Assembly: GCA_045805805.1 (NCBI GenBank) | Contig: JBJMKO010000144.1 | Coordinates: 629 to 64,628, forward strand | Length of the DNA: 64,000 bases | Reading direction: 5' to 3' | Source: Solirubrobacterales bacterium | Lineage (GTDB): Bacteria > Actinomycetota > Thermoleophilia > Solirubrobacterales > 70-9 | Shown here: piece by piece, positions 1 to 64,000 of the stretch | How positions within the stretch are numbered: position 1 is the first letter of the stretch | Layout: each line of letters starts with the position of its first letter | Made by a program: the position numbers and the translations under genes | Notes under the pieces: generated by a model | What the model was told of the DNA's origin: nothing | The model's database searches: none | Seen by the model: the letters and a program-made list of their open reading frames with translations, nothing else

Positions 1-398
1 GGCTCGAGCCCGACCTCGTGGCGCGCCACCCACCAGAGGCCGAAGGCGAGGAAGACCTGGAAGAGCAGCTTCCAGCGGGCCGAGAGCCCGAGCGAGCGTC
101 GCTTGACGATCTTGATGAAGTCGTCGGCGAAACCGAGCGTCGCGCAGCCCATCGCGACGCCGAAAACAGCCAGGCTCTGCGCATCGCGGTCGGAGAGGAC
201 GAGGTAGGGAACGCAGATCGAGGCGAATACGATCAGGCCGCCCATCGTCGGCGTCCCGGCCTTGGCGTGATGCTCCTGCGGCCCGTCCTCGCGGATGTGC
301 TGGCCGAACTCCTTGACCCGCAGGAACTCGATGAACTTCGGGCCGAGGAAGATGCAGATCAGCATCGCCGCCATGCCGGCGATCAGGACTTCACCCAT
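1..398 (-). CDS. mraY: phospho-N-acetylmuramoyl-pentapeptide transferase MraY, N-terminal part (gene continues past window start)
   Basis: Own reverse-strand translation from ATG 398-396 reads MGEVLIAGMAAMLICIFLGPKFIEFLRVKEFGQHIREDGPQEHHAKAGTPTMGGLIVF..., a typical MraY N-terminus. The start overlaps the murF stop (391-393). It follows murF as in dcw clusters. The ORF is open at the window edge, so it is absent from the ORF track. Confidence 0.9.
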   Translation of the reverse strand, partial: MGEVLIAGMAAMLICIFLGPKFIEFLRVKEFGQHIREDGPQEHHAKAGTPTMGGLIVFASICVPYLVLSDRDAQSLAVFGVAMGCATLGFADDFIKIVKRRSLGLSARWKLLFQVFLAFGLWWVARHEVGLE

Positions 399-1725
399 CG
401 AGCAGCTCTCCGAGGGTCTCGGCGACCGCCTCCAGCCCCGCGGAGCGGGAGCCCTTGACGAGGACCGTGTCGCCGGGCTCGAGCTGCGCCGCCAGCAGCT
501 CTGCTGCCTCCTCGGGCGTGCCGACCAGCTCGTCCGGTCCGTAATCGCGGGCCGGCTCGCCGACCCCGATCAGCAGTCCGACCTTGGCAGCCCGGGCCCG
601 GTCCCCAATCTCGCGGTGATAGCCGGCGGCGTCGGGGCCGAGCTCCGCCATCTCGCCCAGGACAGCGATCCGCCGCCCCTCGCCGATCGAGGCAAGGTGA
701 CTCAGCGCGGCGCGCATCGAGACTGGGTTGGCGTTGTAGCAGTCGTTCACCAAGACGATCCCGTCGCCCATCTCGAGGCGCTCGCCCCGAAAGCGTGAGA
801 ACCCTATGTTCGCAACGCGGTCGGCCATCTCGGCGAGGGGCGCCTCGAGGGCCACCCCGACGGCCACCGCCGCCAGGGCGTTCTCGAGATTGTGCGCCTC
901 GGCGAAGGGAAAGTCGAAGGGCTGGCGGCCGCTGGGAGTATCGATCAGGGCATGGGTGACGCCGTCGTCGACGCGGCTTTCGATCGCCTGCACGTCGCCG
1001 CCGGGACCGAAGCGGAGCAGGCTCGGCGCTTCCCCCAAGTGCGGCTCCAGCTCCCCGGCTCCGACTGGAACGATGGCGGTGCCGGCGCTAGGCAGCGCGC
1101 TCAACACCTCGGCCTTGGCGGCCGCGATCGCCTCGACCGATCCCAGCAGCTCGACGTGCACAGGGCCGACGTTGGTGATCACGGCAAGCTCGGGCTCGGC
1201 AATCGAGGCCAGCTCGGCGATCTGTCCGGGGCCGCGCATCGCCATCTCGAGCACGAGGGTCCTGGTGCCCTCGGGGGCCTCGAGAATAGTGAGTGGGAGG
1301 CCGATCTCCGTGTTCAGGTTCTCGCGGTTGGCGTGCACGCTGCCCGGCAGCAGCGCCCGGGAGATGTCCTTCACGGAGGTCTTGCCGACCGAGCCGGTGA
1401 TGCCCACGACACGAGCCCCAAGCGCGCGGCGCCTGGCGCGAGCCAGTGCCTGCAGCGCGACCAGCGGATCGGCCACGGAGAAGACCCAGGCGCCCTCGAC
1501 CCCGGCTGTGCACTCCGGGCGCACGACCACGCCCCAGGCGCCGGCCTCCACCGCCGCCGGCGCGAACTCGCAGCCGTCGGCGCGCTCGCCCCGGAGGCCG
1601 AAGAAGAGATCCCCGGGGCCCGTCTCGCCAGAGTCGATCGTCGCCCGCCGCGCCGTCCCCGCCGCGCCCTCGGCCACGATCTCGGCGCCGAGGGCAGCGG
1701 CGATATCCGCCACGCTCATCTTCAT
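391..1725 (-). CDS. murF: UDP-N-acetylmuramoyl-tripeptide--D-alanyl-D-alanine ligase
   Basis: 444-aa ORF with Mur ligase P-loop GITGSVGKTS and NDCYNANP. Lies between murE and mraY, with overlapping stop/start codons on both sides. Confidence 0.92.
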   Translation of the reverse strand: MKMSVADIAAALGAEIVAEGAAGTARRATIDSGETGPGDLFFGLRGERADGCEFAPAAVEAGAWGVVVRPECTAGVEGAWVFSVADPLVALQALARARRRALGARVVGITGSVGKTSVKDISRALLPGSVHANRENLNTEIGLPLTILEAPEGTRTLVLEMAMRGPGQIAELASIAEPELAVITNVGPVHVELLGSVEAIAAAKAEVLSALPSAGTAIVPVGAGELEPHLGEAPSLLRFGPGGDVQAIESRVDDGVTHALIDTPSGRQPFDFPFAEAHNLENALAAVAVGVALEAPLAEMADRVANIGFSRFRGERLEMGDGIVLVNDCYNANPVSMRAALSHLASIGEGRRIAVLGEMAELGPDAAGYHREIGDRARAAKVGLLIGVGEPARDYGPDELVGTPEEAAELLAAQLEPGDTVLVKGSRSAGLEAVAETLGELLDG

Positions 1726-3311
1726 CCGGCACCGACCAGCTTCCGCAGCTCTTCGCGCGCCACCTCGCGATCGTCGAAGGGAACCTTGCGGCCGCCCTCG
1801 AGCTCCTGGCCCTGCTCGTGTCCCTTGCCGGCGATTACGACCATGTCTCCGGCCGCCGCCTCTCGCAGCGCGCGAGCAATCGCGGCCCGGCGATCCTGCT
1901 CGACCTCGAACGAGGCGCCGTTCTCGATCCCACCGACGACTTCCTCGATGATCGTCCCGGGCTCTTCTGAGCGCGGGTTGTCGGAGGTGACGATCGCCAG
2001 ATCGGAACCGGCAGCGCCGGCCCGGCCCATCTTCGGCCGCTTGTCCCGATCGCGATCGCCACCGGCGCCGAAGACCGCGATCACCCGCCCCTCGGTCAAC
2101 CGTCGCGCCGCCCGCAAGACGTTCTCCAGCGAGTCCGGCGTGTGCGCGTAGTCGACCAGCACGGCGAAGCCCTGCCCCTCGTCGACCGGCTCGAACCGCC
2201 CCGGCACCCGCTCGGCCCGCCCCAGCCCCTCGGCGGCAACCTCCGGTGCGATACCCATCTCAACCGTCGCCGCAAACGCCCCCAGCGCATTGGCCACATT
2301 GAAGTCCCCGGGCAACCCGGTCCGCACCGGCACCCCCCCGCTGACGGGACGAAATGTGGAGCCACAGTCCACATTTCGTCCCGTCAGCGGGCTGTTCACG
2401 GTGAATGTGGCGCTCGCGGCGTCGAAGGTGACGTTGCTCGCGACGAAATCGGCCTCGGCGGCCTCGGCCGAGAAGGTCGTGCAATCGAATTCCTCGGCCA
2501 GGCGACGGCCGTAGGAGTCGTCGACGTTGACGATCGACGCCTTCGGGCCCATCTCGAAGAGCAGTCGCTTCGAACGGAAGTACTCCTCCATGTCCCCGTG
2601 GAAGTCGAGGTGGTCCTGGGTCAGGTTGGTGAAGAGCGCCGCCTCGAAGTGGATCGAGTCGCAGCGGTGCAGGGCCAGCGCATGCGAGGAAACCTCGATC
2701 GCGCAGGCCCGGTCACCCGCTTGCAGCATTCGCCTGAACGTCGCCTGCAGGTCGATCGCCTCCGGCGTCGTCCGCTCGACCTCCTCCTCGGCCCCACCGA
2801 CCACCTGCCGCACCGTCCCCATCAGCCCACACTGAATACCGGCCGCCTCCAGCACCTCCCGAATCAAGAACGCAGTCGTCGTCTTCCCATTGGTCCCAGT
2901 AACCCCCACGACCCGAAGCTCCGAAGTCGGATCCCCCCAAAACCGAGCCGCCAAAGGAGCCATCGCCACCCGCGCATCGGGCACGATCACCTGCGTCACA
3001 TCCAGATCCAACTCCCGCTCGACCACAAGCCCCACCGCTCCGGCCTCCACCGCCGCCCCAGCAAAGTCATGCCCATCGCTCTTCTCACCAGGCACGCAAA
3101 AGAACAGCGTCCCGGACCCAACCTTCCGGCTGTCATAAGCAAGAGACCCCACCTCAACGGCGGGATCCCCGACAACCCGGCCCTCAACAGCTCCGGCGAC
3201 AAGCGCACCCAATCTCACGCCGCGAAGTCTAAGAAGGTCGCCGGGTGCCCTCCCCAAAACACTCAAGCGCGGCTCTGCCGCGCGTTTTGGGGAGGGCACC
3301 CGGCGGCCCAA
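1722..3311 (-). CDS. murE: UDP-N-acetylmuramoyl-L-alanyl-D-glutamate--2,6-diaminopimelate ligase
   Basis: 529-aa ORF with P-loop GVTGTNGKTTT and the DAP-type DNPR motif (TSDNPRSEEP). The start is uncertain: TTG at 3311 lies 4 nt after the ftsI stop, and GTG at 3218 is the alternative, because a long hairpin occupies 3236-3308. Confidence 0.9.
   Translation of the reverse strand: MGRRVPSPKRAAEPRLSVLGRAPGDLLRLRGVRLGALVAGAVEGRVVGDPAVEVGSLAYDSRKVGSGTLFFCVPGEKSDGHDFAGAAVEAGAVGLVVERELDLDVTQVIVPDARVAMAPLAARFWGDPTSELRVVGVTGTNGKTTTAFLIREVLEAAGIQCGLMGTVRQVVGGAEEEVERTTPEAIDLQATFRRMLQAGDRACAIEVSSHALALHRCDSIHFEAALFTNLTQDHLDFHGDMEEYFRSKRLLFEMGPKASIVNVDDSYGRRLAEEFDCTTFSAEAAEADFVASNVTFDAASATFTVNSPLTGRNVDCGSTFRPVSGGVPVRTGLPGDFNVANALGAFAATVEMGIAPEVAAEGLGRAERVPGRFEPVDEGQGFAVLVDYAHTPDSLENVLRAARRLTEGRVIAVFGAGGDRDRDKRPKMGRAGAAGSDLAIVTSDNPRSEEPGTIIEEVVGGIENGASFEVEQDRRAAIARALREAAAGDMVVIAGKGHEQGQELEGGRKVPFDDREVAREELRKLVGAG
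2337..2391. repeat. perfect 24-bp inverted repeat with 7-nt loop inside the murE coding sequence
   Basis: CCCGCTGACGGGACGAAATGTGGA (2337-2360), loop GCCACAG, then TCCACATTTCGTCCCGTCAGCGGG (2368-2391). Reverse complement checked base by base. It is translated as PLTGRNVDCGSTFRPVSG. Confidence 0.9.
3236..3308. repeat. compound hairpin at the ftsI-murE junction
   Basis: Perfect 22-bp arms CGCCGGGTGCCCTCCCCAAAAC (3239-3260) and GTTTTGGGGAGGGCACCCGGCG (3284-3305), extendable to 3236/3308 with one mismatch. The loop contains a second perfect 7-bp stem, GCGCGGC-TCT-GCCGCGC (3267-3283). Confidence 0.9.
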
Positions 3312-3314
3312 CCC

Positions 3315-4967
3315 CTATTCGGGAGCCACCCCGAGATAGGGCAACGCATAAGCCGCGATCTTCCCAAAAGCCGGCGCCGCCACAGACCCGCCGTAGATAT
3401 CCCCCTGCGGCTGGTCGACGACGACTCCAACCAACAGCTTCGGATCCCGCGCCGGCGCAAAGCCGATGAAGGAGGCCACGTACTTGGTCGCGGAGTAGGT
3501 CCCGTTTTCGGCCACCTGCGCCGTGCCGGTCTTCCCGGCCAGGGTGTAGCCGGGCACGCTCACCTCCGACGCGGTTCCGCCGGCAGCAAGCACGCCTTCG
3601 AGCATTTCGCGCACCTGCGCGGCAACGCCGGCGTCGATCACGCGGTGGCCCTTGGGCTCGTGCACGGTTTCGTCGCCGACTTTCTCGACCAGCTGCGGGC
3701 GGCGCAGGATGCCGCCGTTGGCGATCGCCTCATAGCCGGCCATCATCTGCATCGGCGTCACCGAGAGGCCCTGGCCGATCGGCAGGTTCCCTATCGTCGA
3801 GCCCGAGTACTGGTCCAGCGCCGGCACGATCCCCCGCTCCTCGGCGGGGAACTGCACTCCGGTGGGACGGCCGAAGCCGAAGCGGTCGACCCAGCGGCTG
3901 AAGCGCTTGCTGCCCAGCCCCAACCCGATCGTGGCGGCGCCGACGTTGGAGGACTGGGCGAGGATCTGGGCGACGCTGAGGGTCACGGTCGGCCTCGCCT
4001 CGGCGTCTTCGATGACGCGATCGGCGACGTGCAGCGCCGGCGGCAGGGTGAAGGTCGTTTCCGGCGTCACCAATTTTTCCTCGAGGGCGGCGGAGACCGT
4101 GAACGCCTTGAAGGTCGAGCCGGGCTCGTAGGTGAAGCCCGTGGCCCGGTTCATCAGGTCTTCGGGGCTGGCAGCGGCGAGGTCAGTGGGATCGACGGGT
4201 GGCCAGTTGGCCATCGCCAGGATCTGGGAGCTGCGCGGGTCCATCACGATCGCCGTCGCGCCCTTCGGCGCGTAGGTTTCGCCGACTTCGGCCAGGACCT
4301 GCTCTGTCTTCGCCTCGATCGCCGGGTCGAGGGTCAGCTTGATGTCGCTGCCGTCCTCGGCTTCCTGCGCGGTTTCCAGGCGGATCGGTTCGCCCTTCGC
4401 GTCGATGACGATCCGCCTTTCGCCGTCGCTGCCGTGCAGGAGGGATTCCTCACCCGCCTCGAGGCCGCTCAGTCCTTCGTCTTCGGCCCCGACCGCGCCG
4501 ACCACCTGGGCCGCCAGCTCACCCTGCGGGTAGGTGCGGCGGCTATCGGGGTCCTCGCCTATCCCAAGCAGTCCGAGCCGTTCTATCCGCGCTGCCGTCG
4601 GCAGATCGACCTTGTGGGCGAGCGCGACGTAGCTCGTTTCAGCCGAAATCTCGCTGAGGACCTTGGCCGGGGACAGCCCGAGGATCGGGGCAAGTTTTTC
4701 CGCGATCCGGGCAGGCTTCTCGACTTCGGCCGGGATCGCAAAGATCGTCGCCGCGTCTTCGGAGGAGGCGAGCGCATTGCCGTGCCGATCCAGCAGGCTT
4801 CCGCGCAGGCTCGGCAAGGGGATCGACTGGGTCTGCTGGCTGCTCGCCTCAGAGGCGAGCTTGGACCCCTGCACTCCCTGCAACCAGAAGGCGCGCCCGG
4901 CGATGAGCAGGAAGCAGAGGAGGAAGCCGGCGAAGAGAAGGCCGATCCTTCGCTCGATCACCTTCAC
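3315..4967 (-). CDS. ftsI: penicillin-binding protein 2/3-type transpeptidase (FtsI-like)
   Basis: Transpeptidase motifs STFK, SSN and KTGT, with an N-terminal membrane anchor IGLLFAGFLLCFLLIAG. The GTG start at 4967 was chosen because the longer ORF (to 5081) would overlap the upstream ftsL-like gene by 100 nt. Confidence 0.85.
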   Translation of the reverse strand: MKVIERRIGLLFAGFLLCFLLIAGRAFWLQGVQGSKLASEASSQQTQSIPLPSLRGSLLDRHGNALASSEDAATIFAIPAEVEKPARIAEKLAPILGLSPAKVLSEISAETSYVALAHKVDLPTAARIERLGLLGIGEDPDSRRTYPQGELAAQVVGAVGAEDEGLSGLEAGEESLLHGSDGERRIVIDAKGEPIRLETAQEAEDGSDIKLTLDPAIEAKTEQVLAEVGETYAPKGATAIVMDPRSSQILAMANWPPVDPTDLAAASPEDLMNRATGFTYEPGSTFKAFTVSAALEEKLVTPETTFTLPPALHVADRVIEDAEARPTVTLSVAQILAQSSNVGAATIGLGLGSKRFSRWVDRFGFGRPTGVQFPAEERGIVPALDQYSGSTIGNLPIGQGLSVTPMQMMAGYEAIANGGILRRPQLVEKVGDETVHEPKGHRVIDAGVAAQVREMLEGVLAAGGTASEVSVPGYTLAGKTGTAQVAENGTYSATKYVASFIGFAPARDPKLLVGVVVDQPQGDIYGGSVAAPAFGKIAAYALPYLGVAPE

Positions 4968-4980
4968 CGGGCGCGGACCT

Positions 4981-5517
4981 CTAGTAGCCCGTGCCCGCGG
5001 CAGCGAGACGCCGGGCGGCGACGGAGACGTCGTGCGCGCTCGCCCGCACGTAGCCGATCTGGTCGGTGGTCGCGATGGCAAGGCCGAGCGCGGCGGCTTC
5101 CTGGCGCACCCGCGCCACGCCGTAGCGCTCCGCGACGCGAACGCCCAGAAGGGAGTTCTCCGACTCGAGCGCCGCGACGTTGCGGTCGATCTGCCCGGCC
5201 GAGGCCGCGAGGCTGAGGGTGACGACGTTGACGGCGACGATCCCGGCCAACAGCACGCCGAGGACGCCGATCCAGGCGCGGCCGCGCGTCATCCGCACCA
5301 TCAGGCTGGAATCGGGCAGGTGGCGGACCGCCGTTGCGGTGCCGACCGCGATCGGGATCAGCTGGCCGCCAGGACGACGGGTAGGCGCGCCGCGACGCGC
5401 CGGGACGGTCTTGCGAGCCGGGGCCTCCAGCGCCGCAGGCTTCCTTCGCGCGGGAACCTTGCGGCTCGGCGCCCGTGCCGGAGCGGCGGCCCTGCGGGCG
5501 GTAGCCGCAGCGGCCAT
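4981..5517 (-). CDS. cell division protein FtsL-like (single-pass membrane protein)
   Basis: 178-aa ORF with an Arg/Ala-rich N-terminus, one TM helix (AWIGVLGVLLAGIVAVNVVTL), then a coiled-coil-like segment. It occupies the position between rsmH and ftsI. The family call rests on position and architecture only. Confidence 0.6.
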   Translation of the reverse strand: MAAAATARRAAAPARAPSRKVPARRKPAALEAPARKTVPARRGAPTRRPGGQLIPIAVGTATAVRHLPDSSLMVRMTRGRAWIGVLGVLLAGIVAVNVVTLSLAASAGQIDRNVAALESENSLLGVRVAERYGVARVRQEAAALGLAIATTDQIGYVRASAHDVSVAARRLAAAGTGY

Positions 5518-6533
5518 CAGGCTTCCGCCCCGGCGTACTCGCCGATCTTCGTCGCCGCGCGCAGGTGGGCCGACCTGGAACGCGGGTTGGCAGCCATCTC
5601 GTCGGGGCCGGGGGCAACGGCGCGGCGTGTCAGCAGCTCGGCTTCGGGCTCGCGGCCGCAGACGCAGACGGGAAGCTCAGGCGGACAGACGCAGCCGCGG
5701 GCTCGCTCGGCAAGGAAGCGCTTGACGCGGCGGTCCTCGAGGGAGTGGAAGGAGATCGCCGCGAGGCGGCCATCGATCGGCAGCATCTCCCAGGCAGTTG
5801 GCAGCGCGTCCTCGAGCGAGTCGAGCTCCCCGTTGACTGCGATCCGGATCGCCTGGAAGGTCCGCTTCGCCGGGTGCCCGCCGCCGAACCGGGCCGAAGC
5901 CGGCATTCCGGCCTTGATCGCGTCGACGAGCTCGGAGGTGGTCGCGAGCGGGCGACGGCGGGCGATCTCACGGGCGATGCCGCCCGCGTATCGCTCCTCG
6001 CCAAAGCGGCGCAGCACTTGGGCCAGCCGCGACTCGGGCCACTCGTTGACGATGCCGGCGGCGCTCAGCTGCTGGCGGGTGTCCATTCGCATGTCGAGCG
6101 GCGCGTCATAGGAATAGGAGAAGCCCCGCTCCCAGGCGTCGATCTGCATCGAGGACATTCCGAGGTCCATGTAGATCATGTCTGGGTGGATGCCTTCGCC
6201 GCCCAGGGTGCGAAGCCCTGCCGCGAAATCGCTGCCCAGGAACCGGGTTGAACAAGGGGCCTCCTCGGCAAAAGCCTCGAAGCGGCCCTCTGCGGAGGGG
6301 TCGCGGTCGATGCAGACCAACGTCCCGGTCGGGCCTATAGCAGCCGCGATCTGCTTCGCGTGTCCGCCGCCGCCGAAGGTGCAGTCGACGGCGACTTGGC
6401 CGGGCTGGGGCGCGAGCAGAGCGGTCAGCTCTGCGGCAAGAACGGGTTTGTGCTCGGTCGGCATATAGAGAAGGGTTGCGCGACTCAGGGGCGCGGTCGC
6501 GGGTGACGGGGCTCGCTGCGCTCGGGCCTCCAT
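5517..6533 (-). CDS. rsmH: 16S rRNA (cytosine1402-N4)-methyltransferase
   Basis: HKPVL start region, SAM-site GGGGHA, and DLGMSSMQID. Lies immediately downstream of mraZ. An alternative start is ATG at 6464 (MPTEHKPVL). Confidence 0.92.
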   Translation of the reverse strand: MEARAQRAPSPATAPLSRATLLYMPTEHKPVLAAELTALLAPQPGQVAVDCTFGGGGHAKQIAAAIGPTGTLVCIDRDPSAEGRFEAFAEEAPCSTRFLGSDFAAGLRTLGGEGIHPDMIYMDLGMSSMQIDAWERGFSYSYDAPLDMRMDTRQQLSAAGIVNEWPESRLAQVLRRFGEERYAGGIAREIARRRPLATTSELVDAIKAGMPASARFGGGHPAKRTFQAIRIAVNGELDSLEDALPTAWEMLPIDGRLAAISFHSLEDRRVKRFLAERARGCVCPPELPVCVCGREPEAELLTRRAVAPGPDEMAANPRSRSAHLRAATKIGEYAGAEA

Positions 6534-6534
6534 C

Positions 6535-6978
6535 TCACTCAGGCGCTCCGTTCGCGGCCAGGCCCTCGGCGATCTCCGGCGCGGAGGAGTCGAGCTCGGC
6601 CTCCTGCTTCGCCCAGTCCTCGGCGTTCCAGATCTCCAGGTACTCCCCCGCCCCGATCACGACGCAGGGGCCGGCGAGCCCGGCGTGCTCGATCAACGGC
6701 CTGGGCACGCGGATGCGGCCGGCAGAGTCGAGCTTCTCGTCGAAGGAGCCGCCGTGGAAGCGGCGGCGCAGCTGGCGCGCGTCGCGCCCGAAGGGACTGT
6801 GAGGCGAGAGGAAGCGGTCGGAAAGCTGCTCGAACTCCTCGGTCGTATGTACCCAGACGCAGGGGTCGAAGCCCTTGGACAGAACAACCCCGTCGGACAG
6901 AGCTGCCCTGAACCTGGAGGGAACGGTGAGGCGATCCTTGGAATCGAGACTGTGCTCGTAGAGGCCCCGAAATGCCAC
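6535..6978 (-). CDS. mraZ: transcriptional regulator MraZ
   Basis: 147 aa with a GTG start. Two SpoVT/AbrB-like halves carry DSKDRLTVP and DSAGRIRVP. It is the first gene of the dcw cluster. Confidence 0.93.
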   Translation of the reverse strand: MAFRGLYEHSLDSKDRLTVPSRFRAALSDGVVLSKGFDPCVWVHTTEEFEQLSDRFLSPHSPFGRDARQLRRRFHGGSFDEKLDSAGRIRVPRPLIEHAGLAGPCVVIGAGEYLEIWNAEDWAKQEAELDSSAPEIAEGLAANGAPE

Positions 6979-7011
6979 CGCGGGTTCCTTTCTGGCCTGG
7001 GAAGTGAGTTA

Positions 7012-7054
7012 GGACCGGAGTGATGAGGTGGGAGGAACCTCATCACCCCGGTCC
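7012..7054 (-). promoter_or_regulatory. 18-bp stem / 7-nt loop hairpin in the mraZ leader
   Basis: GGACCGGAGTGATGAGGT (7012-7029) pairs with ACCTCATCACCCCGGTCC (7037-7054) at 17/18. It lies between the MraZ-box-like repeats and the mraZ start. The loop reads TCCTCCC on the transcribed strand. Confidence 0.4.
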
Positions 7055-7070
7055 TGGGCTTCAACTCGCG

Positions 7071-7100
7071 GGCACTGTATCCCACTTTCCCCCACTTTGC
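7071..7100 (-). promoter_or_regulatory. candidate MraZ operator: three 10-bp-phased direct repeats
   Basis: The reverse strand reads GCAAAGTGGG GGAAAGTGGG ATACAGTGCC. MraZ is known to bind phased GTGGG-type repeats in its own promoter. The site lies about 95-120 nt upstream of mraZ. Confidence 0.5.
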
Positions 7101-7204
7101 AACACGACTCCATCCTGCAACCCCATTTGCATCCCAACACCCCTATGCCCAGAGGGCGTGTCTGATCTTGGGTGTCCATATGACCCCCTAAGCTCAGCCA
7201 CCCC

Positions 7205-8041
7205 TTGGACGTGCCTGACGACGCCAACGACCTGCGCGGCTTTCATTTCCGGCGGCTGCTGCGCAAGCCCGCCGCCTGGATCGCGACGGGGGTCGCGGTC
7301 ATCGCTGCAGGTGTCGCGGCCGCCGTCTTCCTCAGCGTGGCGATCGGCGCCGCGGCCGCCGCCGGCGTCTTCCTGATCTCGCTCCTGATCGTCTTCGCGA
7401 TCGCCGACTCGAAGGCCGAGGACGACTTCTTCGAGACCTACGCTGCCCGGTGCGGCCTGGCGCTATCGGGCAGGGGGCCACTGCCGCCGGCGACGCCGCT
7501 GCTGCGCAAGGGCGACGACCGCTACGCCGAGCGTGCCCTCGCCGGCCCGCTGGCCGACGGCATCGACGGGGTCCTCGCCCTCTACACCTATGAGGACGAG
7601 ACCACCGACAGCGAGGGCAATCGCCAGACCAACTACTACCGCTACACGGTGGGCCTGATCGAGGTGCCCGAGTGCGCCGCCCACCTCCCCGAGCTCTTCT
7701 GCCAGCGCAAGTTCGGGTTGCGCTCGCTGGAGAAGCTCGAGGACGCCTTCCGCCGCTCCAAGCAGCGGGTCGAGCTGGAGAGCGAGGCGCTCGACGAGCG
7801 CTACGAGATCTTCGCCGGCCCCGACCAGGACCAGGTCTGGCTGCGCCGCTTCTTCTCCCCCACCTTCGTCGTCTGGCTGAGTGAGAAGGCGCCGAAGAAG
7901 TTCGCCTTCGAGCTGGTCGGCGGCGCCCTCTGCTGTTACGTCAGCGGCCACAAGGAGAACGCCGCCGACCTCGACACCGTCCGCGCCGCCTCCGCCGCCG
8001 TCGCCAGGCGGCTGCGCGAGGAGTCGCTCGAAACGGGCTAG
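7205..8041 (+). CDS. hypothetical membrane protein
   Basis: 278-aa ORF with a TTG start and two N-terminal TM helices (WIATGVAVIAAGVAAAVFLSV, AAGVFLISLLIVFAIA). Codon third positions are G/C-rich. No family recognised. Confidence 0.6.
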   Translation: MDVPDDANDLRGFHFRRLLRKPAAWIATGVAVIAAGVAAAVFLSVAIGAAAAAGVFLISLLIVFAIADSKAEDDFFETYAARCGLALSGRGPLPPATPLLRKGDDRYAERALAGPLADGIDGVLALYTYEDETTDSEGNRQTNYYRYTVGLIEVPECAAHLPELFCQRKFGLRSLEKLEDAFRRSKQRVELESEALDERYEIFAGPDQDQVWLRRFFSPTFVVWLSEKAPKKFAFELVGGALCCYVSGHKENAADLDTVRAASAAVARRLREESLETG

Positions 8042-8670
8042 CCGAAGCCGGCGAGCAGGACGTCCGCGTTGGCGATCAGGGCGGCGGCGATCATCAGCAG
8101 CACTGACGGCACGAGCACGAGGGCGACGACCAGCTGGATCTTCGGGGCGGCCCGAGCGGCGTGCTCCTCGACGAGGCGGCGCTGGTCGCGGCGCAGGGCG
8201 CTCGCCTGGCGGCGGAGCAGGTCGGCCAGCGGCGAGCCGTAGCGACGGGAGCGCTCGATCGAGGCGCAGAGGGTGGCGACCTCGTTGCCGGGAACGCGGG
8301 CCCGAAGGGACTGGAGCGCCTCGGTGAGGGGACGGCCACACTCGAGCTCGGCGACCGTCATCCGCAGCTCGTCGGCCAGGGGGCCGATCCCCGAGCGGGC
8401 GATCTCAGTGAACCCGGCAGCGGGGCCGCGGCCCGAAGCGGCGCCGACCGCGAGCAGGTCGAGCGCGTCGGGCAGAGCGGCAACGAGGCGGCGGCGGCGC
8501 AGCCGAGCCCGTCGCTCTACCAGCGCATCCGGGACGAAGAACCCCGCGAGCGGCATGCCGATCGCAACCAGGAGAGAGAGGTGACCGGGCGCCGCCGGGG
8601 CGGCGAGGAGCGCGGCCAGGGCGGCCACCGCGGCGCTTCCGAGCTTGGCGACGATCGGGGATAGCCTCAC
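8038..8670 (-). CDS. tadC: type II secretion system F-family protein (TadC-like)
   Basis: 210 aa with the GspF/TadC-like layout (TM - cytoplasmic helical domain - TM). It is the last gene of the tadA-tadB-tadC series. Confidence 0.8.
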   Translation of the reverse strand: MRLSPIVAKLGSAAVAALAALLAAPAAPGHLSLLVAIGMPLAGFFVPDALVERRARLRRRRLVAALPDALDLLAVGAASGRGPAAGFTEIARSGIGPLADELRMTVAELECGRPLTEALQSLRARVPGNEVATLCASIERSRRYGSPLADLLRRQASALRRDQRRLVEEHAARAAPKIQLVVALVLVPSVLLMIAAALIANADVLLAGFG

Positions 8671-9524
8671 TCGACCACCCGGGAGAGGCGCCGGATCGCG
8701 ACGAAGCCGATCAGCTGGAGCGCCGCGGCCATCGCCAGCAAGACCGCAGACGCAGGAGCCGCGAGCACCTTGACCAGAAAGCCCGGCTGGATCAGCTCGG
8801 CGAAGAGGGCACCGCCGCTCGGCATCGCGACGACGAGCAGGCCGGTGAAGCGCGCCTGCGACGTGGCCGCTCTGGCGTCTTCCGCCACCCGGTCGCGCTC
8901 GGCGGCCCCCTCCGCGAAGCGCCGCAGCAGGCCGGCGAGGTCGCCGCCGGCGAGGCGCTGGCTGAGCAGCGCCGCAACGAAGGCGTCGACCCGCGGCGAG
9001 TGCATCCAGCCGCGCCAGGCGGCGATCGCCTCGGCGGTGGGCGAGCCCAAGTGGAGGTCGGCTCCGAGGCGGGCGAGCTCGACCGCGGGCGGGCCGTCGA
9101 GCGATGCCGATGCAGCCGGGAGGGAGGTGCGCAACGAGCGGCCGGCGCTGAGCGAATCGGCGACGGCCAGAGCGATGTCGGGGAGCGCCCGCTCGACGGC
9201 GCCGCGGTAGCGCTTCCTGCGGGCATTGATCGCCGTCGCCGCCAGAGCCGGGCCGGCGACCGCGAGCGGTAGCGCCAGGGTCGTCCCCGCCACAAACCAG
9301 CCGCCGGCGATCGCGGCGACGGTGGCGAGCGCCGCGAGCCGGCGCCGCTCCGGAACCGATGGCGAGTATCCCTCGCGCCCGGCGCGCCGCAGCGGCTCCA
9401 GCGCCACCTGCGCCCAGGCCGCGAGGGCGGGCGTCGCCAGCACGGCCTCGCGCGCCGCGACCGCGGCGAGCCCGCCGGCCGCCGCCCCGACCAGCGTCAC
9501 CGCCAGGCCCGGGTCCGCGTTCAT
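8667..9524 (-). CDS. tadB: type II secretion system F-family protein (TadB-like)
   Basis: Begins MNADPGLAVTLVGAAAGG at ATG 9524, overlapping the tadA stop (ATGA). The upstream part of the 479-aa ORF in the track is out-of-frame overlap with tadA. Confidence 0.8.
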   Translation of the reverse strand: MNADPGLAVTLVGAAAGGLAAVAAREAVLATPALAAWAQVALEPLRRAGREGYSPSVPERRRLAALATVAAIAGGWFVAGTTLALPLAVAGPALAATAINARRKRYRGAVERALPDIALAVADSLSAGRSLRTSLPAASASLDGPPAVELARLGADLHLGSPTAEAIAAWRGWMHSPRVDAFVAALLSQRLAGGDLAGLLRRFAEGAAERDRVAEDARAATSQARFTGLLVVAMPSGGALFAELIQPGFLVKVLAAPASAVLLAMAAALQLIGFVAIRRLSRVVE

Positions 9525-10663
9525 GCGCCCGCGACGGGCTCGAGGGACCGCACCGCGGTCGCGCCGGCCGCCCGCACGACCTCGGCGATCTCGGTGACGC
9601 TCCGAGCGCCGTCGCTGCGCCGCTTGAGGTGCACGACCAGATCGACTCCCCGCTGCACCTGCTCGGCGACCGCTCCGTGAGGCAGCCCCAGCCCCGCCAT
9701 CAGGGCCAGCGTCTCCAGCCTGCTCAGGGCATCCTCCGGAGAGTTGGCATGGACCGTGGAGAGAGCCCCGTCGTGACCGGTGTTCAGCGCCGTCAACAGG
9801 TCCAGGGCCTCCGGGCCACGCACCTCGCCGATCACGATCCTGTCCGGCCGCATCCGCAGCGCGTTGCGGAGCAGGTCGCGCACGGTCACCTCTCCCCGCC
9901 CCTCGACGCTCGCCGGCCGGCTCTCCAAACGCACCACGTGGGGCTGCTGCAGGCGCAGCTCGGCCGCGTCCTCGATCGTCACCACCCGCTCCCCGGGGGC
10001 GATGAAGCTGGAGAGTGCGTTGAGCAGCGTGGTCTTGCCCGAGCCGGTGCCGCCACTGACCAGGACACTGCGGCGCCCGGCGACGGCGCGCTCGAGCAGC
10101 TCGCACTGGGCCGGCGTCAGCGTGCCGAGCTCGACGAGCTCACTCGGGCCAGGTCGCCTGGCTCCGAAGCGGCGGATCGAGAGCGCCGGCCCGTCGATCG
10201 CCAGGGGAGGGATCACCACGTTTACTCGTGAGCCGTCGGCCAACCGCGCGTCGACCATCGGGCTCAGCTCGTCGATCCGCCGCCCCAGCGGTGCCAGGAT
10301 CCTCTCGATCGCGTTGCGCAGCTCCTCCTCGTCTGGGAAGGTGACCCCGGTCGGCTCGATCCGGCCGCCGCGCTCGACGTAGACGCTGCCCGGGCCGTTG
10401 ACCATCACCTCCTCGACGGAGGGATCGTCGAGGAGCTCCTCGAGCGGGCCGAGGCCGACCGTATCGCGGACGATGCGCGCCTCGACGGCGGCCCGATCCT
10501 CAGCGGCCAGCAGCGCTGCCTCCTCCTCGACGAGATCGCGGACCTCGTCAGGCAGCTCCGACGCCGGCACGCGCCCGGCCGCCGCCTCGGCCCGTCGCCG
10601 CTCGATCAGGCGCCCCCGCAGCGAGGCCGCCAGCTCCTCGATGTGCCGCTCCCGGGCAGCCAT
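9521..10663 (-). CDS. tadA: CpaF/TadA family pilus assembly ATPase
   Basis: Begins MAARERHIEEL at ATG 10663. Walker A is GGTGSGKTT. Also carries Asp/His-box regions (IEDAAEL, TGHDG). Confidence 0.9.
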   Translation of the reverse strand: MAARERHIEELAASLRGRLIERRRAEAAAGRVPASELPDEVRDLVEEEAALLAAEDRAAVEARIVRDTVGLGPLEELLDDPSVEEVMVNGPGSVYVERGGRIEPTGVTFPDEEELRNAIERILAPLGRRIDELSPMVDARLADGSRVNVVIPPLAIDGPALSIRRFGARRPGPSELVELGTLTPAQCELLERAVAGRRSVLVSGGTGSGKTTLLNALSSFIAPGERVVTIEDAAELRLQQPHVVRLESRPASVEGRGEVTVRDLLRNALRMRPDRIVIGEVRGPEALDLLTALNTGHDGALSTVHANSPEDALSRLETLALMAGLGLPHGAVAEQVQRGVDLVVHLKRRSDGARSVTEIAEVVRAAGATAVRSLEPVAGA

Positions 10664-10665
10664 CC

Positions 10666-11322
10666 TCAGCCCTCGGGCAGCAGGGTCAACTTGCGGGCGA
10701 AGCTTTCGGCCGCGATCAGCTGCAGGGCCTGCCGTCTGGTCAGCCCCAGGGTCGCGGCCGAGGCGCCGCCTGGGCCGGGGCCGTCGGCTCCCGGGCCCAG
10801 CGCAAGAAGCGGTACCCCGGCCGCGGCTATGTAAGTGCGCCCGGGACCGGACCCGGCAGGTTCGGTCGTCACCACCACGTCGACCTTGCTCCCCCGCGCT
10901 GCCACGCCCGGGGCGAGCAGCGCTTCGGCACCGCTGACGGCGATCTCGACCGGGCGGCGCCGACTTCCCAGCTGTTGCCTGCCTGCATCCGGCCGACGCG
11001 GAGGACGCAGCTGAGCTGCCAAGAGGTAGGAGCCGGCTGGGAGCGCCGAGACCGGGGCCAGCCCGAGGGCATCGCCGGGAGACACGAGTGCGCCTGGTGG
11101 GACGAAGCGCATCGGCACGCGGCGGACCTCCAGCGCCGTGGCGAGCTCCTCGGGGCCAAGCGGCCGCCCTGGACGCAGGACACGCGTCAGCACCACGACC
11201 GGTCGCAGCGGCCCGTAGCCCCTGGCAACGCTGGAGCCGTATCCGTCGGCGAGCGCGGCGGCCACCGCAGCCGCAAGCAGGGCGAGGACGAGAAAGGCGA
11301 CCGCGCGAGTCCGCCTGCTCAT
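10666..11322 (-). CDS. cpaB: Flp pilus assembly protein CpaB/RcpC-like (SAF domain)
   Basis: Begins MSRRTRAVAFLVLALLAAAV (signal anchor) at ATG 11322, overlapping the kinase stop. A SAF-like segment follows (VVLTRVLRPGRPLGPEEL...). Confidence 0.8.
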   Translation of the reverse strand: MSRRTRAVAFLVLALLAAAVAAALADGYGSSVARGYGPLRPVVVLTRVLRPGRPLGPEELATALEVRRVPMRFVPPGALVSPGDALGLAPVSALPAGSYLLAAQLRPPRRPDAGRQQLGSRRRPVEIAVSGAEALLAPGVAARGSKVDVVVTTEPAGSGPGRTYIAAAGVPLLALGPGADGPGPGGASAATLGLTRRQALQLIAAESFARKLTLLPEG

Positions 11323-12047
11323 GCCGCCCAACCGACGTCGTCTTCGGCCAGAGGCAACTCGAGCGCGGCAAGCGATCCCTCCGAAGCGCGGTTGAAAACG
11401 AAGCGGCCATCGTGCAGGGAGGCGACCCTCCGGACGACGTTGAGGCCGTGGCCGCGCCGGTTCCGGCCCGAGAGGTGGGCGATCACCTCGGCGGGACTGT
11501 TGCGGCGCGAGCGCGGCTGTGCGGCACGGCCCGAGTCCACCACCGCGATCCGCAGCCGACCGTTGCGTCGCCGCGCGGCGACGACGATCGTCGGACCGCC
11601 GTGCTCGATCGCGTTGACGATCAGGTTGTCGAGCGCCTGGGCGAGCGTGCGGCGATCGCCGTTGACGATCGCCCTGCCGGCGTTCCAGCGCAGCTCCAAC
11701 CTTCCCTCGCAGAGCCTGGCCCTCGCCTGCCACCGCCCGACCGCAGCCTCGGCCAGAGTGCGCGCGTCGACGGCGCCCCACACCGGCGCGGGCGGATTCC
11801 CGTTGATCTCACGGTCGAGCCTTTCCAGCGCCGCGGCGGCGAGGCCGATCGGGTCGTCGCCCTCACCCGTCGAGGAGACTCGCGGCCCAGCCGCGAGCGC
11901 GACGGCTTGCAACGGCCGGCGCAGCTCGTGGAGTGCCTCGTTGAGGACCGAGCGCCGCCGGCCGTTGCGCAGGCTCTGGGCGGCGACCGTGGCCGCCATC
12001 GAGAGGGCCAGAGGCCAGCCCACGACTATCTGGGCCAACTCGGTCAT
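11319..12047 (-). CDS. sensor histidine kinase (minimal, one TM)
   Basis: H-box LHELRRPL and N-box LDNLIVNAIEHG. Start ATG 12047 overlaps the regulator stop (ATGA). Confidence 0.8.
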   Translation of the reverse strand: MTELAQIVVGWPLALSMAATVAAQSLRNGRRRSVLNEALHELRRPLQAVALAAGPRVSSTGEGDDPIGLAAAALERLDREINGNPPAPVWGAVDARTLAEAAVGRWQARARLCEGRLELRWNAGRAIVNGDRRTLAQALDNLIVNAIEHGGPTIVVAARRRNGRLRIAVVDSGRAAQPRSRRNSPAEVIAHLSGRNRRGHGLNVVRRVASLHDGRFVFNRASEGSLAALELPLAEDDVGWAA

Positions 12048-12757
12048 CCGTCGATCAGCCGGTAGCCATAGCCCCAGCAATTGATCACGAAGCGACCGTG
12101 CTCGGGGTCGAGCTTGCGCCTCAATCGGCTCGCGTGGGAATCGAGCGTGCGGGTGCGAGCGGGGCTGCGGTACCCCCAGACAGCCTCGAGCAGCTCCCGC
12201 TTGGTGAAGACCCGGGACGGATCGCCGGCCAGAACGCGCAGCAGGCTGAACTCCTTGTTGGAGAGAGCGACCTCGCGATCCTCGACCCAGACCTTTCGCC
12301 GTGCCGGGTCGACGACGATGTCCCCGGCTCGGCAGGGCCCCTCGCTGTGTCCCAGGCCACGCCTCAGCACCGCGCCGATCCGTGCCCGCAGCTCCTGATA
12401 GTGGAAGGGCTTCACGACGTAGTCGTCAGCGCCGAAGTCGAGGCCTCGAACCCGGTCCGCGTCGGCACCGCGCCCCGTGAGGACGATCACCGGCAGGCCG
12501 GGGTCGAAGCGCGAGGTGACCCCGTCGGCATCGCGGATCTCGCGCAGCACGTCGAGCCCGGAAGCGTCGGGCAGGGTCAGGTCGAGCAGCAGCAGGTCGG
12601 GATGGTTGTAGCGGCACAGACGCAGCGCGTCGGAGGCACTGGGAGCCGGCATGACCCCGAAGCGGTCAGCCGTCAGGTTGTCGCAGAGCAGCTCCAGGGT
12701 CGGCCTGTCGTCCTCGCAGACAACCAAGCTCGCGGTCTCTCGTCGTTGGGGAAGCAT
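12044..12757 (-). CDS. OmpR/PhoB-family response regulator
   Basis: Receiver domain (LLLLDLTLPD, VKPF) plus a winged-helix C-terminus (LSNKEFSLLRVL..., GYGYRL). Confidence 0.9.
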   Translation of the reverse strand: MLPQRRETASLVVCEDDRPTLELLCDNLTADRFGVMPAPSASDALRLCRYNHPDLLLLDLTLPDASGLDVLREIRDADGVTSRFDPGLPVIVLTGRGADADRVRGLDFGADDYVVKPFHYQELRARIGAVLRRGLGHSEGPCRAGDIVVDPARRKVWVEDREVALSNKEFSLLRVLAGDPSRVFTKRELLEAVWGYRSPARTRTLDSHASRLRRKLDPEHGRFVINCWGYGYRLIDG

Positions 12758-12766
12758 GTGCCCCCT

Positions 12767-13108
12767 CTAAGGCCGCGGAGACGAAAACTCTCCCCCCTCT
12801 CCCGCGGGAATCTCCAGGACGGCGCCGGCGCCCCAGTGGAAGACAACGCGACGTGCGGGGATTCCGCGGCGGACGGCGAGGAGCGAAAGTCGCTCGTCGA
12901 GAAAGTAGAGGTCGAGGGCAAAGCGCATGCGGAAGGTGTGGACGCTCGAACAACCGGGGATGAGAAGGCCCGCGCCGACTTTGTCGCGTTCGAGATGGGC
13001 GAGCCCGAGCAAGCGCGCGCGGAAGCCGACCGCGACCGGAACCTGCCGACCCAGCACCGTGTCCACCGGAAGGCGACGCAGGCGAGGAGCAAGGCGACGA
13101 TCCACCAT
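12767..13108 (-). CDS. DUF192 domain protein
   Basis: 113 aa with PGCSSVHTFRMRFALDLYFLD, which resembles the DUF192/COG1430 core. It is the first gene upstream of the Tad-linked two-component pair. Confidence 0.7.
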   Translation of the reverse strand: MVDRRLAPRLRRLPVDTVLGRQVPVAVGFRARLLGLAHLERDKVGAGLLIPGCSSVHTFRMRFALDLYFLDERLSLLAVRRGIPARRVVFHWGAGAVLEIPAGEGGEFSSPRP

Positions 13109-13151
13109 GGACCTACAAGCCTCCGCGGCGACGAATTCTCCCCACCCCCAA

Positions 13152-13204
13152 CCGCTGACTTCGTCTTTTGGCCCCTATGGCCCCCATAAACACGAACTCA
13201 GCGG
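13152..13204. repeat. family-2 palindromic repeat, copy A
   Basis: CCGCTGACTTCGTCTTTTGGCCCCTATGGCCCCCATAAACACGAACTCAGCGG, with 13-bp termini complementary except for one central mismatch. Same termini as 20726-20775 (reverse) and 52319-52367. Confidence 0.7.
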
Positions 13205-13234
13205 GAGACGCCCTGGTGGGACTAGCCTCTGGGG

Positions 13235-14164
13235 ATGGCTCGGCGCGGAAGGGCGACTGTCTTTGGTCCGCACCCGATGCTCTCGGTCACGGTCGAGGCG
13301 ATGACCGCAGACGGCGGTGACGACATCCACGTCCACGCCGCCGGACAGGGGGTCTGGGTGGCGCGGATGGCCGCCGAGCTGGGCGCCGACCCGGTCCTCT
13401 GCGGCTTCATCGGGGGCGAGACCGGGACCGTTCTGCGACCGCTGCTCGAGCAGATGGACGTGGAGCTGCGGTTGGTCGAGACGGCCGGGGCCAGCGGCTG
13501 CTACCTGCACGACCGCCGCTGCGGCGAGCGCAAGCCGATCGCCCAGAGCGCTGCCATGCCTCCGTCCCGTCACGAGATCGACGAGCTCTTCTCCGGCACC
13601 GTCGCCGCCGCACTCGATTCCGGGGTGCTGGCGCTCTGCGGTCCCTACCCGAGCGAGGCCCTTCCGCTGGAGATCTACGGCAACCTGGTCGGCGACGTGA
13701 AGGCGAATGGGACGCCGGTCGTGGTCGACCTCTCGCCCCCGCGACTTGACAGCGCCCTGGAGGGCGAGCCGGATCTGGTCAAGGTCAACGACTGGGAACT
13801 GGCCAAGTACGTCACCGGCCCGGTCGACACGGAGGAGCGGATGCGGGCCGCGGCGCAGCGGCTGCTGGACGCGGGCGCCGGCGCCGCGATCGTCACCCGC
13901 GCCGAGGAGCCGGCGATGGTCCTGCGCGGCGAGGAGGCGTGGATGCTGGTCCCGCCGCGCTTCGAGCGCGGCTCACGCGAGGGCTGCGGCGACTCGATGA
14001 TGGGCGCGCTCGCCGCCTGCATGGCCGCCGGCGTCGAGTGGGAGGAGATGCTGCGCACCGGCGCCGCGGCAGGCGCTGCCAACTTCCTCCGCCACGGCCT
14101 CGGCAGCGGCTCGCGGTCGGTGGTCGAGGACCTGGCGCAGCGGGTCGAGCTGCGCCCTCTCTGA
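13235..14164 (+). CDS. PfkB-family carbohydrate kinase (1-phosphofructokinase-like)
   Basis: 309 aa with ribokinase-fold layout and the C-terminal signature region EGCGDSMMGAL. Confidence 0.85.
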   Translation: MARRGRATVFGPHPMLSVTVEAMTADGGDDIHVHAAGQGVWVARMAAELGADPVLCGFIGGETGTVLRPLLEQMDVELRLVETAGASGCYLHDRRCGERKPIAQSAAMPPSRHEIDELFSGTVAAALDSGVLALCGPYPSEALPLEIYGNLVGDVKANGTPVVVDLSPPRLDSALEGEPDLVKVNDWELAKYVTGPVDTEERMRAAAQRLLDAGAGAAIVTRAEEPAMVLRGEEAWMLVPPRFERGSREGCGDSMMGALAACMAAGVEWEEMLRTGAAAGAANFLRHGLGSGSRSVVEDLAQRVELRPL

Positions 14165-14283
14165 GAGTCCACCCCGGCAGGGGTTCCGCTTAACTTTTTC
14201 GGTGGGGCGGGGATTTGCTTTGCGCTCGAAGGCGGCTGACGAAAAAGTACAAGACGCTCCACCCCTACCGGGGTGGACTCTCA
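14162..14283. repeat. family-1 nested-hairpin repeat, copy 1 (reverse orientation)
   Basis: Outer arms TGAGAGTCCACCCCGG (14162-14177) and CCGGGGTGGACTCTCA (14268-14283) are perfect. The core is GGGGTTCCGCTTAACTTTTTCG...CGAAAAAGTACAAGACGCTCCACCCC. Confidence 0.9.
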
Positions 14284-14999
14284 AACGGGACTGAGAGTTC
14301 TTGGCCGGTGACAATCGCTCTCGGGGCCACATCTCGCATCCACCCGAGGTGGGGCGCGACCGAATCGATCTCGGCGAGGGCCGTGAAGGCCTCGCGCATG
14401 TGGACCGGGCGGCCGCCGTGGGAAGAGTGGGCGTCGCTGCTCAGCACATGGACCAGGCCCGCTTCGGCCAGCGCTCGCATCCCGTCGGCGGTGCGCTCGC
14501 GCAGGAAGAAGTCAGCCGTCGCCTGCACCAGGGCGCCGGCGGCGACAAGCGCCCCGATCCGCTCGTACATGTCGGCCGAGAGGTGGCGCTCGGGGTGGGC
14601 GATCAAGGCCCGGTAGCCGCGTTCGGCGAGGTGGTCGACCCGCCGCGCCAGGCTGTCGCTCAGCGGCCCCGGTACCGGCTCCAGAAGGATCCAACGGCCG
14701 CTGCCCAGCGCAACCCGCCCGAGCTCCTCCTCGCCCAGCCCCTCGACCGCGGTCTCGGCCACCTCCCCACCCTGGAGGACAGTGACCGGGATGCCTTCCG
14801 CGCGCAGCCGCTCGTTCAGCCTCTCGACCCGACCGGCGATCTCCTCGATCCGCACATCGTGGTCGTGGCGGATGTGCGGGGTGGCGCAGATCGCCTCGAT
14901 CCCGTCGTTCACCGCCTGGCGGCCCATGCCGAGGCTGTCGCGGATATCGAGCGCGCCGTCGTCCAGCGCGGAAAGGATGTGGCAGTGCAGGTCGATCAA
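14265..14999 (-). CDS. CpsB/YwqE-type PHP-domain tyrosine-protein phosphatase
   Basis: 244 aa with the N-terminal MIDLHCHIL metal-binding motif and later ATPH and HPER motifs. The last 6 codons and the stop lie inside the right arm of repeat copy 1. Confidence 0.8.
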   Translation of the reverse strand: MIDLHCHILSALDDGALDIRDSLGMGRQAVNDGIEAICATPHIRHDHDVRIEEIAGRVERLNERLRAEGIPVTVLQGGEVAETAVEGLGEEELGRVALGSGRWILLEPVPGPLSDSLARRVDHLAERGYRALIAHPERHLSADMYERIGALVAAGALVQATADFFLRERTADGMRALAEAGLVHVLSSDAHSSHGGRPVHMREAFTALAEIDSVAPHLGWMRDVAPRAIVTGQELSVPFESPPR

Positions 15000-15110
15000 G
15001 GTGCAAACGCTCTTTCAGGCACAGCAGGGCAGGGGCATGGAACTACGATGACCGGCATGATCCAGCACCAGCTCTCGCAGGGCTTGCGAGCGCTTTGATG
15101 GGCTTCAACC

Positions 15111-15578
15111 GTGGATAAGAAAACGACCCGCAGAGGGAACTACGAGTCTGGCTCCGATTACGTGCTCGAGTACGGGGAGCTCCGCTTTGCCTTCAACGAG
15201 GGGGACTTCGGCCAGCGCGTCGAGCAAGCGGCGGTGAAGCTCGGCTTCGTCGACCAGGGGCTCAGCCCCGAGGAGCTCGACGACCTGCTCGACCTCGCCG
15301 TCAGCGGCGAGATCGCCGAGCCCAGCTCGCGCCTGGGCGAGCACATCAACGAGAACTGGGAGGACCTGGTCGGGCCGGCCAACCGCAGCCTCGTCCACTG
15401 GCTTCGCCGCCTCGTCTTTCGCGGTGCCTGGCTCGATCAGCGGGTCAAGGAGGGTGAGCTGGACGTCGTCTTCGACGGGCGCACCCAGACCTTCGGATAC
15501 GTGCAGCCCGATCGCAGCTCTGACCTGATCGAGCTCAGTAAAGAGCCGAGCTGGCGGCGTATTGCCTATAGGCGGTAG
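15111..15578 (+). CDS. hypothetical protein
   Basis: 155-aa ORF with a GTG start, acidic, no recognised family. Composition is noticeably less GC-rich than its neighbours. Confidence 0.55.
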   Translation: MDKKTTRRGNYESGSDYVLEYGELRFAFNEGDFGQRVEQAAVKLGFVDQGLSPEELDDLLDLAVSGEIAEPSSRLGEHINENWEDLVGPANRSLVHWLRRLVFRGAWLDQRVKEGELDVVFDGRTQTFGYVQPDRSSDLIELSKEPSWRRIAYRR

Positions 15579-15580
15579 GG

Positions 15581-15693
15581 ACGAGGCGCGGGGCAGGGGT
15601 TCCGCTTAACTTTTTCGAGAAGCGGGGATTGCTGGCGCTCTAACCGCACTTGCGAAAAAGTACAAGACGCTCCACCCCTGCCCCGCGCCTCGT
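15581..15693. repeat. family-1 nested-hairpin repeat, copy 2 (reverse orientation)
   Basis: Perfect 20-bp arms ACGAGGCGCGGGGCAGGGGT (15581-15600) and ACCCCTGCCCCGCGCCTCGT (15674-15693), with the same core as copy 1. Confidence 0.9.
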
Positions 15694-15737
15694 TTCGGCG
15701 TTTGGCGCAAGCCGCTGTGCCTCAGCTTTGGGGGCTT

Positions 15738-16541
15738 TCAGGACTGGCGCTCTAGGGCCGCTACTACGGTGAGGGTGCCTTTGGCTTGATTCAGGCCGCC
15801 GTCGAAGATCTGTTTTGCTGCGTCTGTCTCGTCCAGGCGGCTCAGGGAGTCGACGAGGAGGATCACGTCTTCGCCAGCGTCGGCTCGGCGCTTGGCTTGG
15901 GCCAGGGCGTCGCTGGCGTGGCGGGTCTTGCTTGCGGCGACCAGCTCGGCGTCGGGGGCCTCTCGCCTCCAGTCGGCCAGTTCCTCGGGGGTCGGGTCGA
16001 TCAGGAGGGCAATCGGGTCGGGGCCATTCGAGGCTCCGGCGAGCTCGCCTGCGATCTCGCGCAGGAGCGACGTGCAGGTGGCGCGGCTCTCGCCGTAGAC
16101 GAGGGCCTGGCGGCCGGGGGGCGGGAGCAGCAGGTCGTGGACGCTGAGGCCCTTGCTCTTGCGGCCGAAGCGGCGCCGGCGACGTTTGCGGCGCGGTCGC
16201 TCGGTCTCGGCGCCGGCGGCGGGCGGGACGGGCTCTGCGGCGGGCGGGACGGGCTCAGGCGTGGGCGCGGGGGCTGTGTCCTCTTTCGCAGGTCGATCCC
16301 TGGGGGGACGATCCCTGGACGGGCGATCCCCGGCGGGGCGCTCGCGGCGACGGCGCGGCGGCCGCTCGCGTTTCGGTGCTCCCTCGGGCCTCGGCTCCCG
16401 GCCCGACTTCGCCGGCTTGCCGTCGAGCAGCTTCTCGATCAGCTCCTCGCGGCGGAGCATCCGGTATCGGGGCACGCCCGCCTCGGCGGCGAGGGCGTGC
16501 AGCTCGGCGATGTGCTTGGACTCCAGTTCTGTCTTCGTCAT
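15738..16541 (-). CDS. Rho_N-domain protein with a degenerate Rho ATPase-like C-terminal region
   Basis: N-terminus KHIAELHALAAEAGVPRYRMLRREELIEKLL is a Rho_N helix pair. It is followed by an Arg/Pro-rich disordered segment. The C-terminus aligns by eye to the Rho RecA core (LLIDPTPEE, VILLVDSLSRL, GTLTVVAAL), but the P-loop is GESRATCTS. Confidence 0.75.
   Translation of the reverse strand: MTKTELESKHIAELHALAAEAGVPRYRMLRREELIEKLLDGKPAKSGREPRPEGAPKRERPPRRRRERPAGDRPSRDRPPRDRPAKEDTAPAPTPEPVPPAAEPVPPAAGAETERPRRKRRRRRFGRKSKGLSVHDLLLPPPGRQALVYGESRATCTSLLREIAGELAGASNGPDPIALLIDPTPEELADWRREAPDAELVAASKTRHASDALAQAKRRADAGEDVILLVDSLSRLDETDAAKQIFDGGLNQAKGTLTVVAALERQS
16216..16338. repeat. in-frame tandem repeats inside the Rho_N gene (2 x 21 nt, 3 x 15 nt)
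   Basis: 16216-16257 holds GCGGCGGGCGGGACGGGCTC(T/A) twice, coding EPVPPAA twice. 16294-16338 holds CGATCCC(T/C)GG..... three times, coding the (P/S)RDRP repeats. Confidence 0.8.
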
Positions 16542-16553
16542 CGACGCGGCAGG

Positions 16554-18248
16554 TTATTGCAGGGGCTCGACGGGTGAGCCCGCGGGGTCGGCACCGGCCT
16601 CGGCCAGGGCGGCGGGCCAGGCCTCGGCGGCCTGCTTGACCTGGCGCCGCGACCAGCCCAGCTCGGCGCCCATCGCCGCCGCCACCGCCCGCGCCGGGCC
16701 CGCGTCGCGCAGCTGCGGTGCGGCCAGAAGGCCGAGGCGGGTGCGACGCAGCAGCACGTCGGCGACGCTGCGCGCCTGCTCGTGGCGGGCGGCGATCACG
16801 ACCTCGGCAAGCAGGTCGGGGCGGCCGGGGACGATCGGCGCCGCCAGCTTCGGGTCCTCCCGCGCCAGAGCGAGCACGTTCCGCGCCGCGTGCCCGTAGC
16901 GGAAGGCAAGCTGGGCGATCGTTCCCTCCCCCACGCCCTCGGACGCCTTCAGGTCCTCCGGCCGCGCCTCCATCCCCAGCGGGATCTCGGCGGTGTGACA
17001 GGCGGCCTCGCGCCCCTCGCGCTCGACCAGCCGGTCGACCGTCTGCTTCGCCATCCGCCGCCAGGTGGTCAGCTTGCCGCCGGTGATCGTCAGCATCCCC
17101 GAGGAGGTCTCGTAGAGCTCGGCCTTGCGGGAGATGTCGACCGACTTCTTCGGGTCGCCGGTGGCGATCAGCGGACGCACGCCGGCGTAGGCGCCGACGA
17201 GGTCCCGCTCGCCCAGGGAGACGCCGAAGAACTCGTTGACCGCATCCAGCAGGTAGGCGATGTCCTCGTCGGCCGGGCGGGGATGGTCGACGTCGCCGTC
17301 GAAGTCGTTGTCGGTGGTGCCGATCAGGGTGCGGCCGTACCAGGGCAGGGCGAAGATCGCCCGCCCCTCGCCGGCGGGGACGATGCAGGCAGCCTCGCCG
17401 GTCGAGAGGTCGTCGCGGTCGACCAGGACGTGGGTGCCGCGGCTGGGGGAGATCCGCGGCACGTCCTCCTCCTCGACCACCTCCTCGGGGCGGATGCGGT
17501 CGGCGAAGACCCCGGTCGCGTTGACGACGTTGTCGGCTTCGACCTCGATCCGCTCGCCCGAGTCGGTCTCGACGAAGGCGACCCCGGTTGCGCGACCGTC
17601 CCCTCCCAGCGTCACCTCGGTCACCTCGGCGCCGTTCAGCATCGTCGCGCCGAAGCGCTCGGCCTCGCCGAGCACGGTGAGCACCAGGCGCACGTCGTCG
17701 GTCTGGCAGTCGTAGAAGAGGTAGGCGTTCTTCGGGTCGCGCGGCGCCAGCGCGGGCATCAGCTCGAGCACCTCGTCGCGGTCGATCGTGCGGTGGCGGT
17801 CGGGGGACCAGTAGTAGTCCTCGTCGGCCTCCTTGGAAGAGCGCATCTCGCGGCGGCCGCGGCCAACCCGCGTCGTCGCCATCACGTCGTACATGTTGAG
17901 GCCGATGCCGAGGCCGCGCTGGCGGCGCTCGTCGGGGAAGGCGGGAACCAGGAACGGCGTCGGGTAGACGAGGTGGGGCGCCAGCTGGACGAGGAGCTGT
18001 CGCTCGAGCAGCGCCTCGCGCACCAGCCCGAGGTCGAGGTTCTGCAGGTAGCGAAGGCCGCCGTGGACCATCTTCGAAGAACGGCTGGATGTGCCTTCGG
18101 CGTAGTCGCCTCGCTCCAGCAGCGCCACCGAGTAGCCGCGCGAGGCGGCGTCGAGCGCCACTCCGGCGCCGGTTATGCCCCCTCCGATGACGACGACCTC
18201 GAAATGCCCGCCGGCTATCTCCTCGATGGCAGCGGCGCGGGAGAGCAT
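16554..18248 (-). CDS. glpD: FAD-dependent glycerol-3-phosphate dehydrogenase
   Basis: Begins MLSRAAAIEEIAGGHFEVVVIGGGITGAGVALDAASRGY at ATG 18248. Has the DAO fold plus the GlpD C-terminal domain. The 759-aa ORF in the track includes out-of-frame upstream extension. Confidence 0.9.
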   Translation of the reverse strand: MLSRAAAIEEIAGGHFEVVVIGGGITGAGVALDAASRGYSVALLERGDYAEGTSSRSSKMVHGGLRYLQNLDLGLVREALLERQLLVQLAPHLVYPTPFLVPAFPDERRQRGLGIGLNMYDVMATTRVGRGRREMRSSKEADEDYYWSPDRHRTIDRDEVLELMPALAPRDPKNAYLFYDCQTDDVRLVLTVLGEAERFGATMLNGAEVTEVTLGGDGRATGVAFVETDSGERIEVEADNVVNATGVFADRIRPEEVVEEEDVPRISPSRGTHVLVDRDDLSTGEAACIVPAGEGRAIFALPWYGRTLIGTTDNDFDGDVDHPRPADEDIAYLLDAVNEFFGVSLGERDLVGAYAGVRPLIATGDPKKSVDISRKAELYETSSGMLTITGGKLTTWRRMAKQTVDRLVEREGREAACHTAEIPLGMEARPEDLKASEGVGEGTIAQLAFRYGHAARNVLALAREDPKLAAPIVPGRPDLLAEVVIAARHEQARSVADVLLRRTRLGLLAAPQLRDAGPARAVAAAMGAELGWSRRQVKQAAEAWPAALAEAGADPAGSPVEPLQ

Positions 18249-18757
18249 CAGTCGAGGAAGGCGGTCGACTGCTCGACTGGCGGGCGCTCGGGGGGCTCCT
18301 TCTCCTGGCGCGCCCGGCCCAGGTGCAGGAGGCTGACGAAGCGCTCGTCGTCGGGCAGTCCCACGGCGGTGCGGCCCCCTGTCGAGCGCAACAGGCCAGG
18401 GGTGCGCCAGTAGCCGGCCAGCCCGCGGGCGTGGGCACCGAGCAGCACGATGTAGGAGGCGACAGCGGTGGCGTACAGATCCTCCTCGTTCTGGACCGGG
18501 TCGGCACCGAGCGCGCAGGAGACGACGATCAAGGTCGGGGCGCGGTCGAGCTTCGCCGCGCCCTCCGGCCCCGCCGCCTCCTTGAGGCGCTCCAGAGTCG
18601 CCGGCCCGATGACACGGAAGCGCCACGGCGCGGTCAGGTGGTGGTTCGGGGCCCAGCGAGCAAGCTCGAGCAGCTCGAGGATCTCCTCGCGCCCGAGCGC
18701 CTCGGGGCCGAAGGCCTTGTGCGTGCGGCGCGTCCTGATCGCGGTCTCGACGTCCAC
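18248..18757 (-). CDS. nitroreductase-family protein
   Basis: From GTG 18757: VDVETAIRTRRTHKAFGPE...LELARWAPNHHLTAPWRF, a typical nitroreductase N-terminus. The start codon choice is tentative. Confidence 0.7.
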   Translation of the reverse strand: MDVETAIRTRRTHKAFGPEALGREEILELLELARWAPNHHLTAPWRFRVIGPATLERLKEAAGPEGAAKLDRAPTLIVVSCALGADPVQNEEDLYATAVASYIVLLGAHARGLAGYWRTPGLLRSTGGRTAVGLPDDERFVSLLHLGRARQEKEPPERPPVEQSTAFLD

Positions 18758-18852
18758 GAGTGGAACATAGCCGCCACCGGCCGGCCGCCTCGGCCGGCGG
18801 GCCAAGCGCGGAGCCCGGTGGCGCTCGTCGCATCGGCGATCGGGGGATGGGA

Positions 18853-20709
18853 CTACCAGCCGTTGCGGCGACCGAGCCACCACGGCGCGGCTATCGCGAG
18901 GGCGGTCGCGGCGAGGCCGATGCCTATGGGAATCCAGGGCGACGGGGCCGTGCCGGTCTCGGAGACCGGTTCCGACGCAAGGACGCCCGGCCGCGACCCG
19001 GCCGTCCCGGACCCGCCTTCGGGGGACTCGCCGCCGCCTTTTGCACCGGGCAGGGGGATCGTGCCCGTTCCGGGCGGCAGGGCCGCACCCGGTGGGCTTT
19101 CGGTCCCACCGTTGGCTTCCGGCAACAGTTCGGACGGCGCCGGAGAGCCCGATCCCACCCCCGCCGCAGTGCTGCCGCCCGTTGACGACGATCCCGTCGG
19201 CTTCTTCTCGCGTGGCGGTGGCGAGATCGGCAGCGCGTCGCCGGCGGCGGCTACCAACGCCTCGGCGGTCACCCAAACCGGGGTCTGGTCGCTGGAAGCC
19301 GAGTAGCGGAAGTGGCCGTTGCCTGCCTGCTGGGTGGTCAGGTAGTCGAGCGGGCTGTTGCCGCCCGACGCGATCTCGGAGGGATCGGCCCCTACAGCGA
19401 TCATCCCCTGGACGGCCCAGCCGGTCGATTGCGAGTTGACTCCACCCGAGCCACCCAGGGCGAAGCCGCCATTGGAGTGCTGGTGCTTGCGCAGGTAAGA
19501 GAGGCCGCGTTCGGCTGCCTTCGTGTCGGGCATCGCCTGCATCGCGGTGGCGGTGACGTCGGCGTTGCTTGGCTGCCCCGGCTCGTCGCCCCAGCCACCG
19601 TCGTCGTTCTGGACGTTGCCCAGCCAGGACAGCGTCTTTTCCAGCCCGCCGGTGGCGCCGGCGGTTCGGAGGGCGATCACGCTGTAGGAGGTCGTCCCGG
19701 GCCAGCCCTCGAAGGAGCCGTTCTTGGCACGACGCCCCTGCAGCTCGTCGACCAGGTCGCGGCCGGCGAACGAGCGCGGGTCTATGCCTGCCCCCTCGAG
19801 AGCGACGATCGTGCGGGCCAGGTCGCCGCTGCTGCTCATTTCGTCGATGTGCGAGCGCAGGAAGTCGATCGGCGTGGTGCCACCGCGGGAGACGTCGAGC
19901 GGGTTGCGACCCGCCGCCTCAAACCCCAACATCGCCCAGCCGGTGATCGCGGCGCCCGAGGGGTCGCCGGGAGAGGAGCCGAAGCCGCCGTCGGAGTTCT
20001 GCATCGATTCGAGCCAGTCGGCGGCGAGGCTGGGGCTGGCGGCACTGGCCGAGCCGGGGACGATCGCCGGCAGCAGCAGGGCCACGAGCACCGCTGTCGC
20101 CACTGCCGGGGTGCGCCACTCAAACCGCTCGCGGAAGCGGACCAGCATCCGCACCATCGCCGGCCCGGCCAGCAGGGCGAAGACGACGTTGCCGATCGCG
20201 TGGGCGAGGTTGAACGAAATCGCGCGGGCTTCCAGCGCGAGGAAGTGCTGGATCGAGAGGTCTCCACCGTAGGTAGCCATCAGCGAGAAGTTCAGCAGCA
20301 AACCGTAGGGGATAGCGGCGAATCCGCAAACCGCGGCGAGGGTGAGGCGGCTCGCGTTGCGGGCGCCGAGCGCCAGCGCCGCCCCCATCAAGCCACAGAG
20401 GCCCCATCCCGCCATCTGCCACGGCGTCCAGGGCCCCTGGCCGAACCAGAAGTTGGAGACGAGGCCCGCCAGCGCTCCTACCGCGAAGCCCGGCGCCGGC
20501 CCAAGCGCGTAGCCGGCGAAGACGACGATGTCGGTCGTCGGCTTGACGTTGGGAAAAGCAGCGAAGGCGATACGACCGGCGATCGCCAGGGCCGCGAGCG
20601 CCGCAACCAGCGCCACCACCTGCGACGGCGGCCGGGAGCGCTCGTACCAGGCGAAGCCACCGATAAGAACCGCGCCGAGGATCAGAAAGCTGGTCAGCTG
20701 CCAGGACAT
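18853..20709 (-). CDS. fusion protein: ECF-transporter S-component-like membrane domain + prenyltransferase/terpene-cyclase-like repeat domain + C-terminal TM anchor
   Basis: The N-terminal ~200 aa have about 6 TM helices. The middle carries five QW-like repeats (QNSDGGFG, AKNGSFEG, QNDDGGWG, QHSNGGFA, QAGNGHFR). A Gly/Pro/Ser-rich tail ends in a TM helix. The start overlaps the ecfA stop. Confidence 0.75.
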   Translation of the reverse strand: MSWQLTSFLILGAVLIGGFAWYERSRPPSQVVALVAALAALAIAGRIAFAAFPNVKPTTDIVVFAGYALGPAPGFAVGALAGLVSNFWFGQGPWTPWQMAGWGLCGLMGAALALGARNASRLTLAAVCGFAAIPYGLLLNFSLMATYGGDLSIQHFLALEARAISFNLAHAIGNVVFALLAGPAMVRMLVRFRERFEWRTPAVATAVLVALLLPAIVPGSASAASPSLAADWLESMQNSDGGFGSSPGDPSGAAITGWAMLGFEAAGRNPLDVSRGGTTPIDFLRSHIDEMSSSGDLARTIVALEGAGIDPRSFAGRDLVDELQGRRAKNGSFEGWPGTTSYSVIALRTAGATGGLEKTLSWLGNVQNDDGGWGDEPGQPSNADVTATAMQAMPDTKAAERGLSYLRKHQHSNGGFALGGSGGVNSQSTGWAVQGMIAVGADPSEIASGGNSPLDYLTTQQAGNGHFRYSASSDQTPVWVTAEALVAAAGDALPISPPPREKKPTGSSSTGGSTAAGVGSGSPAPSELLPEANGGTESPPGAALPPGTGTIPLPGAKGGGESPEGGSGTAGSRPGVLASEPVSETGTAPSPWIPIGIGLAATALAIAAPWWLGRRNGW

Positions 20710-22466
20710 CAGCCGTCCTCCGAGCGGTGAGTTCGTGTTTTTGCGTCCATATGGGCCCCAAAAGACGAACTCACCCGGGCTTGAAGAGCGGTGGCACCCT
20801 GCTCGGGGGTGATGACCCCCGGCAGGTCGAGGACGCGGGCCACCTCGGTGGCGAAGTACCAGCCGCCGGAGAGGATCTCGGTCGCCGGGCCGTCGGCGAT
20901 GACTACGCCGTCTCCGAGCAGGACGACGCGCTCGGCAAAGGTGGCGGCGAACTCGACGTCGTGGGTGGCGACGAGGAGACCGGCGCCGCGATCGGCGAGG
21001 TCGCCGATCAGCTCGACGAGGTCAGCCTTGCGGGCGCGGTCCATGCCGCGGGTCGGCTCATCGAGGGCGACGACTCCAGGGAGGCCTCCGCCGTCCATTC
21101 GCCCTGCCAGGGTTATCGTCAGCGCCAGCCGCTGCCGCTCACCTCCCGAGAGGTCACGCGGATCGGCGTCGATCGCGTGCTCCAAACCGACAAGCCGCAA
21201 GGCCGCAAGGCCGGCATCACTAGGAAGTTCGTCCCCGACGCGCTCCCGCACCAGGTAGTCGCTGGGGTTCTGTGTCAGCAGCGCGACACCAGCCGGCCCC
21301 TCGGCCTTGCCTCGGACTGGATCGATCAGTCCCGCAACGGTCTTCAAGAGTGTGCTCTTGCCTGCACCGTTGCGCCCCATGAGCGCAACCCGTTCACCCC
21401 GATGCACTTCCAGATCGATGCCCTTCAGGACATCGCGGTGCGCATCGCCCGAAGTGAGCTCGACCCAGAGGTCGGTTGACGTGAGGGTGGGATTTGAGGG
21501 GAGGCGGACCCCCTCCTCTCTCAACTTTTTCGGTGGGGCGGTGGTCTGTTTTCCTGGGCGGGTTGACGAAAAAGTACAAGCCGTTCGGAGGGGGTCCGCC
21601 TCCCCTCTATCGGCAGGCTCCGTTGACGTGAGAGTCCGGCGCGCGTCGCGGACCCCGACGGGCAGGGGTTCGATGCCGGCGAGAGAGAAGAGGCGCGCGG
21701 CGGGGGTCTCCAAAGCTTGGTCGGCCTCCTGCGCCCAGGTGAGGAAATCGCGGGGTCGGCCGTCGAAGGCGATCGAGCCGGAGTCCATCGCGATGACACG
21801 GTCGGCTGCGGCCAGGCAGCGCTCCAGTCGGTGCTCGGCCAACAGGATCGTTACCCCCCACTCCTCGTTTAGGCGGCGGAGGAGCCAGATCAGCTCGTCT
21901 CCCGCTACTGGGTCCAGCTGGGAGGTGGGCTCGTCGAGGAGGACCAGCTTCGGGCGGGTTACCAGGGCTGCGGCCAGGGCTACACGTTGGAGCTCCCCAC
22001 CCGAAAGGGTGTCCACGGCTCGGTTGAGCAGGTGGGGAATCGCCAGGGCGAGAGCCACCTCCTCCACCGCTCTCGCACGGGAGCTTGGTGAGTCTTCTCT
22101 CATCTCCAGGGGGAGCTCTATCTCGGCCGCGACCGTGGTCGAGACGACCTGGGTCTCCGGGTCTTGCGCCACGTAGCCGACTGCGGTGGCAAGCTCGCCC
22201 GGGCCGTTGGCTATCGCGTCGATGCCCGTCACCTCTACACGACCCTCGATCTCGCCGCCGTGGAAATGCGGGACGAGGCCGCAGGCGGCGCGGAGGAGAG
22301 TCGACTTGCCGCAGGCGGAGCGGCCGGCGAGGAGGACGAGCTCGCCCGGATCCAGGCGAAGTGAGACATCGCGGAGGGCCGGCTCGGAGGCGTTGGGATA
22401 GGCGTAGGTGAGGCCATCGACCGCCATGGCCGGGACGGCGCGCGTGGAGGTGGCGAGGTCAGGCAC
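20709..22466 (-). CDS. fused ECF transporter ATPase (EcfA-EcfA')
   Basis: Two ABC cassettes: Walker A GRSACGKST and GRNGAGKST, signatures LSGGELQR and LSGGERQR, Walker B LVLLDEPT and VVALDEPT. The GTG start at 22466 is preceded by GGGAGGAG. ATG 22427 is an alternative. Confidence 0.88.
   Translation of the reverse strand: MPDLATSTRAVPAMAVDGLTYAYPNASEPALRDVSLRLDPGELVLLAGRSACGKSTLLRAACGLVPHFHGGEIEGRVEVTGIDAIANGPGELATAVGYVAQDPETQVVSTTVAAEIELPLEMREDSPSSRARAVEEVALALAIPHLLNRAVDTLSGGELQRVALAAALVTRPKLVLLDEPTSQLDPVAGDELIWLLRRLNEEWGVTILLAEHRLERCLAAADRVIAMDSGSIAFDGRPRDFLTWAQEADQALETPAARLFSLAGIEPLPVGVRDARRTLTSTEPADRGEADPLRTACTFSSTRPGKQTTAPPKKLREEGVRLPSNPTLTSTDLWVELTSGDAHRDVLKGIDLEVHRGERVALMGRNGAGKSTLLKTVAGLIDPVRGKAEGPAGVALLTQNPSDYLVRERVGDELPSDAGLAALRLVGLEHAIDADPRDLSGGERQRLALTITLAGRMDGGGLPGVVALDEPTRGMDRARKADLVELIGDLADRGAGLLVATHDVEFAATFAERVVLLGDGVVIADGPATEILSGGWYFATEVARVLDLPGVITPEQGATALQARVSSSFGAHMDAKTRTHRSEDG
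20726..20775. repeat. family-2 palindromic repeat, copy B (inside the 3' end of the ATPase gene)
   Basis: GGTGAGTTCGT (20726-20736) and ACGAACTCACC (20765-20775) are perfectly complementary. The reverse complement matches copies A and C at both termini (TTCGTCTTTTGG...AAACACGAACTCA). Confidence 0.7.
21496..21607. repeat. family-1 nested-hairpin repeat, copy 3, in frame inside the ATPase gene linker
   Basis: Perfect 21-bp arms GAGGGGAGGCGGACCCCCTCC (21496-21516) and GGAGGGGGTCCGCCTCCCCTC (21587-21607). The core keeps AACTTTTTCGGTGGGGCGG...GACGAAAAAGTACAAG. It is flanked by GTTGACGTGAG at 21475-21485 and 21622-21632. Confidence 0.85.
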
Positions 22467-23445
22467 GGGAGGCTCCTCCCGCCTGCACCGTTTGGGCTCC
22501 CTGGGCGCCCGAACGGAGCACGCTTCGGGAGCGACGCCGGTTTCGGCGCAGCGGGGCAAGCCCGCTGAGGACGATTGCGGCCGAGACGGCGAGGACCGGC
22601 GGGCCGGTGCCGACCTCGACCGCCGGATATTCGGCGAACGCGTCGGCACCGAGGAGCTTGCCGGCAATCGCGATGGCGAGGACCGCGGAACCCGTCGCGT
22701 AGAGGCGGCGGTCGTAGCGAGAGCGCCGCGCGAAGGATTTTCGGCCCCGTAGGCCCGAAAGACCTTGCCGGGGCCGCCCCGGGGATCGCGGAGCCTCCAG
22801 GGCGTAACCGCGGAGCTCGAGCGTCGCGGCGACGTCGACCGCGCGGTCCAGCGAGCCGGCGAGAAGCCGCCGGGCCAGGGGGGCGCGTCCGACCGGGGCC
22901 GCGCCCGGGCCGCGCAGGCGGGCGGCGTCGCGCAAGCGGGCAGCGTCCGCCGCGGCCACCGGCACCAGCCGCGAGACCAGCGACGCCGTCAGGGCCGAAC
23001 GCCTGGCCAGCGGCCGCAGGGCGCGCAGGACGCGATCGGGGTCAACACAGGCCGAGTAGACGGCGAAGGCGACCATTACGACCGCGGCGCGCAGTCCGAG
23101 TACCGCGCCGGCGCCGATCGCCTCGGCCGTGACGTCGACCTGACCCAGCAGGGGCCACTTGCCGAGGCGGGCGAGCACCGTCTCCCCCCGGCTCACCACC
23201 AGGGCGTTGACGGCGACGATCAGCATGGCCAGCGTCAGCCCCATCCAGAGGGCGGCGCGGACCGCCGCGCGCGCGCCGGCGAGGCGGCCGGCCAAAACCA
23301 GGGCGCCGCCGGTCGAGGCCAGCACGATCGGGTTCGAGTAGAGAAAGGCGCAGGCGGTCAGAGCGCCCAGGTAGACGACCGCGGCGGCCGGCGAGGCCGC
23401 CTGCAGCGGACCCGACCTCGGGATGTAGGCGAACGGCGATCTCAT
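22459..23445 (-). CDS. ecfT: ECF transporter transmembrane component EcfT (CbiQ family)
   Basis: Begins MRSPFAYIPRSGPLQAASP at ATG 23445 (ATGA overlap with the upstream gene). Multi-TM CbiQ-like layout, positioned directly before the ATPase gene. Confidence 0.85.
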   Translation of the reverse strand: MRSPFAYIPRSGPLQAASPAAAVVYLGALTACAFLYSNPIVLASTGGALVLAGRLAGARAAVRAALWMGLTLAMLIVAVNALVVSRGETVLARLGKWPLLGQVDVTAEAIGAGAVLGLRAAVVMVAFAVYSACVDPDRVLRALRPLARRSALTASLVSRLVPVAAADAARLRDAARLRGPGAAPVGRAPLARRLLAGSLDRAVDVAATLELRGYALEAPRSPGRPRQGLSGLRGRKSFARRSRYDRRLYATGSAVLAIAIAGKLLGADAFAEYPAVEVGTGPPVLAVSAAIVLSGLAPLRRNRRRSRSVLRSGAQGAQTVQAGGASRA

Positions 23446-24356
23446 CGAACCGGAAGCGGCGTCTCCTCCCCCCCTTCGACCGCGACCGCGTAATGGTCGC
23501 GCAGGTCGGCCGCGTCGAGCAAACGGGCGGCGGCCCCCACCCCGTCCAAGCTCGGCCCTGTCACCACCCATACCGGCGGCCCTTCATAGCGGCGGGTGGC
23601 GGCGACCAGGCCCGCGCCGGCACCGAACTTCCGGGCCGACTTGCCGTCTTCCCCGAGGCCTTCCAGGGCGTAGCCGCCCAGCGTGGGCCGAAAGCCCGCA
23701 AAAACGCCGCTCGCCTGCGGCCCGTTCTCGATCTGAGCCGCCGCGGGATCCTGCCGCACCCGCGTCCAGCGGCCGACCAGCACCCGGATCGCCCCGTCGG
23801 CAGATCCGGAGACCCTCGCTCCGGCGCGCTCCAACCGCCTGCGCACCGTCGCGCAGGCCGCGCCGGCGCCGAGGCACTCGACCGCAACCGGACGCCGCCG
23901 CCCGTCGTAGCCGTCGAGGAAGGGCTGCGGCCAGGAGCCGACCACGGCCGGCACGCGCATCGCCGCGCTCCAGTCGCGGTAGTCCCACCAGACCGACTCC
24001 CCCCCGCGCAGGGGATAGTCGGCCGCGCCGACGGCCGACTCGACCCCGTCGACGTAGAAGAACCAGTCAAGCGAGCGGTCGACGCTCTCCTGCGCTTCGA
24101 GCCCGTCGATCGACTGCACGAAGCCGCCGCCGTAGCGGGTCGCGATGTCGGCACTGCGTTCGAGCGCCCGCATCACTGTGTCGGATTCGGTCACGTCGCC
24201 GAGCTCACGGCGAAGCATCGGCACGGTCCCGTAGTCCCGCGTCACCGTGAGCTCGACGTCGCCGACCCCGTTGCCGGGGCCGAGGCCGCAGCCGGCGGCC
24301 GCGATCACCGCGAGAAGCAGTGAGATCGCGACCGCCGTGCTGCGGCTCGAGGTCAT
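23442..24356 (-). CDS. DUF4430-domain lipoprotein
   Basis: Lipobox LLAVIAAAGCG. The DUF4430-like core is GGFVQSIDGLEA...DWFFYVDGVESAVGAADYPLRGGESVWWDY. Confidence 0.75.
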   Translation of the reverse strand: MTSSRSTAVAISLLLAVIAAAGCGLGPGNGVGDVELTVTRDYGTVPMLRRELGDVTESDTVMRALERSADIATRYGGGFVQSIDGLEAQESVDRSLDWFFYVDGVESAVGAADYPLRGGESVWWDYRDWSAAMRVPAVVGSWPQPFLDGYDGRRRPVAVECLGAGAACATVRRRLERAGARVSGSADGAIRVLVGRWTRVRQDPAAAQIENGPQASGVFAGFRPTLGGYALEGLGEDGKSARKFGAGAGLVAATRRYEGPPVWVVTGPSLDGVGAAARLLDAADLRDHYAVAVEGGEETPLPVR

Positions 24357-25111
24357 CTACCCGAGCTGCCGGGGCACTTCCCGCCCACGCAGACGGCCTC
24401 GCGCCCGGACGGGATCTCGCCCGCTCCGCGGGCGATCAGCTTCGCCGGCGCCGCAAGGGTCACCATCGCCTTGCCGGCGGCATCGGTCGGCCCCGAAGCG
24501 CCGTTCACCGTCACGCCCGAGGCGGGGGTCTTCTTGCCTTTTTCGTCATAGGAGAAGACGCGCACCTGGAACGGCTTGCCCACCGCGACTTTGTCCGGCG
24601 CGACCAGGGAGAGCTCGCCGGGATACGGGTAGGACGGCGCCAGGTCCCAGAGCACTTCGTCGCCGGCGTGCAGCTTGACCGCTTCGCCGCCTACCGAGGG
24701 GCTCTTGTGGTTCACCTTCAGGTACCAGGATGCTTCGCCCTTGGCCACCGAACCCCCGACACCGCAGAGCGCCAGGCCGAAGTCGAAGTGGTCGGAGACC
24801 AGCAGCGGCTTCAGCGAGGTGGTGAATTCCGCCGCCCGCATCAGCATGCCGAGGGCGGTCGCGGTCTTGATCGTCACCTTCTTGCCGCTGCCGCCGGTGC
24901 CGGCACCGAAGCAGGTCGCCTTCGGAGAGGTCGCCACCGATGCTTCGCCGGCGACCCCAAAGGAGTCTTCGGCGAGGATCTTGCCGCCCTTGCCGACCAC
25001 GCGCAGATCCGCGACCGGCCCCTTGGCCGCCGCCGTGGCGACAAGCGAGAGTGTGAACATGAGAGCCAGCGCGCACGCGGCGGCCAGCCGGAATGGAACG
25101 AGTCTTGGCAT
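24353..25111 (-). CDS. secreted DUF4430-domain protein
   Basis: Signal peptide MPRLVPFRLAAACALALMFTLSLVATAAA. The DUF4430-like core is SWYLKVNHKSPSVGGEAVKLHAGDEVLWDL. It is the first gene after the riboswitch. Confidence 0.7.
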   Translation of the reverse strand: MPRLVPFRLAAACALALMFTLSLVATAAAKGPVADLRVVGKGGKILAEDSFGVAGEASVATSPKATCFGAGTGGSGKKVTIKTATALGMLMRAAEFTTSLKPLLVSDHFDFGLALCGVGGSVAKGEASWYLKVNHKSPSVGGEAVKLHAGDEVLWDLAPSYPYPGELSLVAPDKVAVGKPFQVRVFSYDEKGKKTPASGVTVNGASGPTDAAGKAMVTLAAPAKLIARGAGEIPSGREAVCVGGKCPGSSGR

Positions 25112-25139
25112 TTAAGCCACCCTTTCCTCGAGGGTTGTC

Positions 25140-25312
25140 ATGGCTGGCCGGGGACAGGTCTCCTGGCTCCCGGGGTTTGTCGGCCGCACCTTCCCGGGGA
25201 ATCGGTGTCCTCCCCAGTGGCCGGCGCCATAGCGCCTGCGGCTTCCTTGACCCGGTCACAGTGGCGGGACCGCGCCGGCTTCTCACCGGACTTCCCTTGA
25301 CCACCGACCGTA
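25140..25312 (-). promoter_or_regulatory. cobalamin (B12) riboswitch
   Basis: The reverse strand reads GGTCGGTGGTCAAGGGAAGTCCGGTGAGAAGCCGGCGCGGTCCCGCCACTGTGACC...GGCCACTGGGGAGG...CCCCGGGAAGGTGCGG...GAGCCAGGAGACCTGTCCCCGGCC. The conserved GGGAA/GGTG/CCCGCCACTG elements and the B12 box (AGCCAGGAGACCTG) are all present. It lies 30-200 nt upstream of the 25111 start. Confidence 0.85.
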
Positions 25313-25521
25313 TTTACGCGGGCGAGTCTATCCCGCTCCGGCGCCCCCGTGCGTCCGGCCCCCGAGACTCCCCAGCCAAGCTATCGGTCGGCGGGAATCG
25401 GGGGGCCAGGATGGCCGCCCGGATTCGGCCGACCGCTGAACGTTCGTCCAGCATTCTTTGCCTCCCCCCGGGCCGGGTCTAGGCTCGCCGCGGCAAGCCG
25501 GTCCTAGCAGAGGGGGAGAAG

Positions 25522-26220
25522 ATGAGGCAGGGAAAGCGACTTCCGTCACCAGGGTTCGCGATCGCGGTGCTGGCACTGTTCATGACGCTCGGAGGCACCG
25601 TCTACGCAGCGCAGAAGGCGAAGATCAGCGGCCGTGCGATCAAGGTGAAGTCGCTGCCCGGCAACCGGCTGAAGCCGGGCACGATCGCGATCGACCGGCT
25701 CAGTCCAGCAGCGATCTCCTCCCTCCACGCCCAGGGCTCGGGCCCGATCACGGGCGCCGAAATCGACGAGCTGAGCCTCGGCCAGGTCCCTGAGGCAGCC
25801 CACGCCGAGACAGCCAACACAGCCCTAAGCGCCGTGGAAGCCGAGACCGCCCTCAACGCCGTAAACGCGGTCAACGCCACCACCGTCAACGGCTACGAAG
25901 CGGGCTGCCTACCAGGCACCCAACCCTTCGCCGGAGCCTGCTGGCAAACCTCCGCCAGCGAAACAGCCCTAAACGCCCCAGCCGCTGCCACATCCTGCGC
26001 AACCCAAGGCGGCACCCTCCCCGAACCCCTACAGCTCTCAGCCTTCGCCCAACAACCAGGAGTAATCCTCGACAAAGCTGACGAGTGGACTGGTGATATC
26101 ACCAGTTACACCGCACCCGACCTCTACAGCGTCGGAACAGTCTCCGCGGCGGGAGTCGTCGCCTCGACATCATCAGCCAACACCAGAAAGTTCCGCTGCG
26201 TGATCCCACTGCTCACCTGA
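25522..26220 (+). CDS. hypothetical secreted/membrane-anchored protein
   Basis: 232 aa with an N-terminal anchor FAIAVLALFMTLGG, Ala/Asn/Thr-rich repeats (ALSAVEAETALNAVNAVNATTVNG) and a Cys-containing C-terminal domain. No family recognised. Confidence 0.6.
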   Translation: MRQGKRLPSPGFAIAVLALFMTLGGTVYAAQKAKISGRAIKVKSLPGNRLKPGTIAIDRLSPAAISSLHAQGSGPITGAEIDELSLGQVPEAAHAETANTALSAVEAETALNAVNAVNATTVNGYEAGCLPGTQPFAGACWQTSASETALNAPAAATSCATQGGTLPEPLQLSAFAQQPGVILDKADEWTGDITSYTAPDLYSVGTVSAAGVVASTSSANTRKFRCVIPLLT

Positions 26221-26244
26221 ACGCGCTTTTCGCGAGCCGCACAA

Positions 26245-26353
26245 GGCCGGCCCGGCAGGGGTGGAGCGTCTTGTACTTTTTCGCGAGCAACGCTTGAGCG
26301 CCAGCAATCCCGGCCTCTCGAAAAAGTTAAGCGGAACCCCTGCCGGGCCAGCC
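26245..26353. repeat. family-1 nested-hairpin repeat, copy 4 (forward orientation)
   Basis: Arms GGCCGGCCCGGCAGGGG (26245-26261) and CCCCTGCCGGGCCAGCC (26337-26353) pair at 16/17, with 13 consecutive perfect. Full core GGGGTGGAGCGTCTTGTACTTTTTCG...CGAAAAAGTTAAGCGGAACCCC. Confidence 0.9.
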
Positions 26354-26359
26354 TACGCT

Positions 26360-27121
26360 CTAGGTCTCAACCAACCCGCGCTCAAGCGCATAACGAACCA
26401 ACTCAGCCCGACTAGAAAGCCTCAGCTTCTGCTGAATATGAGCCCGATGGCTCTCCACAGTACGAATGCTTATATAGAGCTGCTCGGCAACCTCGGCATT
26501 CGTATGCCCAAGAGCAATCAACCGCAGAACATCCCGCTCGCGCTCGCTCAGCTCATCCGCCTGGCGCGCGTCGACCCCGGCGGCAAGACGGGCGCCGAGC
26601 GCCGGCTGAAGATAAGTGTCGCCTGCGGCCGCGCGGCGAACGGCCTGCACCAACTCGGCGTCCGCGGCCTCCTTCAGCACGTAGCCACGCACCCCCGTCT
26701 GCAGGGCGCGGCGAGCGAAGGCGGGCTCGTTCTGCATCGTCAAGACGACGATCTCGGTCTCGGGCGAGGCCTCCTGGATCTCCGGCACGGCGTCGAGGCT
26801 GGAGCGGCCGGGCATGTTGAGGTCGAGGATCAGCACCGTCGGCTTGTGCCCGCGGACATAGCGGACCGCGGTATCGGCGTCACCGGCCTCGGCGACGACC
26901 TCGAAGCCGGCCTCGGCGTCGAGCAGCATGCGCAGGGCGTTGCGCATCACGGTGTGATCGTCGGCGAGGACGATCGTGATCGCGGCCGCGTCATCCGCGA
27001 CGCTTAGAGCGGATTCGGGGCTCACTGCGACGAGGTTAGCGGCACCAACGGAGCCGTGGCTCATGCTCATGGAGCTATCTAAGCGCCCCCTGAGGCTTGC
27101 GCCATCGGGGTTTTCCCGCAT
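26360..27121 (-). CDS. NarL/FixJ (LuxR)-family response regulator
   Basis: Receiver domain (IVLADDH..., LILDLNMPG) plus a LuxR HTH (LSERERDVLRLIALGHTNAEVAEQLYISIRTVESH). The start may instead be an internal ATG (27070 or 27064). Confidence 0.88.
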   Translation of the reverse strand: MRENPDGASLRGRLDSSMSMSHGSVGAANLVAVSPESALSVADDAAAITIVLADDHTVMRNALRMLLDAEAGFEVVAEAGDADTAVRYVRGHKPTVLILDLNMPGRSSLDAVPEIQEASPETEIVVLTMQNEPAFARRALQTGVRGYVLKEAADAELVQAVRRAAAGDTYLQPALGARLAAGVDARQADELSERERDVLRLIALGHTNAEVAEQLYISIRTVESHRAHIQQKLRLSSRAELVRYALERGLVET

Positions 27122-27211
27122 CCTGGGTATAACAACAAGGTTTGAGTATCAAAGCGGTATCCCGGGTAAACGATTAACATGGGTTGCCTGGATAGTCGGA
27201 GGTGAGCTGAG

Positions 27212-28930
27212 GTGTCACAGGGGTACGACAGCGGCGCTCTCGATGAGCCCCGCCTGCGCGAGCTGATCGATGTCGGGCGCAGACTTGTCGCGGAGCTGGA
27301 CCCGGAGATCGTCTTTCGCCGGGTGCTCGAGGTCGCCTGCGACCTGACTGGCGCCCGCTACGCGGCGCTCGGCGTGCTCGACGAGGACCGCCAGGAGCTG
27401 AAACGCTTCATCACCCACGGCATCGACGAGGAGGCACGGCGCGCGATCGGCAACCTACCGCGCGGGCGCGGCGTCCTCGGCCTGCTGATCGAGCAGCCGC
27501 GGGCGCTGCACCTCAGCAACGTCGGCCACCATCCCCGCTCGTATGGCTTCCCGCCGGGCCACCCACCGATGGCCACCTTCCTCGGCGTCCCGGTGATGAT
27601 CCGCGGCCACGCCTGGGGCAACCTCTACCTGACCGAGAAGGCCGGCGGCGAATTCGACGAGGCCGACGAGCAGTCGGCGGCGATCCTCGCCGAGTGGACC
27701 GCGATCGCGGTCGACAACGCGCACCTCTACCGCAGCGTTCAGGGCCGCCGGGACGAGATGGAGCGGGCGGTCCACCGGCTCGAAGCGACCACCGAGATAT
27801 CCCGCGCGGTCGGTGGCGAGACCGACCTCGAGCGAATCCTCGAGATCGTCGTCAAGCGCGGGCGGGCGCTGGTCGAAGCGCGCTCGCTGCTGATCCTGCT
27901 CCGCGAGGGGGAGGAGCTGGCGCTCACCTCGATGGCCGGCGAGCGCGAGCCCAGCGCGGGCGAGCCGCGGATCCCGATCCGCGGCTCGGTCCCGGGACAG
28001 GTCCTGGAGGCGCGAGAGCCGCGCCGCGTCCAAGACCTCGACCCGAGCCTGATGGCGCGACCCGCCAGCCCGGACACCGGCATAGCCGCACTGCTCGTGC
28101 CGCTTGTCTTCCGCGGCCAGACCCTCGGCATCCTGGTCGCACTCGATCCCCTCGGCCGCGATACGGGCTTCACCGACGAGGACGAGGAGATCCTCCTCTC
28201 CTTCGCCGCGAGCGCAGCGATCGCCGTCGCGACCGCCCAATCGGTTGCCGAAGACCGCACTCGCGACAGCATCGCCGCGGCCGAGCGCGAGCGCGGCCGC
28301 TGGGCGCGAGAGCTGCACGACGAGTCACTGCAGAGCATGGCCGGCTTGCGGGTGCTGCTTTCCGCCGCCCGCCGGGGCGACGCCGAGGAAGTCGACCGAC
28401 TGCTCGTCCAGGGAATCGAGCAGGTCGACGGGGCGATCGCCGAGATGCGCCGCCTGATCGCCGACCTGCGCCCGACCACGCTCGACGAGCTCGGCCTCGG
28501 CGCCGCTCTGGAGGCGCTCGCCGAACGCCTCGCCGCGAGCGACATCGTCGAGGTCGAGATGAACGTCGATCTCGACGACCACTCCAGTGACGGAGGCGTC
28601 AGGCTGGCTCGCGAGATCGAGGACACCGTCTACAGGCTCGTTCAGGAGGCGCTCAACAACGTCGCCCGGCACGGGGAGACCGATCGCGCCAAGGTCGACG
28701 TGACCGAGGACGGCAAGATGTTGCGGGTGCGAGTCGCCGACAAGGGCAAGGGCTTCGACCCGCGGGTCAGGACGGAGGGCTTCGGCCTGACCGGGATGCG
28801 CGAACGCGTCACCCTGGCGGGCGGGACGCTGGAGGTGCAGAGCGGCCCCGACAAGGGCACGACGATCGTCGCCTCCGTCCCCGCCCGGCGCCGCAGCGAA
28901 TCCGACGAACGGCTGAGTAGAACTGCCTGA
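27212..28930 (+). CDS. tandem-GAF sensor histidine kinase (HisKA_3 type)
   Basis: 572 aa with a GTG start. Two GAF-like domains (HPRSYGFPPGHPPMATFLGVPV...GNLYLTEK), H-box ARELHDESLQSM, and an HATPase_c C-terminus. Transcribed divergently from the LuxR regulator. Confidence 0.88.
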   Translation: MSQGYDSGALDEPRLRELIDVGRRLVAELDPEIVFRRVLEVACDLTGARYAALGVLDEDRQELKRFITHGIDEEARRAIGNLPRGRGVLGLLIEQPRALHLSNVGHHPRSYGFPPGHPPMATFLGVPVMIRGHAWGNLYLTEKAGGEFDEADEQSAAILAEWTAIAVDNAHLYRSVQGRRDEMERAVHRLEATTEISRAVGGETDLERILEIVVKRGRALVEARSLLILLREGEELALTSMAGEREPSAGEPRIPIRGSVPGQVLEAREPRRVQDLDPSLMARPASPDTGIAALLVPLVFRGQTLGILVALDPLGRDTGFTDEDEEILLSFAASAAIAVATAQSVAEDRTRDSIAAAERERGRWARELHDESLQSMAGLRVLLSAARRGDAEEVDRLLVQGIEQVDGAIAEMRRLIADLRPTTLDELGLGAALEALAERLAASDIVEVEMNVDLDDHSSDGGVRLAREIEDTVYRLVQEALNNVARHGETDRAKVDVTEDGKMLRVRVADKGKGFDPRVRTEGFGLTGMRERVTLAGGTLEVQSGPDKGTTIVASVPARRRSESDERLSRTA

Positions 28931-29024
28931 GCGCCTGAGACCAAGCAGGTCAAGGACGCAGGGAGCGCCGCGTGCTCTGCACGCAAGCGACCGAGGACGC
29001 AGAGAGATGCGCCGGTTTCAGGCG
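28931..29024. terminator. long imperfect hairpin between convergent genes (possible bidirectional terminator)
   Basis: GCGCCTGAGACC (28931-28942) pairs with GGTTTCAGGCGC (29013-29024) at 11/12. An inner perfect stem GCGTGC-TCT-GCACGC is present. Two GGACGCAG(G/A)GAG direct repeats lie inside. No U-tract. Confidence 0.3.
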
Positions 29025-29025
29025 C

Positions 29026-29394
29026 TCAGGCGAGCATGGCCCGGTAGAAGCTGTAATCGCGGCGGTCGGGGCGCAGGTTGGAGGCGAGGGCCAGGTGGTG
29101 ACGGGCACGCTCCGTCTCCCCGGTCTTGGCCAGCGCCCGGCCAAGGCAGAAGTGGGCGTAGTCGTTGACCTGCTGGCGCTCGACCACGGCTCCGAACTCG
29201 ACCGCGGCGGCGGCGAAACGGCCGGAGCGGAAGTAGGCGCGCCCCAGCGCCTCGCGCACCGAGGCCTTCTCCGGGGCCCGCCGCGCTGCCTCCTCCAGTG
29301 GCGCCGCCGCCTCCTCGAAGTCCTCGTCCTCCAGCAGCTCGATCCCGCGCCGGTAGAGGGTGAAGGTCGAGTCGGGATGCGGCTGCGACGGCAT
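29026..29394 (-). CDS. tetratricopeptide-repeat protein
   Basis: 122 aa with TPR-like helix pairs (ALGRAYFRSGRFAAAAVEF, HFCLGRALAKTGETERARHHL). Confidence 0.65.
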   Translation of the reverse strand: MPSQPHPDSTFTLYRRGIELLEDEDFEEAAAPLEEAARRAPEKASVREALGRAYFRSGRFAAAAVEFGAVVERQQVNDYAHFCLGRALAKTGETERARHHLALASNLRPDRRDYSFYRAMLA

Positions 29395-29424
29395 CGATCA
29401 AGTGTAGGAGGCGGGCCTGCCCGG

Positions 29425-29454
29425 TTGACCCGTCTTCGTGAAGAACGGTAGGCT
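29425..29454 (+). promoter_or_regulatory. candidate sigma-70-type promoter for glnK-amt
   Basis: TTGACC (29425-29430), an 18-nt spacer, then TAGGCT (29449-29454). The spacer contains the small palindrome TCTTC-GT-GAAGA. Sequence pattern only. Confidence 0.3.
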
Positions 29455-29479
29455 CGCGCGCAAGGATGGGGGGCGAGGG

Positions 29480-29833
29480 GTGAAACTGGTGATCGGCATC
29501 GTGCGCCCGGAGAAGGCGAACGACGTGCTGGAGTCGCTCTTCCGCGCCGAAGTGCGCGGCGTCTCGATGAGCCGCGTACAGGGGCACGGCGGCGAGCTGG
29601 AGCGGGTCGAGACCTACCGCGGCACGACCGTGAAGATGGGGCTCTCCGACAAGGTCCGCTTCGAGATCGCGGTCTCCGACGACTTCGTGCAGGCCACGGT
29701 CGATGCCCTCTGCGAAGGAGCGCGAACCGGTGAGGTCGGCGACGGCAAGATCTTCGTCCTGCCCCTCGACCGGGCGGTGCGCATCCGCACCGGCGAGACC
29801 GACCATGGCGCGGTGACGCCGGTGGACGGGTGA
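29480..29833 (+). CDS. glnK: nitrogen regulatory protein P-II
   Basis: From GTG 29480: VKLVIGIVRPEKANDVLESL...RVQGHGG...TGEVGDGKIFVLPL, a P-II fold. Translationally coupled (GTGA) to the ammonium transporter. The symbol is inferred from that linkage. Confidence 0.85.
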   Translation: MKLVIGIVRPEKANDVLESLFRAEVRGVSMSRVQGHGGELERVETYRGTTVKMGLSDKVRFEIAVSDDFVQATVDALCEGARTGEVGDGKIFVLPLDRAVRIRTGETDHGAVTPVDG

Positions 29834-31140
29834 GCGCGGTGACGGTCTTCGCCGCGGCGGCGCAGGTCGACACCGGGGACACGGCCTGGATGCTGATCGC
29901 GACGGCGCTGGTCCTGATGATGACCCCGGCCTTGGGCCTCTTCTACGCCGGCTTGGTGCGCTCGAAGAACACCCTCAACACCTTCATGATGTCGATCGCC
30001 GCGATCGCGATCGCGATGGTCACCTGGGCCCTGGTCGGCTACTCGCTCGCCTTCGACGGGGACGGCAGCCTGATCGGCGGCCTCGGCTACGTCGGCCTGC
30101 ACGGCGTCGACTTCGTCCCCCGCGAAGGCACGACGATCCCCCACCTCGTCTTCATGGCCTTCCAGGCGACGTTCTGCATCATCACCACCGCCCTGATCTC
30201 CGGCGCGGTGGTCGAGCGGATGCGCTTCGGCGCCTTCCTCGTCTTCGCCGCACTGTGGTCGGTGCTGGTCTACGCGGTTCTCGCCCACTGGGCCTTTGGC
30301 GGCGGCTGGCTCGCCGCGGGCGGCACACTCGACTTTGCCGGGGGCGTGCCGGTGGAGATGGGCTCGGGCTTCTCCGCCCTGGCGGCGGCGCTGGTGGTCG
30401 GGACGCGCAAGGACTACGGGCGCTTGGCGCTGCTGCCCCACAACGCGGTCTACGTACTGCTCGGCGCCGGCCTGCTCTGGTTCGGCTGGTTCGGCTTCAA
30501 CGGCGGCAGCGGCTTCTCCACCGGCAACCCCAGCGTGCTCGCCTTCACCAACACGCTGCTGACGCCGGCCTGCGCGCTGCTCACCTGGTTCGTCCTCGAC
30601 CTGATCCGCGGCCGCAAGGTGACCGCGATCGGCGCCGCCACCGCGATCATCGTCGGCTGCGTCTTGATCACCCCCGCGGGCGGCTTCGTCAGCCCCGGCT
30701 GGGCGATGGTGCTCGGCTTCCTCGGCGCGCTCCCCTGCTACGCGATGATCGTCTGGCGGCCGCGCACCCGCGTCGACGAGACGCTCGACGTGCTCGCCGC
30801 CCACGGCATCGCTGGCTTCACCGGCATCCTCTTCATCGGCTTCTTCGCCTCGGCTGCCTGGAACGGCGTCTCCGACGGCCTCTTCTACGGCAACGCCGCG
30901 CAGCTCGGCGACCAGGCCCTGGCAGCGCTCGCCGCCCCCGCCTACGCCTTCTGCATGACCTTCGCCCTGCTCAAGCTGATCGGCCTCTTCATGCCGCTGC
31001 GCGCCAGCGAGCACGACGAGGCGATCGGCATGGACGTCGCCTACCACGGCGAGGAGGCCTACGTCACCGGCGAGGGTGCCGTTTTGGTGATGCCGGAGGA
31101 CGGGGACGCGATCGAGGTCCCGGTCGCCGACCCGGCCTGA
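29830..31140 (+). CDS. amt: ammonium transporter
   Basis: 436 aa with about 11 TM helices. Amt signatures are DTAWMLIATALVLMMTPALGLFYAG and HGIAGFTGILFIG. Confidence 0.92.
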   Translation: MSAVTVFAAAAQVDTGDTAWMLIATALVLMMTPALGLFYAGLVRSKNTLNTFMMSIAAIAIAMVTWALVGYSLAFDGDGSLIGGLGYVGLHGVDFVPREGTTIPHLVFMAFQATFCIITTALISGAVVERMRFGAFLVFAALWSVLVYAVLAHWAFGGGWLAAGGTLDFAGGVPVEMGSGFSALAAALVVGTRKDYGRLALLPHNAVYVLLGAGLLWFGWFGFNGGSGFSTGNPSVLAFTNTLLTPACALLTWFVLDLIRGRKVTAIGAATAIIVGCVLITPAGGFVSPGWAMVLGFLGALPCYAMIVWRPRTRVDETLDVLAAHGIAGFTGILFIGFFASAAWNGVSDGLFYGNAAQLGDQALAALAAPAYAFCMTFALLKLIGLFMPLRASEHDEAIGMDVAYHGEEAYVTGEGAVLVMPEDGDAIEVPVADPA

Positions 31141-31149
31141 GCAGCCCGG

Positions 31150-31205
31150 CCAGCCGTTCCGGTGCGCCCACCCGTCGTAGTCGCGGCGCACCCCGATCCG
31201 GCTGG
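31150..31205 (+). terminator. candidate terminator hairpin after amt
   Basis: Nested stems CCAGCCG...CGGCTGG and GTGCGCC...GGCGCAC begin 10 nt after the amt stop. No U-tract. Confidence 0.3.
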
Positions 31206-31380
31206 ACGAGTGTACGCGGATACCGCCAGTTGCAGGGCCAATTACGCGCAAACTGCTATGGTTGATAAGTCGGGCTTGGCGCATTCGCCACCCGAGAGGT
31301 TCCGTTCCCTCCGTGCGTTGCGTTGCATTTAGGGGTCGCTGGATCTCCCCTGAATCGCACATAGAAGGAGCAACAGAATC

Positions 31381-32589
31381 GTGTCATTTGCCGACCTCGG
31401 CATCTCCAAAGCCGTGGTGCGCGCGCTCGCCGAGCGCGACATCACCCAACCTTTCCCCGTCCAGCAGCTGGTCGTGCGCGACGCGCTCGCCGGCCACGAC
31501 CTGCTCGTCCAGTCCCCGACCGGGTCCGGCAAGACGCTGGCATTCGGCATCCCGCTGGTCGACCGCGTCGAGCCCGACGAGGGGCGGCTCTCCGCCCTCG
31601 TGCTGGCTCCCACCCGCGAGCTGGCAAGCCAGATCGTCGACGAGCTCGACTCGATCGCCCGCGCGCGGGGACTACATATCGCCGCCGTCTATGGCGGCGT
31701 CGGCTTCGGCCCGCAGACCAAGGCTGCCCGTCGCGCCGACATCGTCGTCGCGACGCCGGGACGGCTCGAGGACCTGATCGAGCGCGGCGTGATCTCGCTG
31801 GACCGGATCGACGTCCTCGTCCTCGACGAGGCCGACCGGATGCTCGACATGGGCTTCAAGCCGGCCGTCGCCCGAATCGTCGCCCAGACGCCGAAGCAGC
31901 GCCAGACGCTGTTCTTCTCGGCGACGCTGGAGGGCGCGACCGGCCAGCTCGCCGCCGCCTACACGCGCGAGCCACGCCGCCACACCCAGGCGGCACCGGA
32001 GCGCAACGAGGCCGAGATCGAACACCGCTTCGTCCACGTCGAGTCCCAGAGCGCCAAGCTCGACCACCTGGCCGGACAGCTGCGCGGGCCCGACGGGGGG
32101 CGCACGCTGGTCTTCGTCCGCACCAAGCGCGGCGCCGACCGGCTGGTCAAGCGGCTGCGCAGCCGCGAACTGGAGGCGGTCGCGATGCACGGCGACAAGA
32201 GCCAGGGCCAGCGCGAACGCGCCCTCGCCCGCTTCGAGCGCGGCGACGTCGAAGTCCTGGTCGCGACCGACGTGGCCGCCCGCGGGATCGACGTCGCCGA
32301 CATCGCCCACGTGGTCAACTTCGACGTTCCCGGCGACCGCGACTCCTACGTGCACCGGGTCGGCCGCACCGGCCGCGCTGGGCGCAGCGGGGCCGGAACC
32401 AGCTTCGTGCTGACCGACCAGGCCACCGAGATGCGCCGTATTGCCCGCGACCTCGGCCTTTCCCGGGAGTTCGATCAGAGCCTTGGGCACGTGGCTCGCG
32501 AGAAGCCGCCCGCGCAGCCGGGAGGAAAGGCGCCCTCGAAATCCGGGGGGAAGCGAAACCGGCGCAGGCGACGCAAGGTGCCCGCATGA
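31381..32589 (+). CDS. DEAD-box ATP-dependent RNA helicase
   Basis: 402 aa with a GTG start after GAAGGAG. Motifs: Q (FPVQ), I (SPTGSGKT), II (LDEADRM), III (SAT), VI (HRVGRTGRAG). The C-terminal tail is basic. Confidence 0.9.
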   Translation: MSFADLGISKAVVRALAERDITQPFPVQQLVVRDALAGHDLLVQSPTGSGKTLAFGIPLVDRVEPDEGRLSALVLAPTRELASQIVDELDSIARARGLHIAAVYGGVGFGPQTKAARRADIVVATPGRLEDLIERGVISLDRIDVLVLDEADRMLDMGFKPAVARIVAQTPKQRQTLFFSATLEGATGQLAAAYTREPRRHTQAAPERNEAEIEHRFVHVESQSAKLDHLAGQLRGPDGGRTLVFVRTKRGADRLVKRLRSRELEAVAMHGDKSQGQRERALARFERGDVEVLVATDVAARGIDVADIAHVVNFDVPGDRDSYVHRVGRTGRAGRSGAGTSFVLTDQATEMRRIARDLGLSREFDQSLGHVAREKPPAQPGGKAPSKSGGKRNRRRRRKVPA

Positions 32590-32987
32590 GCCGGGCGCAA
32601 GAGATGGCCAAGAAGTGGACATGCGAGGGCTGCGGCGTGTCCGCCGGCCGCATCGACGGCGAGCCGGTGCCGCTGCCCGAGGTCTGGAGCAATTCTGCGG
32701 AGGGTCTCTTCTGTCTGATCTGCCGGCGCGAACGCGCCGCCGAGGCGGCGCTCGAATCGGCGCCCAGCGACAGTCCCGTCGACGCCCGCGCCAAGCTCCG
32801 CCGCGCCGCCCTGATCGAGTTCGAGGTCAGCCGCACGCCCGACCATGCCGACGGCCAGATCGCCCGCGCCTGCCGCACCTCGGTCTCCGCGGTGACGCGG
32901 GCACGCCGCCGGCTGCAGCTGCCGGACCCGCCGCCGCCCTCGAAAGCCGCACGACGCGCTAAGCAACGAGCCACCGCGAGCCGATAA
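32586..32987 (+). CDS. hypothetical zinc-ribbon protein with possible C-terminal HTH
   Basis: 133 aa whose ATG overlaps the helicase stop (ATGA). Has CEGC...CLIC (CxxC-N27-CxxC) and a later segment DGQIARACRTSVSAVTRARRRL. Confidence 0.55.
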   Translation: MSRAQEMAKKWTCEGCGVSAGRIDGEPVPLPEVWSNSAEGLFCLICRRERAAEAALESAPSDSPVDARAKLRRAALIEFEVSRTPDHADGQIARACRTSVSAVTRARRRLQLPDPPPPSKAARRAKQRATASR

Positions 32988-33008
32988 GGGGACCGTGGTG
33001 GCTTTCGC

Positions 33009-33875
33009 GTGCAGCTAGGGATCGCCCTCGCCGTTGTCGCGGCGCTGATGACGAACCTCGCCTCGCTGCTCAAGCACCGCGGCTGCCATCGCGCCGCTCC
33101 GGTCTGCATACGGAGCCCGCTGCGCAGCGCGCGAGGATTGGCCTCGTCGCCGTGGTTCGCGGCCGGGTGGGGCCTCGCGGCGGTTGCCTGGCTAGTTCAT
33201 GTTGCCGCCCTCTCGATGGCGCCGATCTCGATCGTCCAGGCGGTGCTGGCCGGCGGCGCCGTCACCCTCGCGGCGATGGCGCAGCGCGTCTTCGGCGACC
33301 CGGTCGAGCGACGCCAATGGTTCGCGCTGCTGCTCGGCGGCTCCGGGCTCGCCCTGCTCGTCCTCACCGTCCCCCACTTCAGCGGCAGCCACTCCGGCTT
33401 CTCGATCGGCGCGATGCTCGGCTTCGAGGGCGGGCTGGCGCTGCTTGCCGCGGGGCTCGTCACCGGTCACCGCTCCGGGCGCCTCGCCCGCCACGGCGGT
33501 GTCCTGCTCGCGGCGATCGCGGGAACCCTCTTCGCCCTCGCCGGCATCGCGGTCAAGGGCCTGCTCGGAGCCGGGGACGTCTCGATCGAGGTAATCGCAC
33601 CCTGGATCCTGCTCATCCTGCTGGCCGGAATCCTCGCCCAGTACGCGGCCGCCGCCGGCCTACAACGCGGCGGCGCGATCGAGACGATCGGGCTGATGGG
33701 TCTGGTCGCAAACGCCGCGCAGATCGTCGGCGGCGTGCTCGTCTTCGGCGACCCGCTCTCCACCGACCCGCTCGGCCTGACCCTGCAGGCCGCCGCGTTC
33801 GCGATGGTCTGCACCTCGGCCCTGCTGATCCCGGCGCGGATCGACAACGCGAAGTCCCTGGCTGTCGCGACCTGA
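33009..33875 (+). CDS. integral membrane protein (DMT/NIPA-like topology)
   Basis: 288 aa with a GTG start and about 9 TM helices. The family assignment is tentative. Confidence 0.6.
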   Translation: MQLGIALAVVAALMTNLASLLKHRGCHRAAPVCIRSPLRSARGLASSPWFAAGWGLAAVAWLVHVAALSMAPISIVQAVLAGGAVTLAAMAQRVFGDPVERRQWFALLLGGSGLALLVLTVPHFSGSHSGFSIGAMLGFEGGLALLAAGLVTGHRSGRLARHGGVLLAAIAGTLFALAGIAVKGLLGAGDVSIEVIAPWILLILLAGILAQYAAAAGLQRGGAIETIGLMGLVANAAQIVGGVLVFGDPLSTDPLGLTLQAAAFAMVCTSALLIPARIDNAKSLAVAT

Positions 33876-33907
33876 ACAGCAGACCGCGCTCTGACACAAC
33901 CGCGACG

Positions 33908-34207
33908 CTACTCGCCAGGCTTCTTCGCGGTCTTGCCGGGCAGCAGAGTGAAAGCGGCGACCATCTCCGAGCCGATCACGAGGTCCTCCCCGTGGGAGTC
34001 GAGGCTGACCTTGCCGTGCGGCCCGGGCGGGATGGCGGGATCTCCCTCGACGAGGAGGGCGTCCACCCGGTGTCCGGTGGTCGCCTCGACCCTGACCGGG
34101 ATGTCCCCGTCCCGCTCGTCCCGAATTCCGGAAAGGACGTCGTGGAACCAGGAGGGCGGCTCCGAAGGAGGGCGCTCGTAGCGAGTTCCGATCTCAAAGG
34201 CAGTCAT
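33908..34207 (-). CDS. hypothetical protein
   Basis: 99-aa ORF with G/C-rich third positions. No family recognised. Confidence 0.45.
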   Translation of the reverse strand: MTAFEIGTRYERPPSEPPSWFHDVLSGIRDERDGDIPVRVEATTGHRVDALLVEGDPAIPPGPHGKVSLDSHGEDLVIGSEMVAAFTLLPGKTAKKPGE

Positions 34208-34274
34208 TGCCTTGGCAATCTACCCATGCCGGCCAGGCTGGGTCGACAGTCCGCCCTGCGGTTAAGGTGAACGC

Positions 34275-34697
34275 TTGAGCAAGCGTGGCTCGCACCCACT
34301 CGCCGACGGTTCGCACGTGACCGCCGTAGCCGGACGGTCTCGCCGGGCATCCGCATCCGTGCGCTCCGTCGACGAGGCCTGCTCCGCACTTGCATCCCGC
34401 CTGCGCGAGCGGCTCCCGGAGCTGGAAGCGGCTGTCGCAACCCGCACCTACGCGATCTCCGATCCCCGCCAGATCGCCGACCCCGCTTACCTGCACAGCT
34501 TGCACGGCGCCCTCACCGTTGCCCTCGAGTACGCCTTGACCGTCATCGAGCTTGGCGAGCGCCGTGCCCCCGACGTCCCACCGGCAATGCTCGCCGAGGC
34601 CCGACTGGCTGCTCGCGCCGGCGTTGCCCTCGACACCGTGCTGCGCCGCTATTGCGCAGGCAATGCCCTCCTCGGCGGTACTCCTCAATCGCATTAA
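34275..34697 (+). pseudogene. N-terminal fragment resembling PucR/CdaR-type regulators (truncated)
   Basis: 140 aa (TTG start) with LRERLPELEAAVATRTYAISDP...ALEYALTVIELGERRAPDVPPAMLAEARLAARAGVALDTVLRRYCAGNALL, like the N-terminal half of PucR-type regulators recalled from memory. It ends abruptly where vapC ends, and no C-terminal HTH domain is present. Confidence 0.4.
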
Positions 34698-35098
34698 TGA
34701 CCTTGCGGAAATCTGAGGAGATCCTCGACTTCGCAAGGAAGGTCCCTTGCCCGGTCGACGATCTCTGGATCCCCGGTCATGATCACTGCTTCGTTCTCAG
34801 CCGCAAGAGTGATGGCGAAGCAATCGGCCAGTGCGATGGGATGCTCTGTCTTGAGGCTCGCAACCGCCCGCATCGCCGACACGCCGGGCAGATCCTCGCT
34901 GACCTGTGAACGCAGCTCGGAAATAGCTCGGTCGGCCTCGTCCTTGCCGTGATCGCGAGTCAAGCGATAGCTGACCTCGACCAAGTTGATCCAACTCATG
35001 GCCGGCCGTTCGCGATCAAGCGCCTCAGCAACGGCCCCAGCGGCGGGTTCGTCGCCATCCAGCCAAGCCAGCACTGCCCACGAGTCCAGGCAGACCAC
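34694..35098 (-). CDS. vapC: PIN-domain toxin VapC
   Basis: 134 aa with N-terminal VCLDSWAVLAWL (first acidic residue) and a later GDPEI. It sits immediately downstream of an AbrB-type antitoxin gene. Confidence 0.85.
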   Translation of the reverse strand: MVCLDSWAVLAWLDGDEPAAGAVAEALDRERPAMSWINLVEVSYRLTRDHGKDEADRAISELRSQVSEDLPGVSAMRAVASLKTEHPIALADCFAITLAAENEAVIMTGDPEIVDRARDLPCEVEDLLRFPQGH

Positions 35099-35100
35099 CG

Positions 35101-35325
35101 CTACGGTCGCTCGCTGCGGCGATCTTCGATCAGCCGCGCCGCCATCCCACTGCCAGAGAACCTTCCTCGCAGCGTCGAGTGCCGATCTGCTCGCCGCACC
35201 ACGATGCCGTCATCCACGGGCTCAAATGAAACTCCGGCGCCCGGTCCCAGGCCCGCTCGCTCACGCAGATCCTTTGGGATCACAACTTGGCCCTTGGCAC
35301 CCATTCGCTGAGTCATACCTGCCAA
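35101..35325 (-). CDS. vapB: AbrB/MazE/SpoVT-family antitoxin VapB
   Basis: 74 aa with GAKGQVVIPKDLRERAGLGPG, a swapped-hairpin motif. The start may be ATG 35316. Confidence 0.8.
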   Translation of the reverse strand: MAGMTQRMGAKGQVVIPKDLRERAGLGPGAGVSFEPVDDGIVVRRADRHSTLRGRFSGSGMAARLIEDRRSERP

Positions 35326-35392
35326 GTATAACGAAGTGGAGGAAGCTTGAGAAGTTCTTTCGGTAGCTCTTCCAGCCTCTCCAATAAGGCCA

Positions 35393-35465
35393 TACCGCTA
35401 CGGGGATTCGAACCCCGGTTTCCGGACTGAGAATCCGGCGTCCTAGTCCCCTAGACGATAGCGGC
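35393..35465 (-). tRNA. tRNA-Glu (anticodon CUC)
   Basis: Reverse complement GCCGCTATCGTCTAGGGGACTAGGACGCCGGATTCTCAGTCCGGAAACCGGGGTTCGAATCCCCGTAGCGGTA folds as a cloverleaf with anticodon loop TTCTCAG. The 1-72 pair is G-U. Confidence 0.88.
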
Positions 35466-35602
35466 GAGGAAGCGTCAGTTTAGCGATATGGGCGGTGGGC
35501 CTCTCACTGGGAGCTTCTGATTGTCGGACTGGATTTATCGAACGCTCGTTCGCTTCGCTGCCCGATCTCCCAACTCGCCAACTCGGTAGATTGCAGGGGC
35601 TG

Positions 35603-35686
35603 GCGGCTGTGGCGAAATTGGTATACGCGCGAGCTTCAGGTGCTCGTGGGGGAAACCCCGTGGAGGTTCGAGTCCTCTCAGCCGCA
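35603..35686 (+). tRNA. tRNA-Leu (anticodon CAG)
   Basis: GCGGCTGTGGCGAAATTGGTATACGCGCGAGCTTCAGGTGCTCGTGGGGGAAACCCCGTGGAGGTTCGAGTCCTCTCAGCCGCA. Long variable arm, anticodon loop TTCAGGT. Confidence 0.9.
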
Positions 35687-35728
35687 TCGAGTGCAGGCTT
35701 CTATTCGGCTGCTTGATGCGGACTAGCT

Positions 35729-36649
35729 TCAGGCAGCCTGCCTGGCCGGCGCTCGCCGGTCCTCCGCCCGGGCGGCGTTGTCGGCGATCTCGTCGATGAA
35801 GATCGGCCAGAGGGCCCGGGGCAGATCGTGGCCCATGCCCTCGACCATCCGCAGGCGGGCGTTGGGTATGGCTCGGGCGGTGGCGCGGCCGCCGCTGGGG
35901 CGCACGAGCGGGTCGCGGGTGCCGTGGATCACGGTCACCGGCAGGCGCAGCTTGCGCAGGGCCGGCGTGCGGTCGCCCGAGGCGGTGATCGCGTGCATCT
36001 GGCGCAGCACGCCCTTGGGGTTGTGCGAGCGGTCATACATCCGCCCCGCCATCTCGCGGAATCGCGGCGCGTCCATCGGGTAAGAGGGAGAGCCGACGAC
36101 TCGGAATGTCTTGACGATGCGCTCGACGTAGGCATCGCGTCCCCGCGGGGCCTCGGCGAGCATGATCCCGAAGGCCTTCAGCGTCGGCGTGCCCACCCAG
36201 CGGCTGCCGGTCGTCGACATGATCGAGACCAGCGAGCGGACCCGGTCGGCGTGCTCGATCGCCAGCGTCTGGGCGATCATCCCGCCCATCGAGGCGCCGA
36301 CCACGTGTGCCGACTCGATCCCCAGGTGGTCCATCAGGCCGATCGCGTCGGTCGCCATGTCGGAGAGCAGGTAGGGCGCGGTCGAGCGGCGGCCGAGGAA
36401 GAGATCCGCCCGCCTCGGCACCCCGGCGCTTTCCAGCATCGTCGAGTGGCCGATATCGCGGTTGTCGAAGCGCACCACGCGAAAGCCGCGCTCGGCCAGC
36501 AGCTCGCAGAGCTCCTCGTCCCAGCCGAGCATCTGCGTCCCCAGCCCCATCACCAGCAGCAGCGGGTCACCGTCGGGGTCGCCGACCTCCTGGTAAGCGA
36601 GCTCGATGCCGTTGCACGGCGCCAAGCGCTCTTCGCTAAGACCGGCCAT
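35729..36649 (-). CDS. alpha/beta-fold hydrolase
   Basis: From ATG 36649: MAGLSEERLAPCNGIELAYQEVGDPDGDPLLLVMGLG. Nucleophile elbow GASMGG, C-terminal GMGHDLP. The long upstream ORF extension in the track is not credible. Confidence 0.85.
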   Translation of the reverse strand: MAGLSEERLAPCNGIELAYQEVGDPDGDPLLLVMGLGTQMLGWDEELCELLAERGFRVVRFDNRDIGHSTMLESAGVPRRADLFLGRRSTAPYLLSDMATDAIGLMDHLGIESAHVVGASMGGMIAQTLAIEHADRVRSLVSIMSTTGSRWVGTPTLKAFGIMLAEAPRGRDAYVERIVKTFRVVGSPSYPMDAPRFREMAGRMYDRSHNPKGVLRQMHAITASGDRTPALRKLRLPVTVIHGTRDPLVRPSGGRATARAIPNARLRMVEGMGHDLPRALWPIFIDEIADNAARAEDRRAPARQAA

Positions 36650-36766
36650 CCGGCGGAAGTCTAGCCAGACTGGCCGGGCAGCCAAACGACGCGCATCGCA
36701 CCTGGGGGCTAATCCCTCCCCAAACGCGATGCGCATCGGTGCCGAACGGCTAGGTTGCGTCCCTCG

Positions 36767-37900
36767 ATGCGAACCGCGATCGTCTCCGACCTCCACCTGG
36801 GCAGCGCCGACGGCGAGGATCTGGGACGCGATACGGCGATGCGCCGCGTCCTTCTGGACGAGATCCGCGGTGCCGACCGCCTCGTCCTGCTCGGCGACGT
36901 GCTCGAGCTGCGCCAGCTGCCGATGGCACGCGTGTTGGAGACCGTCCGTCCCTTCTTCGAGGAGCTCGGCGAGGCGATGGCCGGTCGCCGCGTCGTCCTC
37001 GTGCCGGGCAACCACGACCACCGCCTCGCCGAGCCGCTGCTGGACGAGGTGGCGCTGGCCGGTGACGCGCTCGGCCTCGAGCACCGCGGCCTGCCCGCGG
37101 GCGAGCCGGCGACGCGGATCGCTGGCTGGCTCGGAGAGGCCGAGCTCGGCATCGCCTACCCGGGTGTCTGGCTGCGCGACGACGTCTACGCGACCCACGG
37201 CCACTACATGGACTGCCACATGAGCCTGCCGCGGCTGGAGTGCGTTGCCGCGGCCGCGGTCATGCGCGCCGCCGGCCAGCCGCCCGACCCGGCCGGCCCC
37301 GCCGACTACGAGCGCGTCCTGCGGCCGATCTACGGCCTTGCCTACGCCCTCGCCGAGACCAGCCTCGCCGCCGGCGCCACCCTCCCGTCCGAGCATGCCT
37401 GGCGCGCCATCTCGGGCCGCCGGCGCAAGGGCGGCCGTGCCCGCAAGGCCGCCGCGAAAGCGGCAGTCTCCGCCGGCGTCCCAAGCAGCGTCTGGCTCCT
37501 CAACCGCCTCTTCCGCGCCGACTTCGATCCCGACCTCTCCCCCGCATCGATCGCGCGCAGCGGCATCGACGCGGCGATCGAGCTGTCGCGGCGGCTACGA
37601 GTCGAGGCGGCCCACACGATCACCGGCCACACCCACCGCGGCGGCCCAGAAGAGAGCGACGCCGAGTGGCCGCTACCCGGCGGCGGTCGCCTCCACAACA
37701 CCGGCAGCTGGGTCTACGCCGACGCCTTCCACCACCCCGGCTCCCCACCCGGGCCCTACTGGCCGGGAACCGTCACCTGGGTCGAGGACGAGGGGCCGCC
37801 GCGCCGCGTGCGCCTGCTGCTCGACCACCCGCGCGAGGAGCTGCAAGACGCGGTCAAGCGAACCGCCCAGCGGTCGACGGGCCTCAAAGTCGACATATAG
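36767..37900 (+). CDS. metallophosphoesterase
   Basis: MRTAIVSDLHLG, LLGDVLEL and PGNHDH are calcineurin-like phosphoesterase motifs. TTG at 36755 is an alternative start. Confidence 0.8.
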   Translation: MRTAIVSDLHLGSADGEDLGRDTAMRRVLLDEIRGADRLVLLGDVLELRQLPMARVLETVRPFFEELGEAMAGRRVVLVPGNHDHRLAEPLLDEVALAGDALGLEHRGLPAGEPATRIAGWLGEAELGIAYPGVWLRDDVYATHGHYMDCHMSLPRLECVAAAAVMRAAGQPPDPAGPADYERVLRPIYGLAYALAETSLAAGATLPSEHAWRAISGRRRKGGRARKAAAKAAVSAGVPSSVWLLNRLFRADFDPDLSPASIARSGIDAAIELSRRLRVEAAHTITGHTHRGGPEESDAEWPLPGGGRLHNTGSWVYADAFHHPGSPPGPYWPGTVTWVEDEGPPRRVRLLLDHPREELQDAVKRTAQRSTGLKVDI

Positions 37901-37922
37901 GCGGCTTTCAGCTCGCCGGGGG

Positions 37923-38792
37923 CTACAACCACTCGGCGATGATGCGGCCGATCTCCGGCCCGGCGTCCTCCTGGAGGAAGTGGCCGGCGTTCTCGATCGG
38001 GCGCGGCGCCGGAAAGTTGAGCTGCTCGGAGACCCGCTCGCCGACCGAGAAGGGAAGGACCGGATCGGAGTCCGCCCAGAGCACCAGGGTCGGGCGCTCG
38101 TCCTCGCGCAGGGCGTCGGCGACGCGCTTGCCCTCTGCGGCGCCAGGCGCGTCGGGCTCGGTCGGCAGGATCAGCGGGAAGGCACGCGCTCCGGCCTTCG
38201 ACTCGGGGCTCGGGTAGGGCGCTTCGTAGGCGGCGATCACCTCGTCACCGGGATCGTTCTTGCAGCCGCCCCGCACCAGCATCCCGATCGGCACGTCGGC
38301 GGTCTCGCGGACGAAGTCGCGGAAGGCTAGCCAGGCATCGCTCATCCGCTGGTGGCCGGTGAACGGCCCCGTCTCCATGATCACGATGCGGGAAAAGCGG
38401 TCGGGATGCTCGATCGCGAGCCGCAACCCGATCGGCCCGCCCCAGTCGTGGACGATGGCGGTGGCGTCGCGCACGTCAAGCTCCTCGAGCAGTTTCGACA
38501 TCAGCTCGACATGGCGGTCGTAGGTGTACCACTCGAGGTCGGTGGGCTTGTCGGAGCGGCCAAAGCCGGCGTAGTCGGGGGCGATGCAGCGGAAGCCGGC
38601 GTCGCGCACCGGCGGGATCACCTTGCGCCAGAGGAACGACCAGGTCGGCTCGCCGTGGAAGAAGACGACGGGCTTGCCTTCGCCCTCGTCGAGGAAGGCC
38701 AGGCGCAGGCCGTCGACCTCCCGGTAGCTCGACTCGAAGGGGAAGTCGGGCAGCCCCTGCAGGCTCTGCTCCGGCGTGCGAACCACGTCCAT
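37923..38792 (-). CDS. haloalkane dehalogenase-type alpha/beta hydrolase
   Basis: From ATG 38792: MDVVRTPEQSLQGLPDFPFESSYREVDGLRLAFLDEG, HGEPTWSFLWR, nucleophile HDWGG, C-terminal GHFLQED. Confidence 0.85.
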   Translation of the reverse strand: MDVVRTPEQSLQGLPDFPFESSYREVDGLRLAFLDEGEGKPVVFFHGEPTWSFLWRKVIPPVRDAGFRCIAPDYAGFGRSDKPTDLEWYTYDRHVELMSKLLEELDVRDATAIVHDWGGPIGLRLAIEHPDRFSRIVIMETGPFTGHQRMSDAWLAFRDFVRETADVPIGMLVRGGCKNDPGDEVIAAYEAPYPSPESKAGARAFPLILPTEPDAPGAAEGKRVADALREDERPTLVLWADSDPVLPFSVGERVSEQLNFPAPRPIENAGHFLQEDAGPEIGRIIAEWL

Positions 38793-39024
38793 GGCGTGGA
38801 GCCTAGATGAACCGCTCCGGTCGGAAAGACGCCGCCGCTGGAGCCTCCGGCCATGTCGTAGATACCCGGAACGGTCGGCGGGTCCGGGAAACCACTGCCG
38901 ATGCGGCACCGGCCAGGGCAAGAAGCATCAAAAGTGCCGCTCGCAGGAACTGCCTGTCGGGCAGCGAAGCCGCTCCTAGTGTCAATCTCGTTTTATCCAA
39001 GCTGGGTGTCAGAAAGGCTGAGCA

Positions 39025-39408
39025 ATGAATGAGGAGAGCACACTAAGCGGCTGGTGGGTATTCGCCGGCGTCCTGCTGCTGGTCGCCGGGGTCTTGAACA
39101 TCATCTACGGCATCGCCGCGATCGGCGACTCGAAGTTTTTCACGGAGAACGCCACTTACATAATCAGCGGCCTGCACACCTGGGGCTGGATCATTCTGAT
39201 CATCGGCGTACTCGAGCTCGTCGCCGCGTTCTCGCTTTTCTCCGGGGGAGAATTCGGGCGCTGGTTCGGAATCTTCATCGCCTCGCTCAACGCGATCGGC
39301 GCGCTGCTCTCGATCCCCGCCTACCCCTTCTGGTCGCTGGCGATCTTCGCCCTGGCGATCATCATCGTCTACAAGCTCTCTGAGGGCCCTGAAGGGGCGG
39401 TCAGCTAG
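39025..39408 (+). CDS. small integral membrane protein (4 TM, HdeD/DUF308-like)
   Basis: 127 aa made almost entirely of four hydrophobic helices. Visibly lower GC than its neighbours. Confidence 0.6.
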   Translation: MNEESTLSGWWVFAGVLLLVAGVLNIIYGIAAIGDSKFFTENATYIISGLHTWGWIILIIGVLELVAAFSLFSGGEFGRWFGIFIASLNAIGALLSIPAYPFWSLAIFALAIIIVYKLSEGPEGAVS

Positions 39409-40483
39409 AAGACGGTCCAGCAACATGCTGCGTGCGAAGGCCCCGGGTTTCCGGGGCCTTCGCCGTTGAGGGGGCCTCCGCCGCGACCATCTCGTGGTCT
39501 TCGAGGCGCGACCATGGCGCCAGCCTGCGCTCGTCGTCCTCGTAGAGAACGTCGACCCGGCTGAGCCGGTCGTCCCAGCCCCGGCGGCGCTCGTCGAAGA
39601 AGATGCCGAGGAAGCCGAGGCCGAAGGCGAGCACCGCCAGCGCCATACCGATCAGGCGCCGCACCGAGAGCCCGAAGCGCAACCCGCGTCCCTCGACGCC
39701 GAGCCTGATCCCGACGAAGCGCATGCCCAGCGTCTGCCCGGCGAGGCACCAGAAGCCGACCAGGTAGACGGCACCCAGCGCCAGCCAAGCCATCGTCCCC
39801 ACCGCCAGCACGAGGTCGGAGACGCCGTTGCCGTTGCCGGTGAAGGCGGAGGCGATCAGTGCCGCCACGGCGGCGATGCCGGAGAAGGCGAGGTTGATCA
39901 GCAGCGCGTCGAGCCCGAAGGCGACCCCGCGGGTGAACGCGCCGGCGCGGTCGGTTGGCTCGGCTCGGCGCTTGCGGAACGTCACCCTCCGCACCACGCC
40001 CTCGGCGGTCCCGTCCAGCCGGCGGGTGCCCCTGCCGATCGTGTGGCCGACGTCCCCGATCATCCCCACGCTCTGGGCGCTGATCGCGGCCCGCAACTCC
40101 GGTGCCTCGGCGATCCGCTCGACCAGCCGCTGCGTCTCGTCGCTGGCCAGCAGCCGCCGCCAGACCTCGTCGACCAGCTCGCTGTCGAGCGCCTCGATCA
40201 GGGCCTGCTTGACGGCGTCGCTCTCCAGGGCGCTGTTCATCGCCTCCTCGACGACGGGGCCCTTCAGGACCCGCGCCAGCGCTCGTTCGACCGCTTCGCT
40301 CTCGATCGCGGCGACCATCGCCTCCTCGGCGGCGCTCTCCACCGCTCGGTCGATCCCGGCGGCCTTGGTCACGCTGCGGGCGCTGCGCACCCCGGCGCCG
40401 AGCAGGCGCACCGAGAGCGGCAGCGGCCTACCCGAGGGCCCGTCGCCGGGCGGGGTCGAGTTCGGTTCGGGGCCGTCAGCCAT
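39401..40483 (-). CDS. RDD-family membrane protein with long helical N-terminal region
   Basis: From ATG 40483 (MADGPEPNS). The C-terminal part has FTRGVAFGLDALLINL...GWDDRLSRVDVLY, the RDD pattern. Confidence 0.7.
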   Translation of the reverse strand: MADGPEPNSTPPGDGPSGRPLPLSVRLLGAGVRSARSVTKAAGIDRAVESAAEEAMVAAIESEAVERALARVLKGPVVEEAMNSALESDAVKQALIEALDSELVDEVWRRLLASDETQRLVERIAEAPELRAAISAQSVGMIGDVGHTIGRGTRRLDGTAEGVVRRVTFRKRRAEPTDRAGAFTRGVAFGLDALLINLAFSGIAAVAALIASAFTGNGNGVSDLVLAVGTMAWLALGAVYLVGFWCLAGQTLGMRFVGIRLGVEGRGLRFGLSVRRLIGMALAVLAFGLGFLGIFFDERRRGWDDRLSRVDVLYEDDERRLAPWSRLEDHEMVAAEAPSTAKAPETRGLRTQHVAGPSSS

Positions 40484-40560
40484 CGCCCGGCGAGTATAGG
40501 TCGCGGTACAACGCGTTACCCCCATTACCCGGTGGACAACGCGTTGCACGGGCTATGAAT

Positions 40561-41076
40561 TCACGCGAGGCGGTCGAGGAACTCGGCCTGCGCAGGGTTG
40601 ATCTTCTCCCTCGCCCGCTCGAGGCCGAACCACTCCGCGCGATCCACCTCGGGGAACTCGCGCTCAACACCCGAGCGAGGCGGCCACTCCATCGTGAAGG
40701 TGTTGCTGCGCAGGCCGGCGGGATCGAAGTCGCCCCCCGCCGCCCAGCAAAGGACGACCTTGCCTCCCTTCTGGCGCACCGACCCGAGCTCGATCAGCTC
40801 CTCCGGCATGAAGGAGAACGGTGCGCCCAGCTCCTCCTCGATCTCGCGCAGCGCGCAGGCCAGCGGCTCCTCACCGTCTCCCACCTCTCCCTTCGGAATC
40901 GACCAGGCACCCTCGTCCTTCTTTGCCCAGAACGGGCCCCCGGGGTGGACAAGCAGGACCTCCACCGCGTCCCCGGAGGGGCGAAAGAGCAGGATCCCGG
41001 CGCTGGTCGAGGGCACGGGCCTGACGCTAGCCGAGCCGCCCACAGGCCGCAATCGCCCGAGCGACCGCCCGGCCAT
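40561..41076 (-). CDS. NUDIX hydrolase
   Basis: Nudix box GEVGDGEEPLACALREIEEELG. The start was placed at ATG 41076 (MAGRSLG). Confidence 0.8.
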   Translation of the reverse strand: MAGRSLGRLRPVGGSASVRPVPSTSAGILLFRPSGDAVEVLLVHPGGPFWAKKDEGAWSIPKGEVGDGEEPLACALREIEEELGAPFSFMPEELIELGSVRQKGGKVVLCWAAGGDFDPAGLRSNTFTMEWPPRSGVEREFPEVDRAEWFGLERAREKINPAQAEFLDRLA

Positions 41077-41129
41077 CGCGAGGTCCGACCGCTGGACCTG
41101 AGAGGGTCGAGCTTGCCCAGTCGCCCAGA

Positions 41130-42317
41130 ATGCGCCGAAAGGAATTACCCCTCGTGCACAAGAAGACCCGGATCGTCGCGGCACTCGCCCTCCTCAGCCT
41201 CGGTCTCCTCGGAGCGGGCTGCGGCAGCTCCAGCTCCGACAGCGGCTCGGGCGCGTTCCGGGTCGGGCTCGAGGCGCCGCTCTCCGGCGAACAGTCGGTC
41301 CTCGGCGAGGGAATGCTGAAGGGCGCGGAACTGGCGGCAACGCAGCTGAACGCGGACAACGGGATCCTCGGCAAGCAGGTCGAGATCGTTCCGATCGACG
41401 ACGCCGCCGATCCCGCGACCGGGGTCAAGGCGGCCAAGGCCGCCATCGCCGACGGACTCGACGGCATCGTCGGCCCCTACAACTCCGGCGTCGGCGTCGA
41501 AACCCTGCCGCTCTACATCGAAGCCGGCCTGGTGCCGATCAGGCTCACCTCCGACTCCTCGACCAACGGCCTCGGCTTCACCCTGCAGCCGATGACCTAC
41601 CAGATCGCGCCTGTCGCCTCACAAGCACTGATCGGCTGGCTCGGGGCTAAATCCGTCGCGATTGCCTACGACCCGACCCAGAACTACACGGTCTCGGTCT
41701 CCAAGAAGCTCAAGGGGTCGCTCGAAGGCCTCGGCGTCACCGTGACCGCCTACGAGAAGGTGCAGCCGGGCAAGAAGTCCTACACCGATGTGGTCGAAAA
41801 GCTCGCCGCCGCCAAGCCGGACGTCATCTATGCCGCGGTCTACTTCCCCGAGGGAGGCCTGATCGCCAAGGAGATGCAGCAGGGCAAGGTGAAATCGCAA
41901 TGCGTCGCCGACTACGCCTCTTACGACACCGGCTTCGTCGAAACGGCCGGGGCGGCGGCCGCGCAAGCGTGTCCGGTGGTCGGCGTGCCGGCGCCCGGCG
42001 ACTTCGCCGGCGCCGCCCCCAAGGTGGCCGAATACCGCAACGAATTCGGCCAGGATCCCGGCACCTGGAGCCCCTACACCTACGACTCGCTGAACTTCCT
42101 CGCCCACGGTGCCAAGAAAGCCGGCAGCACCGCCTCGGCCAAGCTCACAAAGGCCCTCGACGGAGTCAAGGGCCGGCAGGGCTGGACCGGCTCGATCACG
42201 ATCGACCCCGACAACGGCAACCGCCAGCCCGCAACCGTGGTGATCGTCGACACGGACAAGAACGGCCAGCTCCACGTCGACGAGAGCTGGGCCAAAGCCG
42301 TCGGCGCTCCTTACTGA
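41130..42317 (+). CDS. ABC transporter substrate-binding lipoprotein (branched-chain amino acid / LivJ-like)
   Basis: Lipobox LGLLGAGCG, then FRVGLEAPLSGEQSVLGEGMLKGAELAATQLNADNGILGKQVEIVPIDD, a typical type-I periplasmic binding fold. Confidence 0.85.
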   Translation: MRRKELPLVHKKTRIVAALALLSLGLLGAGCGSSSSDSGSGAFRVGLEAPLSGEQSVLGEGMLKGAELAATQLNADNGILGKQVEIVPIDDAADPATGVKAAKAAIADGLDGIVGPYNSGVGVETLPLYIEAGLVPIRLTSDSSTNGLGFTLQPMTYQIAPVASQALIGWLGAKSVAIAYDPTQNYTVSVSKKLKGSLEGLGVTVTAYEKVQPGKKSYTDVVEKLAAAKPDVIYAAVYFPEGGLIAKEMQQGKVKSQCVADYASYDTGFVETAGAAAAQACPVVGVPAPGDFAGAAPKVAEYRNEFGQDPGTWSPYTYDSLNFLAHGAKKAGSTASAKLTKALDGVKGRQGWTGSITIDPDNGNRQPATVVIVDTDKNGQLHVDESWAKAVGAPY

Positions 42318-42473
42318 GGGAGTGCCGTCAGCTGGACGATCGGGATCGTCCGACCCACCCTCGCCGCTTCCCGGCAGTACGCCGCGTAACACGGTCTGCG
42401 AGCGCCCAGAGCCTCCGGCGCTCTGCCTCGTCACCGACCACCGTCGCCCGCATCGGGCCGATCGGCCCGATGG

Positions 42474-42776
42474 TCAGGCTGAGGCCGCCTCCGGCTCGGG
42501 ATCGGGTCGGATAACCACTGTGTCGACGATCTCGAGGATCTCATCGGCGGGCATCCCTACCCGGCCGGCGTGATCGCGGACCGCGTCCTCTCCACTCGCC
42601 TGGTAGATGCAGACAGTGCCAAGGGTGCCACCCGGCTCGCCGATCACATAGCTGCGAATCCAGCGGATGTCGTCGGGGAAATCATCCTCGGCGACCTGTT
42701 TAGACCGCCCGGCGGCGGCTTCCAGCGCCTGCGGGTTCTCCCATGCCTTCTCGCGGCGGATCACGTATGTCTTCAT
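42474..42776 (-). CDS. DUF4242-like small protein
   Basis: From ATG 42776: MKTYVIRREKAWENPQALEAAAGRSKQV...IRWIRSYVIGEPGGTLGTVCIYQASGEDAVRDHAGRVGMPADEILEI. The family was recalled from memory and is tentative. Confidence 0.55.
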   Translation of the reverse strand: MKTYVIRREKAWENPQALEAAAGRSKQVAEDDFPDDIRWIRSYVIGEPGGTLGTVCIYQASGEDAVRDHAGRVGMPADEILEIVDTVVIRPDPEPEAASA

Positions 42777-42846
42777 TTCGCTCCTCCAGTAGCACGGTTT
42801 ACAGACTGACAGTCGGTAATACACCCCTACACCCGTAGCCGTCAAG

Positions 42847-42940
42847 GTGCTCAAAGTGCGAGGACGCCCCAGTAAAGGAGCGCGAGAGGCCGTGGTCGAG
42901 GCGGCCCGCGACCTCTTCGTGGAGCGCGATTACGACCGTC
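42847..42940 (+). pseudogene. TetR-family N-terminal fragment
   Basis: RGRPSKGAREAVVEAARDLFVERDYDR is the start of a TetR HTH domain. Resemblance stops after about 31 codons and the frame then runs into the tRNA-Pro duplicate. Confidence 0.35.
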
Positions 42941-42993
42941 TCGATAACCATGCCGGTACAACAGACGCCCCAAGATCCATGAACGAAGCCAAA

Positions 42994-43076
42994 GAGTCGA
43001 GAACCCGCTCTAGAAGGCGGGCTCTCGAAAATCGGGGAGACAGGATTTGAACCTGCGACCGCTCGGCCCCCAGCCG
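42994..43076. repeat. duplicate of the tRNA-Pro 3' half plus its downstream hairpin (att-like direct repeat, left copy)
   Basis: 43032-43076 is identical over 45 nt to 43829-43873 (the 3' half of tRNA-Pro). 42994-43031 is near-identical to 43792-43828, including the GAGCCCGC...GCGGGCTC hairpin. Confidence 0.85.
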
Positions 43077-43254
43077 GCCGATGCGAGTGCCATATGCGTC
43101 CGGCCGCGTCTCCCCGTCCCCGATCCTGGGCAAATCGGAGCTATCGGACGATGCGCCCGGTACCAAGCCGGTACTAACATCCTCCGATGCCTCCTTGATC
43201 GGGTGACTGGGATGGCGCCGGCAGCGTATACCGCCTCAGTACCAGAAGCCTGAC

Positions 43255-43485
43255 TTACTTCAGCAATGCGAGAAACTCGTCCCGGGAGATTCCGGCGTCG
43301 GAGAGGGTGCCGCTCAGCGTACCTCGCTTGATGTCCTTGGCGTGAACCGCGACGGTGACCACAATCGGGCTGTCAGGATGCATGAAGTGATGATGGCTGC
43401 CCTTCGAGCGGGCGAGTTTCCAGCCCTTTTGTTCGAGGACCCTGATCAGCTGCCGGGGACGGACCGACGGAAGCCGTCCGCTCAC
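43255..43485 (-). CDS. hicA: HicA-family mRNA interferase toxin
   Basis: 76 aa with RQLIRVLEQKGWKLARSKGSHHHFMHP, a typical HicA pattern. Confidence 0.88.
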   Translation of the reverse strand: MSGRLPSVRPRQLIRVLEQKGWKLARSKGSHHHFMHPDSPIVVTVAVHAKDIKRGTLSGTLSDAGISRDEFLALLK

Positions 43486-43709
43486 GCGGCGACGGTGATG
43501 CGCTCGATCAGCGCCGGCTGCGGCAGCGAGCGGCCCTCGTCCGCCAGCACCTCGAGGTATCCCTCGATCGCGTCCTTGGCCATCGAGAGAGCCTCTTCGC
43601 GAGTCTCACCCTGGGTATGGCAGCCGGGTAGAGCCGGCACCGACACGCTGAAGCCGCCCTCTTCTTCCGGCTGCAGCACGACCTCGAACTCATGGGATTT
43701 AGCCGTCAT
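43482..43709 (-). CDS. hicB: HicB-family antitoxin (short UPF0150 type)
   Basis: From ATG 43709: MTAKSHEFEVVLQPEEEGGFSVSVPALPGCHTQGETREEALSMAKDAIEGYLE. The stop overlaps the hicA start. Confidence 0.8.
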   Translation of the reverse strand: MTAKSHEFEVVLQPEEEGGFSVSVPALPGCHTQGETREEALSMAKDAIEGYLEVLADEGRSLPQPALIERITVAA

Positions 43710-43828
43710 GTCCAATCGCCTCGCACGCCAAGGATAGCCGCCAGCCATCCCAATTGTCTCTTCCGGTCCAGCTTGACTTGACAAGACCTCGGAGTCGAGA
43801 GCCCGCTCTAGAAGCGGGCTCTGGCTTA

Positions 43829-43902
43829 TCGGGGAGACAGGATTTGAACCTGCGACCGCTCGGCCCCCAGCCGAGTGCGCTACCAGACTGCGCCACTCCC
43901 CG
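43829..43902 (-). tRNA. tRNA-Pro (anticodon GGG)
   Basis: Reverse complement CGGGGAGTGGCGCAGTCTGGTAGCGCACTCGGCTGGGGGCCGAGCGGTCGCAGGTTCAAATCCTGTCTCCCCGA. All four arms pair, anticodon loop CTGGGGG. Confidence 0.92.
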
Positions 43903-43931
43903 TGGCTGCCTTACATTCTTACGAATCGCAT

Positions 43932-44002
43932 GCGGCGGTAGCTCAACGGTAGAGCCTCAGCCTTCCAAGCTGATGACGCGAGTTCGATTCTCGTCCGCCG
44001 CT
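43932..44002 (+). tRNA. tRNA-Gly (anticodon UCC)
   Basis: GCGGCGGTAGCTCAACGGTAGAGCCTCAGCCTTCCAAGCTGATGACGCGAGTTCGATTCTCGTCCGCCGCT, anticodon loop CTTCCAA. Confidence 0.92.
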
Positions 44003-44007
44003 TTCTC

Positions 44008-44481
44008 TCAGCCTTGGGTCTCGACTGCGATCTGCCTTGCCGCCTCGGAGCCGAGGTAGGGGGTCAGGGCGAACTGGACCGCGTCGGGGACGAGGGCCGG
44101 CAGTTCTCCCGCCTTTCCCTGGTCGACGCGCTGGGCGACCAGCGTGGCTATGCCGCTGGCGATGGCGTACTCGAGAATCTCGGGCAGTAACGCGCCTTCT
44201 GGGCTTTCGGCGCGACCCGGAGCGAGCAAGCCCGCGGAGTAGTCGATGAGGCGGTTGTAGCGAGCGATCCCATCGCGCCCGTGGGCAAGGGCTTCGTTGG
44301 TGAGAAGGGTTGCCGCCGCCGGGTCCCCGGCGGCGAACTCGAAGCCGGCGCGAATCGCAGCGGCTACCTGGGCCGGCCAGGCAACTCGGGAAACATAGGC
44401 TTCTTCGACTACCACCTGGAGGCGAGCGAAGGCGGCCTCGAAGGCGCGGGGAAAATCGTCCTGTGGGGAGCTTTTTGACAC
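44008..44481 (-). CDS. TetR C-terminal-domain-only paralogue (no HTH)
   Basis: 157 aa that aligns by eye to the ligand-binding halves of the three downstream TetR proteins (shared ending LP.L.PD..F..L.PYLG...A). It lacks the roughly 55-aa N-terminal HTH. Confidence 0.55.
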   Translation of the reverse strand: MSKSSPQDDFPRAFEAAFARLQVVVEEAYVSRVAWPAQVAAAIRAGFEFAAGDPAAATLLTNEALAHGRDGIARYNRLIDYSAGLLAPGRAESPEGALLPEILEYAIASGIATLVAQRVDQGKAGELPALVPDAVQFALTPYLGSEAARQIAVETQG

Positions 44482-44598
44482 CTGGCCTGCCTGACCGAGC
44501 TTTTGCGCAGGCAGGCGAGCCGCCGTGACCGCCCCCTCTGGCGCAAAGCCAGTACGAGCGGGACTATAAACATCAATGTCTAGGAATGCTGCGGGCCG

Positions 44599-45252
44599 CT
44601 AAGTGGCCTGCATGGCACGCCGCATCTCTTCGGTCGCCGCCGCCGGGCCGATGAAGGGGACGAGCATCGCGAAGAGCAGGTCCGGCATCAGCGAGGGAAG
44701 TTGCGCCGTGCGCCCCGCCACCAGCTCGTCGAAGATCAAGCCGGAGACGGCGCCAGTGGCCATCACCGAGATGTGCTTGGGAAGCTCACCGTCGGGGTCG
44801 AGCTCCTCCCGCCCATCCTCGAGGTACCCGGTGAAGCGGGCGACGGCGTCCCAGTGGCGCCGGCGAGCCTCGGCCCCGGCAACCGCCACCTCGACGACAG
44901 CGGTCCGTGCCAGCTCGGGCTCGCGGGCGAAGATGCCGATCAGGGTCGCCAGTCCCTTGCGTACCCGCGAGAGCCAGGGCTGCTCGCCGTCGCACTCGGC
45001 GACCACGGTGGCGAAGACGCGCTCGACCAGCATGTCGTAGGCGGACAGGAAACAGTCGTGCTTATCGTCGAAGTGCTTGTAGAACGTCGTCCGGGAGGTG
45101 TCGGCCTCCTCGATCACGTCGGCGACGGAAGTCGCCTCATAGCCCTTGCGGCCGACGACGCGGACCATCGCTTCGAGGAGGCTGTCGCGGCGGGTTTCGG
45201 TTGTGGCTGCCATACGGGAGGTGAGTTGGAAACGTGGTTGTCTTTCCATCAT
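44599..45252 (-). CDS. TetR-family transcriptional regulator
   Basis: HTH RRDSLLEAMVRVVGRKGYEATSVADVIEEADTSRTTFYKHFDDK. The start may be ATG 45213. Confidence 0.85.
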   Translation of the reverse strand: MMERQPRFQLTSRMAATTETRRDSLLEAMVRVVGRKGYEATSVADVIEEADTSRTTFYKHFDDKHDCFLSAYDMLVERVFATVVAECDGEQPWLSRVRKGLATLIGIFAREPELARTAVVEVAVAGAEARRRHWDAVARFTGYLEDGREELDPDGELPKHISVMATGAVSGLIFDELVAGRTAQLPSLMPDLLFAMLVPFIGPAAATEEMRRAMQAT

Positions 45253-45274
45253 AGCGCCTTATGTACAAGCCCGT

Positions 45275-45946
45275 TTATCTCTTCCCCGCTGCCTCGGCGG
45301 CGGCCGCGGGCCCGAGATAGGGGACGAGGGTGGCGAAGAGGATCTCCGGAAGCATCTCGGGGAGCCGGTCGGCGCGCCCCGCCTCAATCTCTTCGGAGAC
45401 GAGGCCGGTGACGGCGCCGACCGCCATCCGCGAAGTGTTCGCAGGCAGCCTGCGACCGCCGGGAGCGAAATCGCGCCCCTCCTCGAAGAACGGGGTCATC
45501 CGCTGTAGGGCCGCCCGGTAGCGACGCTGCGCCTGTGGCCCGGCCGAGCCGACGTCGACCAGGGCCATGCGGGCGATCTGAGGCTCCCCCGCGAGCGACT
45601 CCAGCAGCGCCGCCAGGCCTGCTCGCACGCGGTCCGGCCAGGCTTCCTGTGTTTCGAACGCGGCGGCGATCCGCCGCGCCAGGACGTCGGCGGCGGTGTC
45701 ATAGGCAGCGAGGAAGCAGGCTTCCTTGTCGTCGAAGTGCTCATAGAAGGTGGTGCGGGAGACGCCCGCCTCCTTGGTCAGGTCGGCAACCGTCGTGGCC
45801 CCATAGCCCTTCTCGGCGACGACGTTTACGGCCGCGTCGAGCAGGCGATCGTGCTGGGAGCGAGCGATTACCTCGGGGGGCAGGCGATGGCGGCCGCGGG
45901 GCGGCCGCCAGTGCTCGCGTCTTGGGCGCCGCGCTTGAGCGCCCAA
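45275..45946 (-). CDS. TetR-family transcriptional regulator
   Basis: HTH RLLDAAVNVVAEKGYGATTVADLTKEAGVSRTTFYEHFDDK. TTG start 2 nt after the upstream stop. Confidence 0.85.
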   Translation of the reverse strand: MGAQARRPRREHWRPPRGRHRLPPEVIARSQHDRLLDAAVNVVAEKGYGATTVADLTKEAGVSRTTFYEHFDDKEACFLAAYDTAADVLARRIAAAFETQEAWPDRVRAGLAALLESLAGEPQIARMALVDVGSAGPQAQRRYRAALQRMTPFFEEGRDFAPGGRRLPANTSRMAVGAVTGLVSEEIEAGRADRLPEMLPEILFATLVPYLGPAAAAEAAGKR

Positions 45947-45947
45947 C

Positions 45948-46685
45948 TCAGCCGTCCGCCGCAGGGCGTTCCCTCTCGGCCTCGCGGGCTTGGCGCAGCG
46001 CCTCCTCTTGGCCGAGGTACGGAACGGTCGTTATGTAGACGATGTCGGGCAGCAGCTCCGGCAGCCGGGTGGCATTGCCGGTGAGGATCTGGCCGACGAT
46101 CAGCGACTCGGCGGCGGAGAGCGCGGCGCGGGCGGCGCTGGAGGGGATTGCCTCCTCCTCGAGCGGGTCGTCGCGACCACGTTCGAGCAGAGCCTGAAGG
46201 ACGCGCTTACCGGAGGCGTAGAGCTGGAAGGCACGCTCGCCCGAGGAGGGCGCCTCGATCATCGCCATGCGGGCGAAGGCGGGCCGGCTCGCCAGCAGTT
46301 CGAGGAAGGCGGCTGTCCCTTCGCGGACCATCGTCACCCACGGCTTGTCGGGCGAGTAGACCGCGACCATCGTGCCCATCGCGTCGGCAAGGGAGAGCTC
46401 CATCGCGGCGTGGAAGCAATCCTCCTTGTCCTTGAAGAGCTCATAGAAGGTGGCACGGGACACCCCGGCGAGGGTGCAGATGTCGGCGATCGTGGTGGCT
46501 CCGTAGCCTTTCTCGGCGGAGCTTTTCGCCATCGCGGCGAGGATGCGTTCGCGCTGGGAATGGGCGATGGGCGGCTCGGGAAGCCCCTCGCGCCCGGCCG
46601 GCAGGCGCTCCTGCTCGATCAGGTCGCTGAGATCCACGGGGCGGGAGACGGACGCGTTGCCATTGGGCGAGGAGGCGGGAGGCAT
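45948..46685 (-). CDS. TetR-family transcriptional regulator
   Basis: HTH RILAAMAKSSAEKGYGATTIADICTLAGVSRATFYELFKDK. Confidence 0.85.
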   Translation of the reverse strand: MPPASSPNGNASVSRPVDLSDLIEQERLPAGREGLPEPPIAHSQRERILAAMAKSSAEKGYGATTIADICTLAGVSRATFYELFKDKEDCFHAAMELSLADAMGTMVAVYSPDKPWVTMVREGTAAFLELLASRPAFARMAMIEAPSSGERAFQLYASGKRVLQALLERGRDDPLEEEAIPSSAARAALSAAESLIVGQILTGNATRLPELLPDIVYITTVPYLGQEEALRQAREAERERPAADG

Positions 46686-46834
46686 AAGCTGCTCCTAAGG
46701 CAGACAGCGGTGTTTAAGGTAAACGCGATTGTACACCCCCAGGCCGGGCTGTGTGGACGGCTCCGTACCGGACCGATACAGCGATATCGAGACCCCGGGC
46801 TCACGCCCGTGAAGCGGCGCTTGCGAGCTTGAAG

Positions 46835-46908
46835 CGGGGCAGCCAGGACTCGAACCTGGAATCGCCGGTTTTGGAGACCGGTGCCTTAGCCAGTTGGGCC
46901 ACTGCCCC
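46835..46908 (-). tRNA. tRNA-Trp (anticodon CCA)
   Basis: Reverse complement GGGGCAGTGGCCCAACTGGCTAAGGCACCGGTCTCCAAAACCGGCGATTCCAGGTTCGAGTCCTGGCTGCCCCG, anticodon loop CTCCAAA. Confidence 0.9.
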
Positions 46909-46973
46909 GAGGAAGCCATGCTAACCGGGCCGTCGCGCAGATCGCGCTCCGGCGAGCCGGCTGGAAATCATGA

Positions 46974-47057
46974 TGCGGGCGGAGGGACTTGAACCCCCAC
47001 GGGCCGAAGCCCACCAGGACCTAAACCTGGCGCGTATGCCAATTCCGCCACGCCCGC
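46974..47057 (-). tRNA. tRNA-Leu (anticodon UAG)
   Basis: Reverse complement GCGGGCGTGGCGGAATTGGCATACGCGCCAGGTTTAGGTCCTGGTGGGCTTCGGCCCGTGGGGGTTCAAGTCCCTCCGCCCGCA. Long variable arm. Confidence 0.9.
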
Positions 47058-47125
47058 GTGGCTGCTCTTCGAACTTAACGCGCGACCAATGCCGCGTCGT
47101 CGCTCTTAGATTCTATGATCGTCGC

Positions 47126-47656
47126 GTGGCGGTTGGAGAGGTCAGGCCCGGGTATGAGCTTTGGCGGCCGAATCGGGAGAAGGCCGAGTCGATCACGACC
47201 AAGTTCGTGCTCGTCTTCCTGCTCGCGGCGACGGCGGCAATCGCGGGCTTGGTGACGATCACCGGCTTCTCCCTGATGACCGGCGGCAGCGGCATGGGAA
47301 TCATCTGCCTGATCTTCGCCCTGCTGTACGCCTTCTTTGCCTTCCTCGTCGCCCGCTGGAGCCGCGGCATTCTGCCCGTCGCCGCCGCCCTCTCGATGAT
47401 CCTGGCGATTCTCTGCGCGGTCGGCGCCGACAGCTGGTTCGCCCGCGACAAGGCCGGCTTCGAAGACGCGCTGATCCCGGTGACGCTGATCGGCCTGCTG
47501 GTCGTGATCCTGGCGATCCTGCAGCTGATCCTGATCGCGTTCGCCCTCTACGGCTTCAACCAGAACTGGCACGTGGAGGAGGAGCGCCCGATCGGCTCCG
47601 GTGAGGACTACGGCGCCGGCGCCTCGCCCGACGACGGCGCCCCGCTGCCCGCCTGA
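47126..47656 (+). CDS. hypothetical integral membrane protein
   Basis: The GTG start at 47126 was chosen because the longer ORF overlaps the tRNA-Leu antisense strand. Four TM helices with an acidic C-terminal tail. Confidence 0.55.
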   Translation: MAVGEVRPGYELWRPNREKAESITTKFVLVFLLAATAAIAGLVTITGFSLMTGGSGMGIICLIFALLYAFFAFLVARWSRGILPVAAALSMILAILCAVGADSWFARDKAGFEDALIPVTLIGLLVVILAILQLILIAFALYGFNQNWHVEEERPIGSGEDYGAGASPDDGAPLPA

Positions 47657-47685
47657 TCGCTGCGCCGCTCTCGTCGCTTCGCCGA

Positions 47686-47768
47686 TGCCGGAGGCGGGAG
47701 TCGAACCCGCACGCCCTTGCGAGCAATTGATTTTGAATCAATCGTGTCTACCGTTCCACCACTCCGGC
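47686..47768 (-). tRNA. tRNA-Leu (anticodon CAA)
   Basis: Reverse complement GCCGGAGTGGTGGAACGGTAGACACGATTGATTCAAAATCAATTGCTCGCAAGGGCGTGCGGGTTCGACTCCCGCCTCCGGCA. Confidence 0.9.
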
Positions 47769-47851
47769 GCCACCCAGACGATAGACGGAATGCGAGCGGA
47801 GATCCTGACCGTCTGCCGACCTGCCGGCCCGGAATAGACTGCTGCTGCGGC

Positions 47852-48685
47852 ATGCGCATCCATCACCTCAACTGCGGGACGCTGTGCCCCCATGGCGCGC
47901 GGATGATCAACGGCAAAGGCGGCCTCTTCGAAGCGGGCAGGGTCGTCTGCCATTGCCTGCTGATCGAGACCGATGACGGCCTGGTCCTCCTCGATACCGG
48001 TTTCGGCACCGAGGACACGCGCAATCCGCGCCGGCTTGGGCTTTTCTTCGCGATGATGCGCCCGCGGGCCGAGATCGGCGAGACCGCCTTGAAGCAAGTC
48101 GAAGGCCTCGGCTTCGCGGCCGGCGATGTTCGCCAAATCGTCACCACCCACCTCGATCCCGATCACTCCGGGGGCCTGCCCGACTTCCCCCAGGCCGAGG
48201 TGCACGTCTTCGGGCGGGAGCTCGACGCGGCGATGGACCCACGCCTACGCGATCGCCCCCGCTACCTCGCCGCACATTGGGAGCACAACCCCCAATGGGT
48301 CCGGCACGACGGCGAAGGCGACGAGTGGTTCGGCTTTGGCGGCGTGCGGATCCTGCCCGACCTCGGCACCGAGGTGCTGCTGATACCGCTGGCGGGACAC
48401 TCCCTGGGGCACACCGGCGTGGCAATCAAGACCGGCGACGGCTGGCTCCTGCACTGCGGCGACGCCTACTTCCACCACGACGAGATCGCCTCTTCCCCTG
48501 CCTGCCCGCCCGGCCTGCGCTTCTTCCAGCTGCTCAATGCCGCCGACGGCAAGCGGCGCAAGGCAAACCAGGAGCGGCTTCGCGAGCTCGTCGCGCGACA
48601 TGGCGAAGAGGTGCATCTGCTCTGCTCGCACGACCCGCACGAGCTGGATTTGGCGCAAGCGGCAAGCACCGCGACCGCGGCGTGA
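47852..48685 (+). CDS. MBL-fold metallo-hydrolase
   Basis: From ATG 47852: MRIHHLNCGTLCP. Metal motif THLDPDHSG, later GHSLGH. Confidence 0.85.
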   Translation: MRIHHLNCGTLCPHGARMINGKGGLFEAGRVVCHCLLIETDDGLVLLDTGFGTEDTRNPRRLGLFFAMMRPRAEIGETALKQVEGLGFAAGDVRQIVTTHLDPDHSGGLPDFPQAEVHVFGRELDAAMDPRLRDRPRYLAAHWEHNPQWVRHDGEGDEWFGFGGVRILPDLGTEVLLIPLAGHSLGHTGVAIKTGDGWLLHCGDAYFHHDEIASSPACPPGLRFFQLLNAADGKRRKANQERLRELVARHGEEVHLLCSHDPHELDLAQAASTATAA

Positions 48686-50661
48686 GCACCGGGACCCCCG
48701 AGAAGCTCTGGGAACCCTCCGCGGAGCTGGTCGAGCGCTCGCGCCTGCGCGAGTACATGCGCTGGCTCGAAGCCGAGCGCGGGCTGAAGCTCGATGACTA
48801 TGAGGCCCTGTGGCGCTGGTCGGTGTCCGACCTCGACGGCTTCTGGTCCTCGATCTGGGACTTCTTCGGCGTCCAGGCCGACGGCGGCTACGAGCGGGTG
48901 CTCGGCAGCCGCGAGATGCCCGGCGCGGAGTGGTTCGCCGGCACCAGCCTCAACTACACCGAGCACGTCTTCGCCGGTAAGGAGGACGGCACCGAGGCGG
49001 CGATCCTGCACGCCTCGGAGCTGCGCGAGCTCGGCGAGCTGAGCTGGGGCGAGCTGCGTGCCCAGGTGGCCGCGACCGCGGCCGGGCTGCGCGCGCTCGG
49101 GGTCGAGCGCGGCGACCGCGTCGTCGCTTACATGCCCAACATCCCCGAGGCGATCGTCGCCTTCCTCGCCACCGCGAGCATCGGCGCGGTCTGGTCGAGT
49201 TGCTCGCCCGACTTCGGCCCGGCGAGCGTGATCGACCGCTTCGCCCAGATCGAGCCCAAGGTGCTCTTCGCGGTCGACGGCTACCGCTATGGCGGCAAGG
49301 ACTTCGACCGGCGCGAGACGCTTGCCCAGCTGCAGGCGGCGATACCAAGCCTGGTGCGCACGGTCGTCCTCCCCTACCTCGACGCCGAGCCAGATCTCAC
49401 CGGGCTGCGCGACGCGATGCGCTGGGAGGAGCTGCTCGTCGACGGCGAAGGAGCCGACCTGACATTCGAGCGCGTCCCCTTTGACCACCCGCTCTGGGTG
49501 CTCTACTCCTCCGGGACGACTGGCCTGCCGAAGGCGATCGTGCAGTCGCAGGGCGGCATCCTGCTCGAGCACCTGAAGAAGCTCCACCTCCACGTCGACG
49601 CCCATCCCGGCGACCGCCTCTTCTGGTTCACCACGACGGGCTGGATGATGTGGAACTTCCTCGTCTCCGGCCTGCTGACCCGGGCCGCGATCGTCCTCTA
49701 CGACGGCAATCCCGGCCACCCGGGCATGGGCGTGCTCTGGGACCTCGCCGAGCGCGCCGGGGTGACGATGTTCGGCACCAGCGCCTCCTACATCGCCGCC
49801 TGCATGAAGGCGGGCGCCGAGCTCGGGGGCGGCCGCGACCTCAGCCGCCTGAAAGCGGTCGGATCGACCGGCTCCCCCCTCTCCCCCGAGGGCTTCGACT
49901 GGATCTACGAGCACCTCGGTGCCGACACCTGGCTCTTCTCCACCAGCGGCGGAACCGACCTCTGCACCGCTTTTGTCGGCGGCGTCGCCCTATTGCCGGT
50001 CTACCGCGGCGAGCTGCAGGGACGCGCCCTCGGCGCCGCGGTCGAGGCCTGGGACGAGGACGGCAACTCGGTGATCGACGAGGTCGGCGAGCTGGTCGTC
50101 ACCGAGCCGATGCCCTCGATGCCCATCCGCTTCTGGGGGGACGACGACGGCAGTCGTTACCGGGCGAGCTACTTCGAGCACTACCCCGGCGTCTGGCGCC
50201 ACGGCGATTGGATCGAAATCACTTCGCGCGACACCGCCGTCATCTACGGCCGCTCGGACTCGACGATCAACCGCTCGGGCATCCGCATGGGAACGAGCGA
50301 GATCTACCGCGCCGTGCTCGGCCTGAACGAGATCATCGACGCGCTCGTCGTCGACGTCCCCCGCCCGGGAACAGAGGGCTGGATGCCGCTCTTCGTCGTC
50401 CTCCGCGAGGGCGCCGAGCTCAACGACGACCTGCGCAAGGAGATAGCCCGCCGCGTCCGCAGCCAGTGCTCCCCCCGCCACGTCCCCGACGAGGTCTTCC
50501 AGATCACTGAAGTCCCACGCACCCTCAGCGGCAAGGTCCTTGAGGTGCCAGTCAAGCGAATCCTGACGGGCACACCACCGGAGCAGGCCGCAAGCCGCGA
50601 CTCGCTTACCAACCCAGCCTCCCTCGACTACTTCGTCGACCTGGCCGCCTCGCTCGACTAG
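48682..50661 (+). CDS. acetoacetate-CoA ligase (acetoacetyl-CoA synthetase)
   Basis: GTG 48682 overlaps the MBL gene stop (GTGA). LWEPSAELVERSRLREYMRWLE is a typical acetoacetyl-CoA synthetase N-terminus. AMP-binding motif YSSGTTGLPKAI. Confidence 0.9.
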   Translation: MSTGTPEKLWEPSAELVERSRLREYMRWLEAERGLKLDDYEALWRWSVSDLDGFWSSIWDFFGVQADGGYERVLGSREMPGAEWFAGTSLNYTEHVFAGKEDGTEAAILHASELRELGELSWGELRAQVAATAAGLRALGVERGDRVVAYMPNIPEAIVAFLATASIGAVWSSCSPDFGPASVIDRFAQIEPKVLFAVDGYRYGGKDFDRRETLAQLQAAIPSLVRTVVLPYLDAEPDLTGLRDAMRWEELLVDGEGADLTFERVPFDHPLWVLYSSGTTGLPKAIVQSQGGILLEHLKKLHLHVDAHPGDRLFWFTTTGWMMWNFLVSGLLTRAAIVLYDGNPGHPGMGVLWDLAERAGVTMFGTSASYIAACMKAGAELGGGRDLSRLKAVGSTGSPLSPEGFDWIYEHLGADTWLFSTSGGTDLCTAFVGGVALLPVYRGELQGRALGAAVEAWDEDGNSVIDEVGELVVTEPMPSMPIRFWGDDDGSRYRASYFEHYPGVWRHGDWIEITSRDTAVIYGRSDSTINRSGIRMGTSEIYRAVLGLNEIIDALVVDVPRPGTEGWMPLFVVLREGAELNDDLRKEIARRVRSQCSPRHVPDEVFQITEVPRTLSGKVLEVPVKRILTGTPPEQAASRDSLTNPASLDYFVDLAASLD

Positions 50662-50775
50662 AGCCCATCCCGGTAGGGGTGGAGCGTCTTGTACTTTTTC
50701 GCGAGCGCGGTTCGAGCGCCAGCAATCCCCGCTCCTCGAAAAAGTTAAGCGGAACCCCTACCGGGATGGGCTCTA
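50659..50775. repeat. family-1 nested-hairpin repeat, copy 5 (forward orientation)
   Basis: Perfect 22-bp arms TAGAGCCCATCCCGGTAGGGGT (50659-50680) and ACCCCTACCGGGATGGGCTCTA (50754-50775), with the full core. Both flanking stop codons lie in the arm tips. Confidence 0.92.
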
Positions 50776-52293
50776 CGCCGGAGTAACCGGATTACGCCGC
50801 TCGGCGAACGCCCGGCCCTTGCTCGCCGCCATCGCGAAGCGCTTGATCAGGTCATCGCGCAGGTCGGTTGGCTCGACGACCGCGTCGACGACCAGCTCCG
50901 AGGCGAGGTGGAGGATGTCGATGTCCTCGGCGTATTCCTCGCGCTTGGCGGCGACGAACGCCTCGCGCTCAGCCTCGTCCTCAATTGCCTGGATCTGGTT
51001 GTAGAAGACGGCATTGATCGCCGCCTGTGGACCCATCACCGCGATCGAGGCGCTGGGCAGGGCGATGCAGCAGTCCGGCTCGAAAGCAGGACCGGCCATC
51101 GCGTAGAGGCCGGCGCCGTAGGCCTTGCGGACGACCACCGAGATCTTCGGCACGGTCGCTTCGGAGACGGCGCTGATCATCTTCGCCCCGTGGCGGATGA
51201 TCCCCTGGCGCTCGACCGCGGTGCCGATCATGAAGCCCGGCACGTCGGCGAGGAAAAGCAAGGGGACATTGAAGGCATTGCAGGTCTGGATGAAGCGGGC
51301 CGCCTTGTCGGCGGAGTCGACGAAGAGGACGCCGCCGGTGTGCTTGGGCTGGTTGGCGACGATTCCGATCGCGCGCCCGTCGAGGCGTCCGTAGCCGACG
51401 ATCAGCTCCTTCGCCCAGCGCTTGTGGACCGCCAGGAAGCTGTCGGCGTCCAGCAACGAGTCGAGTAGCTGCTGCATGTCGAAGGGTTGGTTCTCGTCGG
51501 AAGGCAGGATCTCGGCGATCGAAGTGTCCGATGCCGGCTCGGCGACCGGCGCGGCGGGTGGTTCCTCTCGCCAGTTGCCCGGCATGAAGGAGAGGTAGCG
51601 CTTGGCCAGGTCGATCGCCTCCTCGTCGGACTTGACGAGGAAATGGCCGCAGCCGGAGACGCCGGTGTGCATCTTGGCCCCGCCCATCTCCTCCAGGCTG
51701 ACCTTCTCGCCGATCACCATCTCGGCCATCCGCGGCGACCCCAGGTACATCGAGGCGTTGCCGTCGCGCATGATCACCGCGTCGCAGAAAGCCGGGATGT
51801 AGGCGCCGCCGGCTGCGCTGGGGCCGAAGAGCAGGCAGACCTGCGGCACCTGGCCGGAAAGCCGCACCTCGTTGTGGAAGATCCGCCCGGCGCCACGGCG
51901 CCCGGGAAACATCTGCACCTGGTCGGTGATCCGCGCCCCGGCCGAGTCGACCAGGTACAGGATTGGGATCCGCAGGGAGAGCGCCCGTTCCTGGATGCGA
52001 AGGATCTTCTCGACGGTCTTCGGGCCCCATGAGCCGGCCTTGACGGTCGGATCGTTGGCCATCAGAGCGGCGCGGCGGCCATCGATCCTCGCCAGGCCGG
52101 TTACGACGCCATCGGCCCCCAGTCCCTCCTCGTCCCAGTTCGCCAGTGCCGCCTCCTCGGCGAAGGAGCCGGGGTCGACGAGCCGCGCGACCCGCTCGCG
52201 CACCGGCAGCTTGCCCTGCTCCGCGGTCTTCTCGTGATGGCGCTGCGGGCCCCCCGCGAGAGCCGCCTTGAGCGCCTTCTGGAAGTCGGACAT
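50773..52293 (-). CDS. acyl-CoA carboxylase carboxyltransferase (beta) subunit, methylcrotonyl-/propionyl-CoA type
   Basis: 506 aa with tandem crotonase-like carboxyltransferase domains (ANDPTVKAGSWGP, GPSAAGGAYIPA, VRKAYGAGLYAM). Confidence 0.9.
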   Translation of the reverse strand: MSDFQKALKAALAGGPQRHHEKTAEQGKLPVRERVARLVDPGSFAEEAALANWDEEGLGADGVVTGLARIDGRRAALMANDPTVKAGSWGPKTVEKILRIQERALSLRIPILYLVDSAGARITDQVQMFPGRRGAGRIFHNEVRLSGQVPQVCLLFGPSAAGGAYIPAFCDAVIMRDGNASMYLGSPRMAEMVIGEKVSLEEMGGAKMHTGVSGCGHFLVKSDEEAIDLAKRYLSFMPGNWREEPPAAPVAEPASDTSIAEILPSDENQPFDMQQLLDSLLDADSFLAVHKRWAKELIVGYGRLDGRAIGIVANQPKHTGGVLFVDSADKAARFIQTCNAFNVPLLFLADVPGFMIGTAVERQGIIRHGAKMISAVSEATVPKISVVVRKAYGAGLYAMAGPAFEPDCCIALPSASIAVMGPQAAINAVFYNQIQAIEDEAEREAFVAAKREEYAEDIDILHLASELVVDAVVEPTDLRDDLIKRFAMAASKGRAFAERRNPVTPA

Positions 52294-52318
52294 GGCTGCG
52301 GAGCCTATTCGGCTATGT

Positions 52319-52367
52319 GCTGACTTCGTCTTTCGTTCCGCTATCCGGAACTAAACACGAACTCAGC
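52319..52367. repeat. family-2 palindromic repeat, copy C
   Basis: GCTGACTTCGTCTTTCGTTCCGCTATCCGGAACTAAACACGAACTCAGC. Same termini as copy A, with an inner perfect GTTCCG/CGGAAC stem. Confidence 0.7.
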
Positions 52368-52373
52368 CGTGGG

Positions 52374-53291
52374 TCAGCGGTGCCAGTCGACCGGGCCGGC
52401 CCGCAGGACATGGGAGCCGAGCGGGCGGCCGAGCACCTCCTGCGCGGCGCGCGCAGCCTCGACCAGCGCCCGAAGGTCGATCCCGGTCTGCGCCCCCATC
52501 TCGTGCAGCATCGAGACCACGTCCTCGGTGGCGACGTTGCCGGTCGCACCGGGCGGGACCGGACAGCCCCCCAGCTCCCCGAAGCTCGACTCGAAGGAAT
52601 CGATGCCCTGCTCCAGCGCCGCCAGCACGTTGGCGAGACCCTGGCCGCGGGTGTTGTGGAAGTGCGCGGTCAGCTCGACCTCGCCAAGTCGCTTGCGCGC
52701 GGCCGCGAAGAACTCGCCGACCTGGCGCGGGTTGGCCATCCCGGTCGTGTCGCCGAAGCCGATCTCGGCGCAACCGGCGGCCGCCAGGCGCTCCGCGATC
52801 TCGAAGACGCCGTCCTGCGGCACCTCGCCCTCGTACGGGCAGCCGAAGGAGGTCGCGATCACCCCCTCGCGGCGGAGTCCCGCTTCGCCGGCGGCAGCGA
52901 GTGCTTGCTCCAGACCCCCAAGCGACTCCTCGATCGAGCGGTTCACGTTCTTGCGGTTGTGCGTCTCCGAGGCAGAGAGGAAGACGCTGATCTCGTCGAA
53001 GCGGTCGCGCAGCGCCAGCGCCCGCTCCAGCCCCCGTTGATTCGGGATCAGCACCGAGAAGGCAACACCGTCGCGGCGCTGGATACCGGTCAGCACCTCC
53101 TCCGCATCGGAGAGCCGCGGGATCACGTCTGGCCGCACGAACGAAGTCACCTCGAGCCGCTTCAACCCCGTCCCCGAGAGCATGTCGACGAGCCGGATCT
53201 TCTCCGCCGTCGGAATCGTCTCCGGCTCGTTCTGGAAGCCATCACGCGGCCCCACCTCGCGGATGCGGACTGCTTTGGGCAAATCGGCCAC
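52374..53291 (-). CDS. hydroxymethylglutaryl-CoA lyase
   Basis: 305 aa with IREVGPRDGFQNE, EVTSFV and FHNTRGQGLAN, the HMGL-like TIM-barrel motifs. Confidence 0.9.
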   Translation of the reverse strand: MADLPKAVRIREVGPRDGFQNEPETIPTAEKIRLVDMLSGTGLKRLEVTSFVRPDVIPRLSDAEEVLTGIQRRDGVAFSVLIPNQRGLERALALRDRFDEISVFLSASETHNRKNVNRSIEESLGGLEQALAAAGEAGLRREGVIATSFGCPYEGEVPQDGVFEIAERLAAAGCAEIGFGDTTGMANPRQVGEFFAAARKRLGEVELTAHFHNTRGQGLANVLAALEQGIDSFESSFGELGGCPVPPGATGNVATEDVVSMLHEMGAQTGIDLRALVEAARAAQEVLGRPLGSHVLRAGPVDWHR

Positions 53292-53300
53292 GACGGCAGC

Positions 53301-54215
53301 TTAGGCACTCCGCCTCGCTTCGATGCGGCGCACCACGGCAAGCAGGGTCGAGCGCACGTATTGGCGTTCATAGCGCAGCTGCCAGTGGGTGAAGCGAAGC
53401 GGGATGAACCCGGCGGCAAGATGCGCCTGATCGCGAATGTGATCGCGCATCTGCTGTGCGGGTGTGCGGTGGTAACGCAGCCCGTCGGTCTCGACCACCA
53501 GCCGAAGATCGGACCAAAGGAAGTCGACCTTGAAGCCGTTCAGGTGCTGCTGCGTCATTGGCAAGGGCAAGCCCGCCCTTCGAACCTGCGGCAGGAACCA
53601 CTGCTCGAGTTCCGAGTCCGTCAAACGGAACGTCCGCCGATCGAGCAGCTCGCGCAGTCGCGCCACGCCTCGTTGACCGCGGTAGGCGTCGAGAGCAATC
53701 CGCAGGGCCTCCGGGTCGATCAGATCGAGTCGATCTGCCTCATTGACTGCACGCTCAAGCTCGCCGAGCCCCAGCGAGCAGGCGATGTCGATCAGCGTGC
53801 GCACCACGCAGGTCACCGGGATCCCGGCGCAGGTCGTCAAATCCGCATCCGGAAGTGTCCGCCGGTGACTTGTTATTCCTGCCTGCCGATGTCGATGTGC
53901 CGCCGGTGTCGAAATCTCCAGGTGCCCTCGTTGCTCACCGCCAATCCCCCAGAGCGCTGCTGCGCTGCGATGGCTCAACGCTGCTCCCGGACCACCGGCG
54001 AGAACCGCGGTCATCCACCGACCCCGCCGGGTGAGTTCCGGACGACCAACCGCGTAGACCCCGCGCCCGACTCGATGCAAGCGGCCCCTGGACACACGAT
54101 GCTGAATGCCCTGCGTACTCAACCCGGCATCCAAAAGCTGCCGCCGCGAAACCACCCCCTGCTGCTCCCGCGCCAAACGCCAAATCGTTGCCGAGTGGTC
54201 AGTTGATGACCCCAT
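53301..54215 (-). CDS. DUF559-domain protein (AbiEi-like N-terminus + Vsr-like endonuclease fold)
   Basis: 304 aa with N-terminal GVVSRRQLLDAGLS...RVGRGVYAV and C-terminal VDFLWSDLRLVVETDGLRYH. Confidence 0.75.
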   Translation of the reverse strand: MGSSTDHSATIWRLAREQQGVVSRRQLLDAGLSTQGIQHRVSRGRLHRVGRGVYAVGRPELTRRGRWMTAVLAGGPGAALSHRSAAALWGIGGEQRGHLEISTPAAHRHRQAGITSHRRTLPDADLTTCAGIPVTCVVRTLIDIACSLGLGELERAVNEADRLDLIDPEALRIALDAYRGQRGVARLRELLDRRTFRLTDSELEQWFLPQVRRAGLPLPMTQQHLNGFKVDFLWSDLRLVVETDGLRYHRTPAQQMRDHIRDQAHLAAGFIPLRFTHWQLRYERQYVRSTLLAVVRRIEARRSA

Positions 54216-54260
54216 AGGGTCACTAAGTGACCAGTCGGCGGAATTCTCCCCCCCTGGGGG

Positions 54261-54995
54261 TTAGACCATGCCTAGGCCGCCGCTTACGCCTAGGGTCTCG
54301 CCCGTTACGTAGGTGGCGTCGTCGGAGACCAGGAAGGCGACTGCGGCGGCTACCTCATCGGGCTGGCCCAGGCGGCCCATCTGGGTGGCCGACTTCATCG
54401 TCTCGATCACTTTTTCGCCGATCTCGCCGAACTCCTTGGCCCCCATCAGGAGCGGGGTCTCGATCGGGCCGGGGGCGATCGAGTTGGCGGTGATCCCGTA
54501 GCGGGCGTTCTCGCGGGCGATCGCCTTCATGAAGGCGACGACACCCCCCTTGGTCGCCGAGTAGACGGCGGAGCCCTTCGAGCCGACCCGGCCCGCCTCG
54601 GAGGAGATGCTGAGGATGCGACCGTATTTCGCCTCCTGCATGCCGGGCAGGGCGGCGTGGGTGCAGTTGAAGACGCCGACGAGGTTGATCCCGATCAACC
54701 GCTGCCACTGCTCGGGGCTGGTGTAGGTGAAGAAGCCGAACTCGTCGGTGCCGGCATTGTTGACGAGGATGTCGAGCGTGCCCACCGCCTCGACCGCCGC
54801 GCGGGCGGACTCGAGGTTCGTCACGTCGAGCTCGAGCGGGTGGCCGTTGACCTCGCCCGCGACCCGCTCGGCCCCCGCGACGTCGACGTCGCCGACCCAG
54901 ACCTCGGCGCCCTCCGCGGCCAGGCGCGCGGCGATCGCGGCGCCTATCCCGCCTGCCCCGCCGGTAACCAGCGCCTTTCGCCCCTCCAGCCGCAT
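54261..54995 (-). CDS. SDR-family oxidoreductase (FabG-like)
   Basis: From ATG 54995: MRLEGRKALVTGGAGGIGAAIA. Also NNAG and the catalytic YSATK. Confidence 0.9.
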   Translation of the reverse strand: MRLEGRKALVTGGAGGIGAAIAARLAAEGAEVWVGDVDVAGAERVAGEVNGHPLELDVTNLESARAAVEAVGTLDILVNNAGTDEFGFFTYTSPEQWQRLIGINLVGVFNCTHAALPGMQEAKYGRILSISSEAGRVGSKGSAVYSATKGGVVAFMKAIARENARYGITANSIAPGPIETPLLMGAKEFGEIGEKVIETMKSATQMGRLGQPDEVAAAVAFLVSDDATYVTGETLGVSGGLGMV

Positions 54996-55022
54996 CGGGC
55001 GGGAGCATAGACTCACGCGCTC

Positions 55023-55715
55023 GTGGCGGACCTCCCCACCATTTCCATCGTCGGCGGCACCGGTGCCCTTGGCGCCGGCCTCGCCCTGCGCTGGGCCCAG
55101 GCGGGGGCGCCGATCGCGATCGGATCCCGCTCGGCCGAGCGGGCCGAGGAGGCTGCCGCCAAGCTGCGTGAGAAGGTTCCCGGCGCCGAGGTCGAGGGCC
55201 TGCTCAACGAGGAGGCCGCGAACCGCGCCGAGATCGTCTTCCTCACCGTCCCCTTCCGCGCCCAGTCGGAGAACCTCAACAACCTGCGCGAGGCGCTGCG
55301 GCCGGGCCAGATCCTCGTCGACTGCACCGTCCCACTTGCCGCCGCAGTCAGCGGCAAGGCGACCCGCTCGCTCGGCGTCTGGCAGGGCAGCGCCGCCCAG
55401 CAGGCCCAGGAGATGGTCCCCGAGGGCGTCGCCGTCGTCGCCGCCCTGCACACGATCGGCGCGCCGACGCTCGCCGATGCCGACGCCGAGCTGGGCGAGG
55501 ACGTGCTGGTCTGCGGCGACCGCAAGGCCGACAAGGCCCGGGTCGCACGCCTGATCGAGCTGATCCCGGGGCTGCGCGCCGTCAACGCGGGGCCGCTGGA
55601 GATGGCGCGCATCGTCGAGCAGCTGACGCCGATGCTGATCTCGATCAACGTCCGCTACAAGGCCCACGCCGGGATCCGGCTGACCGGGCTCCCCGACGGC
55701 GACCACTGGGAGTAG
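55023..55715 (+). CDS. npdG: NADPH-dependent F420 reductase
   Basis: 230 aa with a GTG start. ISIVGGTGALGAGLALRWA is a Rossmann motif, and the overall layout resembles F420:NADP oxidoreductase. Adjacent to the cofD-cofC-cofE genes. Confidence 0.85.
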   Translation: MADLPTISIVGGTGALGAGLALRWAQAGAPIAIGSRSAERAEEAAAKLREKVPGAEVEGLLNEEAANRAEIVFLTVPFRAQSENLNNLREALRPGQILVDCTVPLAAAVSGKATRSLGVWQGSAAQQAQEMVPEGVAVVAALHTIGAPTLADADAELGEDVLVCGDRKADKARVARLIELIPGLRAVNAGPLEMARIVEQLTPMLISINVRYKAHAGIRLTGLPDGDHWE

Positions 55716-55722
55716 GCCGACC

Positions 55723-56649
55723 GTGAGGGTCGCGCTGCTGGCGGGCGGCACCGGCGGGGCCAAGCTCGCCGCGGGGGTACAGGAGGAGATCGGCTCCGAC
55801 CTGACGGTGATCGCCAACACCGGCGACGACATCGAGACCCTCGGCGTCCACGTCTCCCCCGACCCCGACCTCATCACCTACTGGCTCAGCGGCGAAATCG
55901 ACGAGGAGCGCGGCTGGGGGCTGAAGGACGACAGCTTCACCGTCTTCGACCGGCTGACGAAGCTCGGCGCGCCGGCTTGGTTCGGCCTCTCCGACCGCGA
56001 CCTCGCCGCCTGTCTCTACCGCCGCGAGTTCCTCGACGAGGGCGGCCGCCTCACCGACGCGCAGGCCCAGATCGCCCGCGGGCTCGGAGTCGAGGCGCGG
56101 GTGCTGCCGATGTGCGAGGCACCGGTGCGGACCAAGGTGCTGACCGCGGCGGGGGCGCGCACTCTGCAGGAGTACCTGATCGTCGACCGCGGCGAGCCAG
56201 AGGTAAGCGGAGTCGAGCTGGACGGGATCGAGGCAGCCGAGCCGAGTGCCGAGGTGCTCGACGCGCTGCGCTGGGCGGAGGCGATCGTGATCGGCCCCTC
56301 CAACCCGGTAATCAGCATCGGCCCGATCCTCGCCGTCCCCGGGATGACCGAGGCGATCTCGGCATCCAGCGCCCCAGTCGTTGCGGTCAGCCCCTTCGTC
56401 GCCGGCCAGGTCGTCAAGGGGCCGACCGAGCGCTTCATGCAGGCCCTGGGCCGGCCCTCGACCGCGGCCGGCGTCGCCTCGCTCTACGCCGGGCTGATCG
56501 ACGCAATGGTCGTCGATGACGGCGACCCAGACCCAGCGCCGGCGGAGATCCCGACGCTCGCCGCGCCGACCCTGATGGAGGGCGCCCCCGGGCGAGCGCG
56601 GGTGGCCCGTCTCGTCCTCGACTTCGCAGCTAGCCTCGACGGAGCTTGA
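55723..56649 (+). CDS. cofD: 2-phospho-L-lactate transferase
   Basis: 308 aa with VALLAGGTGGAKLA and NTGDD..., the CofD/FbiA N-terminal motifs. Confidence 0.9.
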   Translation: MRVALLAGGTGGAKLAAGVQEEIGSDLTVIANTGDDIETLGVHVSPDPDLITYWLSGEIDEERGWGLKDDSFTVFDRLTKLGAPAWFGLSDRDLAACLYRREFLDEGGRLTDAQAQIARGLGVEARVLPMCEAPVRTKVLTAAGARTLQEYLIVDRGEPEVSGVELDGIEAAEPSAEVLDALRWAEAIVIGPSNPVISIGPILAVPGMTEAISASSAPVVAVSPFVAGQVVKGPTERFMQALGRPSTAAGVASLYAGLIDAMVVDDGDPDPAPAEIPTLAAPTLMEGAPGRARVARLVLDFAASLDGA

Positions 56650-57287
56650 AAGCGACCGCGGTCCTACCGGTGAAGCGCTTCGGCGCCGCCAAGCAGCGGC
56701 TCGCCGCCGGCATCGACGACGAGCGCCGCAGCGCAGTGGTGGCCGCGATGCTCGGAGACGTGCTGGAGGCGATCGGCGAGGCGCGGTCGATCGAGCGGAC
56801 GATCGTCGTCACCAGCGAGCCGTCGGCCTTGGAGCTGGCCGCCGAGGCGGGAGCCGAGGTGCTCCCGGACCCCGACGAGGGCGGGCACTCCGGCGCGGCT
56901 CTTGCCGGGATCGCTCGCGCGCGCGAGCTGGGCGCCGGCTGCGTCGTCCTCCTCCCCGGCGACTGCCCGCTGCTCGACCCACGCGAGCTCGAACGGCTGC
57001 TGACCGGAATGCCGGAGCGCTTCGTCGCCGTCGTCCCGGACCGGCACGGGACGGGTACGAACGCCCTGGCGCTGGCACCGCCCGATGCGATCCACCCCAG
57101 CTTCGGCGAGGGCAGCTGCGCCCGGCACGTCGCCGGCGCCCGCGAGGCCGGCGTGCCCTACGCCGTCGAGGAGCTGCCGTCGCTCGCCCTCGATCTCGAC
57201 ACCCCTGCGGACGTGGTCGCCCTCACCCGGGCGCTGGCGGAACAGCCGGGACGGGCAAGGCGGACCGCAAAGGCGCTCGGCATATGA
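56646..57287 (+). CDS. cofC: phospho(enol)lactate guanylyltransferase CofC/FbiD
   Basis: 213 aa with a TTG start overlapping the cofD stop. Has AVLPVKRFGAAKQRL and LPGDCPLL. Confidence 0.85.
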   Translation: MKATAVLPVKRFGAAKQRLAAGIDDERRSAVVAAMLGDVLEAIGEARSIERTIVVTSEPSALELAAEAGAEVLPDPDEGGHSGAALAGIARARELGAGCVVLLPGDCPLLDPRELERLLTGMPERFVAVVPDRHGTGTNALALAPPDAIHPSFGEGSCARHVAGAREAGVPYAVEELPSLALDLDTPADVVALTRALAEQPGRARRTAKALGI

Positions 57288-58102
57288 GCGAGCTGCGGGT
57301 TTTCGCGGTCGACGGCCTGCCGGAGATCGAGACCGGGACGAACCTCGGCGAGCTGATCGCGTCGCGGGCGGAGCTTCTCAACGGGGACGTCGTGGTGGTC
57401 TCTCAGAAGGTCGTCTCCAAGGCAGAGGGACGGGTGCGGCGACTCTCCACGGTAGTCCCCGGCGCCGAGGCTCACCGTCTCGCCGCCGAGCTTGGCAAGG
57501 AGCCGGCCATGGTCGAGCTGACCCTGGAAGAGAGCCGCGAGGTGCTGCGAGCCGAGCGTGGCGTCCTGATCACCGAGACCTACCACGGCTTCGTCTGCGC
57601 CAACGCCGGCATCGACAGCTCCAACCTCCCTGAGGCAGACACCGTCTGCCTGCTCCCCGAGGACCCCGACGCCTCGGCCCGCAATCTAAGAGTCGAAATC
57701 GCCTCCGCAGTGACGAAGGAGCATGGGGTGGGACTCGCCGGACACCCAGCGCGAAGCGCGTCCGCCGAGTCCCACCCCATGCTCCCCCCAACCCTCGCGG
57801 TAGTGATCGGCGACAGCTTCGGCCGCGCTTGGCGCCTCGGCCAAACCGAGGCAGCAATCGGCTGCGCCGGCCTGACCCCGCTGGACGACTGGCGCGGCCG
57901 AAGCGACTCGCACGGGCGCAAGCTGGAAGCCACGATGATCGCCATCGCCGACGAGGCCGCCGCAGCCGCCGACCTCGTCCGCGGCAAGGACAGCCGCGTC
58001 CCGGTCGCGATCGTCCGCGGCTTGGACCGCTTTATCACTGTCGACGACGGCCCCGGCGCAATAGCGCTACGCAGACCTCGAGACGAAGACCTCTTCCGCT
58101 GA
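57284..58102 (+). CDS. cofE: coenzyme F420-0:L-glutamate ligase (single-domain CofE type)
   Basis: 272 aa with VVVVSQKVVSKAEGR, CANAGIDSSN and IGDSFGRAWRLG. There is no C-terminal nitroreductase-like domain. Confidence 0.88.
   Translation: MSELRVFAVDGLPEIETGTNLGELIASRAELLNGDVVVVSQKVVSKAEGRVRRLSTVVPGAEAHRLAAELGKEPAMVELTLEESREVLRAERGVLITETYHGFVCANAGIDSSNLPEADTVCLLPEDPDASARNLRVEIASAVTKEHGVGLAGHPARSASAESHPMLPPTLAVVIGDSFGRAWRLGQTEAAIGCAGLTPLDDWRGRSDSHGRKLEATMIAIADEAAAAADLVRGKDSRVPVAIVRGLDRFITVDDGPGAIALRRPRDEDLFR
57718..57785. repeat. perfect 20-bp inverted repeat (28-nt spacer) inside the cofE coding sequence
   Basis: GGAGCATGGGGTGGGACTCG (57718-57737) pairs with CGAGTCCCACCCCATGCTCC (57766-57785). 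The spacer adds a further CGGAC/GTCCG stem. Translated as KEHGVGLAGHPARSASAESHPMLP. Confidence 0.9.
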
Positions 58103-58104
58103 GA

Positions 58105-58220
58105 CCGGAACCATCCCGGTAGGGGTGGAGCGTCTTGTACTTTTTCGCGGCGCGGTTCGGGCGCCGGCAATCCCCGCTCCTCGAAAAAGTTAAGCGGAAC
58201 CCCTGCCGGGATGGTCCCGG
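58105..58220. repeat. family-1 nested-hairpin repeat, copy 6 (forward orientation)
   Basis: Arms CCGGAACCATCCCGGTAGGGG (58105-58125) and CCCCTGCCGGGATGGTCCCGG (58200-58220) pair at 19/21, with the full core. It starts 3 nt after the cofE stop. Confidence 0.9.
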
Positions 58221-58233
58221 CCCCCGCATCGGA

Positions 58234-59004
58234 CTACGGCAGAACCGACTCCAGCTTTTCTTCGGCGGCCGGCTCGACCCTGACCGCCACGCAATCGTCT
58301 TCGGAGATGACCTGTTCGAGCAGGTCGCCGACATCGCCGAACTTCCCTTCGAGCTGGATTTCGCTTTCGCTGCCATCGCGCCCGACGCGCCGGATCACGA
58401 TCTCGACTTCGGCCTCCTCGGAGGGGATCGCCTCCGCTACGAACCTGATGGTTACTTCGTATTCGTCCCCTTCACAGCCCGGTTGTGGTTCGACTTCGAC
58501 CACCGCCGTGCCTGGACCGCCCGCGCCACCGCCGTCGGCGACGACCGTCTGCGGGGGCGGCGGAGCTTCGGGCGGGAGCGCCGGTTGACTCGAGACCGGT
58601 GGCTCCAGCTCCGACGCGGGCGGAGATGGAGATGGAGTCGCAACGGTGCTCACCACGCGGGCCTGGGCGAGCGCCAGGGTGGACCCGGACCCGTCCGCTG
58701 CAGGCACCCGCTCAACCGCCACCGGGACGGCATGGGCAAGGCCTTCTCCCCCCGCGCCGGCCGGGCGAGAGGGCGGGTCGGGTGTGATCGCCACCGCGTC
58801 GCCGAGTGCCGCGGTCCCGAGCACAACGCTGAGGTGGGGATCGACGGAGTCGGCCTCCCAGGGTCGCAGGCCGGCCAGCGCGACGAAAGCGAGCACCAGC
58901 ACCAAGCCCAGCAGCGAGAAGACCGCTAGACCAGGAAATCCCCCATCCCCAACTGGCGAGCGCGAAGCGATTGCCGAAAGATAGTCGCTAAGGGCCCAGG
59001 TCAA
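58234..59004 (-). CDS. hypothetical membrane-anchored protein
   Basis: 256 aa with one TM (FPGLAVFSLLGLVLVLAFVALAG), a Pro-rich linker and an acidic C-terminal domain. No family recognised. Confidence 0.5.
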   Translation of the reverse strand: MTWALSDYLSAIASRSPVGDGGFPGLAVFSLLGLVLVLAFVALAGLRPWEADSVDPHLSVVLGTAALGDAVAITPDPPSRPAGAGGEGLAHAVPVAVERVPAADGSGSTLALAQARVVSTVATPSPSPPASELEPPVSSQPALPPEAPPPPQTVVADGGGAGGPGTAVVEVEPQPGCEGDEYEVTIRFVAEAIPSEEAEVEIVIRRVGRDGSESEIQLEGKFGDVGDLLEQVISEDDCVAVRVEPAAEEKLESVLP

Positions 59005-61328
59005 TAGGTTTCGACGATCTCGTACAGAGTCGTGCGCTGAGCGGGCTCACGGCCGCCGGCGCGGGCAGCGTCGATCAGCTGCTCCGGCTCGAGCCGCACC
59101 CCGTGCTGGGAGCCCGCCATGCGGGAGATGTTCTCCTCCATCAGGGTGCCGCCGAGGTCGTTGACACCCCAGCGCAGGGCCTCGGTGGCCGCGTCGAGGC
59201 CCATCTTCACCCAGCTCGCCTGCAGGTTGGGAACCGTCCTGCCCAGCGCCAGGCGGAAGGCGGCGGTGTGCTTGAGGTTCTCCCCGGCGGAGATCTCCTC
59301 GATCCCGTGGGTGCGGCCGAGCATCGTGTTGAAGGGGATGAAGCTGAGCGGGACGAACTCGGTGATGCCGCCGGTGCGCTCCTGCAGGGCGCGGACGACG
59401 CGCATATGGCGGGCCAGCTCGCGCGGCTCCTCGATATGCCCGAACATCACGGTCGAGGTCGAGCGCAGGCCGGCGCGGTGGGAGGCCTCGATGATCTCGA
59501 CCCAGCGATCGACCGGCAGCTTGTTGGGTGAGATCCGCTGCCGCACCCCGTCGTCGAGCACCTCCGCCGCGGTCCCGGGGGTCGAGCCGAGCCCGCACTC
59601 AATCAGGTACTCGAAGACCTCGTCCGGCCCTTTGCCGGAACGCTCGCACATATAATCGACCTCCATCGGCGAGTAGGCGTGCAGATGCAGCTGCGGCGCG
59701 ACCTCCTTCGCCAGCCGCAACCACTTGCCGTACTCCTCCAGGGTCAGATCGGGATGGATCCCCCCCTGCATGCAGATCTCCGTGGCGCCGAACTCGACCG
59801 CCTCGCGAATCCGCGCGGCGAACTCCTCCTCCGAGACCTCATAAGCATCCGGTGACCGCCGCCCCTGCCCGAACCCGCAGAAAGCACAGCCGACGACGCA
59901 GATGTTGGTGAAGTTGATGTTGCGGTTGACGACGAAGGTGACCCGGTCGCCAGCGAGCTCCGCCCGAAGCTCATCCGCAGCAACGCGCATCTCCTCGATC
60001 ACCTCGGGCCGCGTCTCGGCGAAGAGAGCAGTCAGCTCGTCCTCGCTGAGCTCCTCGCCAGCCCGGCCCTTCTCAATCGCTTCCGGAGCAAGCCCGCCAT
60101 CCAGGGTCTCTTCACTCCTGCGCCCCGACCCTCTACGCGGGATGAAGCTCCAGTACTTCAGCTTGATCACGTCGAGCACGCCCTGCTCCATCCACTCCGA
60201 GTCCATGTACTGCGGGTAGACGCAGAGCCGCTCCGTAAGCGCATAGCCCTTCGGCGCAAGCTCCTTCCGCACCTCATGGGGGCTGGGAAACGCGTGCTCG
60301 GGAGAGATGTGATCGCCGTTTGCAGACAGCCCACCCAGGTCAGTAGCCCCGGCCTCGACAAGCTCCCCCCAGGCGTCGGAAAGATTCGGCGGCACCTGCA
60401 CCCCGACATCGGGCATCAACCGCTTGCACTCGGCGATCAACCGCTTGATGCCGTCGACGGAAACCTCGCTGGCCCAGGCGGGGTAGGCCAACGGGACGCC
60501 CTCCCCCGGAGCAACAACCTGGGAGGCTCCGGGGGAGGGCGTCCCGTTGGCCTTCGCAGGTACGGCAAGAGGCGCCGGGGACCCATCCGGCGGGAACTCG
60601 CGGAGCGACAGCGGAGCCCCGCCGGATGGGTCCCCGGCGCCTCCCCACCGCTCCAGCGACGCCTCATCCGCGATATCCGCCACTTCCGCGCCGTAGTGCT
60701 TCGGATGCGGAATGAAGTTCTGCAGGATCACCTCTTGGATGTGCCCGTAGCGCCCGTGCAGCTCGGCGAGCGCTTCGAGGGAGGCGACCTGCTCGTCCTC
60801 GGTCTCACCGATGCCGACCAGGATGCCGCTGGTGAAAGGGATCTTCAGCTCGCCCGCGGCCTCGATCGTTGCCAGCCGTTGCGCCGGGTGCTTGGACGGG
60901 GAGCCGGCGTGGACGGTGTCCATCAGCCGCTCCGAAACCGACTCCAGCATCAGGCCCTGAGATGCGGTGACCTCGCGCAATCGAGCCAGGTCGGTCCGGT
61001 CGAGCACCCCGATGTTCGTGTGCGGAAGCATGCCCCGCTCGAGCGCTCGTTCGCAGCTCCAGACGACATAGGAGGTGAAGTCGCCGTGACCCCATTCGGC
61101 CAGCTTGGCCGCCACCACGGGGTTGACCTCGGGCCGCTCGCCGGTGAGGACCAGGAGCTCCTTGGCGTTGCGTCTCACCGCTTCGTCGAGGAGATTTTCG
61201 ACCTCCTCAGGGGCGCGGATATGCGCCTGATGAGTGGCGAACGCGCAGTACTTGCAGTAGCACTGGCAGGTGCGCGAAAGGGAGAGCGTGTAGTTCCGCG
61301 AGAAGGTGACTCGGCGCACGTGGGGCAC
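59001..61328 (-). CDS. fbiC: bifunctional FO synthase (CofG + CofH domains)
   Basis: 775 aa with two radical-SAM cysteine motifs (CQCYCKYCAF and CVVGCAFCGF). CofG-like N-half and CofH-like C-half are joined by a Pro/Gly-rich linker. Confidence 0.92.
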   Translation of the reverse strand: MPHVRRVTFSRNYTLSLSRTCQCYCKYCAFATHQAHIRAPEEVENLLDEAVRRNAKELLVLTGERPEVNPVVAAKLAEWGHGDFTSYVVWSCERALERGMLPHTNIGVLDRTDLARLREVTASQGLMLESVSERLMDTVHAGSPSKHPAQRLATIEAAGELKIPFTSGILVGIGETEDEQVASLEALAELHGRYGHIQEVILQNFIPHPKHYGAEVADIADEASLERWGGAGDPSGGAPLSLREFPPDGSPAPLAVPAKANGTPSPGASQVVAPGEGVPLAYPAWASEVSVDGIKRLIAECKRLMPDVGVQVPPNLSDAWGELVEAGATDLGGLSANGDHISPEHAFPSPHEVRKELAPKGYALTERLCVYPQYMDSEWMEQGVLDVIKLKYWSFIPRRGSGRRSEETLDGGLAPEAIEKGRAGEELSEDELTALFAETRPEVIEEMRVAADELRAELAGDRVTFVVNRNINFTNICVVGCAFCGFGQGRRSPDAYEVSEEEFAARIREAVEFGATEICMQGGIHPDLTLEEYGKWLRLAKEVAPQLHLHAYSPMEVDYMCERSGKGPDEVFEYLIECGLGSTPGTAAEVLDDGVRQRISPNKLPVDRWVEIIEASHRAGLRSTSTVMFGHIEEPRELARHMRVVRALQERTGGITEFVPLSFIPFNTMLGRTHGIEEISAGENLKHTAAFRLALGRTVPNLQASWVKMGLDAATEALRWGVNDLGGTLMEENISRMAGSQHGVRLEPEQLIDAARAGGREPAQRTTLYEIVETY
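60569..60643. repeat. perfect 26-bp inverted repeat (23-nt loop) in the fbiC inter-domain linker
   Basis: GAGGCGCCGGGGACCCATCCGGCGGG (60569-60594) pairs with CCCGCCGGATGGGTCCCCGGCGCCTC (60618-60643). The total is 75 nt, or 25 codons, translated as GGAGDPSGGAPLSLREFPPDGSPAP. Confidence 0.9.
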
Positions 61329-61376
61329 GCTACCGCACGCGCCGTCTAGGTCCGGCGCGTGCGGCTGGAGAAGTCC

Positions 61377-62123
61377 TTAGGAGGCCGAAGCCGAGACGGG
61401 CTTGACCCGCTCGGGCGGCTCGGTCGGGGCCGGGCCACCGGCCTCGAGCACGAACTTGAAGACGGCCGCGGCCAGCAGAGAGCCGACGATCGGGCCGAGC
61501 AGGTAGGGCCAGACGCCGCCCCATTCGTTGCCGACCAGGGCCGGGCCGAACCAGCGCGCCGGGTTGAAGGCGCCGCCGGTCAGCGGGCCGCCGACCATGA
61601 CGATGAAGCCCAGCGTGGTGCCGATCGCCAGAGGCGCCCAGTCCTTGAAGCTCTTTTTCGAGAAGACGGCGGCGAGGATCACGAGCACGAGGCAGAAGGT
61701 GCCGATCGCCTCGACGATCATGCCCTGGAAGTCGCCGGCGAGCAGCGGGCTCACGGCGGCCGCCCCGTAATGGGTTGCGCGCCCCTCGTCGAGCAGCAGG
61801 CCCTTGCAGAGCAGCGCGCCGAGCACGCCCCCGGAGAGCTGGGCGAGCATGTAAATCAAGCCGTCCATCGCCGAGATCCGTTTGATCGCCATCGCCGCGA
61901 GCGTCACCGCGGGATTGAAGTGCCCGCCGCTGACCACGCCGAACATGACGATCAGGCCGAAGAGCAGGAAGGCGTGGACGAGCCCGATCACCGCGAAGTC
62001 CGTCCCGAGCTGGGCCTGTTCGCCCGTCGAGAGGAACAGCACGACGACGGTGGTGACGAAGAACACCAACAAGAAGGTGCCGATCAACTCAGCAAGGTAT
62101 GCCGCAAGTCCTCGTTCCTGCAC
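61377..62123 (-). CDS. MIP-family channel (aquaporin/glycerol facilitator-like)
   Basis: 248 aa with 6 TM helices and two NPA boxes (GGHFNPAVT, GGAFNPARW). Confidence 0.9.
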   Translation of the reverse strand: MQERGLAAYLAELIGTFLLVFFVTTVVVLFLSTGEQAQLGTDFAVIGLVHAFLLFGLIVMFGVVSGGHFNPAVTLAAMAIKRISAMDGLIYMLAQLSGGVLGALLCKGLLLDEGRATHYGAAAVSPLLAGDFQGMIVEAIGTFCLVLVILAAVFSKKSFKDWAPLAIGTTLGFIVMVGGPLTGGAFNPARWFGPALVGNEWGGVWPYLLGPIVGSLLAAAVFKFVLEAGGPAPTEPPERVKPVSASAS

Positions 62124-62206
62124 TATCTCTCCTCCTAGATGCCGTAATTCGACTGGGGCGGCGCCAGTCTACCCAGATTGACCGAATGAAATAGGTTCCC
62201 GGCCAG

Positions 62207-63163
62207 ATGAAGGGGGTTGTCGCGCTGCTGGCGGCCGCCCTGCTGCTCACCGGCGCCGCCGGTTGCGGCGGGGACGGCGCTGAACCGGGCGCGCCTGTCG
62301 GCGCGACGCTGGTGCTCGACTTCACCCCGAACCCGGCCCATGCCGGGATCTACTCGGCTCAGCACGAGGGCTACTACCGCGACGCCGGAGTCGACCTGAC
62401 GATCCGCCAGCCCGGCGAATCGACCGACGCGCCGAAGCTGCTGGAGGCGGGCCGCGCGGACTTCGCCATCCTCGACATCCACGACCTGGGGATCGCCCGC
62501 GAGCGCGGCCTCGACATCGTCGGCACGATGCCGATCGTGCAACGGCCTCTCGCCGCCGTGATCGCCCACGGCGGCGACGGCGTGACCAGGCCCCGGGACC
62601 TGCAGGGCCGGACCGTGGGCGTGACCGGCCTGCCCTCCGACGAAGCGGTGGTCGACTCCGAGGTCAGCGCCGACGGCGGCGACCCGGCCAATGTGAAGCG
62701 GGTGACGATCGGCTTCAACGCGATCTCTTCGCTAGCTGCGGAAAAGGTCGACGCGGCGACCGGCTTCTGGAACGCCGAGGGCGTGACGCTGCGCCAGCAG
62801 GGCGTACCGATCGAGGTCTTCAAGGTCAACGAATACGGGGCGCCGCCATACCCCGAGCTGGTCCTGGTCGCCTCGCGGGGGACGATCGACCAAGACCCGG
62901 AGCTGGTTCGGTCGGTGGTCGATGCGACGAAGCGGGGTTACGGGTTCACGGTGGATCATCCGAAGCAGGCCCTCGACGATCTCCTCGCCGAAGTGCCAAG
63001 CCTCAGCCGCGCCGACGAGCGGGCGCAGCTTGCGGCCCTCTTGCCCGATCTGCATCCTGAGCCGTTCGATCTTGCTGTGCTGCGGGCTTGGGCCGCGTGG
63101 GATCTGAAGCATGGGTTGCTGGAACGACCCTTGGACGTGGAAGCGGCTTTTGCTGAACCTTGA
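62207..63163 (+). CDS. ABC transporter substrate-binding lipoprotein (NMT1/THI5-like)
   Basis: Lipobox LLLTGAAGCG, then LVLDFTPNPAHAGIYSAQHEGYYRDAGVDLTI, typical of the NMT1/THI5-like (SsuA/ThiY) fold. Confidence 0.8.
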   Translation: MKGVVALLAAALLLTGAAGCGGDGAEPGAPVGATLVLDFTPNPAHAGIYSAQHEGYYRDAGVDLTIRQPGESTDAPKLLEAGRADFAILDIHDLGIARERGLDIVGTMPIVQRPLAAVIAHGGDGVTRPRDLQGRTVGVTGLPSDEAVVDSEVSADGGDPANVKRVTIGFNAISSLAAEKVDAATGFWNAEGVTLRQQGVPIEVFKVNEYGAPPYPELVLVASRGTIDQDPELVRSVVDATKRGYGFTVDHPKQALDDLLAEVPSLSRADERAQLAALLPDLHPEPFDLAVLRAWAAWDLKHGLLERPLDVEAAFAEP

Positions 63164-63171
63164 TCGGGGTG

Positions 63172-63287
63172 GGGGCTGGGGTGGCCTCGCCTGCGCGCTG
63201 GGTTTTTCGCCGCAGCGTTGCTTGCGCTCGTTGAGGGGATAGGGCGAAAAACAAGACGCCGCGCGCAGGCGAGGCCACCCCAGCCCC
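63172..63287. repeat. family-1 nested-hairpin repeat, copy 7 (diverged core, reverse orientation)
   Basis: Perfect 27-bp arms GGGGCTGGGGTGGCCTCGCCTGCGCGC (63172-63198) and GCGCGCAGGCGAGGCCACCCCAGCCCC (63261-63287). The core retains TTTTTCG...TTGCTTGCGCTCG...CGAAAAACAAGACGC. Confidence 0.8.
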
Positions 63288-63308
63288 TTCCGAGATACGC
63301 TCTTAGCC

Positions 63309-63671
63309 GTGAGCTTGGCTGAGGACTTTCAGCAGGTGCTTGACTCTTTGCCGCCGGATTGGACCGATCTGGAGCTTGATCTGCGGATTAGGGACGAGAG
63401 CCAGTATGTGGATGCTGCGGTTGCTCTAAGTCAGATCAATGCTCAGCCCTACTCGCAGGCCGATTGGGACTGGCGCTTGCTTGTCGCTCACAGCTTTGGG
63501 CACGCTGCCGCGCCTGAAACCGTGATGGGCGTGCTGAAGAAACTAGACGGCGATGGTGTGAGCGGAGAGATGGCCGTGCGCGAGGTTCGCGAGGGGCGGG
63601 CAGAGGTCGTGCAGATGTGGGGCCGCCCCGAGAGCGTTCGCGAGGAGTTCCGCGAACGCCGCTCGCTCTAG
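63309..63671 (+). CDS. hypothetical protein
   Basis: 120-aa ORF with a GTG start. Acidic, no family recognised, and lower GC than its neighbours. Confidence 0.5.
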   Translation: MSLAEDFQQVLDSLPPDWTDLELDLRIRDESQYVDAAVALSQINAQPYSQADWDWRLLVAHSFGHAAAPETVMGVLKKLDGDGVSGEMAVREVREGRAEVVQMWGRPESVREEFRERRSL

Positions 63672-63687
63672 TGAAGGGCCGACGCTA

Positions 63688-64000
63688 GTGGCGAGAATCG
63701 TCGCCGTCGTCTCGGACCTGATGCTGGCGAGCAGGGTCAGCGAGAGCCTGAAAGCAGCAGGCCACGATGTCTCCGTCGTGTCGAGACTGCCCGACCCCCT
63801 GGAAGCCGAAGCAATCGTCTGCGACCTCGACACCGCCGACATCGACGCAATAGCCGCCGCCCCAGTCCCAACCCTCGGCTTCTACTCCCACGTAAACGTC
63901 GAGACCAAGAAAGCTTCCGAAGCATCCGGCATCGACCGCGTCGTCCCCCGCTCCCGCATGGCCAGAGAGCTCCCGGCCCTAGTGGACGGCCTGCTCAACC
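63688..64000 (+). CDS. hypothetical protein, N-terminal part (runs off window end)
   Basis: Own translation from GTG 63688: VARIVAVVSDLMLASRVSESLKAAGHDVSVVSRLPDPLEAEAIVCDLDTADIDAIAAAPVPTLGFYSHVNVETKK... The frame is open to the window edge. No family recognised. Confidence 0.4.
   Translation, partial: MARIVAVVSDLMLASRVSESLKAAGHDVSVVSRLPDPLEAEAIVCDLDTADIDAIAAAPVPTLGFYSHVNVETKKASEASGIDRVVPRSRMARELPALVDGLLN

Follow-up and report, generated by a model that had tools for sequence, protein, structure and literature searches.

A perfect hairpin within murE is probably one copy of a dispersed palindromic repeat of Solirubrobacterales

A perfect hairpin translated within the murE gene of an uncultured member of the Solirubrobacterales probably belongs to a dispersed family of palindromic repeats of the Solirubrobacterales (Thermoleophilia, Actinomycetota), non-autonomous elements that resemble REPINs and Rickettsia palindromic elements (RPE). 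The element family was previously undescribed and its behaviour is of the REPIN/REP and RPE kind already known; searches of the literature on Solirubrobacterales, Thermoleophilia, Conexibacter and DUF559 turned up no account of these elements. In-frame palindromic repeats are thereby placed in abundant, mostly uncultured soil Actinomycetota, where the core genes affected include murE, murF (in relatives), cofE, fbiC, glpK, lipB, purQ, a bioD-like gene and others.

The hairpin within murE

The window (the whole 64,000-nt stretch of DNA that was analysed) carried the following features in and around the hairpin.

1722..3218, minus strand: host gene murE, UDP-MurNAc-L-Ala-D-Glu:meso-DAP ligase, 498 aa
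2337..2360, minus strand: hairpin arm, the 3' arm in murE sense, TCCACATTTCGTCCCGTCAGCGGG
2361..2367, minus strand: apical loop of 7 nt, sense CTGTGGC
2368..2391, minus strand: second arm, the 5' arm in sense, CCCGCTGACGGGACGAAATGTGGA, carrying the conserved family end CYGACGGGAC
2344..2397, minus strand: 54-nt (18-codon) block missing from empty murE alleles, from the comparison of filled and empty alleles

As read on the forward strand, positions 2337-2360 were CCCGCTGACGGGACGAAATGTGGA and positions 2368-2391 their exact reverse complement around a GCCACAG loop, giving a hairpin of 24+7+24 nt. The arms and loop of the 24-bp palindrome described in the original prediction were thus confirmed exactly. 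Imperfect pairing reached 36 nt (2325-2403, 86%). The murE open reading frame spanned 1722..3311 on the minus strand, with the called protein covering 1722-3218, and the hairpin was read on that strand as PLTGRNVDCGSTFRPVSG, with the translation NSPLTGRNVDCGSTFRPVSGGVPVRTGLPGDFNVANAL. A search of the window for the 24-mer with up to 3 mismatches returned only the sequence itself and its own other arm, and 100 shuffles gave an expectation of 0.

A dispersed family of elements

A shared element of approximately 49 nt, with the ends GCCGACGGG[C/A]C...G[G/T]CCCGTCGGC, was found in related genomes and in soil metagenomes. At least 155 distinct copies were identified from genome loci and a metagenome scan combined, the latter using the pattern CCGACGGGMC-N27-GKCCCGTCGG and matching at least 120 stretches. 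A second site for the element was the mraZ-rsmH spacer of eight relatives, two of which carried both the murE and the spacer copy, and the spacing from CGACGGG to CCCGTCG was always 45 nt at both sites. Seventeen further copies were present in 789 kb of loci selected for the element, from which any number per genome is a rough extrapolation. Within the 64-kb window no other family copy was present. The original prediction had not foreseen a dispersed repeat family. A relaxed form of the end pattern matched the murE copy and a hairpin within fbiC (I2), the latter sharing only CAACGGGACG...CGTCCCGTTG.

The anatomy of the element was consistent between copies. A basal stem of 13 bp, GCCGACGGG[C/A]C[G/T]A and its complement, was nearly invariant and 94% paired, and CGTC (GACG on the other arm) lay within its conserved sequence CCCGTCGG, set back by 2-3 nt from where conservation stops and so not terminal. 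The three positions above the basal stem were either paired as A-T or formed an A·A / T·T internal loop, with this mismatched "type A" form making up about one third of copies. Above these was an apical stem of 6 bp with free sequence, in which GC, CG, AT and TA pairs were all common, closed by an apical loop of about 5 nt.

Insertion and loss at the murE site

Filled murE alleles (the window, L203, L001 and L079) were compared with empty alleles (L201, L012, L016, L020 and L047). The two classes differed by exactly 54 nt, both in L201, whose MurE was 87% identical, and in remoter relatives, which bore out the predicted inserted block, while the L202 site held a remnant with an internal deletion. 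The closest MurE sequences were 88% identical to that of the window. In sense orientation the 54-nt block began with GAACAG, a 6-nt tail, and went on through the whole 5' arm and the loop to take in 17 nt of the 3' arm; the 7 nt at 2337-2343 (sense CAGCGGG, the end of the 3' arm) matched sequence found at empty sites too. Empty alleles read TTCACCGTCGGC followed at the junction by GGGGGG and filled alleles read TTCACCGT, the 54-nt block and CGGCGGGGGG, with CCGT repeated on both sides so that the border was ambiguous by 4 nt.

In an alignment of 120 MurE homologues the insert occupied the identical codon position in approximately 100, was lacking in approximately 15 and was reduced to remnants in a few; the indel predicted from a difference in spacer length was present among orthologues. 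The insert peptide followed the pattern P-TG[RL][NK]...[FLN][RS]P[VI]G. In the solved MurE structures 8g6p and 4bub a gap of 14-15 residues fell exactly at the insert, just before LPGxFNvxN, in agreement with the shorter spacer expected of other MurE proteins. The insert (approximately residues 275-292) lay in the central domain between predicted strands at 270-275 and 296-300, and an AlphaFold2 model (mean pLDDT 83.8) rendered it as coil, its pLDDT falling below 50 over residues 278-293; a position between central-domain strands was what the original prediction had expected. The gene was open and conserved around the insert, which suggests that the enzyme tolerates it.

When 199 MurE sequences were placed on a neighbour-joining tree, presence of the insert was patchy, with 118 full, 9 partial and 72 empty sites and approximately 22 parsimony changes, therefore the murE site is dynamic. 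Deep outgroups were all empty, with a canonical xTPEGx turn and no GTCGGC, whereas the "short-empty" alleles all carried GTCGGCG, the right end of the element. At the empty sites GTCGGCG would thus mark a preferred target or else be the footprint left by excision. The ancestor of the subclade would have gained the element and its 6-nt tail as a 54-nt block at a beta-hairpin turn of MurE, adding 18 stop-free codons to the gene, and the site has since lost the element repeatedly, either precisely or with remnants left behind.

Chimeric reads can yield perfect palindromes, and the original prediction would be overturned if the palindrome came from the assembly, for instance as a fold-back chimera. 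The chance of this is negligible, as the reading frame was intact and the element was found at the identical codon in over 100 orthologues. These had been assembled independently in several pipelines, some of them on multi-megabase contigs of metagenome-assembled genomes.

The hairpin 3' end GTCGGCGGG was already present at empty sites, so that one arm could have templated the other, and the palindrome might then have been made locally by a template-switch (fold-back) replication error copying murE sequence. This origin is very unlikely and is largely refuted by the dispersed copies. The sequence already present at the target was only 7-9 nt in length and not a 24-nt arm, while copies at many loci had in common their interior and ends as well as a spacing of exactly 45 nt. 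Between the copies flanking a nuclease gene in locus L208 and the copy in murE of L203, for example, only 3/53 positions differed.

Genomic positions and host genes

Copies of the element were located by the GC3 phase of both flanks rather than by gene annotation, and on this basis 32 of 128 copies (approximately 25%) were in frame and free of stops within coding regions. The remainder (approximately 75%) were at gene boundaries or in non-coding DNA, including sixteen of the 128 that were located between convergent genes. The in-gene copies used all three frames of the palindrome, which were translated as PTGR..RPVG, PADGP..SARR and RRRA..GPSA. Pfam domains spanned the inserts in a BioD-like AAA_26 protein, glycerol kinase (glpK), LipB (lipB) and PurQ (purQ), and these host reading frames are therefore real. 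The insert of an ABC exporter was located just before the ABC_tran domain, and the family was also in frame in a pheT-like gene. Recurrent host genes carried differing element sequences at the identical site.

The inserts provide a natural map of insertion-tolerant loops, and clade-specific "signature indels" in such proteins can be mobile DNA. The elements also explain the extension of open reading frames through them by gene callers.

One copy (L189) was nested inside the loop of another, where a possible CATCT repeat was noted. Target-site repeats were thus seen in two cases, CCGT at murE and the possible CATCT at the nested copy, which differed in length and do not amount to a rule.

Maintenance of pairing and homogenisation

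Pairing of the arms was kept while their sequence changed. The apical stem was 74.6% Watson-Crick paired across copies; shuffling the 3' columns brought this to 34%, and none of 500 shuffles exceeded 38%. In a comparison of 16 species at the murE site, paired positions made up 81% of stem cells as opposed to 67.5% after shuffling (0/500), both sides had changed in 15 of the 24 pairs, and covariation was 0.336 compared with 0.124 for shuffled columns (0/500) and 0.04-0.08 for slid structures. The window and L203 murE copies differed by two compensated pairs with zero uncompensated stem changes.

The peptide encoded by the insert varied freely over the same 16 species while the pairing was kept, which upholds the argument that protein-level selection alone would not maintain a 24/24 match. 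The perfect arms are a property of the element and not of MurE. These data also bear on the idea that the 18 residues are an adaptive MurE loop in which the palindromy of the DNA is incidental. The insert was kept in 118 of 199 MurE sequences and its ends, PxTG...RPVG, were conserved, yet these ends are the mere translation of conserved DNA ends and the middle of the peptide was unconstrained. The same DNA was read in other frames in other proteins, and the insert was predicted to be disordered and was dispensable in many close relatives. An adaptive loop is thus highly improbable.

Selection on the transcript was considered as well, with the hairpin acting as a functional RNA structure in dcw-operon mRNA through processing, stability or ribosome pausing. 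The fold was very stable, as sense RNA of 101 nt gave -61.9 kcal/mol (z = -5.9) with 0/200 shuffles equally stable, and pairing with covariation was conserved at the same site in many species. Other hairpins occurred at conserved positions in the same operon, and the asymmetric type-A copies were co-oriented with transcription 19:5 (p = 0.0066). This co-orientation may reflect coding constraint or replication-strand bias, and it is compatible with some constraint on one strand or on the RNA. The mismatches on the sense strand, however, numbered 36 G·U against 45 A·C (p = 0.37), and this lack of a G·U excess argues against RNA-level selection and indicates that pairing is kept at the DNA level and not in mRNA. 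The 155 or more copies in unrelated genes, in three frames and also between convergent genes, do not fit a dcw-operon function, nor does the loss of the murE copy approximately 20 times, including in the 87%-identical relative. Rfam contained no matching family, the weak hit to RF01746 being a different hairpin and absent at the mraZ-rsmH copies. A functional RNA structure is accordingly an unlikely explanation.

Under the preferred reading, in which the murE hairpin is a copy of the dispersed repeat, the copies of a genome would be kept palindromic and homogenised by processes acting on DNA. The murE site of L210 (MurE 88% identical) carried a different subfamily, GATACGTCAAGG..., with the left flank unchanged, and slow compensatory evolution is therefore not the only process at work. 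Identity of the interior was 74% among copies on the same contig compared with 49% between contigs, a sign that the copies of a genome evolve in concert through re-insertion or copy-to-copy conversion. The source for either route would be the current subfamily of the genome, and templated repair within the hairpin would possibly contribute to arm identity. Transposition or conversion as the underlying mechanism is what we infer from these patterns.

A nuclease gene beside groEL

In loci selected for the element, one gene of about 300 codons had a copy of the element on each side. Pfam assigned to it an AbiEi_4 winged helix and a DUF559/MTES_1575 domain, a Vsr-like PD-(D/E)XK nuclease, and the motif D...E-x-D...H was conserved in its translations. 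Near-identical copies on both sides, approximately 958 nt apart, were present in L086, L144, L189 and L195, in L208 and L209, which carry the nuclease P0226, and in L204-L207, four nuclease homologues picked by protein similarity alone. The element pair flanked the nuclease gene in every genome examined. Where the upstream flank could be checked, the nuclease loci were all just downstream of groEL, and this orthology indicates one conserved ancestral arrangement rather than many independent associations.

The element also contributed to the nuclease itself, as 22 of 120 homologues ended in an element-encoded tail. The tail TGRNVDSESTFRPVG of P0226 was identical to the insert peptide of the MurE protein P0010. 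An origin of the two proteins in one sample was considered and rejected; they derived from different samples, and the identity therefore demonstrates the same subfamily and not the same genome.

A causal link between the AbiEi_4 and DUF559 nuclease and mobilisation of the element is possible, and the conserved flanking arrangement suggests it tentatively. The nuclease would cleave DNA folded as a hairpin or cruciform, other copies would serve as templates for repair of the break, and the elements would in this way spread and become homogenised. Such cutting and templated repair would account for the perfection of the arms as well as for subfamilies specific to one genome and the subfamily swaps at murE. 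The hairpins might then belong to a new REPIN-like class of mobile DNA with a domesticated nuclease that is neither HUH nor Y1, kept as a single-copy gene beside groEL between two copies of its own substrate, although we hold this to be doubtful at present. Were the DUF559 nuclease the cognate enzyme, a very large uncharacterised "Vsr-like / AbiEi" family would gain a function, and a non-HUH nuclease could drive REP-type elements.

The window itself contained a paralogue of the nuclease gene (53301-54215) with a different palindrome at its 5' end, of which no other copies were found among the loci compared.

Comparison with known repeat families

Rickettsia and a few REP-rich Proteobacteria or Verrucomicrobia have been regarded as the main carriers of palindromic repeats set in frame within essential genes. 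The RPE were reportedly described by Ogata et al. in 2000, and RPE-1 is roughly 100-150 nt in length. Like RPE, the present elements were palindromes in frame within conserved genes, including essential ones, where they added a short extra peptide, and they also occurred in non-coding DNA. In-frame insertion at tolerated positions, an RPE-like trait, was found for the 18 codons in murE and for the other host genes. The elements are presumably unrelated to RPE in sequence, and unlike RPE they were short (49-55 nt) and carried by free-living, high-GC soil hosts of another phylum. The host belongs to the Solirubrobacterales, and likeness to RPE is therefore claimed for behaviour alone.

Similarity to REPINs and REPs was broader. 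In both, the unit is a short dispersed palindrome whose ends are highly conserved and whose interior varies as long as its length and its ability to form a hairpin are kept; compensatory changes are frequent and subfamilies are specific to genomes. REPs are mostly located between unidirectional or convergent genes with some copies intragenic, and to judge by GC3 phase the present copies would be placed similarly. Excision leaving a few terminal bases would be a further likeness, REPIN excisions leaving approximately 6 terminal bases (Bertels & Rainey 2011, PMC3116915). The single conserved gene bordered by two cognate copies likewise recalls the "REPtron", a single-copy RAYT flanked by its REPs (Bertels & Rainey 2011, PMC3116915). 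Intragenic REPs encoding 20-30 residues have been documented, and CGTC-type REPs have been reported from five phyla, all other than Actinomycetota (Di Nocera et al. 2013, PMC3733652); RPE-4 and RPE-6 have been classed as CGTC REPs (PMC3733652). The present elements differed from REPINs in having an Actinomycetota host, in forming a single 49-nt hairpin and not a REP doublet, and in a much higher in-frame intragenic fraction (approximately 25%). The flanked gene encoded a winged helix-turn-helix and PD-(D/E)XK (DUF559) nuclease and not an HUH/Y1 RAYT, and no RAYT (IS200-like Y1/HUH) or other transposase was seen in loci of up to 10 kb.

Like the MITEs reviewed in PMC10969869, the elements were small, non-autonomous and flanked by inverted repeats, with a nested insertion (L189) and filled/empty polymorphism. 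They differed from MITEs in that the whole element was one hairpin, no consistent target-site duplication was seen and no parent insertion sequence with matching terminal inverted repeats was found in loci of up to 10 kb.

The Rfam mraW RNA motif (RF01746) is also a hairpin-like element of actinobacteria upstream of mraW/rsmH, where the second copy of the relatives is located. Neither the murE hairpin nor the mraZ-rsmH copies gave a match to the model (at E <= 1 for the spacer copies), and identity with this cis-regulatory RNA was rejected since the mraZ-rsmH copies did not match. The only weak hit, at 29.7 bits where the gathering score is 50, was to the hairpin in fbiC of the window.

Other hairpins of the window

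Eight perfect hairpins with stems of at least 12 bp were present in the window compared with 0-1 in shuffled sequence, and five of the eight had stems of 20-28 bp. The hairpins at 57718-57785, 60485-60553 and 60569-60643 were considered as family members and rejected; they had no further copies in the approximately 1.7 Mb of loci compared. The original prediction had grouped the murE hairpin with those at 3236-3308, 57718-57785 and 60569-60643 as the work of one process that places or creates long hairpins in frame inside conserved genes. As a set the four did not hold together, not being one sequence family, and the hairpin at 3236-3308 proved to be intergenic, in the ftsI-murE spacer, and not in a gene. 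The process itself was borne out by the copies in the bioD-like, glpK, lipB, purQ, pheT-like and ABC exporter genes and by two further hairpins of the window, in cofE and fbiC, both of which were insertions relative to homologues.

Hairpins within cofE and fbiC

Three hairpins of the window were located within genes of F420-0:gamma-glutamyl ligase (cofE) and fbiC.

Hairpins within cofE and fbiC (window coordinates)
57718-57785: hairpin within cofE
60485-60553: perfect hairpin, 28-bp stem, within fbiC
60569-60643: perfect hairpin, 26-bp stem, adjacent to the preceding one in fbiC

The original prediction had grouped the cofE hairpin and the second fbiC hairpin with the hairpin in murE as placed inside conserved genes, and this held for both. 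Nothing in the solved CofE structures 7uld and 2phn corresponds to residues 149-170, and the cofE hairpin is therefore an in-frame insertion of about 22 amino acids. Further copies of it were not found among the related loci compared. The fbiC pair spans approximately residues 228-281, immediately past the point where the match to the CofG-domain model breaks off. The first of the pair has only its ends (CAACGGGACG..CGTCCCGTTG) in common with the murE-type family, the dispersed palindromic repeats of about 49 nt, and its match to Rfam RF01746 was below threshold.

Hairpins in and around the dcw operon

Two hairpins of the window were located next to genes of the dcw operon.

Hairpins next to dcw genes (window coordinates)
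3236-3308: second-family hairpin, ftsI-murE spacer
7011-7055: 19-bp hairpin immediately upstream of mraZ

The former, which had also been proposed to be intragenic, lies outside any gene and belongs to a second family distinct from the murE-type elements, in which the inner stem and loop are conserved (..GCCC(C)TCCCCAAAAC-ACTCAAGCGCGGC..GCCGCGC-GTTTTGGGGAGGGC..) while the outer stem is variable. A hairpin of this family occupies the same position in seven loci from related genomes or soil metagenomes (L001, L005, L006, L016, L201, L202 and L203), with copies at other places in L001 (7838-7915), L006 (7815-7854 and 8433-8510) and L079 (7850-7928).

The hairpin before mraZ was 95-98% identical in 44 related loci as compared to a MurE identity of only 60-88%, and its conservation greatly exceeded that of the surrounding sequence. 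It had no Rfam match and may regulate the dcw operon in cis. The mraZ-rsmH spacer of L008, L011, L017, L019, L025, L027, L028 and L037 (approximately 524-812) contains the murE-type element, which is absent from that spacer in the window; in L011 the listed rsmH reading frame runs on through the copy.

Palindromes of a third kind, approximately 45 nt long and in frame, were found in murF of seven relatives between GAWGVVV and AWVF, for example CGGCGTTCGTCCTTGG..CCAAGGACGAACGCCG, translated RRSSLDRNSGPKDERR. The window murF has no hairpin at this site.

murF palindromes in relatives
L001: 5708-5752
L007: 5663-5707
L014: 5662-5708
L015: 5654-5698
L017: 5708-5752
L025: 5648-5692
L047: 5652-5694

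Nuclease locus and flanking elements

A nuclease gene (AbiEi_4 plus DUF559/MTES_1575), the candidate partner of the murE-type element, sits between two near-identical element copies in L086, L144, L189, L195 and L204-L209. It lies downstream of groEL in every locus whose sequence covers the upstream flank, and a conserved GCGCACCACCCGCGCG motif precedes the first element copy in loci where the flank was read. The only homologue in the window is a paralogue, 41% identical, at a different locus (53301-54215), the start of which is overlapped by a different, imperfect palindrome (54191-54240). In L189 an element is nested in the loop of another (6055-6165), the inner copy being bordered by CATCT on both sides, and on the opposite side of the nuclease gene a half element adjoins a full one (7085-7170).

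Other RNA features of the window

An Rfam scan also returned ordinary features.

Rfam features (window coordinates)
25136-25320: cobalamin riboswitch, 74 bits
35393-35686, 43829-44002 and 46835-47768: seven tRNA genes

Follow-up and report, generated by a model that had tools for sequence, protein, structure and literature searches.

A lineage-restricted family of hairpin-forming repeats placed against gene ends in Solirubrobacterales

What kind of element keeps a conserved core in many places while the arms around it differ from copy to copy and yet remain paired? The question arises from a contig of a Solirubrobacterales bacterium, of which a stretch of 64,000 nucleotides (hereafter, the window) carries seven dispersed repeats of this description. 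A first-pass annotation of the window had offered three options, namely insertion of a small element into the apex of existing terminator hairpins, copying of the second arm from the first, and a structured RNA or bidirectional terminator family evolving by compensatory change. Each of them is partly supported and covers part of the observations reported here, and none is sufficient alone.

The repeat family and its distribution

The seven repeats are genuine members of one family of hairpin-forming DNA repeats of ~115 bases. In the window, the sequence CTTGTACTTTTTCG occurs six times exactly and eight times when up to three mismatches are allowed (0.71 expected), while CGAAAAAGTTAAGCGGAACCCC occurs five times exactly, with 0 expected. 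The alignment of the window copies recovers the core as originally quoted. Using a covariance model of 121 family members to scan the whole window with filters off, we detected above 28 bits precisely the seven copies first annotated, in the same places and orientations and no others, the five main copies reaching 106.7–114.7 bits (Table 1). Their reverse strands scored only 33–45 bits, and the orientation of the element is therefore defined. Each copy folds into a single long hairpin (−62 to −87 kcal/mol, z −5.6 to −10), none of 200 dinucleotide shuffles of any copy folding equally well, and the stem lengths counted previously agree with the folds except for the placement of boundaries.

Table 1. 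Repeat copies in the window, and modules of the copy at 50659
Feature	Coordinates	Strand	Description	Covariance model score; fold	Basal stem (from fold)
Copy 14162	14162..14283	-	Main subfamily, apical class D	110.3 bits; -67.7 kcal/mol, z -8.7	23 bp including one G.U
Copy 15581	15581..15693	-	Main subfamily, apical class D	112 bits	20/20
Copy 21496	21496..21607	-	Subfamily 2, arm ...CCCCCTCCGAACGG / GTTGAGAGAGGAGGGGG...	92.5 bits	21/21
Copy 26245	26245..26353	+	Main subfamily, apical class D	106.7 bits; z -5.6	17 pairs and one mismatch
Copy 50659	50659..50775	+	Nearest to family consensus	114.7 bits; -75.3 kcal/mol, z -9.8	22/22
Copy 58105	58105..58220	+	Main subfamily, apical class D	108.4 bits	21 pairs and one mismatch
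Copy 63172	63172..63287	-	Divergent, GCGTCTTGT-TTTTCGCC ... GGCGAAAAACCC	54 bits, E 5.9e-09; -86.6 kcal/mol, z -10	29 bp
Module 1a	50659..50680	+	Left arm of variable basal stem, TAGAGCCCATCCCGGTAGGGGT; pairs with 50754-50775		
Module 2a	50681..50701	+	Left core half, GGA-GC-GTC-TTG-T-ACTTTTTCG; near-invariant columns		
Module 3	50702..50736	+	Variable apical stem-loop, 33-40 nt; weak G-N3-GC motif, here GAGCGCCAGC		
Module 2b	50737..50753	+	Right core half, CGAAAAAGT-TAAG-C-GGA; conserved G.U and purine-purine oppositions		
Module 1b	50754..50775	+	Right arm of basal stem, ACCCCTACCGGGATGGGCTCTA; from fold and covariation		

The family is undescribed and restricted to the Solirubrobacterales (class Thermoleophilia), a lineage of soil actinobacteria. 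A genome scan placed the core at no fewer than 117 loci, and, among the matches listed, nearly all are in metagenome-assembled genomes of Solirubrobacterales/Thermoleophilia. No corresponding family was found in Rfam, the viral contigs searched contained no match, and a literature search returned no description. Density varies widely, from 2–3 copies per 12–21 kb in close relatives, through about one additional copy per 60–75 kb around other family loci, to zero copies in three related contigs totalling 59 kb, a range that does not bear out the earlier extrapolation to hundreds of copies per genome. Given that copies occupy many non-orthologous sites, they must have spread by a copy-and-insert process, and the earlier view of a dispersed, evolutionarily mobile family holds. 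No target-site duplication was consistent across copies. Neither a partner protein nor an autonomous element was found, and no recognisable Y1/HUH transposase was detected in 1.08 Mb of flanking DNA with what was a weak probe, a TnpA sequence combined with a regular expression.

An irregular core between paired arms

The hairpin consists of three modules: a variable basal stem of ~20–29 bp, an invariant, asymmetric middle and a variable apex. The middle module is non-palindromic. Its internal loop is 3x3 (GGA/GGA), its R-Y pair covaries, its bulges are fixed, and it also contains a conserved G.U and a 9-bp A/U-rich stem (ACUUUUUCG/CGAAAAAGU); the left half takes in the GGA of the internal loop, the R-Y pair, bulges and, from the A/U-rich stem, its 5' strand. 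Several columns outside the search pattern are near-invariant (C30 in 120/121 copies, G31 in 121/121 and A28 in 111/121). The R29-Y108 pair is G-C in 64 copies, A-U in 49 and A.C in one, the wobble G36.U96 is conserved in 120/121, and the purine-purine oppositions G26.A111 and A28.G109 are kept in 97 and 111 copies, respectively. The core mismatches and bulges are identical in all 121 copies. Within the apical module, conservation reaches 90% or more at G63, G67 and C68.

That the arms are complementary beyond chance was upheld, since the pairs of the model are intact in 96.5% of cells, compared with 74.3% in shuffles and 37–57% with slid partners. Cells changed on both sides number 849, where shuffles give 238. 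Every one of the 20 aligned basal pairs (columns 6–25 with 112–131) covaries with changes on both sides, and 94.5% of their cells are paired. Wobbles in the basal stem are biased towards G.T/T.G (83) over A.C/C.A (19), in every gene context alike, an asymmetry that owes part of its strength to a single column, the source of 22 alignment-based counts, and that includes orthologous copies, which are not independent observations. This bias, together with the conserved G36.U96, points to a strand-specific reading of the element.

Considering these features, we think it probable that the family consists of dispersed hairpin repeats akin to REP and TRIT, with a core that is recognised in trans in its folded, single-stranded form. 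A trans-acting factor, in all likelihood a protein, is predicted to bind the middle module on the folded sense strand, whether in single-stranded DNA or in RNA, and the arms would drift freely so long as they remain paired.

The core might alternatively be read as duplex DNA, with a nucleoid-associated or topological protein binding the A/T-rich inverted half-sites ACTTTTTCG ... CGAAAAAGT, which lie ~35 bp apart. An A/T-rich core is conspicuous in a genome of ~69% G+C, and the mixed orientation of the copies with respect to flanking genes is what a site recognised in duplex form would show. BIME/REP sequences, which offer a precedent, are bound by IHF and gyrase. Correia elements (CREE), another precedent, are bound by IHF (PMC2649163). 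Such a site, however, needs neither a maintained arm complementarity of 20–29 bp nor a conserved G.U, and it would give no strand-specific wobble bias; we therefore hold duplex binding, with the arms as a by-product, to be very unlikely.

The pairing of the arms could also be maintained at the DNA level alone, if one arm were repeatedly copied anew from the other by intrastrand template switching at replication with no selection on the folded molecule. Template-switch mutation at quasipalindromes is well established (PMC7202029). Double changes that are compensated outnumber one-sided ones at orthologous sites (225 vs 113), and the outer positions of the arms change roughly as fast as four-fold sites and are still paired: between genomes with a four-fold-site divergence of 0.20–0.24, the outer 8 bp of the arms show 2–4 fully compensated substitutions. 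An inversion of the element at the same site is likewise in keeping with such a process, as are compensated changes of the transversion type, which are as common (124) as those of the transition type (98), a signal that is partly an artefact of gapless alignment over symmetric indels. However, palindrome maintenance should erase the core mismatches and bulges, which persist across species with saturated synonymous divergence, and it predicts no excess of G.T over A.C. As a full account, it is thus unlikely. The idea that the second arm is copied from the first fails for the core, whereas DNA-level arm-to-arm correction may help to explain why the outer arms change so fast and with full compensation. 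Under the trans-read hairpin that we favour, arm pairing would be maintained by selection, probably aided by such template switching between arms.

Arms, apices and orthologous sites

The arms had been described as copy-specific, which holds in that they stay paired through compensated change, but they are not unrelated. Across genomes, they have diverged, with compensation, around a single consensus, approximately (T)AGAGCCCATCCCGGTAGGGG, that becomes less conserved outward; the part adjoining the core is CCCGGYAGGGG family-wide, and the consensus continues further out. Among the five main window copies, identity over 20 nt of arm is 0.50–0.90, compared with a family background of 0.49, and the paralogue at 50659 shares 0.90 with that at 14162 and 0.85 with that at 58105. 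The shared consensus and the identity between paralogues imply that the arms travel with the element. Apices, in turn, are more alike within genomes than between them (identity 0.673 vs 0.621, with 0/1000 permutations reaching the observed value), a within-genome likeness that is significant for apices and not for arms; apical classes are common to several genomes.

Comparison of orthologous sites in relatives revealed diverse fates. Some copies are retained with the core intact, others are cleanly lost or truncated, and there are also empty sites, inversion and apex replacement. The 14162 site holds orthologous copies with compensated arm changes in L118, L120, L121 and L082. At the 15581 site, five genomes carry the element, with orthologous copies in L120, L121, L047 and L073; L082 retains a truncated half-copy, and in L118 the site is cleanly empty, its 5 nt leaving no space for any stem. 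The arms of the window copy at 15581 match those of L120, but its apex is unlike that of L120 or L121 and resembles those of the window paralogues, with 89% identity to copy 50659. At the 26245 site, L076 carries the element in the opposite orientation, and the empty site in L080 bears a short plain hairpin, GCCGCTggatAGCGGC. The gene pair flanking copy 50659 lies 15 nt apart in L122, without the element and with a possible stem of at most 4 bp, and the ligase and CofH-like gene at the 58105 site are 22 nt apart in L123, again without a copy.

These comparisons bear on the first option, in which the mobile unit is the core plus the apex alone, entering the loops of existing gene-end hairpins or of older copies, so that the arms belong to the target. 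The plain hairpin in L080 fits this scheme, as do the core-less plain hairpins at other gene ends (3243–3301 and 39434–39463 in the window, and in L073 at the 14162 site), the 15581 apex, which switched class while its arms stayed orthologous, and the greater likeness of apices, not arms, inside genomes. Nevertheless, a family-wide arm consensus and the arms shared by window paralogues speak against it, the empty sites in L118 and L122 offer no adequate hairpin, and gene conversion via the two invariant core halves explains apex replacement equally well. We consider apex insertion improbable as the general explanation. In the trans-read hairpin model, the two conserved halves of the core would anchor gene conversion, and this would homogenise apices within a genome. 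Against that model, the intact core at old orthologous sites could reflect repeated gene conversion instead of site-by-site selection.

Placement at gene ends and relation to known repeats

Copies survive almost solely against stop codons, above all those of convergent genes, and once in frame within the linker of a protein. A stop codon lies within 20 nt of the stem, or inside it, in 96 of 113 intergenic copies (85%). Relative to expectation from spacer length, copies are enriched between convergent genes (38 observed, 17.4 expected) and depleted between divergent ones (8 vs 35.7), with 60 vs 52.9 in co-directional spacers (p=7e-11).

The window illustrates how tight this placement can be (gene families from Pfam). 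Copy 50659 is the entire spacer between a convergent acetyl-CoA-synthetase-like gene (48682–50661, +) and a carboxyltransferase gene (50773–52293, −), whose TAG stops (50659–50661 and, on the minus strand, 50773–50775) pair with each other as the outermost bases of the stem. Copy 14162 lies between a convergent pfkB-family kinase gene (13277–14164, +) and a CpsB/CapC phosphatase gene (14265–14999, −); the kinase stop, TGA, forms the opening bases of the stem, and that of the phosphatase, the TAG in GGTAGGGG, falls 16 nt into it. Copy 58105 begins 3 nt past the stop of an F420-0:gamma-glutamyl ligase gene (57284–58102, +) and is probably convergent with an unannotated ORF (58234–59004, −) sharing 4 nt with the end of the CofH-like gene, and copy 63172 lies 9 nt past the stop of an NMT1/THI5-like gene (62207–63163, +). 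The remaining intergenic copies are flanked by a 155-aa ORF (15111–15578, +) and a Rho_N-domain gene (15738–16541, −) at 15581, and by an ORF (25567–26220, +) and a LuxR-type response regulator gene (26360–27070, −) at 26245.

Copy 21496, by contrast, is inside a gene, that of a fused ECF-transporter ATPase (ORF 20709–22466/22667, minus strand), where it is in frame in the linker between two ABC_tran domains (Pfam) and is translated as ...DPLRTACTFSSTRPGKQTTAPPKKLREEGVRLPS.... By translation, this ORF is open in the window, L102, L033 and L080, with the element in either orientation, which was determined for all six orthologous copies; in gene tables, the region is one 587-aa ORF in L118 and split in L121. 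The sense-peptide motif was found in 104 of 120 homologues of the ATPase protein, the others comprising at least three with the antisense peptide, two with a half-deleted linker and mostly diverged sense forms.

Could the copies be immobile, host-encoded 3' elements, structured RNAs or bidirectional terminators, inherited vertically and changing by compensatory substitution only? The very strong covariation, the tight placement against stop codons and the persistence of copies with intact cores at orthologous sites would suit such elements, for which the mycobacterial TRIT motif is a precedent (PMC3152330). Yet a core identical over 50 nt cannot have arisen independently at so many unrelated sites, sites differ in presence and absence, related contigs include 59 kb without a copy, and one copy lies within coding sequence. 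In addition, no U-tract was found after the hairpin, which is flanked by a U-run before and an A-run after, the reverse of terminator polarity; judged from the sequence, this layout differs from that of a canonical terminator. The earlier view that the repeat can be classed neither as a classical MITE nor as a plain terminator is sustained. Both orientations follow genes, the antisense being commoner (40 vs 20 sense relative to the upstream gene in co-directional contexts), an excess that fits poorly with a cis-acting sense-RNA function. We judge the structured RNA or terminator option, in this immobile form, very improbable. For the hairpin read in trans, the role at gene ends may be to protect mRNA 3' ends or to keep converging transcription units insulated by means of a stable 3' hairpin, and not to act as a canonical intrinsic terminator with a U-tract.

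The TRIT motif, present in 147 copies, is palindromic and bidirectional and centred ~8 nt inside coding sequence, and its authors proposed that a factor binds it (PMC3152330). It shows little overlap with real 3' ends by Term-seq (bioRxiv 10.1101/2022.06.01.494293), and thus a termination role should not be assumed for the Solirubrobacterales repeat either. Rather than a new kind of system, the family is a further case of the palindromic repeats already known from REP/REPIN, Correia and ERIC elements and from TRIT, the last being the closest among the known types.

Extent and anatomy of the repeat family

The repeat is a hairpin of about 115 bases, composed of a variable basal stem (two arms), a middle module or core and a variable apex, and the family to which it belongs is real, large, lineage-restricted and broader than the first-pass annotation could see. 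The seven copies that this annotation had placed in the window, named here by their start positions (14162, 15581, 21496, 26245, 50659, 58105 and 63172), were all recovered at the same positions by pattern, alignment, folding and covariance model, and the core that it had quoted was reproduced in the alignment of copies. In this DNA of about 69% G+C, the core sequence CTTGTACTTTTTCG occurs six times exactly, and eight times with up to three mismatches where 0.71 matches are expected, while five exact occurrences of CGAAAAAGTTAAGCGGAACCCC compare with an expectation of none. Each copy folds as a single hairpin (-62 to -87 kcal/mol, z -5.6 to -10), and the complementarity of the arms holds against shuffled sequence, with 0 of 200 dinucleotide shuffles folding as well as any copy. 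A covariance model built from 121 family members and run on the window with filters off returned exactly the seven copies and no other match above 28 bits. These scored 54–115 bits on their given strand and 33–45 bits on the opposite one; given the lower score of the opposite strand, the element is an oriented hairpin and not a true palindrome, and the strand scored by the model is referred to here as the sense strand.

The core also occurs elsewhere: a scan of one genome per species with the pattern CTTGTACTTTTTCG-N25-55-CGAAAAAG found it at at least 117 loci (loci and relatives are numbered with L). Among the matches listed, all come from MAGs except two chance matches (L034 and L063), the labels are mostly Solirubrobacterales, with a few Thermoleophilia, Actinomycetes or Actinomycetota and one Chloroflexota MAG, and the chromosome-level records measure 1.6–3.0 Mb, most of them 2.5–3.0 Mb. 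The viral contigs scanned with the core pattern gave no match. At the gathering threshold, Rfam matched no repeat copy in the window and returned only a cobalamin riboswitch and seven tRNAs; the best sub-threshold match on a copy, mir-1296, is due to chance (27 bits against a threshold of 100). Literature searches on palindromic repeats in Solirubrobacterales and on actinobacterial RAYT retrieved nothing relevant. The family is new, and its kind, the dispersed hairpin repeat of REP/TRIT/Correia type, is already known.

The anatomy of the element was read from an alignment of 121 copies. Since folding with 50–60-nt flanks overextended the stems into chance pairings, alignment-based and strict-chain counts were used instead. 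The basal stem has 20 bp in the common alignment and 20–29 bp in the window copies, and all 20 pairs vary on both sides. Over the whole model, standard pairs fill 96.5% of cells, against 74.3% in column shuffles and 37–57% with slid partners, and 849 cells are changed on both sides, against 238 in shuffles. The first-pass description of the arms is thus half upheld: they stay self-complementary by compensated change, but they are not unrelated between copies, sharing the consensus (T)AGAGCCCATCCCGGTAGGGG across genomes, weaker outward. Arm identity among the five window copies of the main subfamily is 0.50–0.90, against a family background of 0.49.

The middle module is asymmetric and practically invariant, and its near-invariance extends to positions outside the search pattern (G31 in 121 of 121 copies, C30 in 120 and G109 in 117). 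At the 15581 site, the copies of L120 and L121 have CTTTTTTG...CAAAAAAG as inner stem instead of CTTTTTCG...CGAAAAAG, a compensated C-G to U-A change in an otherwise invariant A/U-rich stem. A few apex classes can be distinguished, and they reappear from genome to genome. Subfamily 2, to which copy 21496 belongs, has a different junction, …CCGAACGG / GTTGAGAGAGG…. The components of the module, together with irregular copies and other located features, are listed in the table. Covariation of G27 with G110 (a G.G to A.A switch) was weak (64/18/14/13) and was dropped, and a K-turn reading of the GGA/GGA loop was rejected because the loop is symmetric (3x3) and has no 3-nt bulge. TTGTAC could be the -35 element of a promoter of the repeat's own, a reading rejected on account of a variable apex with no conserved -10.

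Components of the aligned hairpin (numbering of the 121-copy alignment) and features located in the window and in related loci
Feature	Source	Position	Strand	Remarks
3x3 internal loop	Model, middle module	G26 G27 A28 / G109 G110 A111		G.A in 97 copies, A.G in 111
Pair R29-Y108	Model, middle module	29, 108		G-C in 64 copies, A-U in 49, A.C in one
Pair C30-G99, then fixed unpaired bases	Model, middle module	30, 99
Pairs U34-A98 and U35-R97, wobble G36.U96	Model, middle module	34–36, 96–98		Wobble conserved in 120/121
U bulge, then 9-bp stem	Model, middle module			ACUUUUUCG/CGAAAAAGU
Apex	Model			33–40 nt, variable, weak G-N3-GC motif
Plain hairpin, no family core	Window	3243-3301		18-bp perfect arms GGGTGCCCTCCCCAAAAC / GTTTTGGGGAGGGCACCC enclosing an inner G+C hairpin; at the end of gene 3315-4967 (-)
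Direct repeat CTCACGTCAAC	Window	21469-21632		Brackets copy 21496
Cobalamin riboswitch	Window	25136-25320	-	74.3 bits
tRNA cluster (Glu, Leu)	Window	35393-35686
Short G+C-rich hairpin	Window	39434-39463		GCGAAGGCCCCGG-gttt-CCGGGGCCTTCGC, T-tail absent; just 3' of the stop of gene 39025-39408 (+), inside the overlapping convergent gene 39401-40483, at its 3' end
tRNA cluster (Pro, Gly)	Window	43829-44002
tRNA cluster (Trp, Leu, Leu)	Window	46834-47768
Carboxyltransferase gene	Window	50773-52293		Homologue P0121 has 693 aa, 187 aa above the 506-aa norm
ORF overlapping the partner of copy 58105	Window	58135-58929	+	Alternative to 58234-59004; call doubtful
Partner ORF of copy 58105	Window	58234-59004	-	256 aa, no Pfam match, unannotated; start overlaps the stop of a CofH-like gene by 4 nt; missing at the orthologous ligase-CofH junction of L123
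Two full copies in opposite orientations	L019	7200-7740		400 nt apart, plus a partial right half
Extra DNA adjoining the 26245-site copy	L076	4535-7177		~2.6 kb; XRE-type HTH and winged-helix-like ORFs, no transposase seen
Decayed half copy, site 15581	L082	3790-3850		GGGGTTCCGCTTAACTTTTTCG plus part of the apex
Right core with internal 8-nt duplication	L086	about 7440-7470
Partial second right half	L108	about 4850		GTTAAGCGGAACCCCC, immediately after a full copy

Placement at gene ends and the copy inside a gene

For gene calling, a codon log-odds method was trained on the family loci; it covered 86% of the window and replaced an earlier GC3-threshold caller that covered only 52%. In 96 of 113 intergenic copies, a stop codon lies inside the stem or within 20 nt of it. 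The stops are frequently the outermost bases of the stem, and at 50659 the two convergent TAG stops pair with each other; other stops coincide with in-frame TAG or TAA triplets that the element supplies, for instance the TAG within GGTAGGGG, at -16/-17. Convergent, co-directional and divergent spacers hold 38, 60 and 8 copies, against 17.4, 52.9 and 35.7 expected from spacer length (chi-square p=7e-11). For the window, the first-pass annotation had five of the six intergenic copies between convergent genes and the sixth after a gene end, which agrees with our gene calls: 14162, 15581, 26245 and 50659 are convergent, 58105 probably so, and 63172 comes after a gene end. In co-directional spacers the element lies close against the upstream stop and tens of nucleotides from the next start (median about 60 nt when the start is on the element's 5' side and about 30 nt on its 3' side), and it is antisense to the preceding gene in 40 cases and sense in 20. 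None of the seven tRNA genes of the window adjoins a repeat copy.

One of the options set out at first pass was a structured RNA or bidirectional terminator family. A canonical Rho-independent terminator is ruled out, given that no U-tract directly follows the hairpin: the 10-nt tails 3' of the family hairpins are not T-rich, and on both strands the layout runs from U5 through the apical hairpin to A5, the reverse of an intrinsic terminator. The plain hairpin at the end of gene 3315-4967 has the opposite, A4...U4 polarity, as in a canonical bidirectional terminator. In M. tuberculosis, Term-seq showed that TRITs (Tuberculosis Rho-independent terminator motifs), palindromic repeats of Mycobacterium, seldom coincide with real 3' ends (bioRxiv 10.1101/2022.06.01.494293). 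Because that overlap is small, a termination role for the present family is something that we infer and do not assert.

Copy 21496 falls within the gene of a fused ECF-transporter ATPase, in the linker that joins its two ABC_tran domains, and the ORF continues through the element. The operon, on the minus strand, is headed by the cobalamin riboswitch and has the order DUF4430, DUF4430, CbiQ, fused double-ABC ATPase and ECF_trnsprt-like gene. At this site the orientation is that of the window in L102 and the opposite in L118, L121, L033 and L080, and translations of the window, L102, L033 and L080 show that the frame is open in either orientation. A single 587-aa ORF spans the element in the gene table of L118, and the table of L121 splits the region into different ORFs. 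Among the 120 closest protein homologues, 104 have the sense-peptide motif and at least 3 the antisense peptide; the others are mostly diverged sense forms. A pre-insertion linker was not seen among these 120, all of which carry an element-derived segment, half-deleted in 2.

The orientation at this site tracks the arm sequence and the immediate flanks, not overall relatedness: L033 is 84% identical to the window and has the opposite orientation, and L102, 78% identical, has the same one. The 11-nt direct repeat that brackets the copy, present in the window only, may be a target duplication; its two units are 147 nt apart, which corresponds to 49 codons and gives TLTST...TLTST in the protein. 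In genomes with an inverted copy at this site, the flanks resemble an inverted repeat instead of a direct one.

Turnover at orthologous sites and maintenance of the arms

Relatives were obtained via synteny with the window and homologues of the flanking proteins, the carboxyltransferase homologues being too conserved for choosing close relatives by identity. At four-fold sites of the CpsB gene beside copy 14162, divergence from the window is 0.20–0.24 for L118, L120 and L121 and about 0.41–0.46, near saturation, for L082 and L073. Whether sites are empty in relatives, a point on which the first-pass annotation had made mobility depend, is answered by L118 (site 15581), L080 (26245), L122 (50659) and L123 (58105), all of which have empty sites.

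At site 14162, copies with an identical core are present in the window, L118, L120, L121 and L082, and the outer 8 bp of their arms differ by 2–4 substitutions, all compensated (GAGAGTCC, GAGGGCCC, GAGGCTCC, GCCTCTCC, GAAGGCCT); L073 instead shows a plain hairpin of 17 bp that is unrelated to them (CGTTTCCACCCTTTTGG...) and similar to the one at 3243-3301 in the window. At site 15581, full copies in the same orientation occur in the window, L120, L121, L047 and L073, and L118 has no copy, its two stops being separated as TAG-CCGGG-C-TTCA. The arms at this site are nearly alike in the window and L120, and the apices are unalignable: the window apex shares 89% identity with the apex of its paralogue 50659, and L120 and L121 share an apex, different from that of the window, along with the compensated inner-stem change. 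At site 26245, L076 has a copy in the opposite orientation, and L080 has a short plain hairpin in place of a copy, a core-less hairpin of the sort that the first-pass annotation had considered in proposing insertion into the apex of existing terminator hairpins. At sites 50659 and 58105, the convergent gene pairs of L122 and L123 lie 15 and 22 nt apart, respectively, with no copy between them, and no repeat copy occurs in the 59 kb of L122–L124. Comparisons of filled with empty sites revealed no consistent fixed target-site duplication of classical MITE type. Apex identity is 0.673 within genomes and 0.621 between them, a difference reached in 0 of 1000 permutations; the corresponding values for the arms are 0.514 and 0.487 (129 of 1000 permutations).

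The basal stems contain, by strict-chain counts, 2509 Watson-Crick pairs, 83 G.T/T.G and 19 A.C/C.A; in the alignment-based counts one column gives 22 of the G.U pairs, and orthologous copies are non-independent. G.T/T.G pairs outnumber A.C/C.A pairs by 34:6 in gene-antisense, 19:4 in gene-sense and 18:7 in convergent contexts, and since the excess appears in all three, the bias is tied to the element's own orientation. From this bias and the conserved G36.U96 combined, the folded sense strand emerges as the constrained form. When read in the element-sense orientation, 74 of 121 copies have negative local GC skew (p=0.0014), which weakly hints that element orientation is linked to replication strand.

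Across 47 orthologous pairs of the same orientation, two-sided differences in which both states are Watson-Crick occur at 225 stem positions, and one-sided differences number 113. In the 46 pairs with two-sided changes, compensated changes of transversion type (124) are about as frequent as those of transition type (98), a signal that is partly an artefact of gapless alignment across symmetric indels. Close relatives checked by hand show the same compensated pattern at a rate similar to that of four-fold sites. Stepwise compensation via G.U intermediates favours transition-type changes and is slower than neutral. Template switching between the arms of quasipalindromes is a known DNA mechanism (PMC7202029). 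Given the frequency of transversions and the four-fold-like rate of compensation, we think that arm-to-arm DNA template switching may well contribute to the maintenance of pairing. It cannot be the whole explanation, because it would erase the core mismatches, which are universal, and predicts no wobble bias.

Interpretation and comparison with known systems

The best-supported reading is that of a dispersed hairpin repeat of the REP/TRIT/Correia kind. The repeat has spread to many genomic sites and, on this reading, is tolerated, and possibly useful, only at gene ends; its invariant asymmetric core would be recognised in trans, in the form of a folded single strand. The arms would need only to pair, and the apices would be exchanged among copies within one genome. 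A more specific and, in our judgement, unlikely possibility is 'hairpin-apex homing', in which a structure-specific machinery reading the folded sense strand would use the core as its handle and would move or convert nothing but the core-apex cassette inside hairpins; candidates would be enzymes acting on single-stranded DNA, of HUH type or otherwise, and factors that bind RNA. Homing would jointly explain the genome-specific apices on orthologous arms, the in-place inversion and the element-strand wobble bias, and, if true, would add a way of propagating repeats for which REP, MITE and TRIT elements offer no described example. If the family conceals something new, it could lie in the apex replacement, the inversion and the strand-tied wobble bias.

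The Solirubrobacterales, actinobacteria that abound in soil and are for the most part uncultured, have compact genomes (about 2.5–3 Mb here), and we know of no report on their gene punctuation. Here one conserved hairpin module stands against the stops of many unrelated genes, with a core that is constant across an order-level radiation. It offers a handle on a probable lineage-specific 3'-end or termination factor, a question shared with mycobacterial TRIT, and on the maintenance and exchange of long palindromes in bacterial genomes. The covariance model marks gene ends and thereby aids the annotation of Solirubrobacterales MAGs, short-read assemblies are likely to break at the repeats, and, as copy 21496 shows, a repeat of this kind can be incorporated stably into a protein.

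A classical MITE is ruled out, given that the termini are the most variable part of the element and not conserved terminal inverted repeats. The first-pass annotation had also pointed to a possible protein-coding partner with the same ends; solo core halves in the family loci turned out to be a truncated copy, two partial copies and chance coding matches, and none were separated by a long insert. An integron attC site has its R''/R' boxes (RYYYAAC ... GTTRRRY) at the hairpin base, and such sites alternate with promoterless cassettes beside an intI gene. This reading was rejected on architecture and gene context: GTTAAGC fits the attC motif GTTRRRY but lies inside the hairpin, with 20–29 paired bases beyond it, its partner strand CTTGTAC does not fit RYYYAAC, and the genes flanking the copies are syntenic housekeeping genes, not integron cassettes.

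The ERIC/IRU elements of enterobacteria are imperfect palindromes of about 125 bp whose central region is conserved; they occupy intergenic DNA that is transcribed, can face either way and have, to our knowledge, no transposase. Unlike the present family, ERIC is conserved along its whole length and is not tied to stop codons. Rickettsia palindromic elements are described, in passages of PMC1166351 and PMC1458961, as in-frame palindromic repeats translated as an extra peptide segment. Only 21496 is such an in-frame insert, the other six window copies being intergenic; the taxon is unrelated, as the sequence probably is, the present family is overwhelmingly intergenic, and its coding copy occurs in both orientations with the frame open.

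CREE/NEMIS of Neisseria have conserved terminal inverted repeats of 26 bp and a TA target duplication, and create promoters (PMC2649163), features not seen in the present family. The likeness lies in intergenic palindromic repeats of 100–155 bp, with inverted repeats around a conserved core and presence or absence between strains; CREE form hairpins in transcripts and are targets of the host factors IHF and RNase III.

A REPIN consists of two terminal REP units, small palindromes with a 5' tetranucleotide (e.g. GTAG), and a variable spacer, and REP, REPIN and BIME are mobilised by RAYT (TnpA-REP) transposases (PMC3116915, PMC8266576). The present family shares with REPINs an extragenic, high-copy long hairpin of about 100 nt in which compensatory changes are common, as well as singlets and truncated remnants; REPINs are thought to be read as a single-stranded hairpin by a strand-specific HUH enzyme. 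The ends of REPINs are conserved, whereas here the halves are not self-palindromic and REP-type end units are absent, conservation being highest mid-element and lowest at the variable ends. Many arms do contain a GTAG (CCGGTAGGGG), there part of the stem and subject to change (UA 42, CG 19, GC 20 at that pair). REP genomes have a cognate RAYT gene, usually with repeats on either side of it. A weak test for Y1/RAYT in 1.08 Mb of loci (tblastn with an approximate IS608 TnpA query, plus a motif regex) gave one spurious match, a candidate beside the L076 copy (E=0.54) that proved to be an XRE-type HTH ORF, and the Pfam lists of L118–L124 contain no transposase domain.

The 147 copies of TRIT are palindromic and bidirectional and have their centre about 8 nt within coding sequence; binding of the conserved stem by a factor was proposed in the work that described them (PMC3152330). 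Compared by description, both are conserved, lineage-restricted hairpins (about 150 per genome for TRIT) of a high-G+C actinobacterial lineage, palindromic and readable both ways, with no canonical U-tract and a narrow position against or inside the stop. The present element differs in taxon, is longer and is conserved in an asymmetric middle between a varying basal stem and apex; its copies vary in presence and absence, have been seen inverted and with a replaced apex, and include one in coding sequence. Since it is found in Solirubrobacterales and TRIT in Mycobacterium, TRIT is, as far as the descriptions allow comparison, the closest described analogue and not the same family.

What the first reader, a model, noticed from the sequence alone, without database searches (positions are those of the whole stretch)
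21475..21632. Family-1 repeat inserted in frame in the linker of the fused ECF ATPase gene, flanked by an 11-bp direct duplication
Copy 3 (arms 21496-21516 and 21587-21607) lies inside the 20709-22466 CDS, between the first ABC cassette (...VGVRDARRTL) and the second (DLWVELTSGD...). The frame reads straight through it as TSTEPADRGEADPLRTACTFSSTRPGKQTTAPPKKLREEGVRLPSNPTL, with no stop. GTTGACGTGAG occurs at 21475-21485 and again at 21622-21632. The spacing is 147 nt, or 49 codons. Deleting one repeat plus the intervening DNA would therefore give ...RRTLTSTDLWVEL... in frame. This is the only copy with a visible target-site-duplication-like repeat, and it is the best evidence here that the family is, or was, mobile. 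In-frame palindromic insertions into ORFs are established for Rickettsia palindromic elements. I know of no equivalent description for a high-GC actinobacterial lineage.
Basis: partly seen in the sequence, partly recalled or inferred. Interest (0 to 1): 0.8.

Follow-up and report, generated by a model that had tools for sequence, protein, structure and literature searches.

The report
Ancient flipping hairpin repeat inside transporter gene
A 123-base hairpin repeat that normally sits between genes has been carried in frame inside a vitamin-B12 transporter ATPase gene since an early ancestor of an uncultured soil-bacterial clade, where it is kept as DNA rather than as protein; the "insertion scar" that made it look recently mobile is not real.

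Summary
There is a perfect 21-nt inverted repeat, an open frame through it and an exact 11-mer on both sides, 147 nt apart. It is a true copy of a dispersed ~123-nt hairpin family (7 copies in the window, at least 117 hits in Solirubrobacterales/Thermoleophilia MAGs). It lies in the predicted disordered linker of a fused ECF ATPase in a cobalamin-riboswitch operon.

The insertion is old: all 80 metagenome orthologues (72-88% identity) read through a homologous linker, and about 66 of 78 keep a stem of at least 17 bp. Outgroups at 59% identity or less lack it. The 11-mer is unique to this lineage, lies 10 and 14 nt from the arms in fast-evolving linker DNA, and flanking repeats are not enriched in the family. 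Filled and empty intergenic sites show insertion without duplication.

The element is translated in at least five frame and orientation combinations. Its 70-nt core has repeatedly inverted between unchanged arms. The arms covary and diverge far more slowly than neighbouring linker codons or four-fold sites. The constraint is therefore on the nucleic acid, and the peptide is a passenger. Its function is unknown.

The parts
20709..22466 (-). Fused ECF-type ATPase gene (EcfA1-EcfA2, 585 aa) that hosts the element
   Evidence: ORF. Identical to P0001 from a Solirubrobacterales MAG. Two ABC_tran domains. CbiQ/EcfT gene directly upstream.
21491..21612 (-). Family hairpin element (subfamily II). The sense ('Q') orientation is the mRNA strand. 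It is translated as part of the inter-domain linker (the 49-residue block is residues 280-328).
   Evidence: Covariance model R1 scores 92.5 bits, E = 5.9e-18. Fold. AlphaFold pLDDT 22-33 and no secondary structure at 281-325.
21496..21516 (.). Left arm of the 21-bp perfect stem (GAGGGGAGGCGGACCCCCTCC)
   Evidence: Homologous arms with compensated changes in orthologues.
21587..21607 (.). Right arm of the stem
21517..21586 (.). 70-nt core between the arms. It holds the conserved boxes ACTTTTTCG (21524-21532) and CGAAAAAGT (21567-21575), which form an inner 9-bp stem, plus a variable apical region. This segment is inverted in 16 of 44 orthologues.
21475..21485 (+). Direct-repeat copy 1 (GTTGACGTGAG), 10 nt outside the left arm. 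Not a target-site duplication.
21622..21632 (+). Direct-repeat copy 2, 14 nt outside the right arm
14160..14285 (-). Family copy 1, between convergent genes and overlapping both stop codons. Absent at the orthologous site in L201.
15576..15698 (-). Family copy 2, between convergent genes. Absent in L201 and L202, which have a 13-nt spacer.
26238..26360 (+). Family copy 4, directly after a TAG stop. Present in L202, absent in L201 and L203.
50656..50778 (+). Family copy 5, between convergent genes
58102..58223 (+). Family copy 6, at a gene's 3' end
63172..63287 (-). Seventh, diverged family copy
   Evidence: 52.9 bits, E = 2.2e-9.
25136..25320 (-). Cobalamin riboswitch heading the operon that contains the ATPase (context)
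   Evidence: 74.3 bits, gathering score 31.5.

Best explanation
This is an old, fixed, in-frame resident copy of a dispersed ~123-nt hairpin repeat family specific to uncultured Solirubrobacterales/Thermoleophilia. The family's usual home is the 3' ends of genes, often between convergent genes.

Shown:
- One copy entered the linker-coding DNA of an already fused ECF ATPase gene at the base of a clade.
- It has since been translated as a disordered spacer between the two ATPase domains.
- It is kept at the nucleotide level: a 17-25 bp, mostly perfect stem and the conserved boxes persist.
- The peptide is read in at least five different frame and orientation combinations.
- The 70-nt core has repeatedly inverted in place between unchanged arms.
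- The core has several times been deleted, leaving a bare hairpin.
- Twice the whole linker was lost together with fission of the gene into two genes.

Inferred:
- Arm-to-arm copying, by template switching in replication or recombination between the arms, produces both the inversions and the multi-base compensated changes.
- Purifying constraint on the hairpin, or on a DNA-level site in it, slows its divergence.
- The need to keep translating into the second ATPase domain, with a spacer of at least about 30 residues, prevents simple loss.

The 11-bp direct repeat is a lineage-specific coincidence or local event, not a transposition scar. The family inserts without a detectable target duplication.
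For: Family membership: R1 hit of 92.5 bits, with shared boxes and architecture.

Family distribution: at least 117 stretches, almost all in Solirubrobacterales/Thermoleophilia MAGs. 91 of 124 copies abut a stop codon and 30 lie between convergent genes. Only the ATPase copies are convincingly inside an ORF.

Age: 119 of the top 120 protein orthologues carry the full-length linker, and P0110 has a partial deletion. All 80 metagenome loci read through it. Outgroups at 59% identity or less have unrelated linkers. The tree places a single origin at the base of the clade.

Nucleotide-level rather than peptide-level conservation:
- Frames used are Q-a 17, Q-b 12, P-a 6, P-b 4, P-c about 6.
- 96.1% of cells are paired against 81.5% in shuffles; 27 of 31 pairs show compensatory changes; the covariation score is 0.398 against 0.115 for shuffles and 0.04-0.10 for slid controls.
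- Arms diverge by 0.24, adjacent linker codons by 0.61-0.65, and four-fold sites by 0.41-0.56.

In-place inversion: L121 and L130 have identical arms, and their 70-nt loops are 93% identical as reverse complements but 56% identical directly. For the window versus L120 the figures are 87% and 56%. There are 28 sense and 16 antisense copies, interspersed on the tree.

Core deletion: the short linkers keep homologous arms and a remnant of the right box.

Loss with gene fission: L198 and L200.

Disorder.

No target-site duplication.

Mechanistic precedent: template switching can repair stems and invert loops (PMC8794818).
Against: - No orthologue inside the clade shows an intact fused gene with a clean empty site. 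The insertion event and its exact boundaries are therefore inferred from distant outgroups whose linkers cannot be aligned.
- The slow divergence of arms and boxes points to selection, but no function, binding protein or mobilising enzyme was identified.
- The rate comparison uses the subset detected by the model, which favours conserved boxes.
- The exact 11-mer remains improbable by chance (about 1e-3) and has no positive explanation.
- G·U versus A·C mismatches on the mRNA strand are 19 to 13, so RNA-level selection is neither shown nor excluded.
- All data come from MAGs and metagenome assemblies. Mis-oriented loops are unlikely, because every flipped copy is open and in frame, whereas a simple flip of the window copy would create a TGA stop.
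Confidence: 0.72

Rival explanations
1. One reading: a fairly recent transposition of a MITE-like element into the linker, with the 11-bp GTTGACGTGAG as its target-site duplication. Precise excision would restore ...RRTLTSTDLWVEL.
For: An exact 11-mer, 15 of 17 matches over 17 nt, in phase at 147 nt = 49 codons. The chance expectation is about 1e-3. Intergenic family copies are present or absent among close relatives, so the family can move.
Against: The linker element is shared by all 80 orthologue loci and the top 120 proteins. None of the 77 other orthologue linkers examined has the repeat, including the 88%-identical L137. The repeat lies 10 and 14 nt outside the arms, in DNA that is saturated with substitutions. 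Flanking repeats are not enriched in 124 copies. Filled and empty sites show no duplication. No orthologue has a linker shorter than 31 aa.
Confidence: 0.04
2. The hairpin is a selected cis-acting RNA signal inside the operon mRNA. It could be a ribosome or RNA-polymerase pause that separates folding of the two ATPase halves, an RNase processing or stabilising site, or an attenuator of the downstream S-component gene. It would have been recruited from a repeat.
For: The copy is fixed across the clade while intergenic copies come and go. The stem is retained even after the core is lost. Arms diverge far more slowly than the surrounding linker and four-fold sites. The fold is very stable in the mRNA sense (-71.8 kcal/mol, z = -6.25).
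Against: The core is conserved in both orientations relative to the mRNA (28 to 16). There is no clear excess of G·U over A·C on the mRNA strand (19 to 13). About 12 of 78 orthologues have lost the long stem, and two lineages have lost the whole linker. A stable 3' end inside an ORF would yield non-stop messages. There is no U-tract after the stem and no promoter.
Confidence: 0.15
3. A purely passive relic. The element has no function here. The perfect stem is kept only by mutational arm-to-arm template switching, and the copy persists because in-frame deletion of exactly the right DNA is rare.
For: Exact loop inversions prove that arm-to-arm events happen at this site. Mismatch types are roughly strand-symmetric. 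Deletion derivatives and losses exist. The published mechanism repairs stems without selection (PMC8794818).
Against: Conversion alone should not lower the substitution rate. Yet arms (0.24) and boxes (0.05-0.18) diverge much more slowly than adjacent linker codons (0.61-0.65) and four-fold sites (0.41-0.56). Box sequence is conserved although it is not needed for pairing.
Confidence: 0.2
4. The linker hairpin is the ancestral or master copy, and the intergenic family derives from this gene. Alternatively, the linker is an ancestral protein feature that merely resembles the repeat.
For: The ATPase copy is the oldest demonstrably orthologous copy. Its subfamily (CTCAAC...GTTGAG, C-run/G-run inner arms) also has intergenic members.
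Against: Fused ECF ATPases outside the clade have unrelated linkers. The peptide is not conserved, with five reading frames in use. Most family copies belong to a different subfamily and sit at gene ends.
Confidence: 0.04

Closest known systems
Rickettsia palindromic elements (RPEs)
   Same: A palindromic repeat of about 100-150 bp is found in frame inside a protein-coding gene. It is translated without destroying the protein and lies in a surface or disordered segment (review PMC10969869; AlphaFold).
   Different: RPEs are inserted in frame in dozens of unrelated genes and encode a conserved peptide. Here only one gene carries the element (4 of 124 copies, all the same ATPase). The peptide is read in at least five frames and orientations. 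Most copies are intergenic at gene 3' ends. The lineage is high-GC Actinomycetota, not Rickettsiales.
REP/BIME elements, and RIP/ERIC/Correia-type composite palindromes
   Same: High-copy extragenic hairpins at the 3' ends of genes and between convergent genes. They are composite: two inverted arms around a conserved A/T-rich centre, as in BIMEs or Correia elements with a central IHF site (my own knowledge). They insert without an obvious duplication.
   Different: The unit is about 123 nt, not 20-40 nt. A GTAG tag is present in fewer than half the copies and lies inside the stem. The outer arms differ between copies. No RAYT or IHF link has been tested. Correia elements have conserved terminal repeats and a TA duplication, which are absent here.
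SPRITE and other terminator-like repeat families
   Same: A dispersed repeat that looks like a transcription-terminator hairpin placed just after stop codons (abbreviation list of PMC10969869; context).
   Different: There is no U-tract after the stem. Instead a T-run precedes and an A-run follows the apical region. The element is much longer and has a conserved internal core.
Template-switch maintained hairpins and minute loop inversions (plastid hairpins, RNA-gene stems)
   Same: Perfect stems, multi-base compensated changes and exact inversion of the loop with its length preserved (PMC8794818; observed).
   Different: Here the hairpin lies inside a translated bacterial ORF. Each inversion changes the encoded peptide while keeping the frame. 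The process has recurred many times across a clade.

Membership tests
Window 'family-1' hairpin repeat (Solirubrobacterales ~123-nt element) | Conserved boxes CTTGTACTTTTTCG ... CGAAAAAGTT[AG]AG that form an inner 9-bp stem | tested here: met
   boxes at 21524-21532 and 21567-21575.
Window 'family-1' hairpin repeat (Solirubrobacterales ~123-nt element) | Outer stem of about 20 bp with copy-specific sequence; full-length match to the covariance model | tested here: met
   92.5 bits over model positions 1-123; outer stem is about 93% Watson-Crick, and 21 pairs show compensatory changes.
MITE | Terminal inverted repeats conserved between copies | tested here: not met
   the outermost 8-10 bp of the arms differ between copies. 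Only the inner arm is conserved.
MITE | Target-site duplication flanking each copy | tested here: not met
   the longest shared flank word in 124 copies matches the null; filled versus empty sites show no duplication.
MITE | A related autonomous insertion sequence with the same ends | not tested
   No transposase search was possible on whole genomes. There are no matches in the plasmid or phage collections.
RPE-like in-frame palindromic element | Inserted in frame without a stop and translated | tested here: met
   the frame is open in the window and in all 80 orthologue loci. Translation itself has not been shown experimentally.
RPE-like in-frame palindromic element | In-frame insertions in many unrelated genes | tested here: not met
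   only the ATPase among 124 copies. This census used an exact-pattern set, so diverged intragenic copies could be missed.
RPE-like in-frame palindromic element | Conserved encoded peptide | tested here: not met
   at least five frame and orientation combinations among orthologues.
REP/BIME | A 20-40 nt palindromic unit tagged by GTAG or CGTC at one end | tested here: not met
   the unit is about 123 nt. GTAG is at columns 18-21 inside the stem, and column 19 is T in under half of the copies.
REP/BIME | Association with a RAYT (TnpA-REP) gene | not testable with these tools
   Only 8-kb stretches of each genome were held.
Intrinsic (Rho-independent) terminator | A G+C-rich stem followed directly by a U-tract | tested here: not met
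   no T-run follows the outer stem on either strand. The only terminator-like hit is a local fold of one arm on the antisense strand.
Any Rfam RNA family | Score at or above the gathering threshold | tested here: not met
   only sub-threshold microRNA-hairpin chance matches.
Fused ECF-transporter ATPase (EcfA1-EcfA2) | Two ABC_tran nucleotide-binding domains in one polypeptide, next to an EcfT/CbiQ gene | tested here: met
   ABC_tran in 2 stretches, and CbiQ in the upstream gene. Source names.

The most novel reading that the evidence does not exclude
The hairpin is a selected nucleic-acid element that works at the DNA level, or from either strand. It could be a binding or structural site for a nucleoid protein, gyrase or a recombinase. 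It has been preserved inside a coding sequence for the whole history of a large bacterial clade. The protein sequence is a freely changing passenger, and recurrent loop inversion keeps the arms matched. This would be a long-lived 'dual-use' stretch in which the genome element, not the protein, is under selection.
Probability: 0.3. Interest if true: 0.75.

Novelty: new variant of a known kind. Interest (0 to 1): 0.55.

Why it matters
In-frame palindromic repeats are known mainly from Rickettsia and are usually read as tolerated accidents. Here about 80 orthologues show what happens to such an insertion over a long time. The open frame and the DNA hairpin are both kept. The amino-acid sequence is not kept, and the core flips repeatedly between unchanged arms.

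This gives a natural data set for three uses:
- separating selection on nucleic-acid structure from selection on protein;
- measuring template-switch or arm-to-arm correction in bacteria;
- defining a new abundant repeat family in an uncultured, globally common soil lineage.

It is also a caution: a striking flanking direct repeat can be unrelated to transposition.

Tried and rejected
- Rfam at gathering and at E-value thresholds found nothing real.
- The promoter scan of the gene found none. The terminator scan found only a local fold of one arm on the antisense strand.
- The plasmid and phage collections had no match.
- A test for target-site duplication in 124 family copies and 78 orthologues was negative.
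- I asked whether the short 99-nt linkers are 'empty hairpin' target sites into which the core was inserted. I rejected this because their arms are homologous to the full element's arms, their loop keeps a remnant of the right box, and they are scattered within core-bearing clades.
- I asked whether the split genes L198 and L200 are ancestral empty sites. I rejected this because they are nested inside hairpin-bearing clades.
- A census for other in-frame copies found only the ATPase. Four other candidates had the GC1 of about 0.93 typical of antisense frames.
- Strand asymmetry of G·U versus A·C is weak overall (74 to 47 in the family, 19 to 13 in the gene). It is strong at one column only.
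- Element orientation against local GC skew gave 68 to 43, p = 0.02. This is too weak and is confounded by gene orientation.
- The paired inverted copies in L009, L018 and L066 enclose nothing informative.
- The idea of an in-frame G-AAA-AAG slippery site was not pursued, because it is absent in the other frames.
- A second rate control that included non-homologous arm types was too noisy to use.
Full report
**1. The observation**

The gene is on the minus strand (20709-22466). It is identical to a 585-aa protein from a Solirubrobacterales MAG. Pfam finds two ABC_tran domains. The upstream genes are CbiQ/EcfT and two DUF4430 proteins. The downstream gene combines an ECF S-component-like region with a prenyltransferase-type toroid. 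A cobalamin riboswitch (25136-25320, minus strand) heads the operon.

The 21-nt arms (21496-21516 and 21587-21607) are perfectly complementary and 70 nt apart. GTTGACGTGAG occurs only at 21475-21485 and 21622-21632. The frame is open through the block. The segment folds far better than shuffles, with z = -6.25 as RNA and -5.81 as DNA.

**2. The repeat family**

The window holds six strong copies and one diverged copy. Nearly all hits are in uncultured Solirubrobacterales or Thermoleophilia MAGs with chromosomes of about 2.5-3 Mb.

I aligned 124 copies (A1). The architecture is as follows:
- An outer stem of about 20 bp that is about 93% Watson-Crick. Its outer half differs from copy to copy, and 21 pairs show compensatory changes.
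- An internal loop.
- An invariant A/T-rich 9-bp inner stem (ACTTTTTCG/CGAAAAAGT). It is invariant partly because of the search pattern.
- A variable apical region of about 35 nt.

No Rfam family matches.

Of the 124 copies, 91 have a coding-like ORF ending within a few bases of the hairpin foot, and 30 lie between convergent genes. There is no orientation preference relative to the neighbouring gene. Only the ATPase copies are convincingly inside an ORF.

The window copy scores 92.5 bits with the family model. It belongs to a subfamily (CTCAAC...GTTGAG, C-run/G-run inner arms) that also has intergenic members.

**3. Age of the ATPase copy**

All of the 120 best protein matches (79-91% identity) carry a homologous linker, and one of them has a partial deletion. 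All 80 metagenome loci encoding orthologues at 72-88% identity read through the linker without a stop. Model R1 finds the element in the linker of 45 of the orthologue loci searched.

Fused ECF ATPases at 59% identity or less have unrelated linkers of about 20-45 residues. A neighbour-joining tree of the two ATPase domains places a single origin at the base of the clade. The insertion is therefore real but ancient.

**4. What is conserved**

The peptide is not conserved. Orthologues translate the element in at least five frame and orientation combinations...DPLRTACTFS..PPKKLREEGV......TPSERLVLF......SSLNFFGG..EKVQAVRRG......LTQLFPKEG..KSTSRSE..., and ...PLSTCSGG..EVQAVRRG....

The nucleic acid is conserved.
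- About 66 of 78 linkers have a stem of at least 17 bp, and 46 of those stems are perfect.
- On the model-based alignment of the ATPase copies, 96.1% of cells pair, against 81.5% in shuffles.
- 27 of 31 pairs show compensatory changes.
- The covariation score is 0.398, against 0.115 for shuffles (0 of 500 reach it) and 0.04-0.10 for slid controls. That alignment is fitted to the structure, which favours it somewhat.
- The arms differ by 0.24 on average between orthologues. The 18 nt of linker immediately outside the hairpin differ by 0.61-0.65. Four-fold degenerate sites of the flanking domains differ by 0.41-0.56, and the boxes by 0.05-0.18. This last comparison uses the model-positive subset, which favours conserved boxes.

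**5. In-place rearrangement**

Sense (28) and antisense (16) copies are interspersed on the tree. In sister-like pairs the arms are unchanged and the 70-nt core is an exact reverse complement. L121 and L130 are 93% identical as reverse complements but 56% identical directly, with both loops 70 nt. The window and L120 are 87% versus 56%. Because length is preserved, the downstream frame survives each flip. The frame classes pair up as flip products, Q-a with P-b and Q-b with P-a, as read.

Assembly error is an unlikely cause. Every flipped copy is open, whereas a simple flip of the window copy would create an in-frame TGA.

The 99-nt 'short' linkers keep homologous arms (GGGATGGGAGTCGATCGCCCTCCT against GAGGGGAGTCGGACCCCCTCC) and a remnant of the right box. 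They are scattered on the tree, so they are core deletions. Two lineages have lost the whole linker, and in both the gene is split into two genes that overlap by ATGA or by 17 nt. AlphaFold predicts no structure for residues 281-325, with pLDDT 22-33.

**6. The 11-bp repeat**

The evidence against a target-site duplication is as follows:
- The repeat lies 10 and 14 nt outside the arms.
- It is absent from all 77 other orthologue linkers examined, including L137 at 88% identity, where the two sites match at 10 of 15 positions.
- The longest shared flank word in 124 family copies follows the null distribution, and the window copy is the only outlier.
- The repeat sits in the part of the linker that is saturated with change, so a duplication made at the ancient insertion could not have survived intact.

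Direct filled-versus-empty comparisons are available for intergenic copies. Window copies 1 and 2 are absent from relatives at 86-88% ATPase identity. Copy 4 is present in one relative and absent in two. In each case the extra DNA includes both arms. For copy 4 it starts immediately after the TAG stop codon. No duplication is visible.

These polymorphic sites, not the 11-mer, show that the family has moved or been excised recently. The 11-mer is best regarded as chance (about 1e-3 for one locus) or a local event in this lineage.

**7. Mechanism**

Shown: the copy is an ancient, fixed, translated member of a dispersed hairpin family. The constraint is on nucleotides and on the open frame. Loop inversions and internal deletions recur.

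Inferred:
- Arm-to-arm template switching or recombination produces the inversions and the multi-base compensated changes. Both are documented outcomes of template-switch mutation (PMC8794818).
- Purifying constraint on the hairpin and boxes slows their divergence.
- The fused protein's need for a spacer explains why loss is seen only together with gene fission.

Core conservation does not depend on orientation relative to transcription, either in the gene or at intergenic sites. Mismatch types are nearly strand-symmetric: 19 G·U to 13 A·C in the gene, and 74 to 47 in the family, driven by one column with 22 to 0. I therefore favour a role at the DNA level or from either strand over an mRNA-sense signal. 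This is unproven.

**8. Comparison with known elements and verdict**

The closest analogues are Rickettsia palindromic elements for in-frame tolerance (PMC10969869) and REP/BIME or terminator-like repeats for location and shape. The element fails the defining tests of a MITE (no conserved termini, no duplication), of RPEs (one gene only, no conserved peptide), of REPs (size, tag) and of intrinsic terminators (no U-tract). I found no paper on palindromic repeats in Solirubrobacterales.

It is a new variant of a known kind. The 'target-site duplication and recent mobility' reading is wrong. The long-term, orientation-flipping, nucleotide-level persistence of the element inside a coding region is the interesting result.

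Noticed in passing
window 25136-25320 (-), with genes 24353-25111, 23442-24356, 22459-23571, 20709-22466 and 18853-20709 (all -): A cobalamin riboswitch heads an operon of two DUF4430 proteins, CbiQ/EcfT, the fused ATPase, and a 618-aa protein that joins an ECF S-component-like membrane region to a prenyltransferase/squalene-cyclase-type toroid. This is probably a B12 uptake system with an unusual last gene.
   Followed up: partly
window 63172-63287 (-): A seventh, diverged copy of the hairpin family (52.9 bits) lies just after the ORF 62207-63163. The sequence-similarity search missed it.
   Followed up: partly
window 14160-14285 and flanking genes 13235-14164 (+) and 14265-14999 (-); compare L201 17980-18150: The arms of intergenic copy 1 supply the stop codon and last codons of both convergent neighbours. 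One neighbour is 244 aa here but 219 aa in a relative that lacks the element, so insertions remodel the C-termini of proteins.
   Followed up: partly
alignment A1 (124 copies); hairpin feet: TAG is over-represented among stop codons touching the hairpin foot: 43 TAG, 27 TGA and 4 TAA, against 36%, 55% and 10% in the same loci. This could reflect a target preference or a palindromic CTAG foot.
   Followed up: partly
alignment A1, columns 26-28 with 103-105, and column 19 with 112: There is a symmetric purine-rich internal loop (GGA/GGA) with some G·G to A·A co-variation. In some subfamily-II copies a fully Watson-Crick CCCCGC/GCGGGG replaces it. Column 19/112 has 22 G·U and 0 A·C, the only strongly strand-asymmetric position.
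   Followed up: no
L198 3340-3420; L200 3360-3400: In two lineages the ATPase is split into separate NBD1 (294-295 aa) and NBD2 (241-244 aa) genes with overlapping stop and start codons and no hairpin. The covalent fusion is therefore dispensable.
   Followed up: yes
L009 4573-5061; L018 7235-7700; L066 4151-4662: Pairs of family copies in inverted orientation lie about 400 nt apart. Several orthologous loci share a TTGACG...GATAGCG-type flank upstream of a chlorite-dismutase/HemQ-like gene. Some copies therefore sit in 5' regions rather than at 3' ends.
   Followed up: partly
window 21567-21575 (mRNA sense ...CCG AAA AAG TTG...): In the most common reading frame the right box places G-AAA-AAG in frame. 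This resembles the dnaX-type slippery sequence. It is absent in the other frames used by orthologues.
   Followed up: no
L069 (JBLMYD010000083.1): One exact family hit lies in a MAG labelled Chloroflexota. This could be a binning error or a rare occurrence outside Thermoleophilia.
   Followed up: no
L001-L117 (8-kb loci): The element's 'P' strand tends to be the G-rich strand of its locus (68 against 43, p = 0.02). This is a weak hint of an orientation bias relative to replication and would need whole chromosomes to test.
   Followed up: partly
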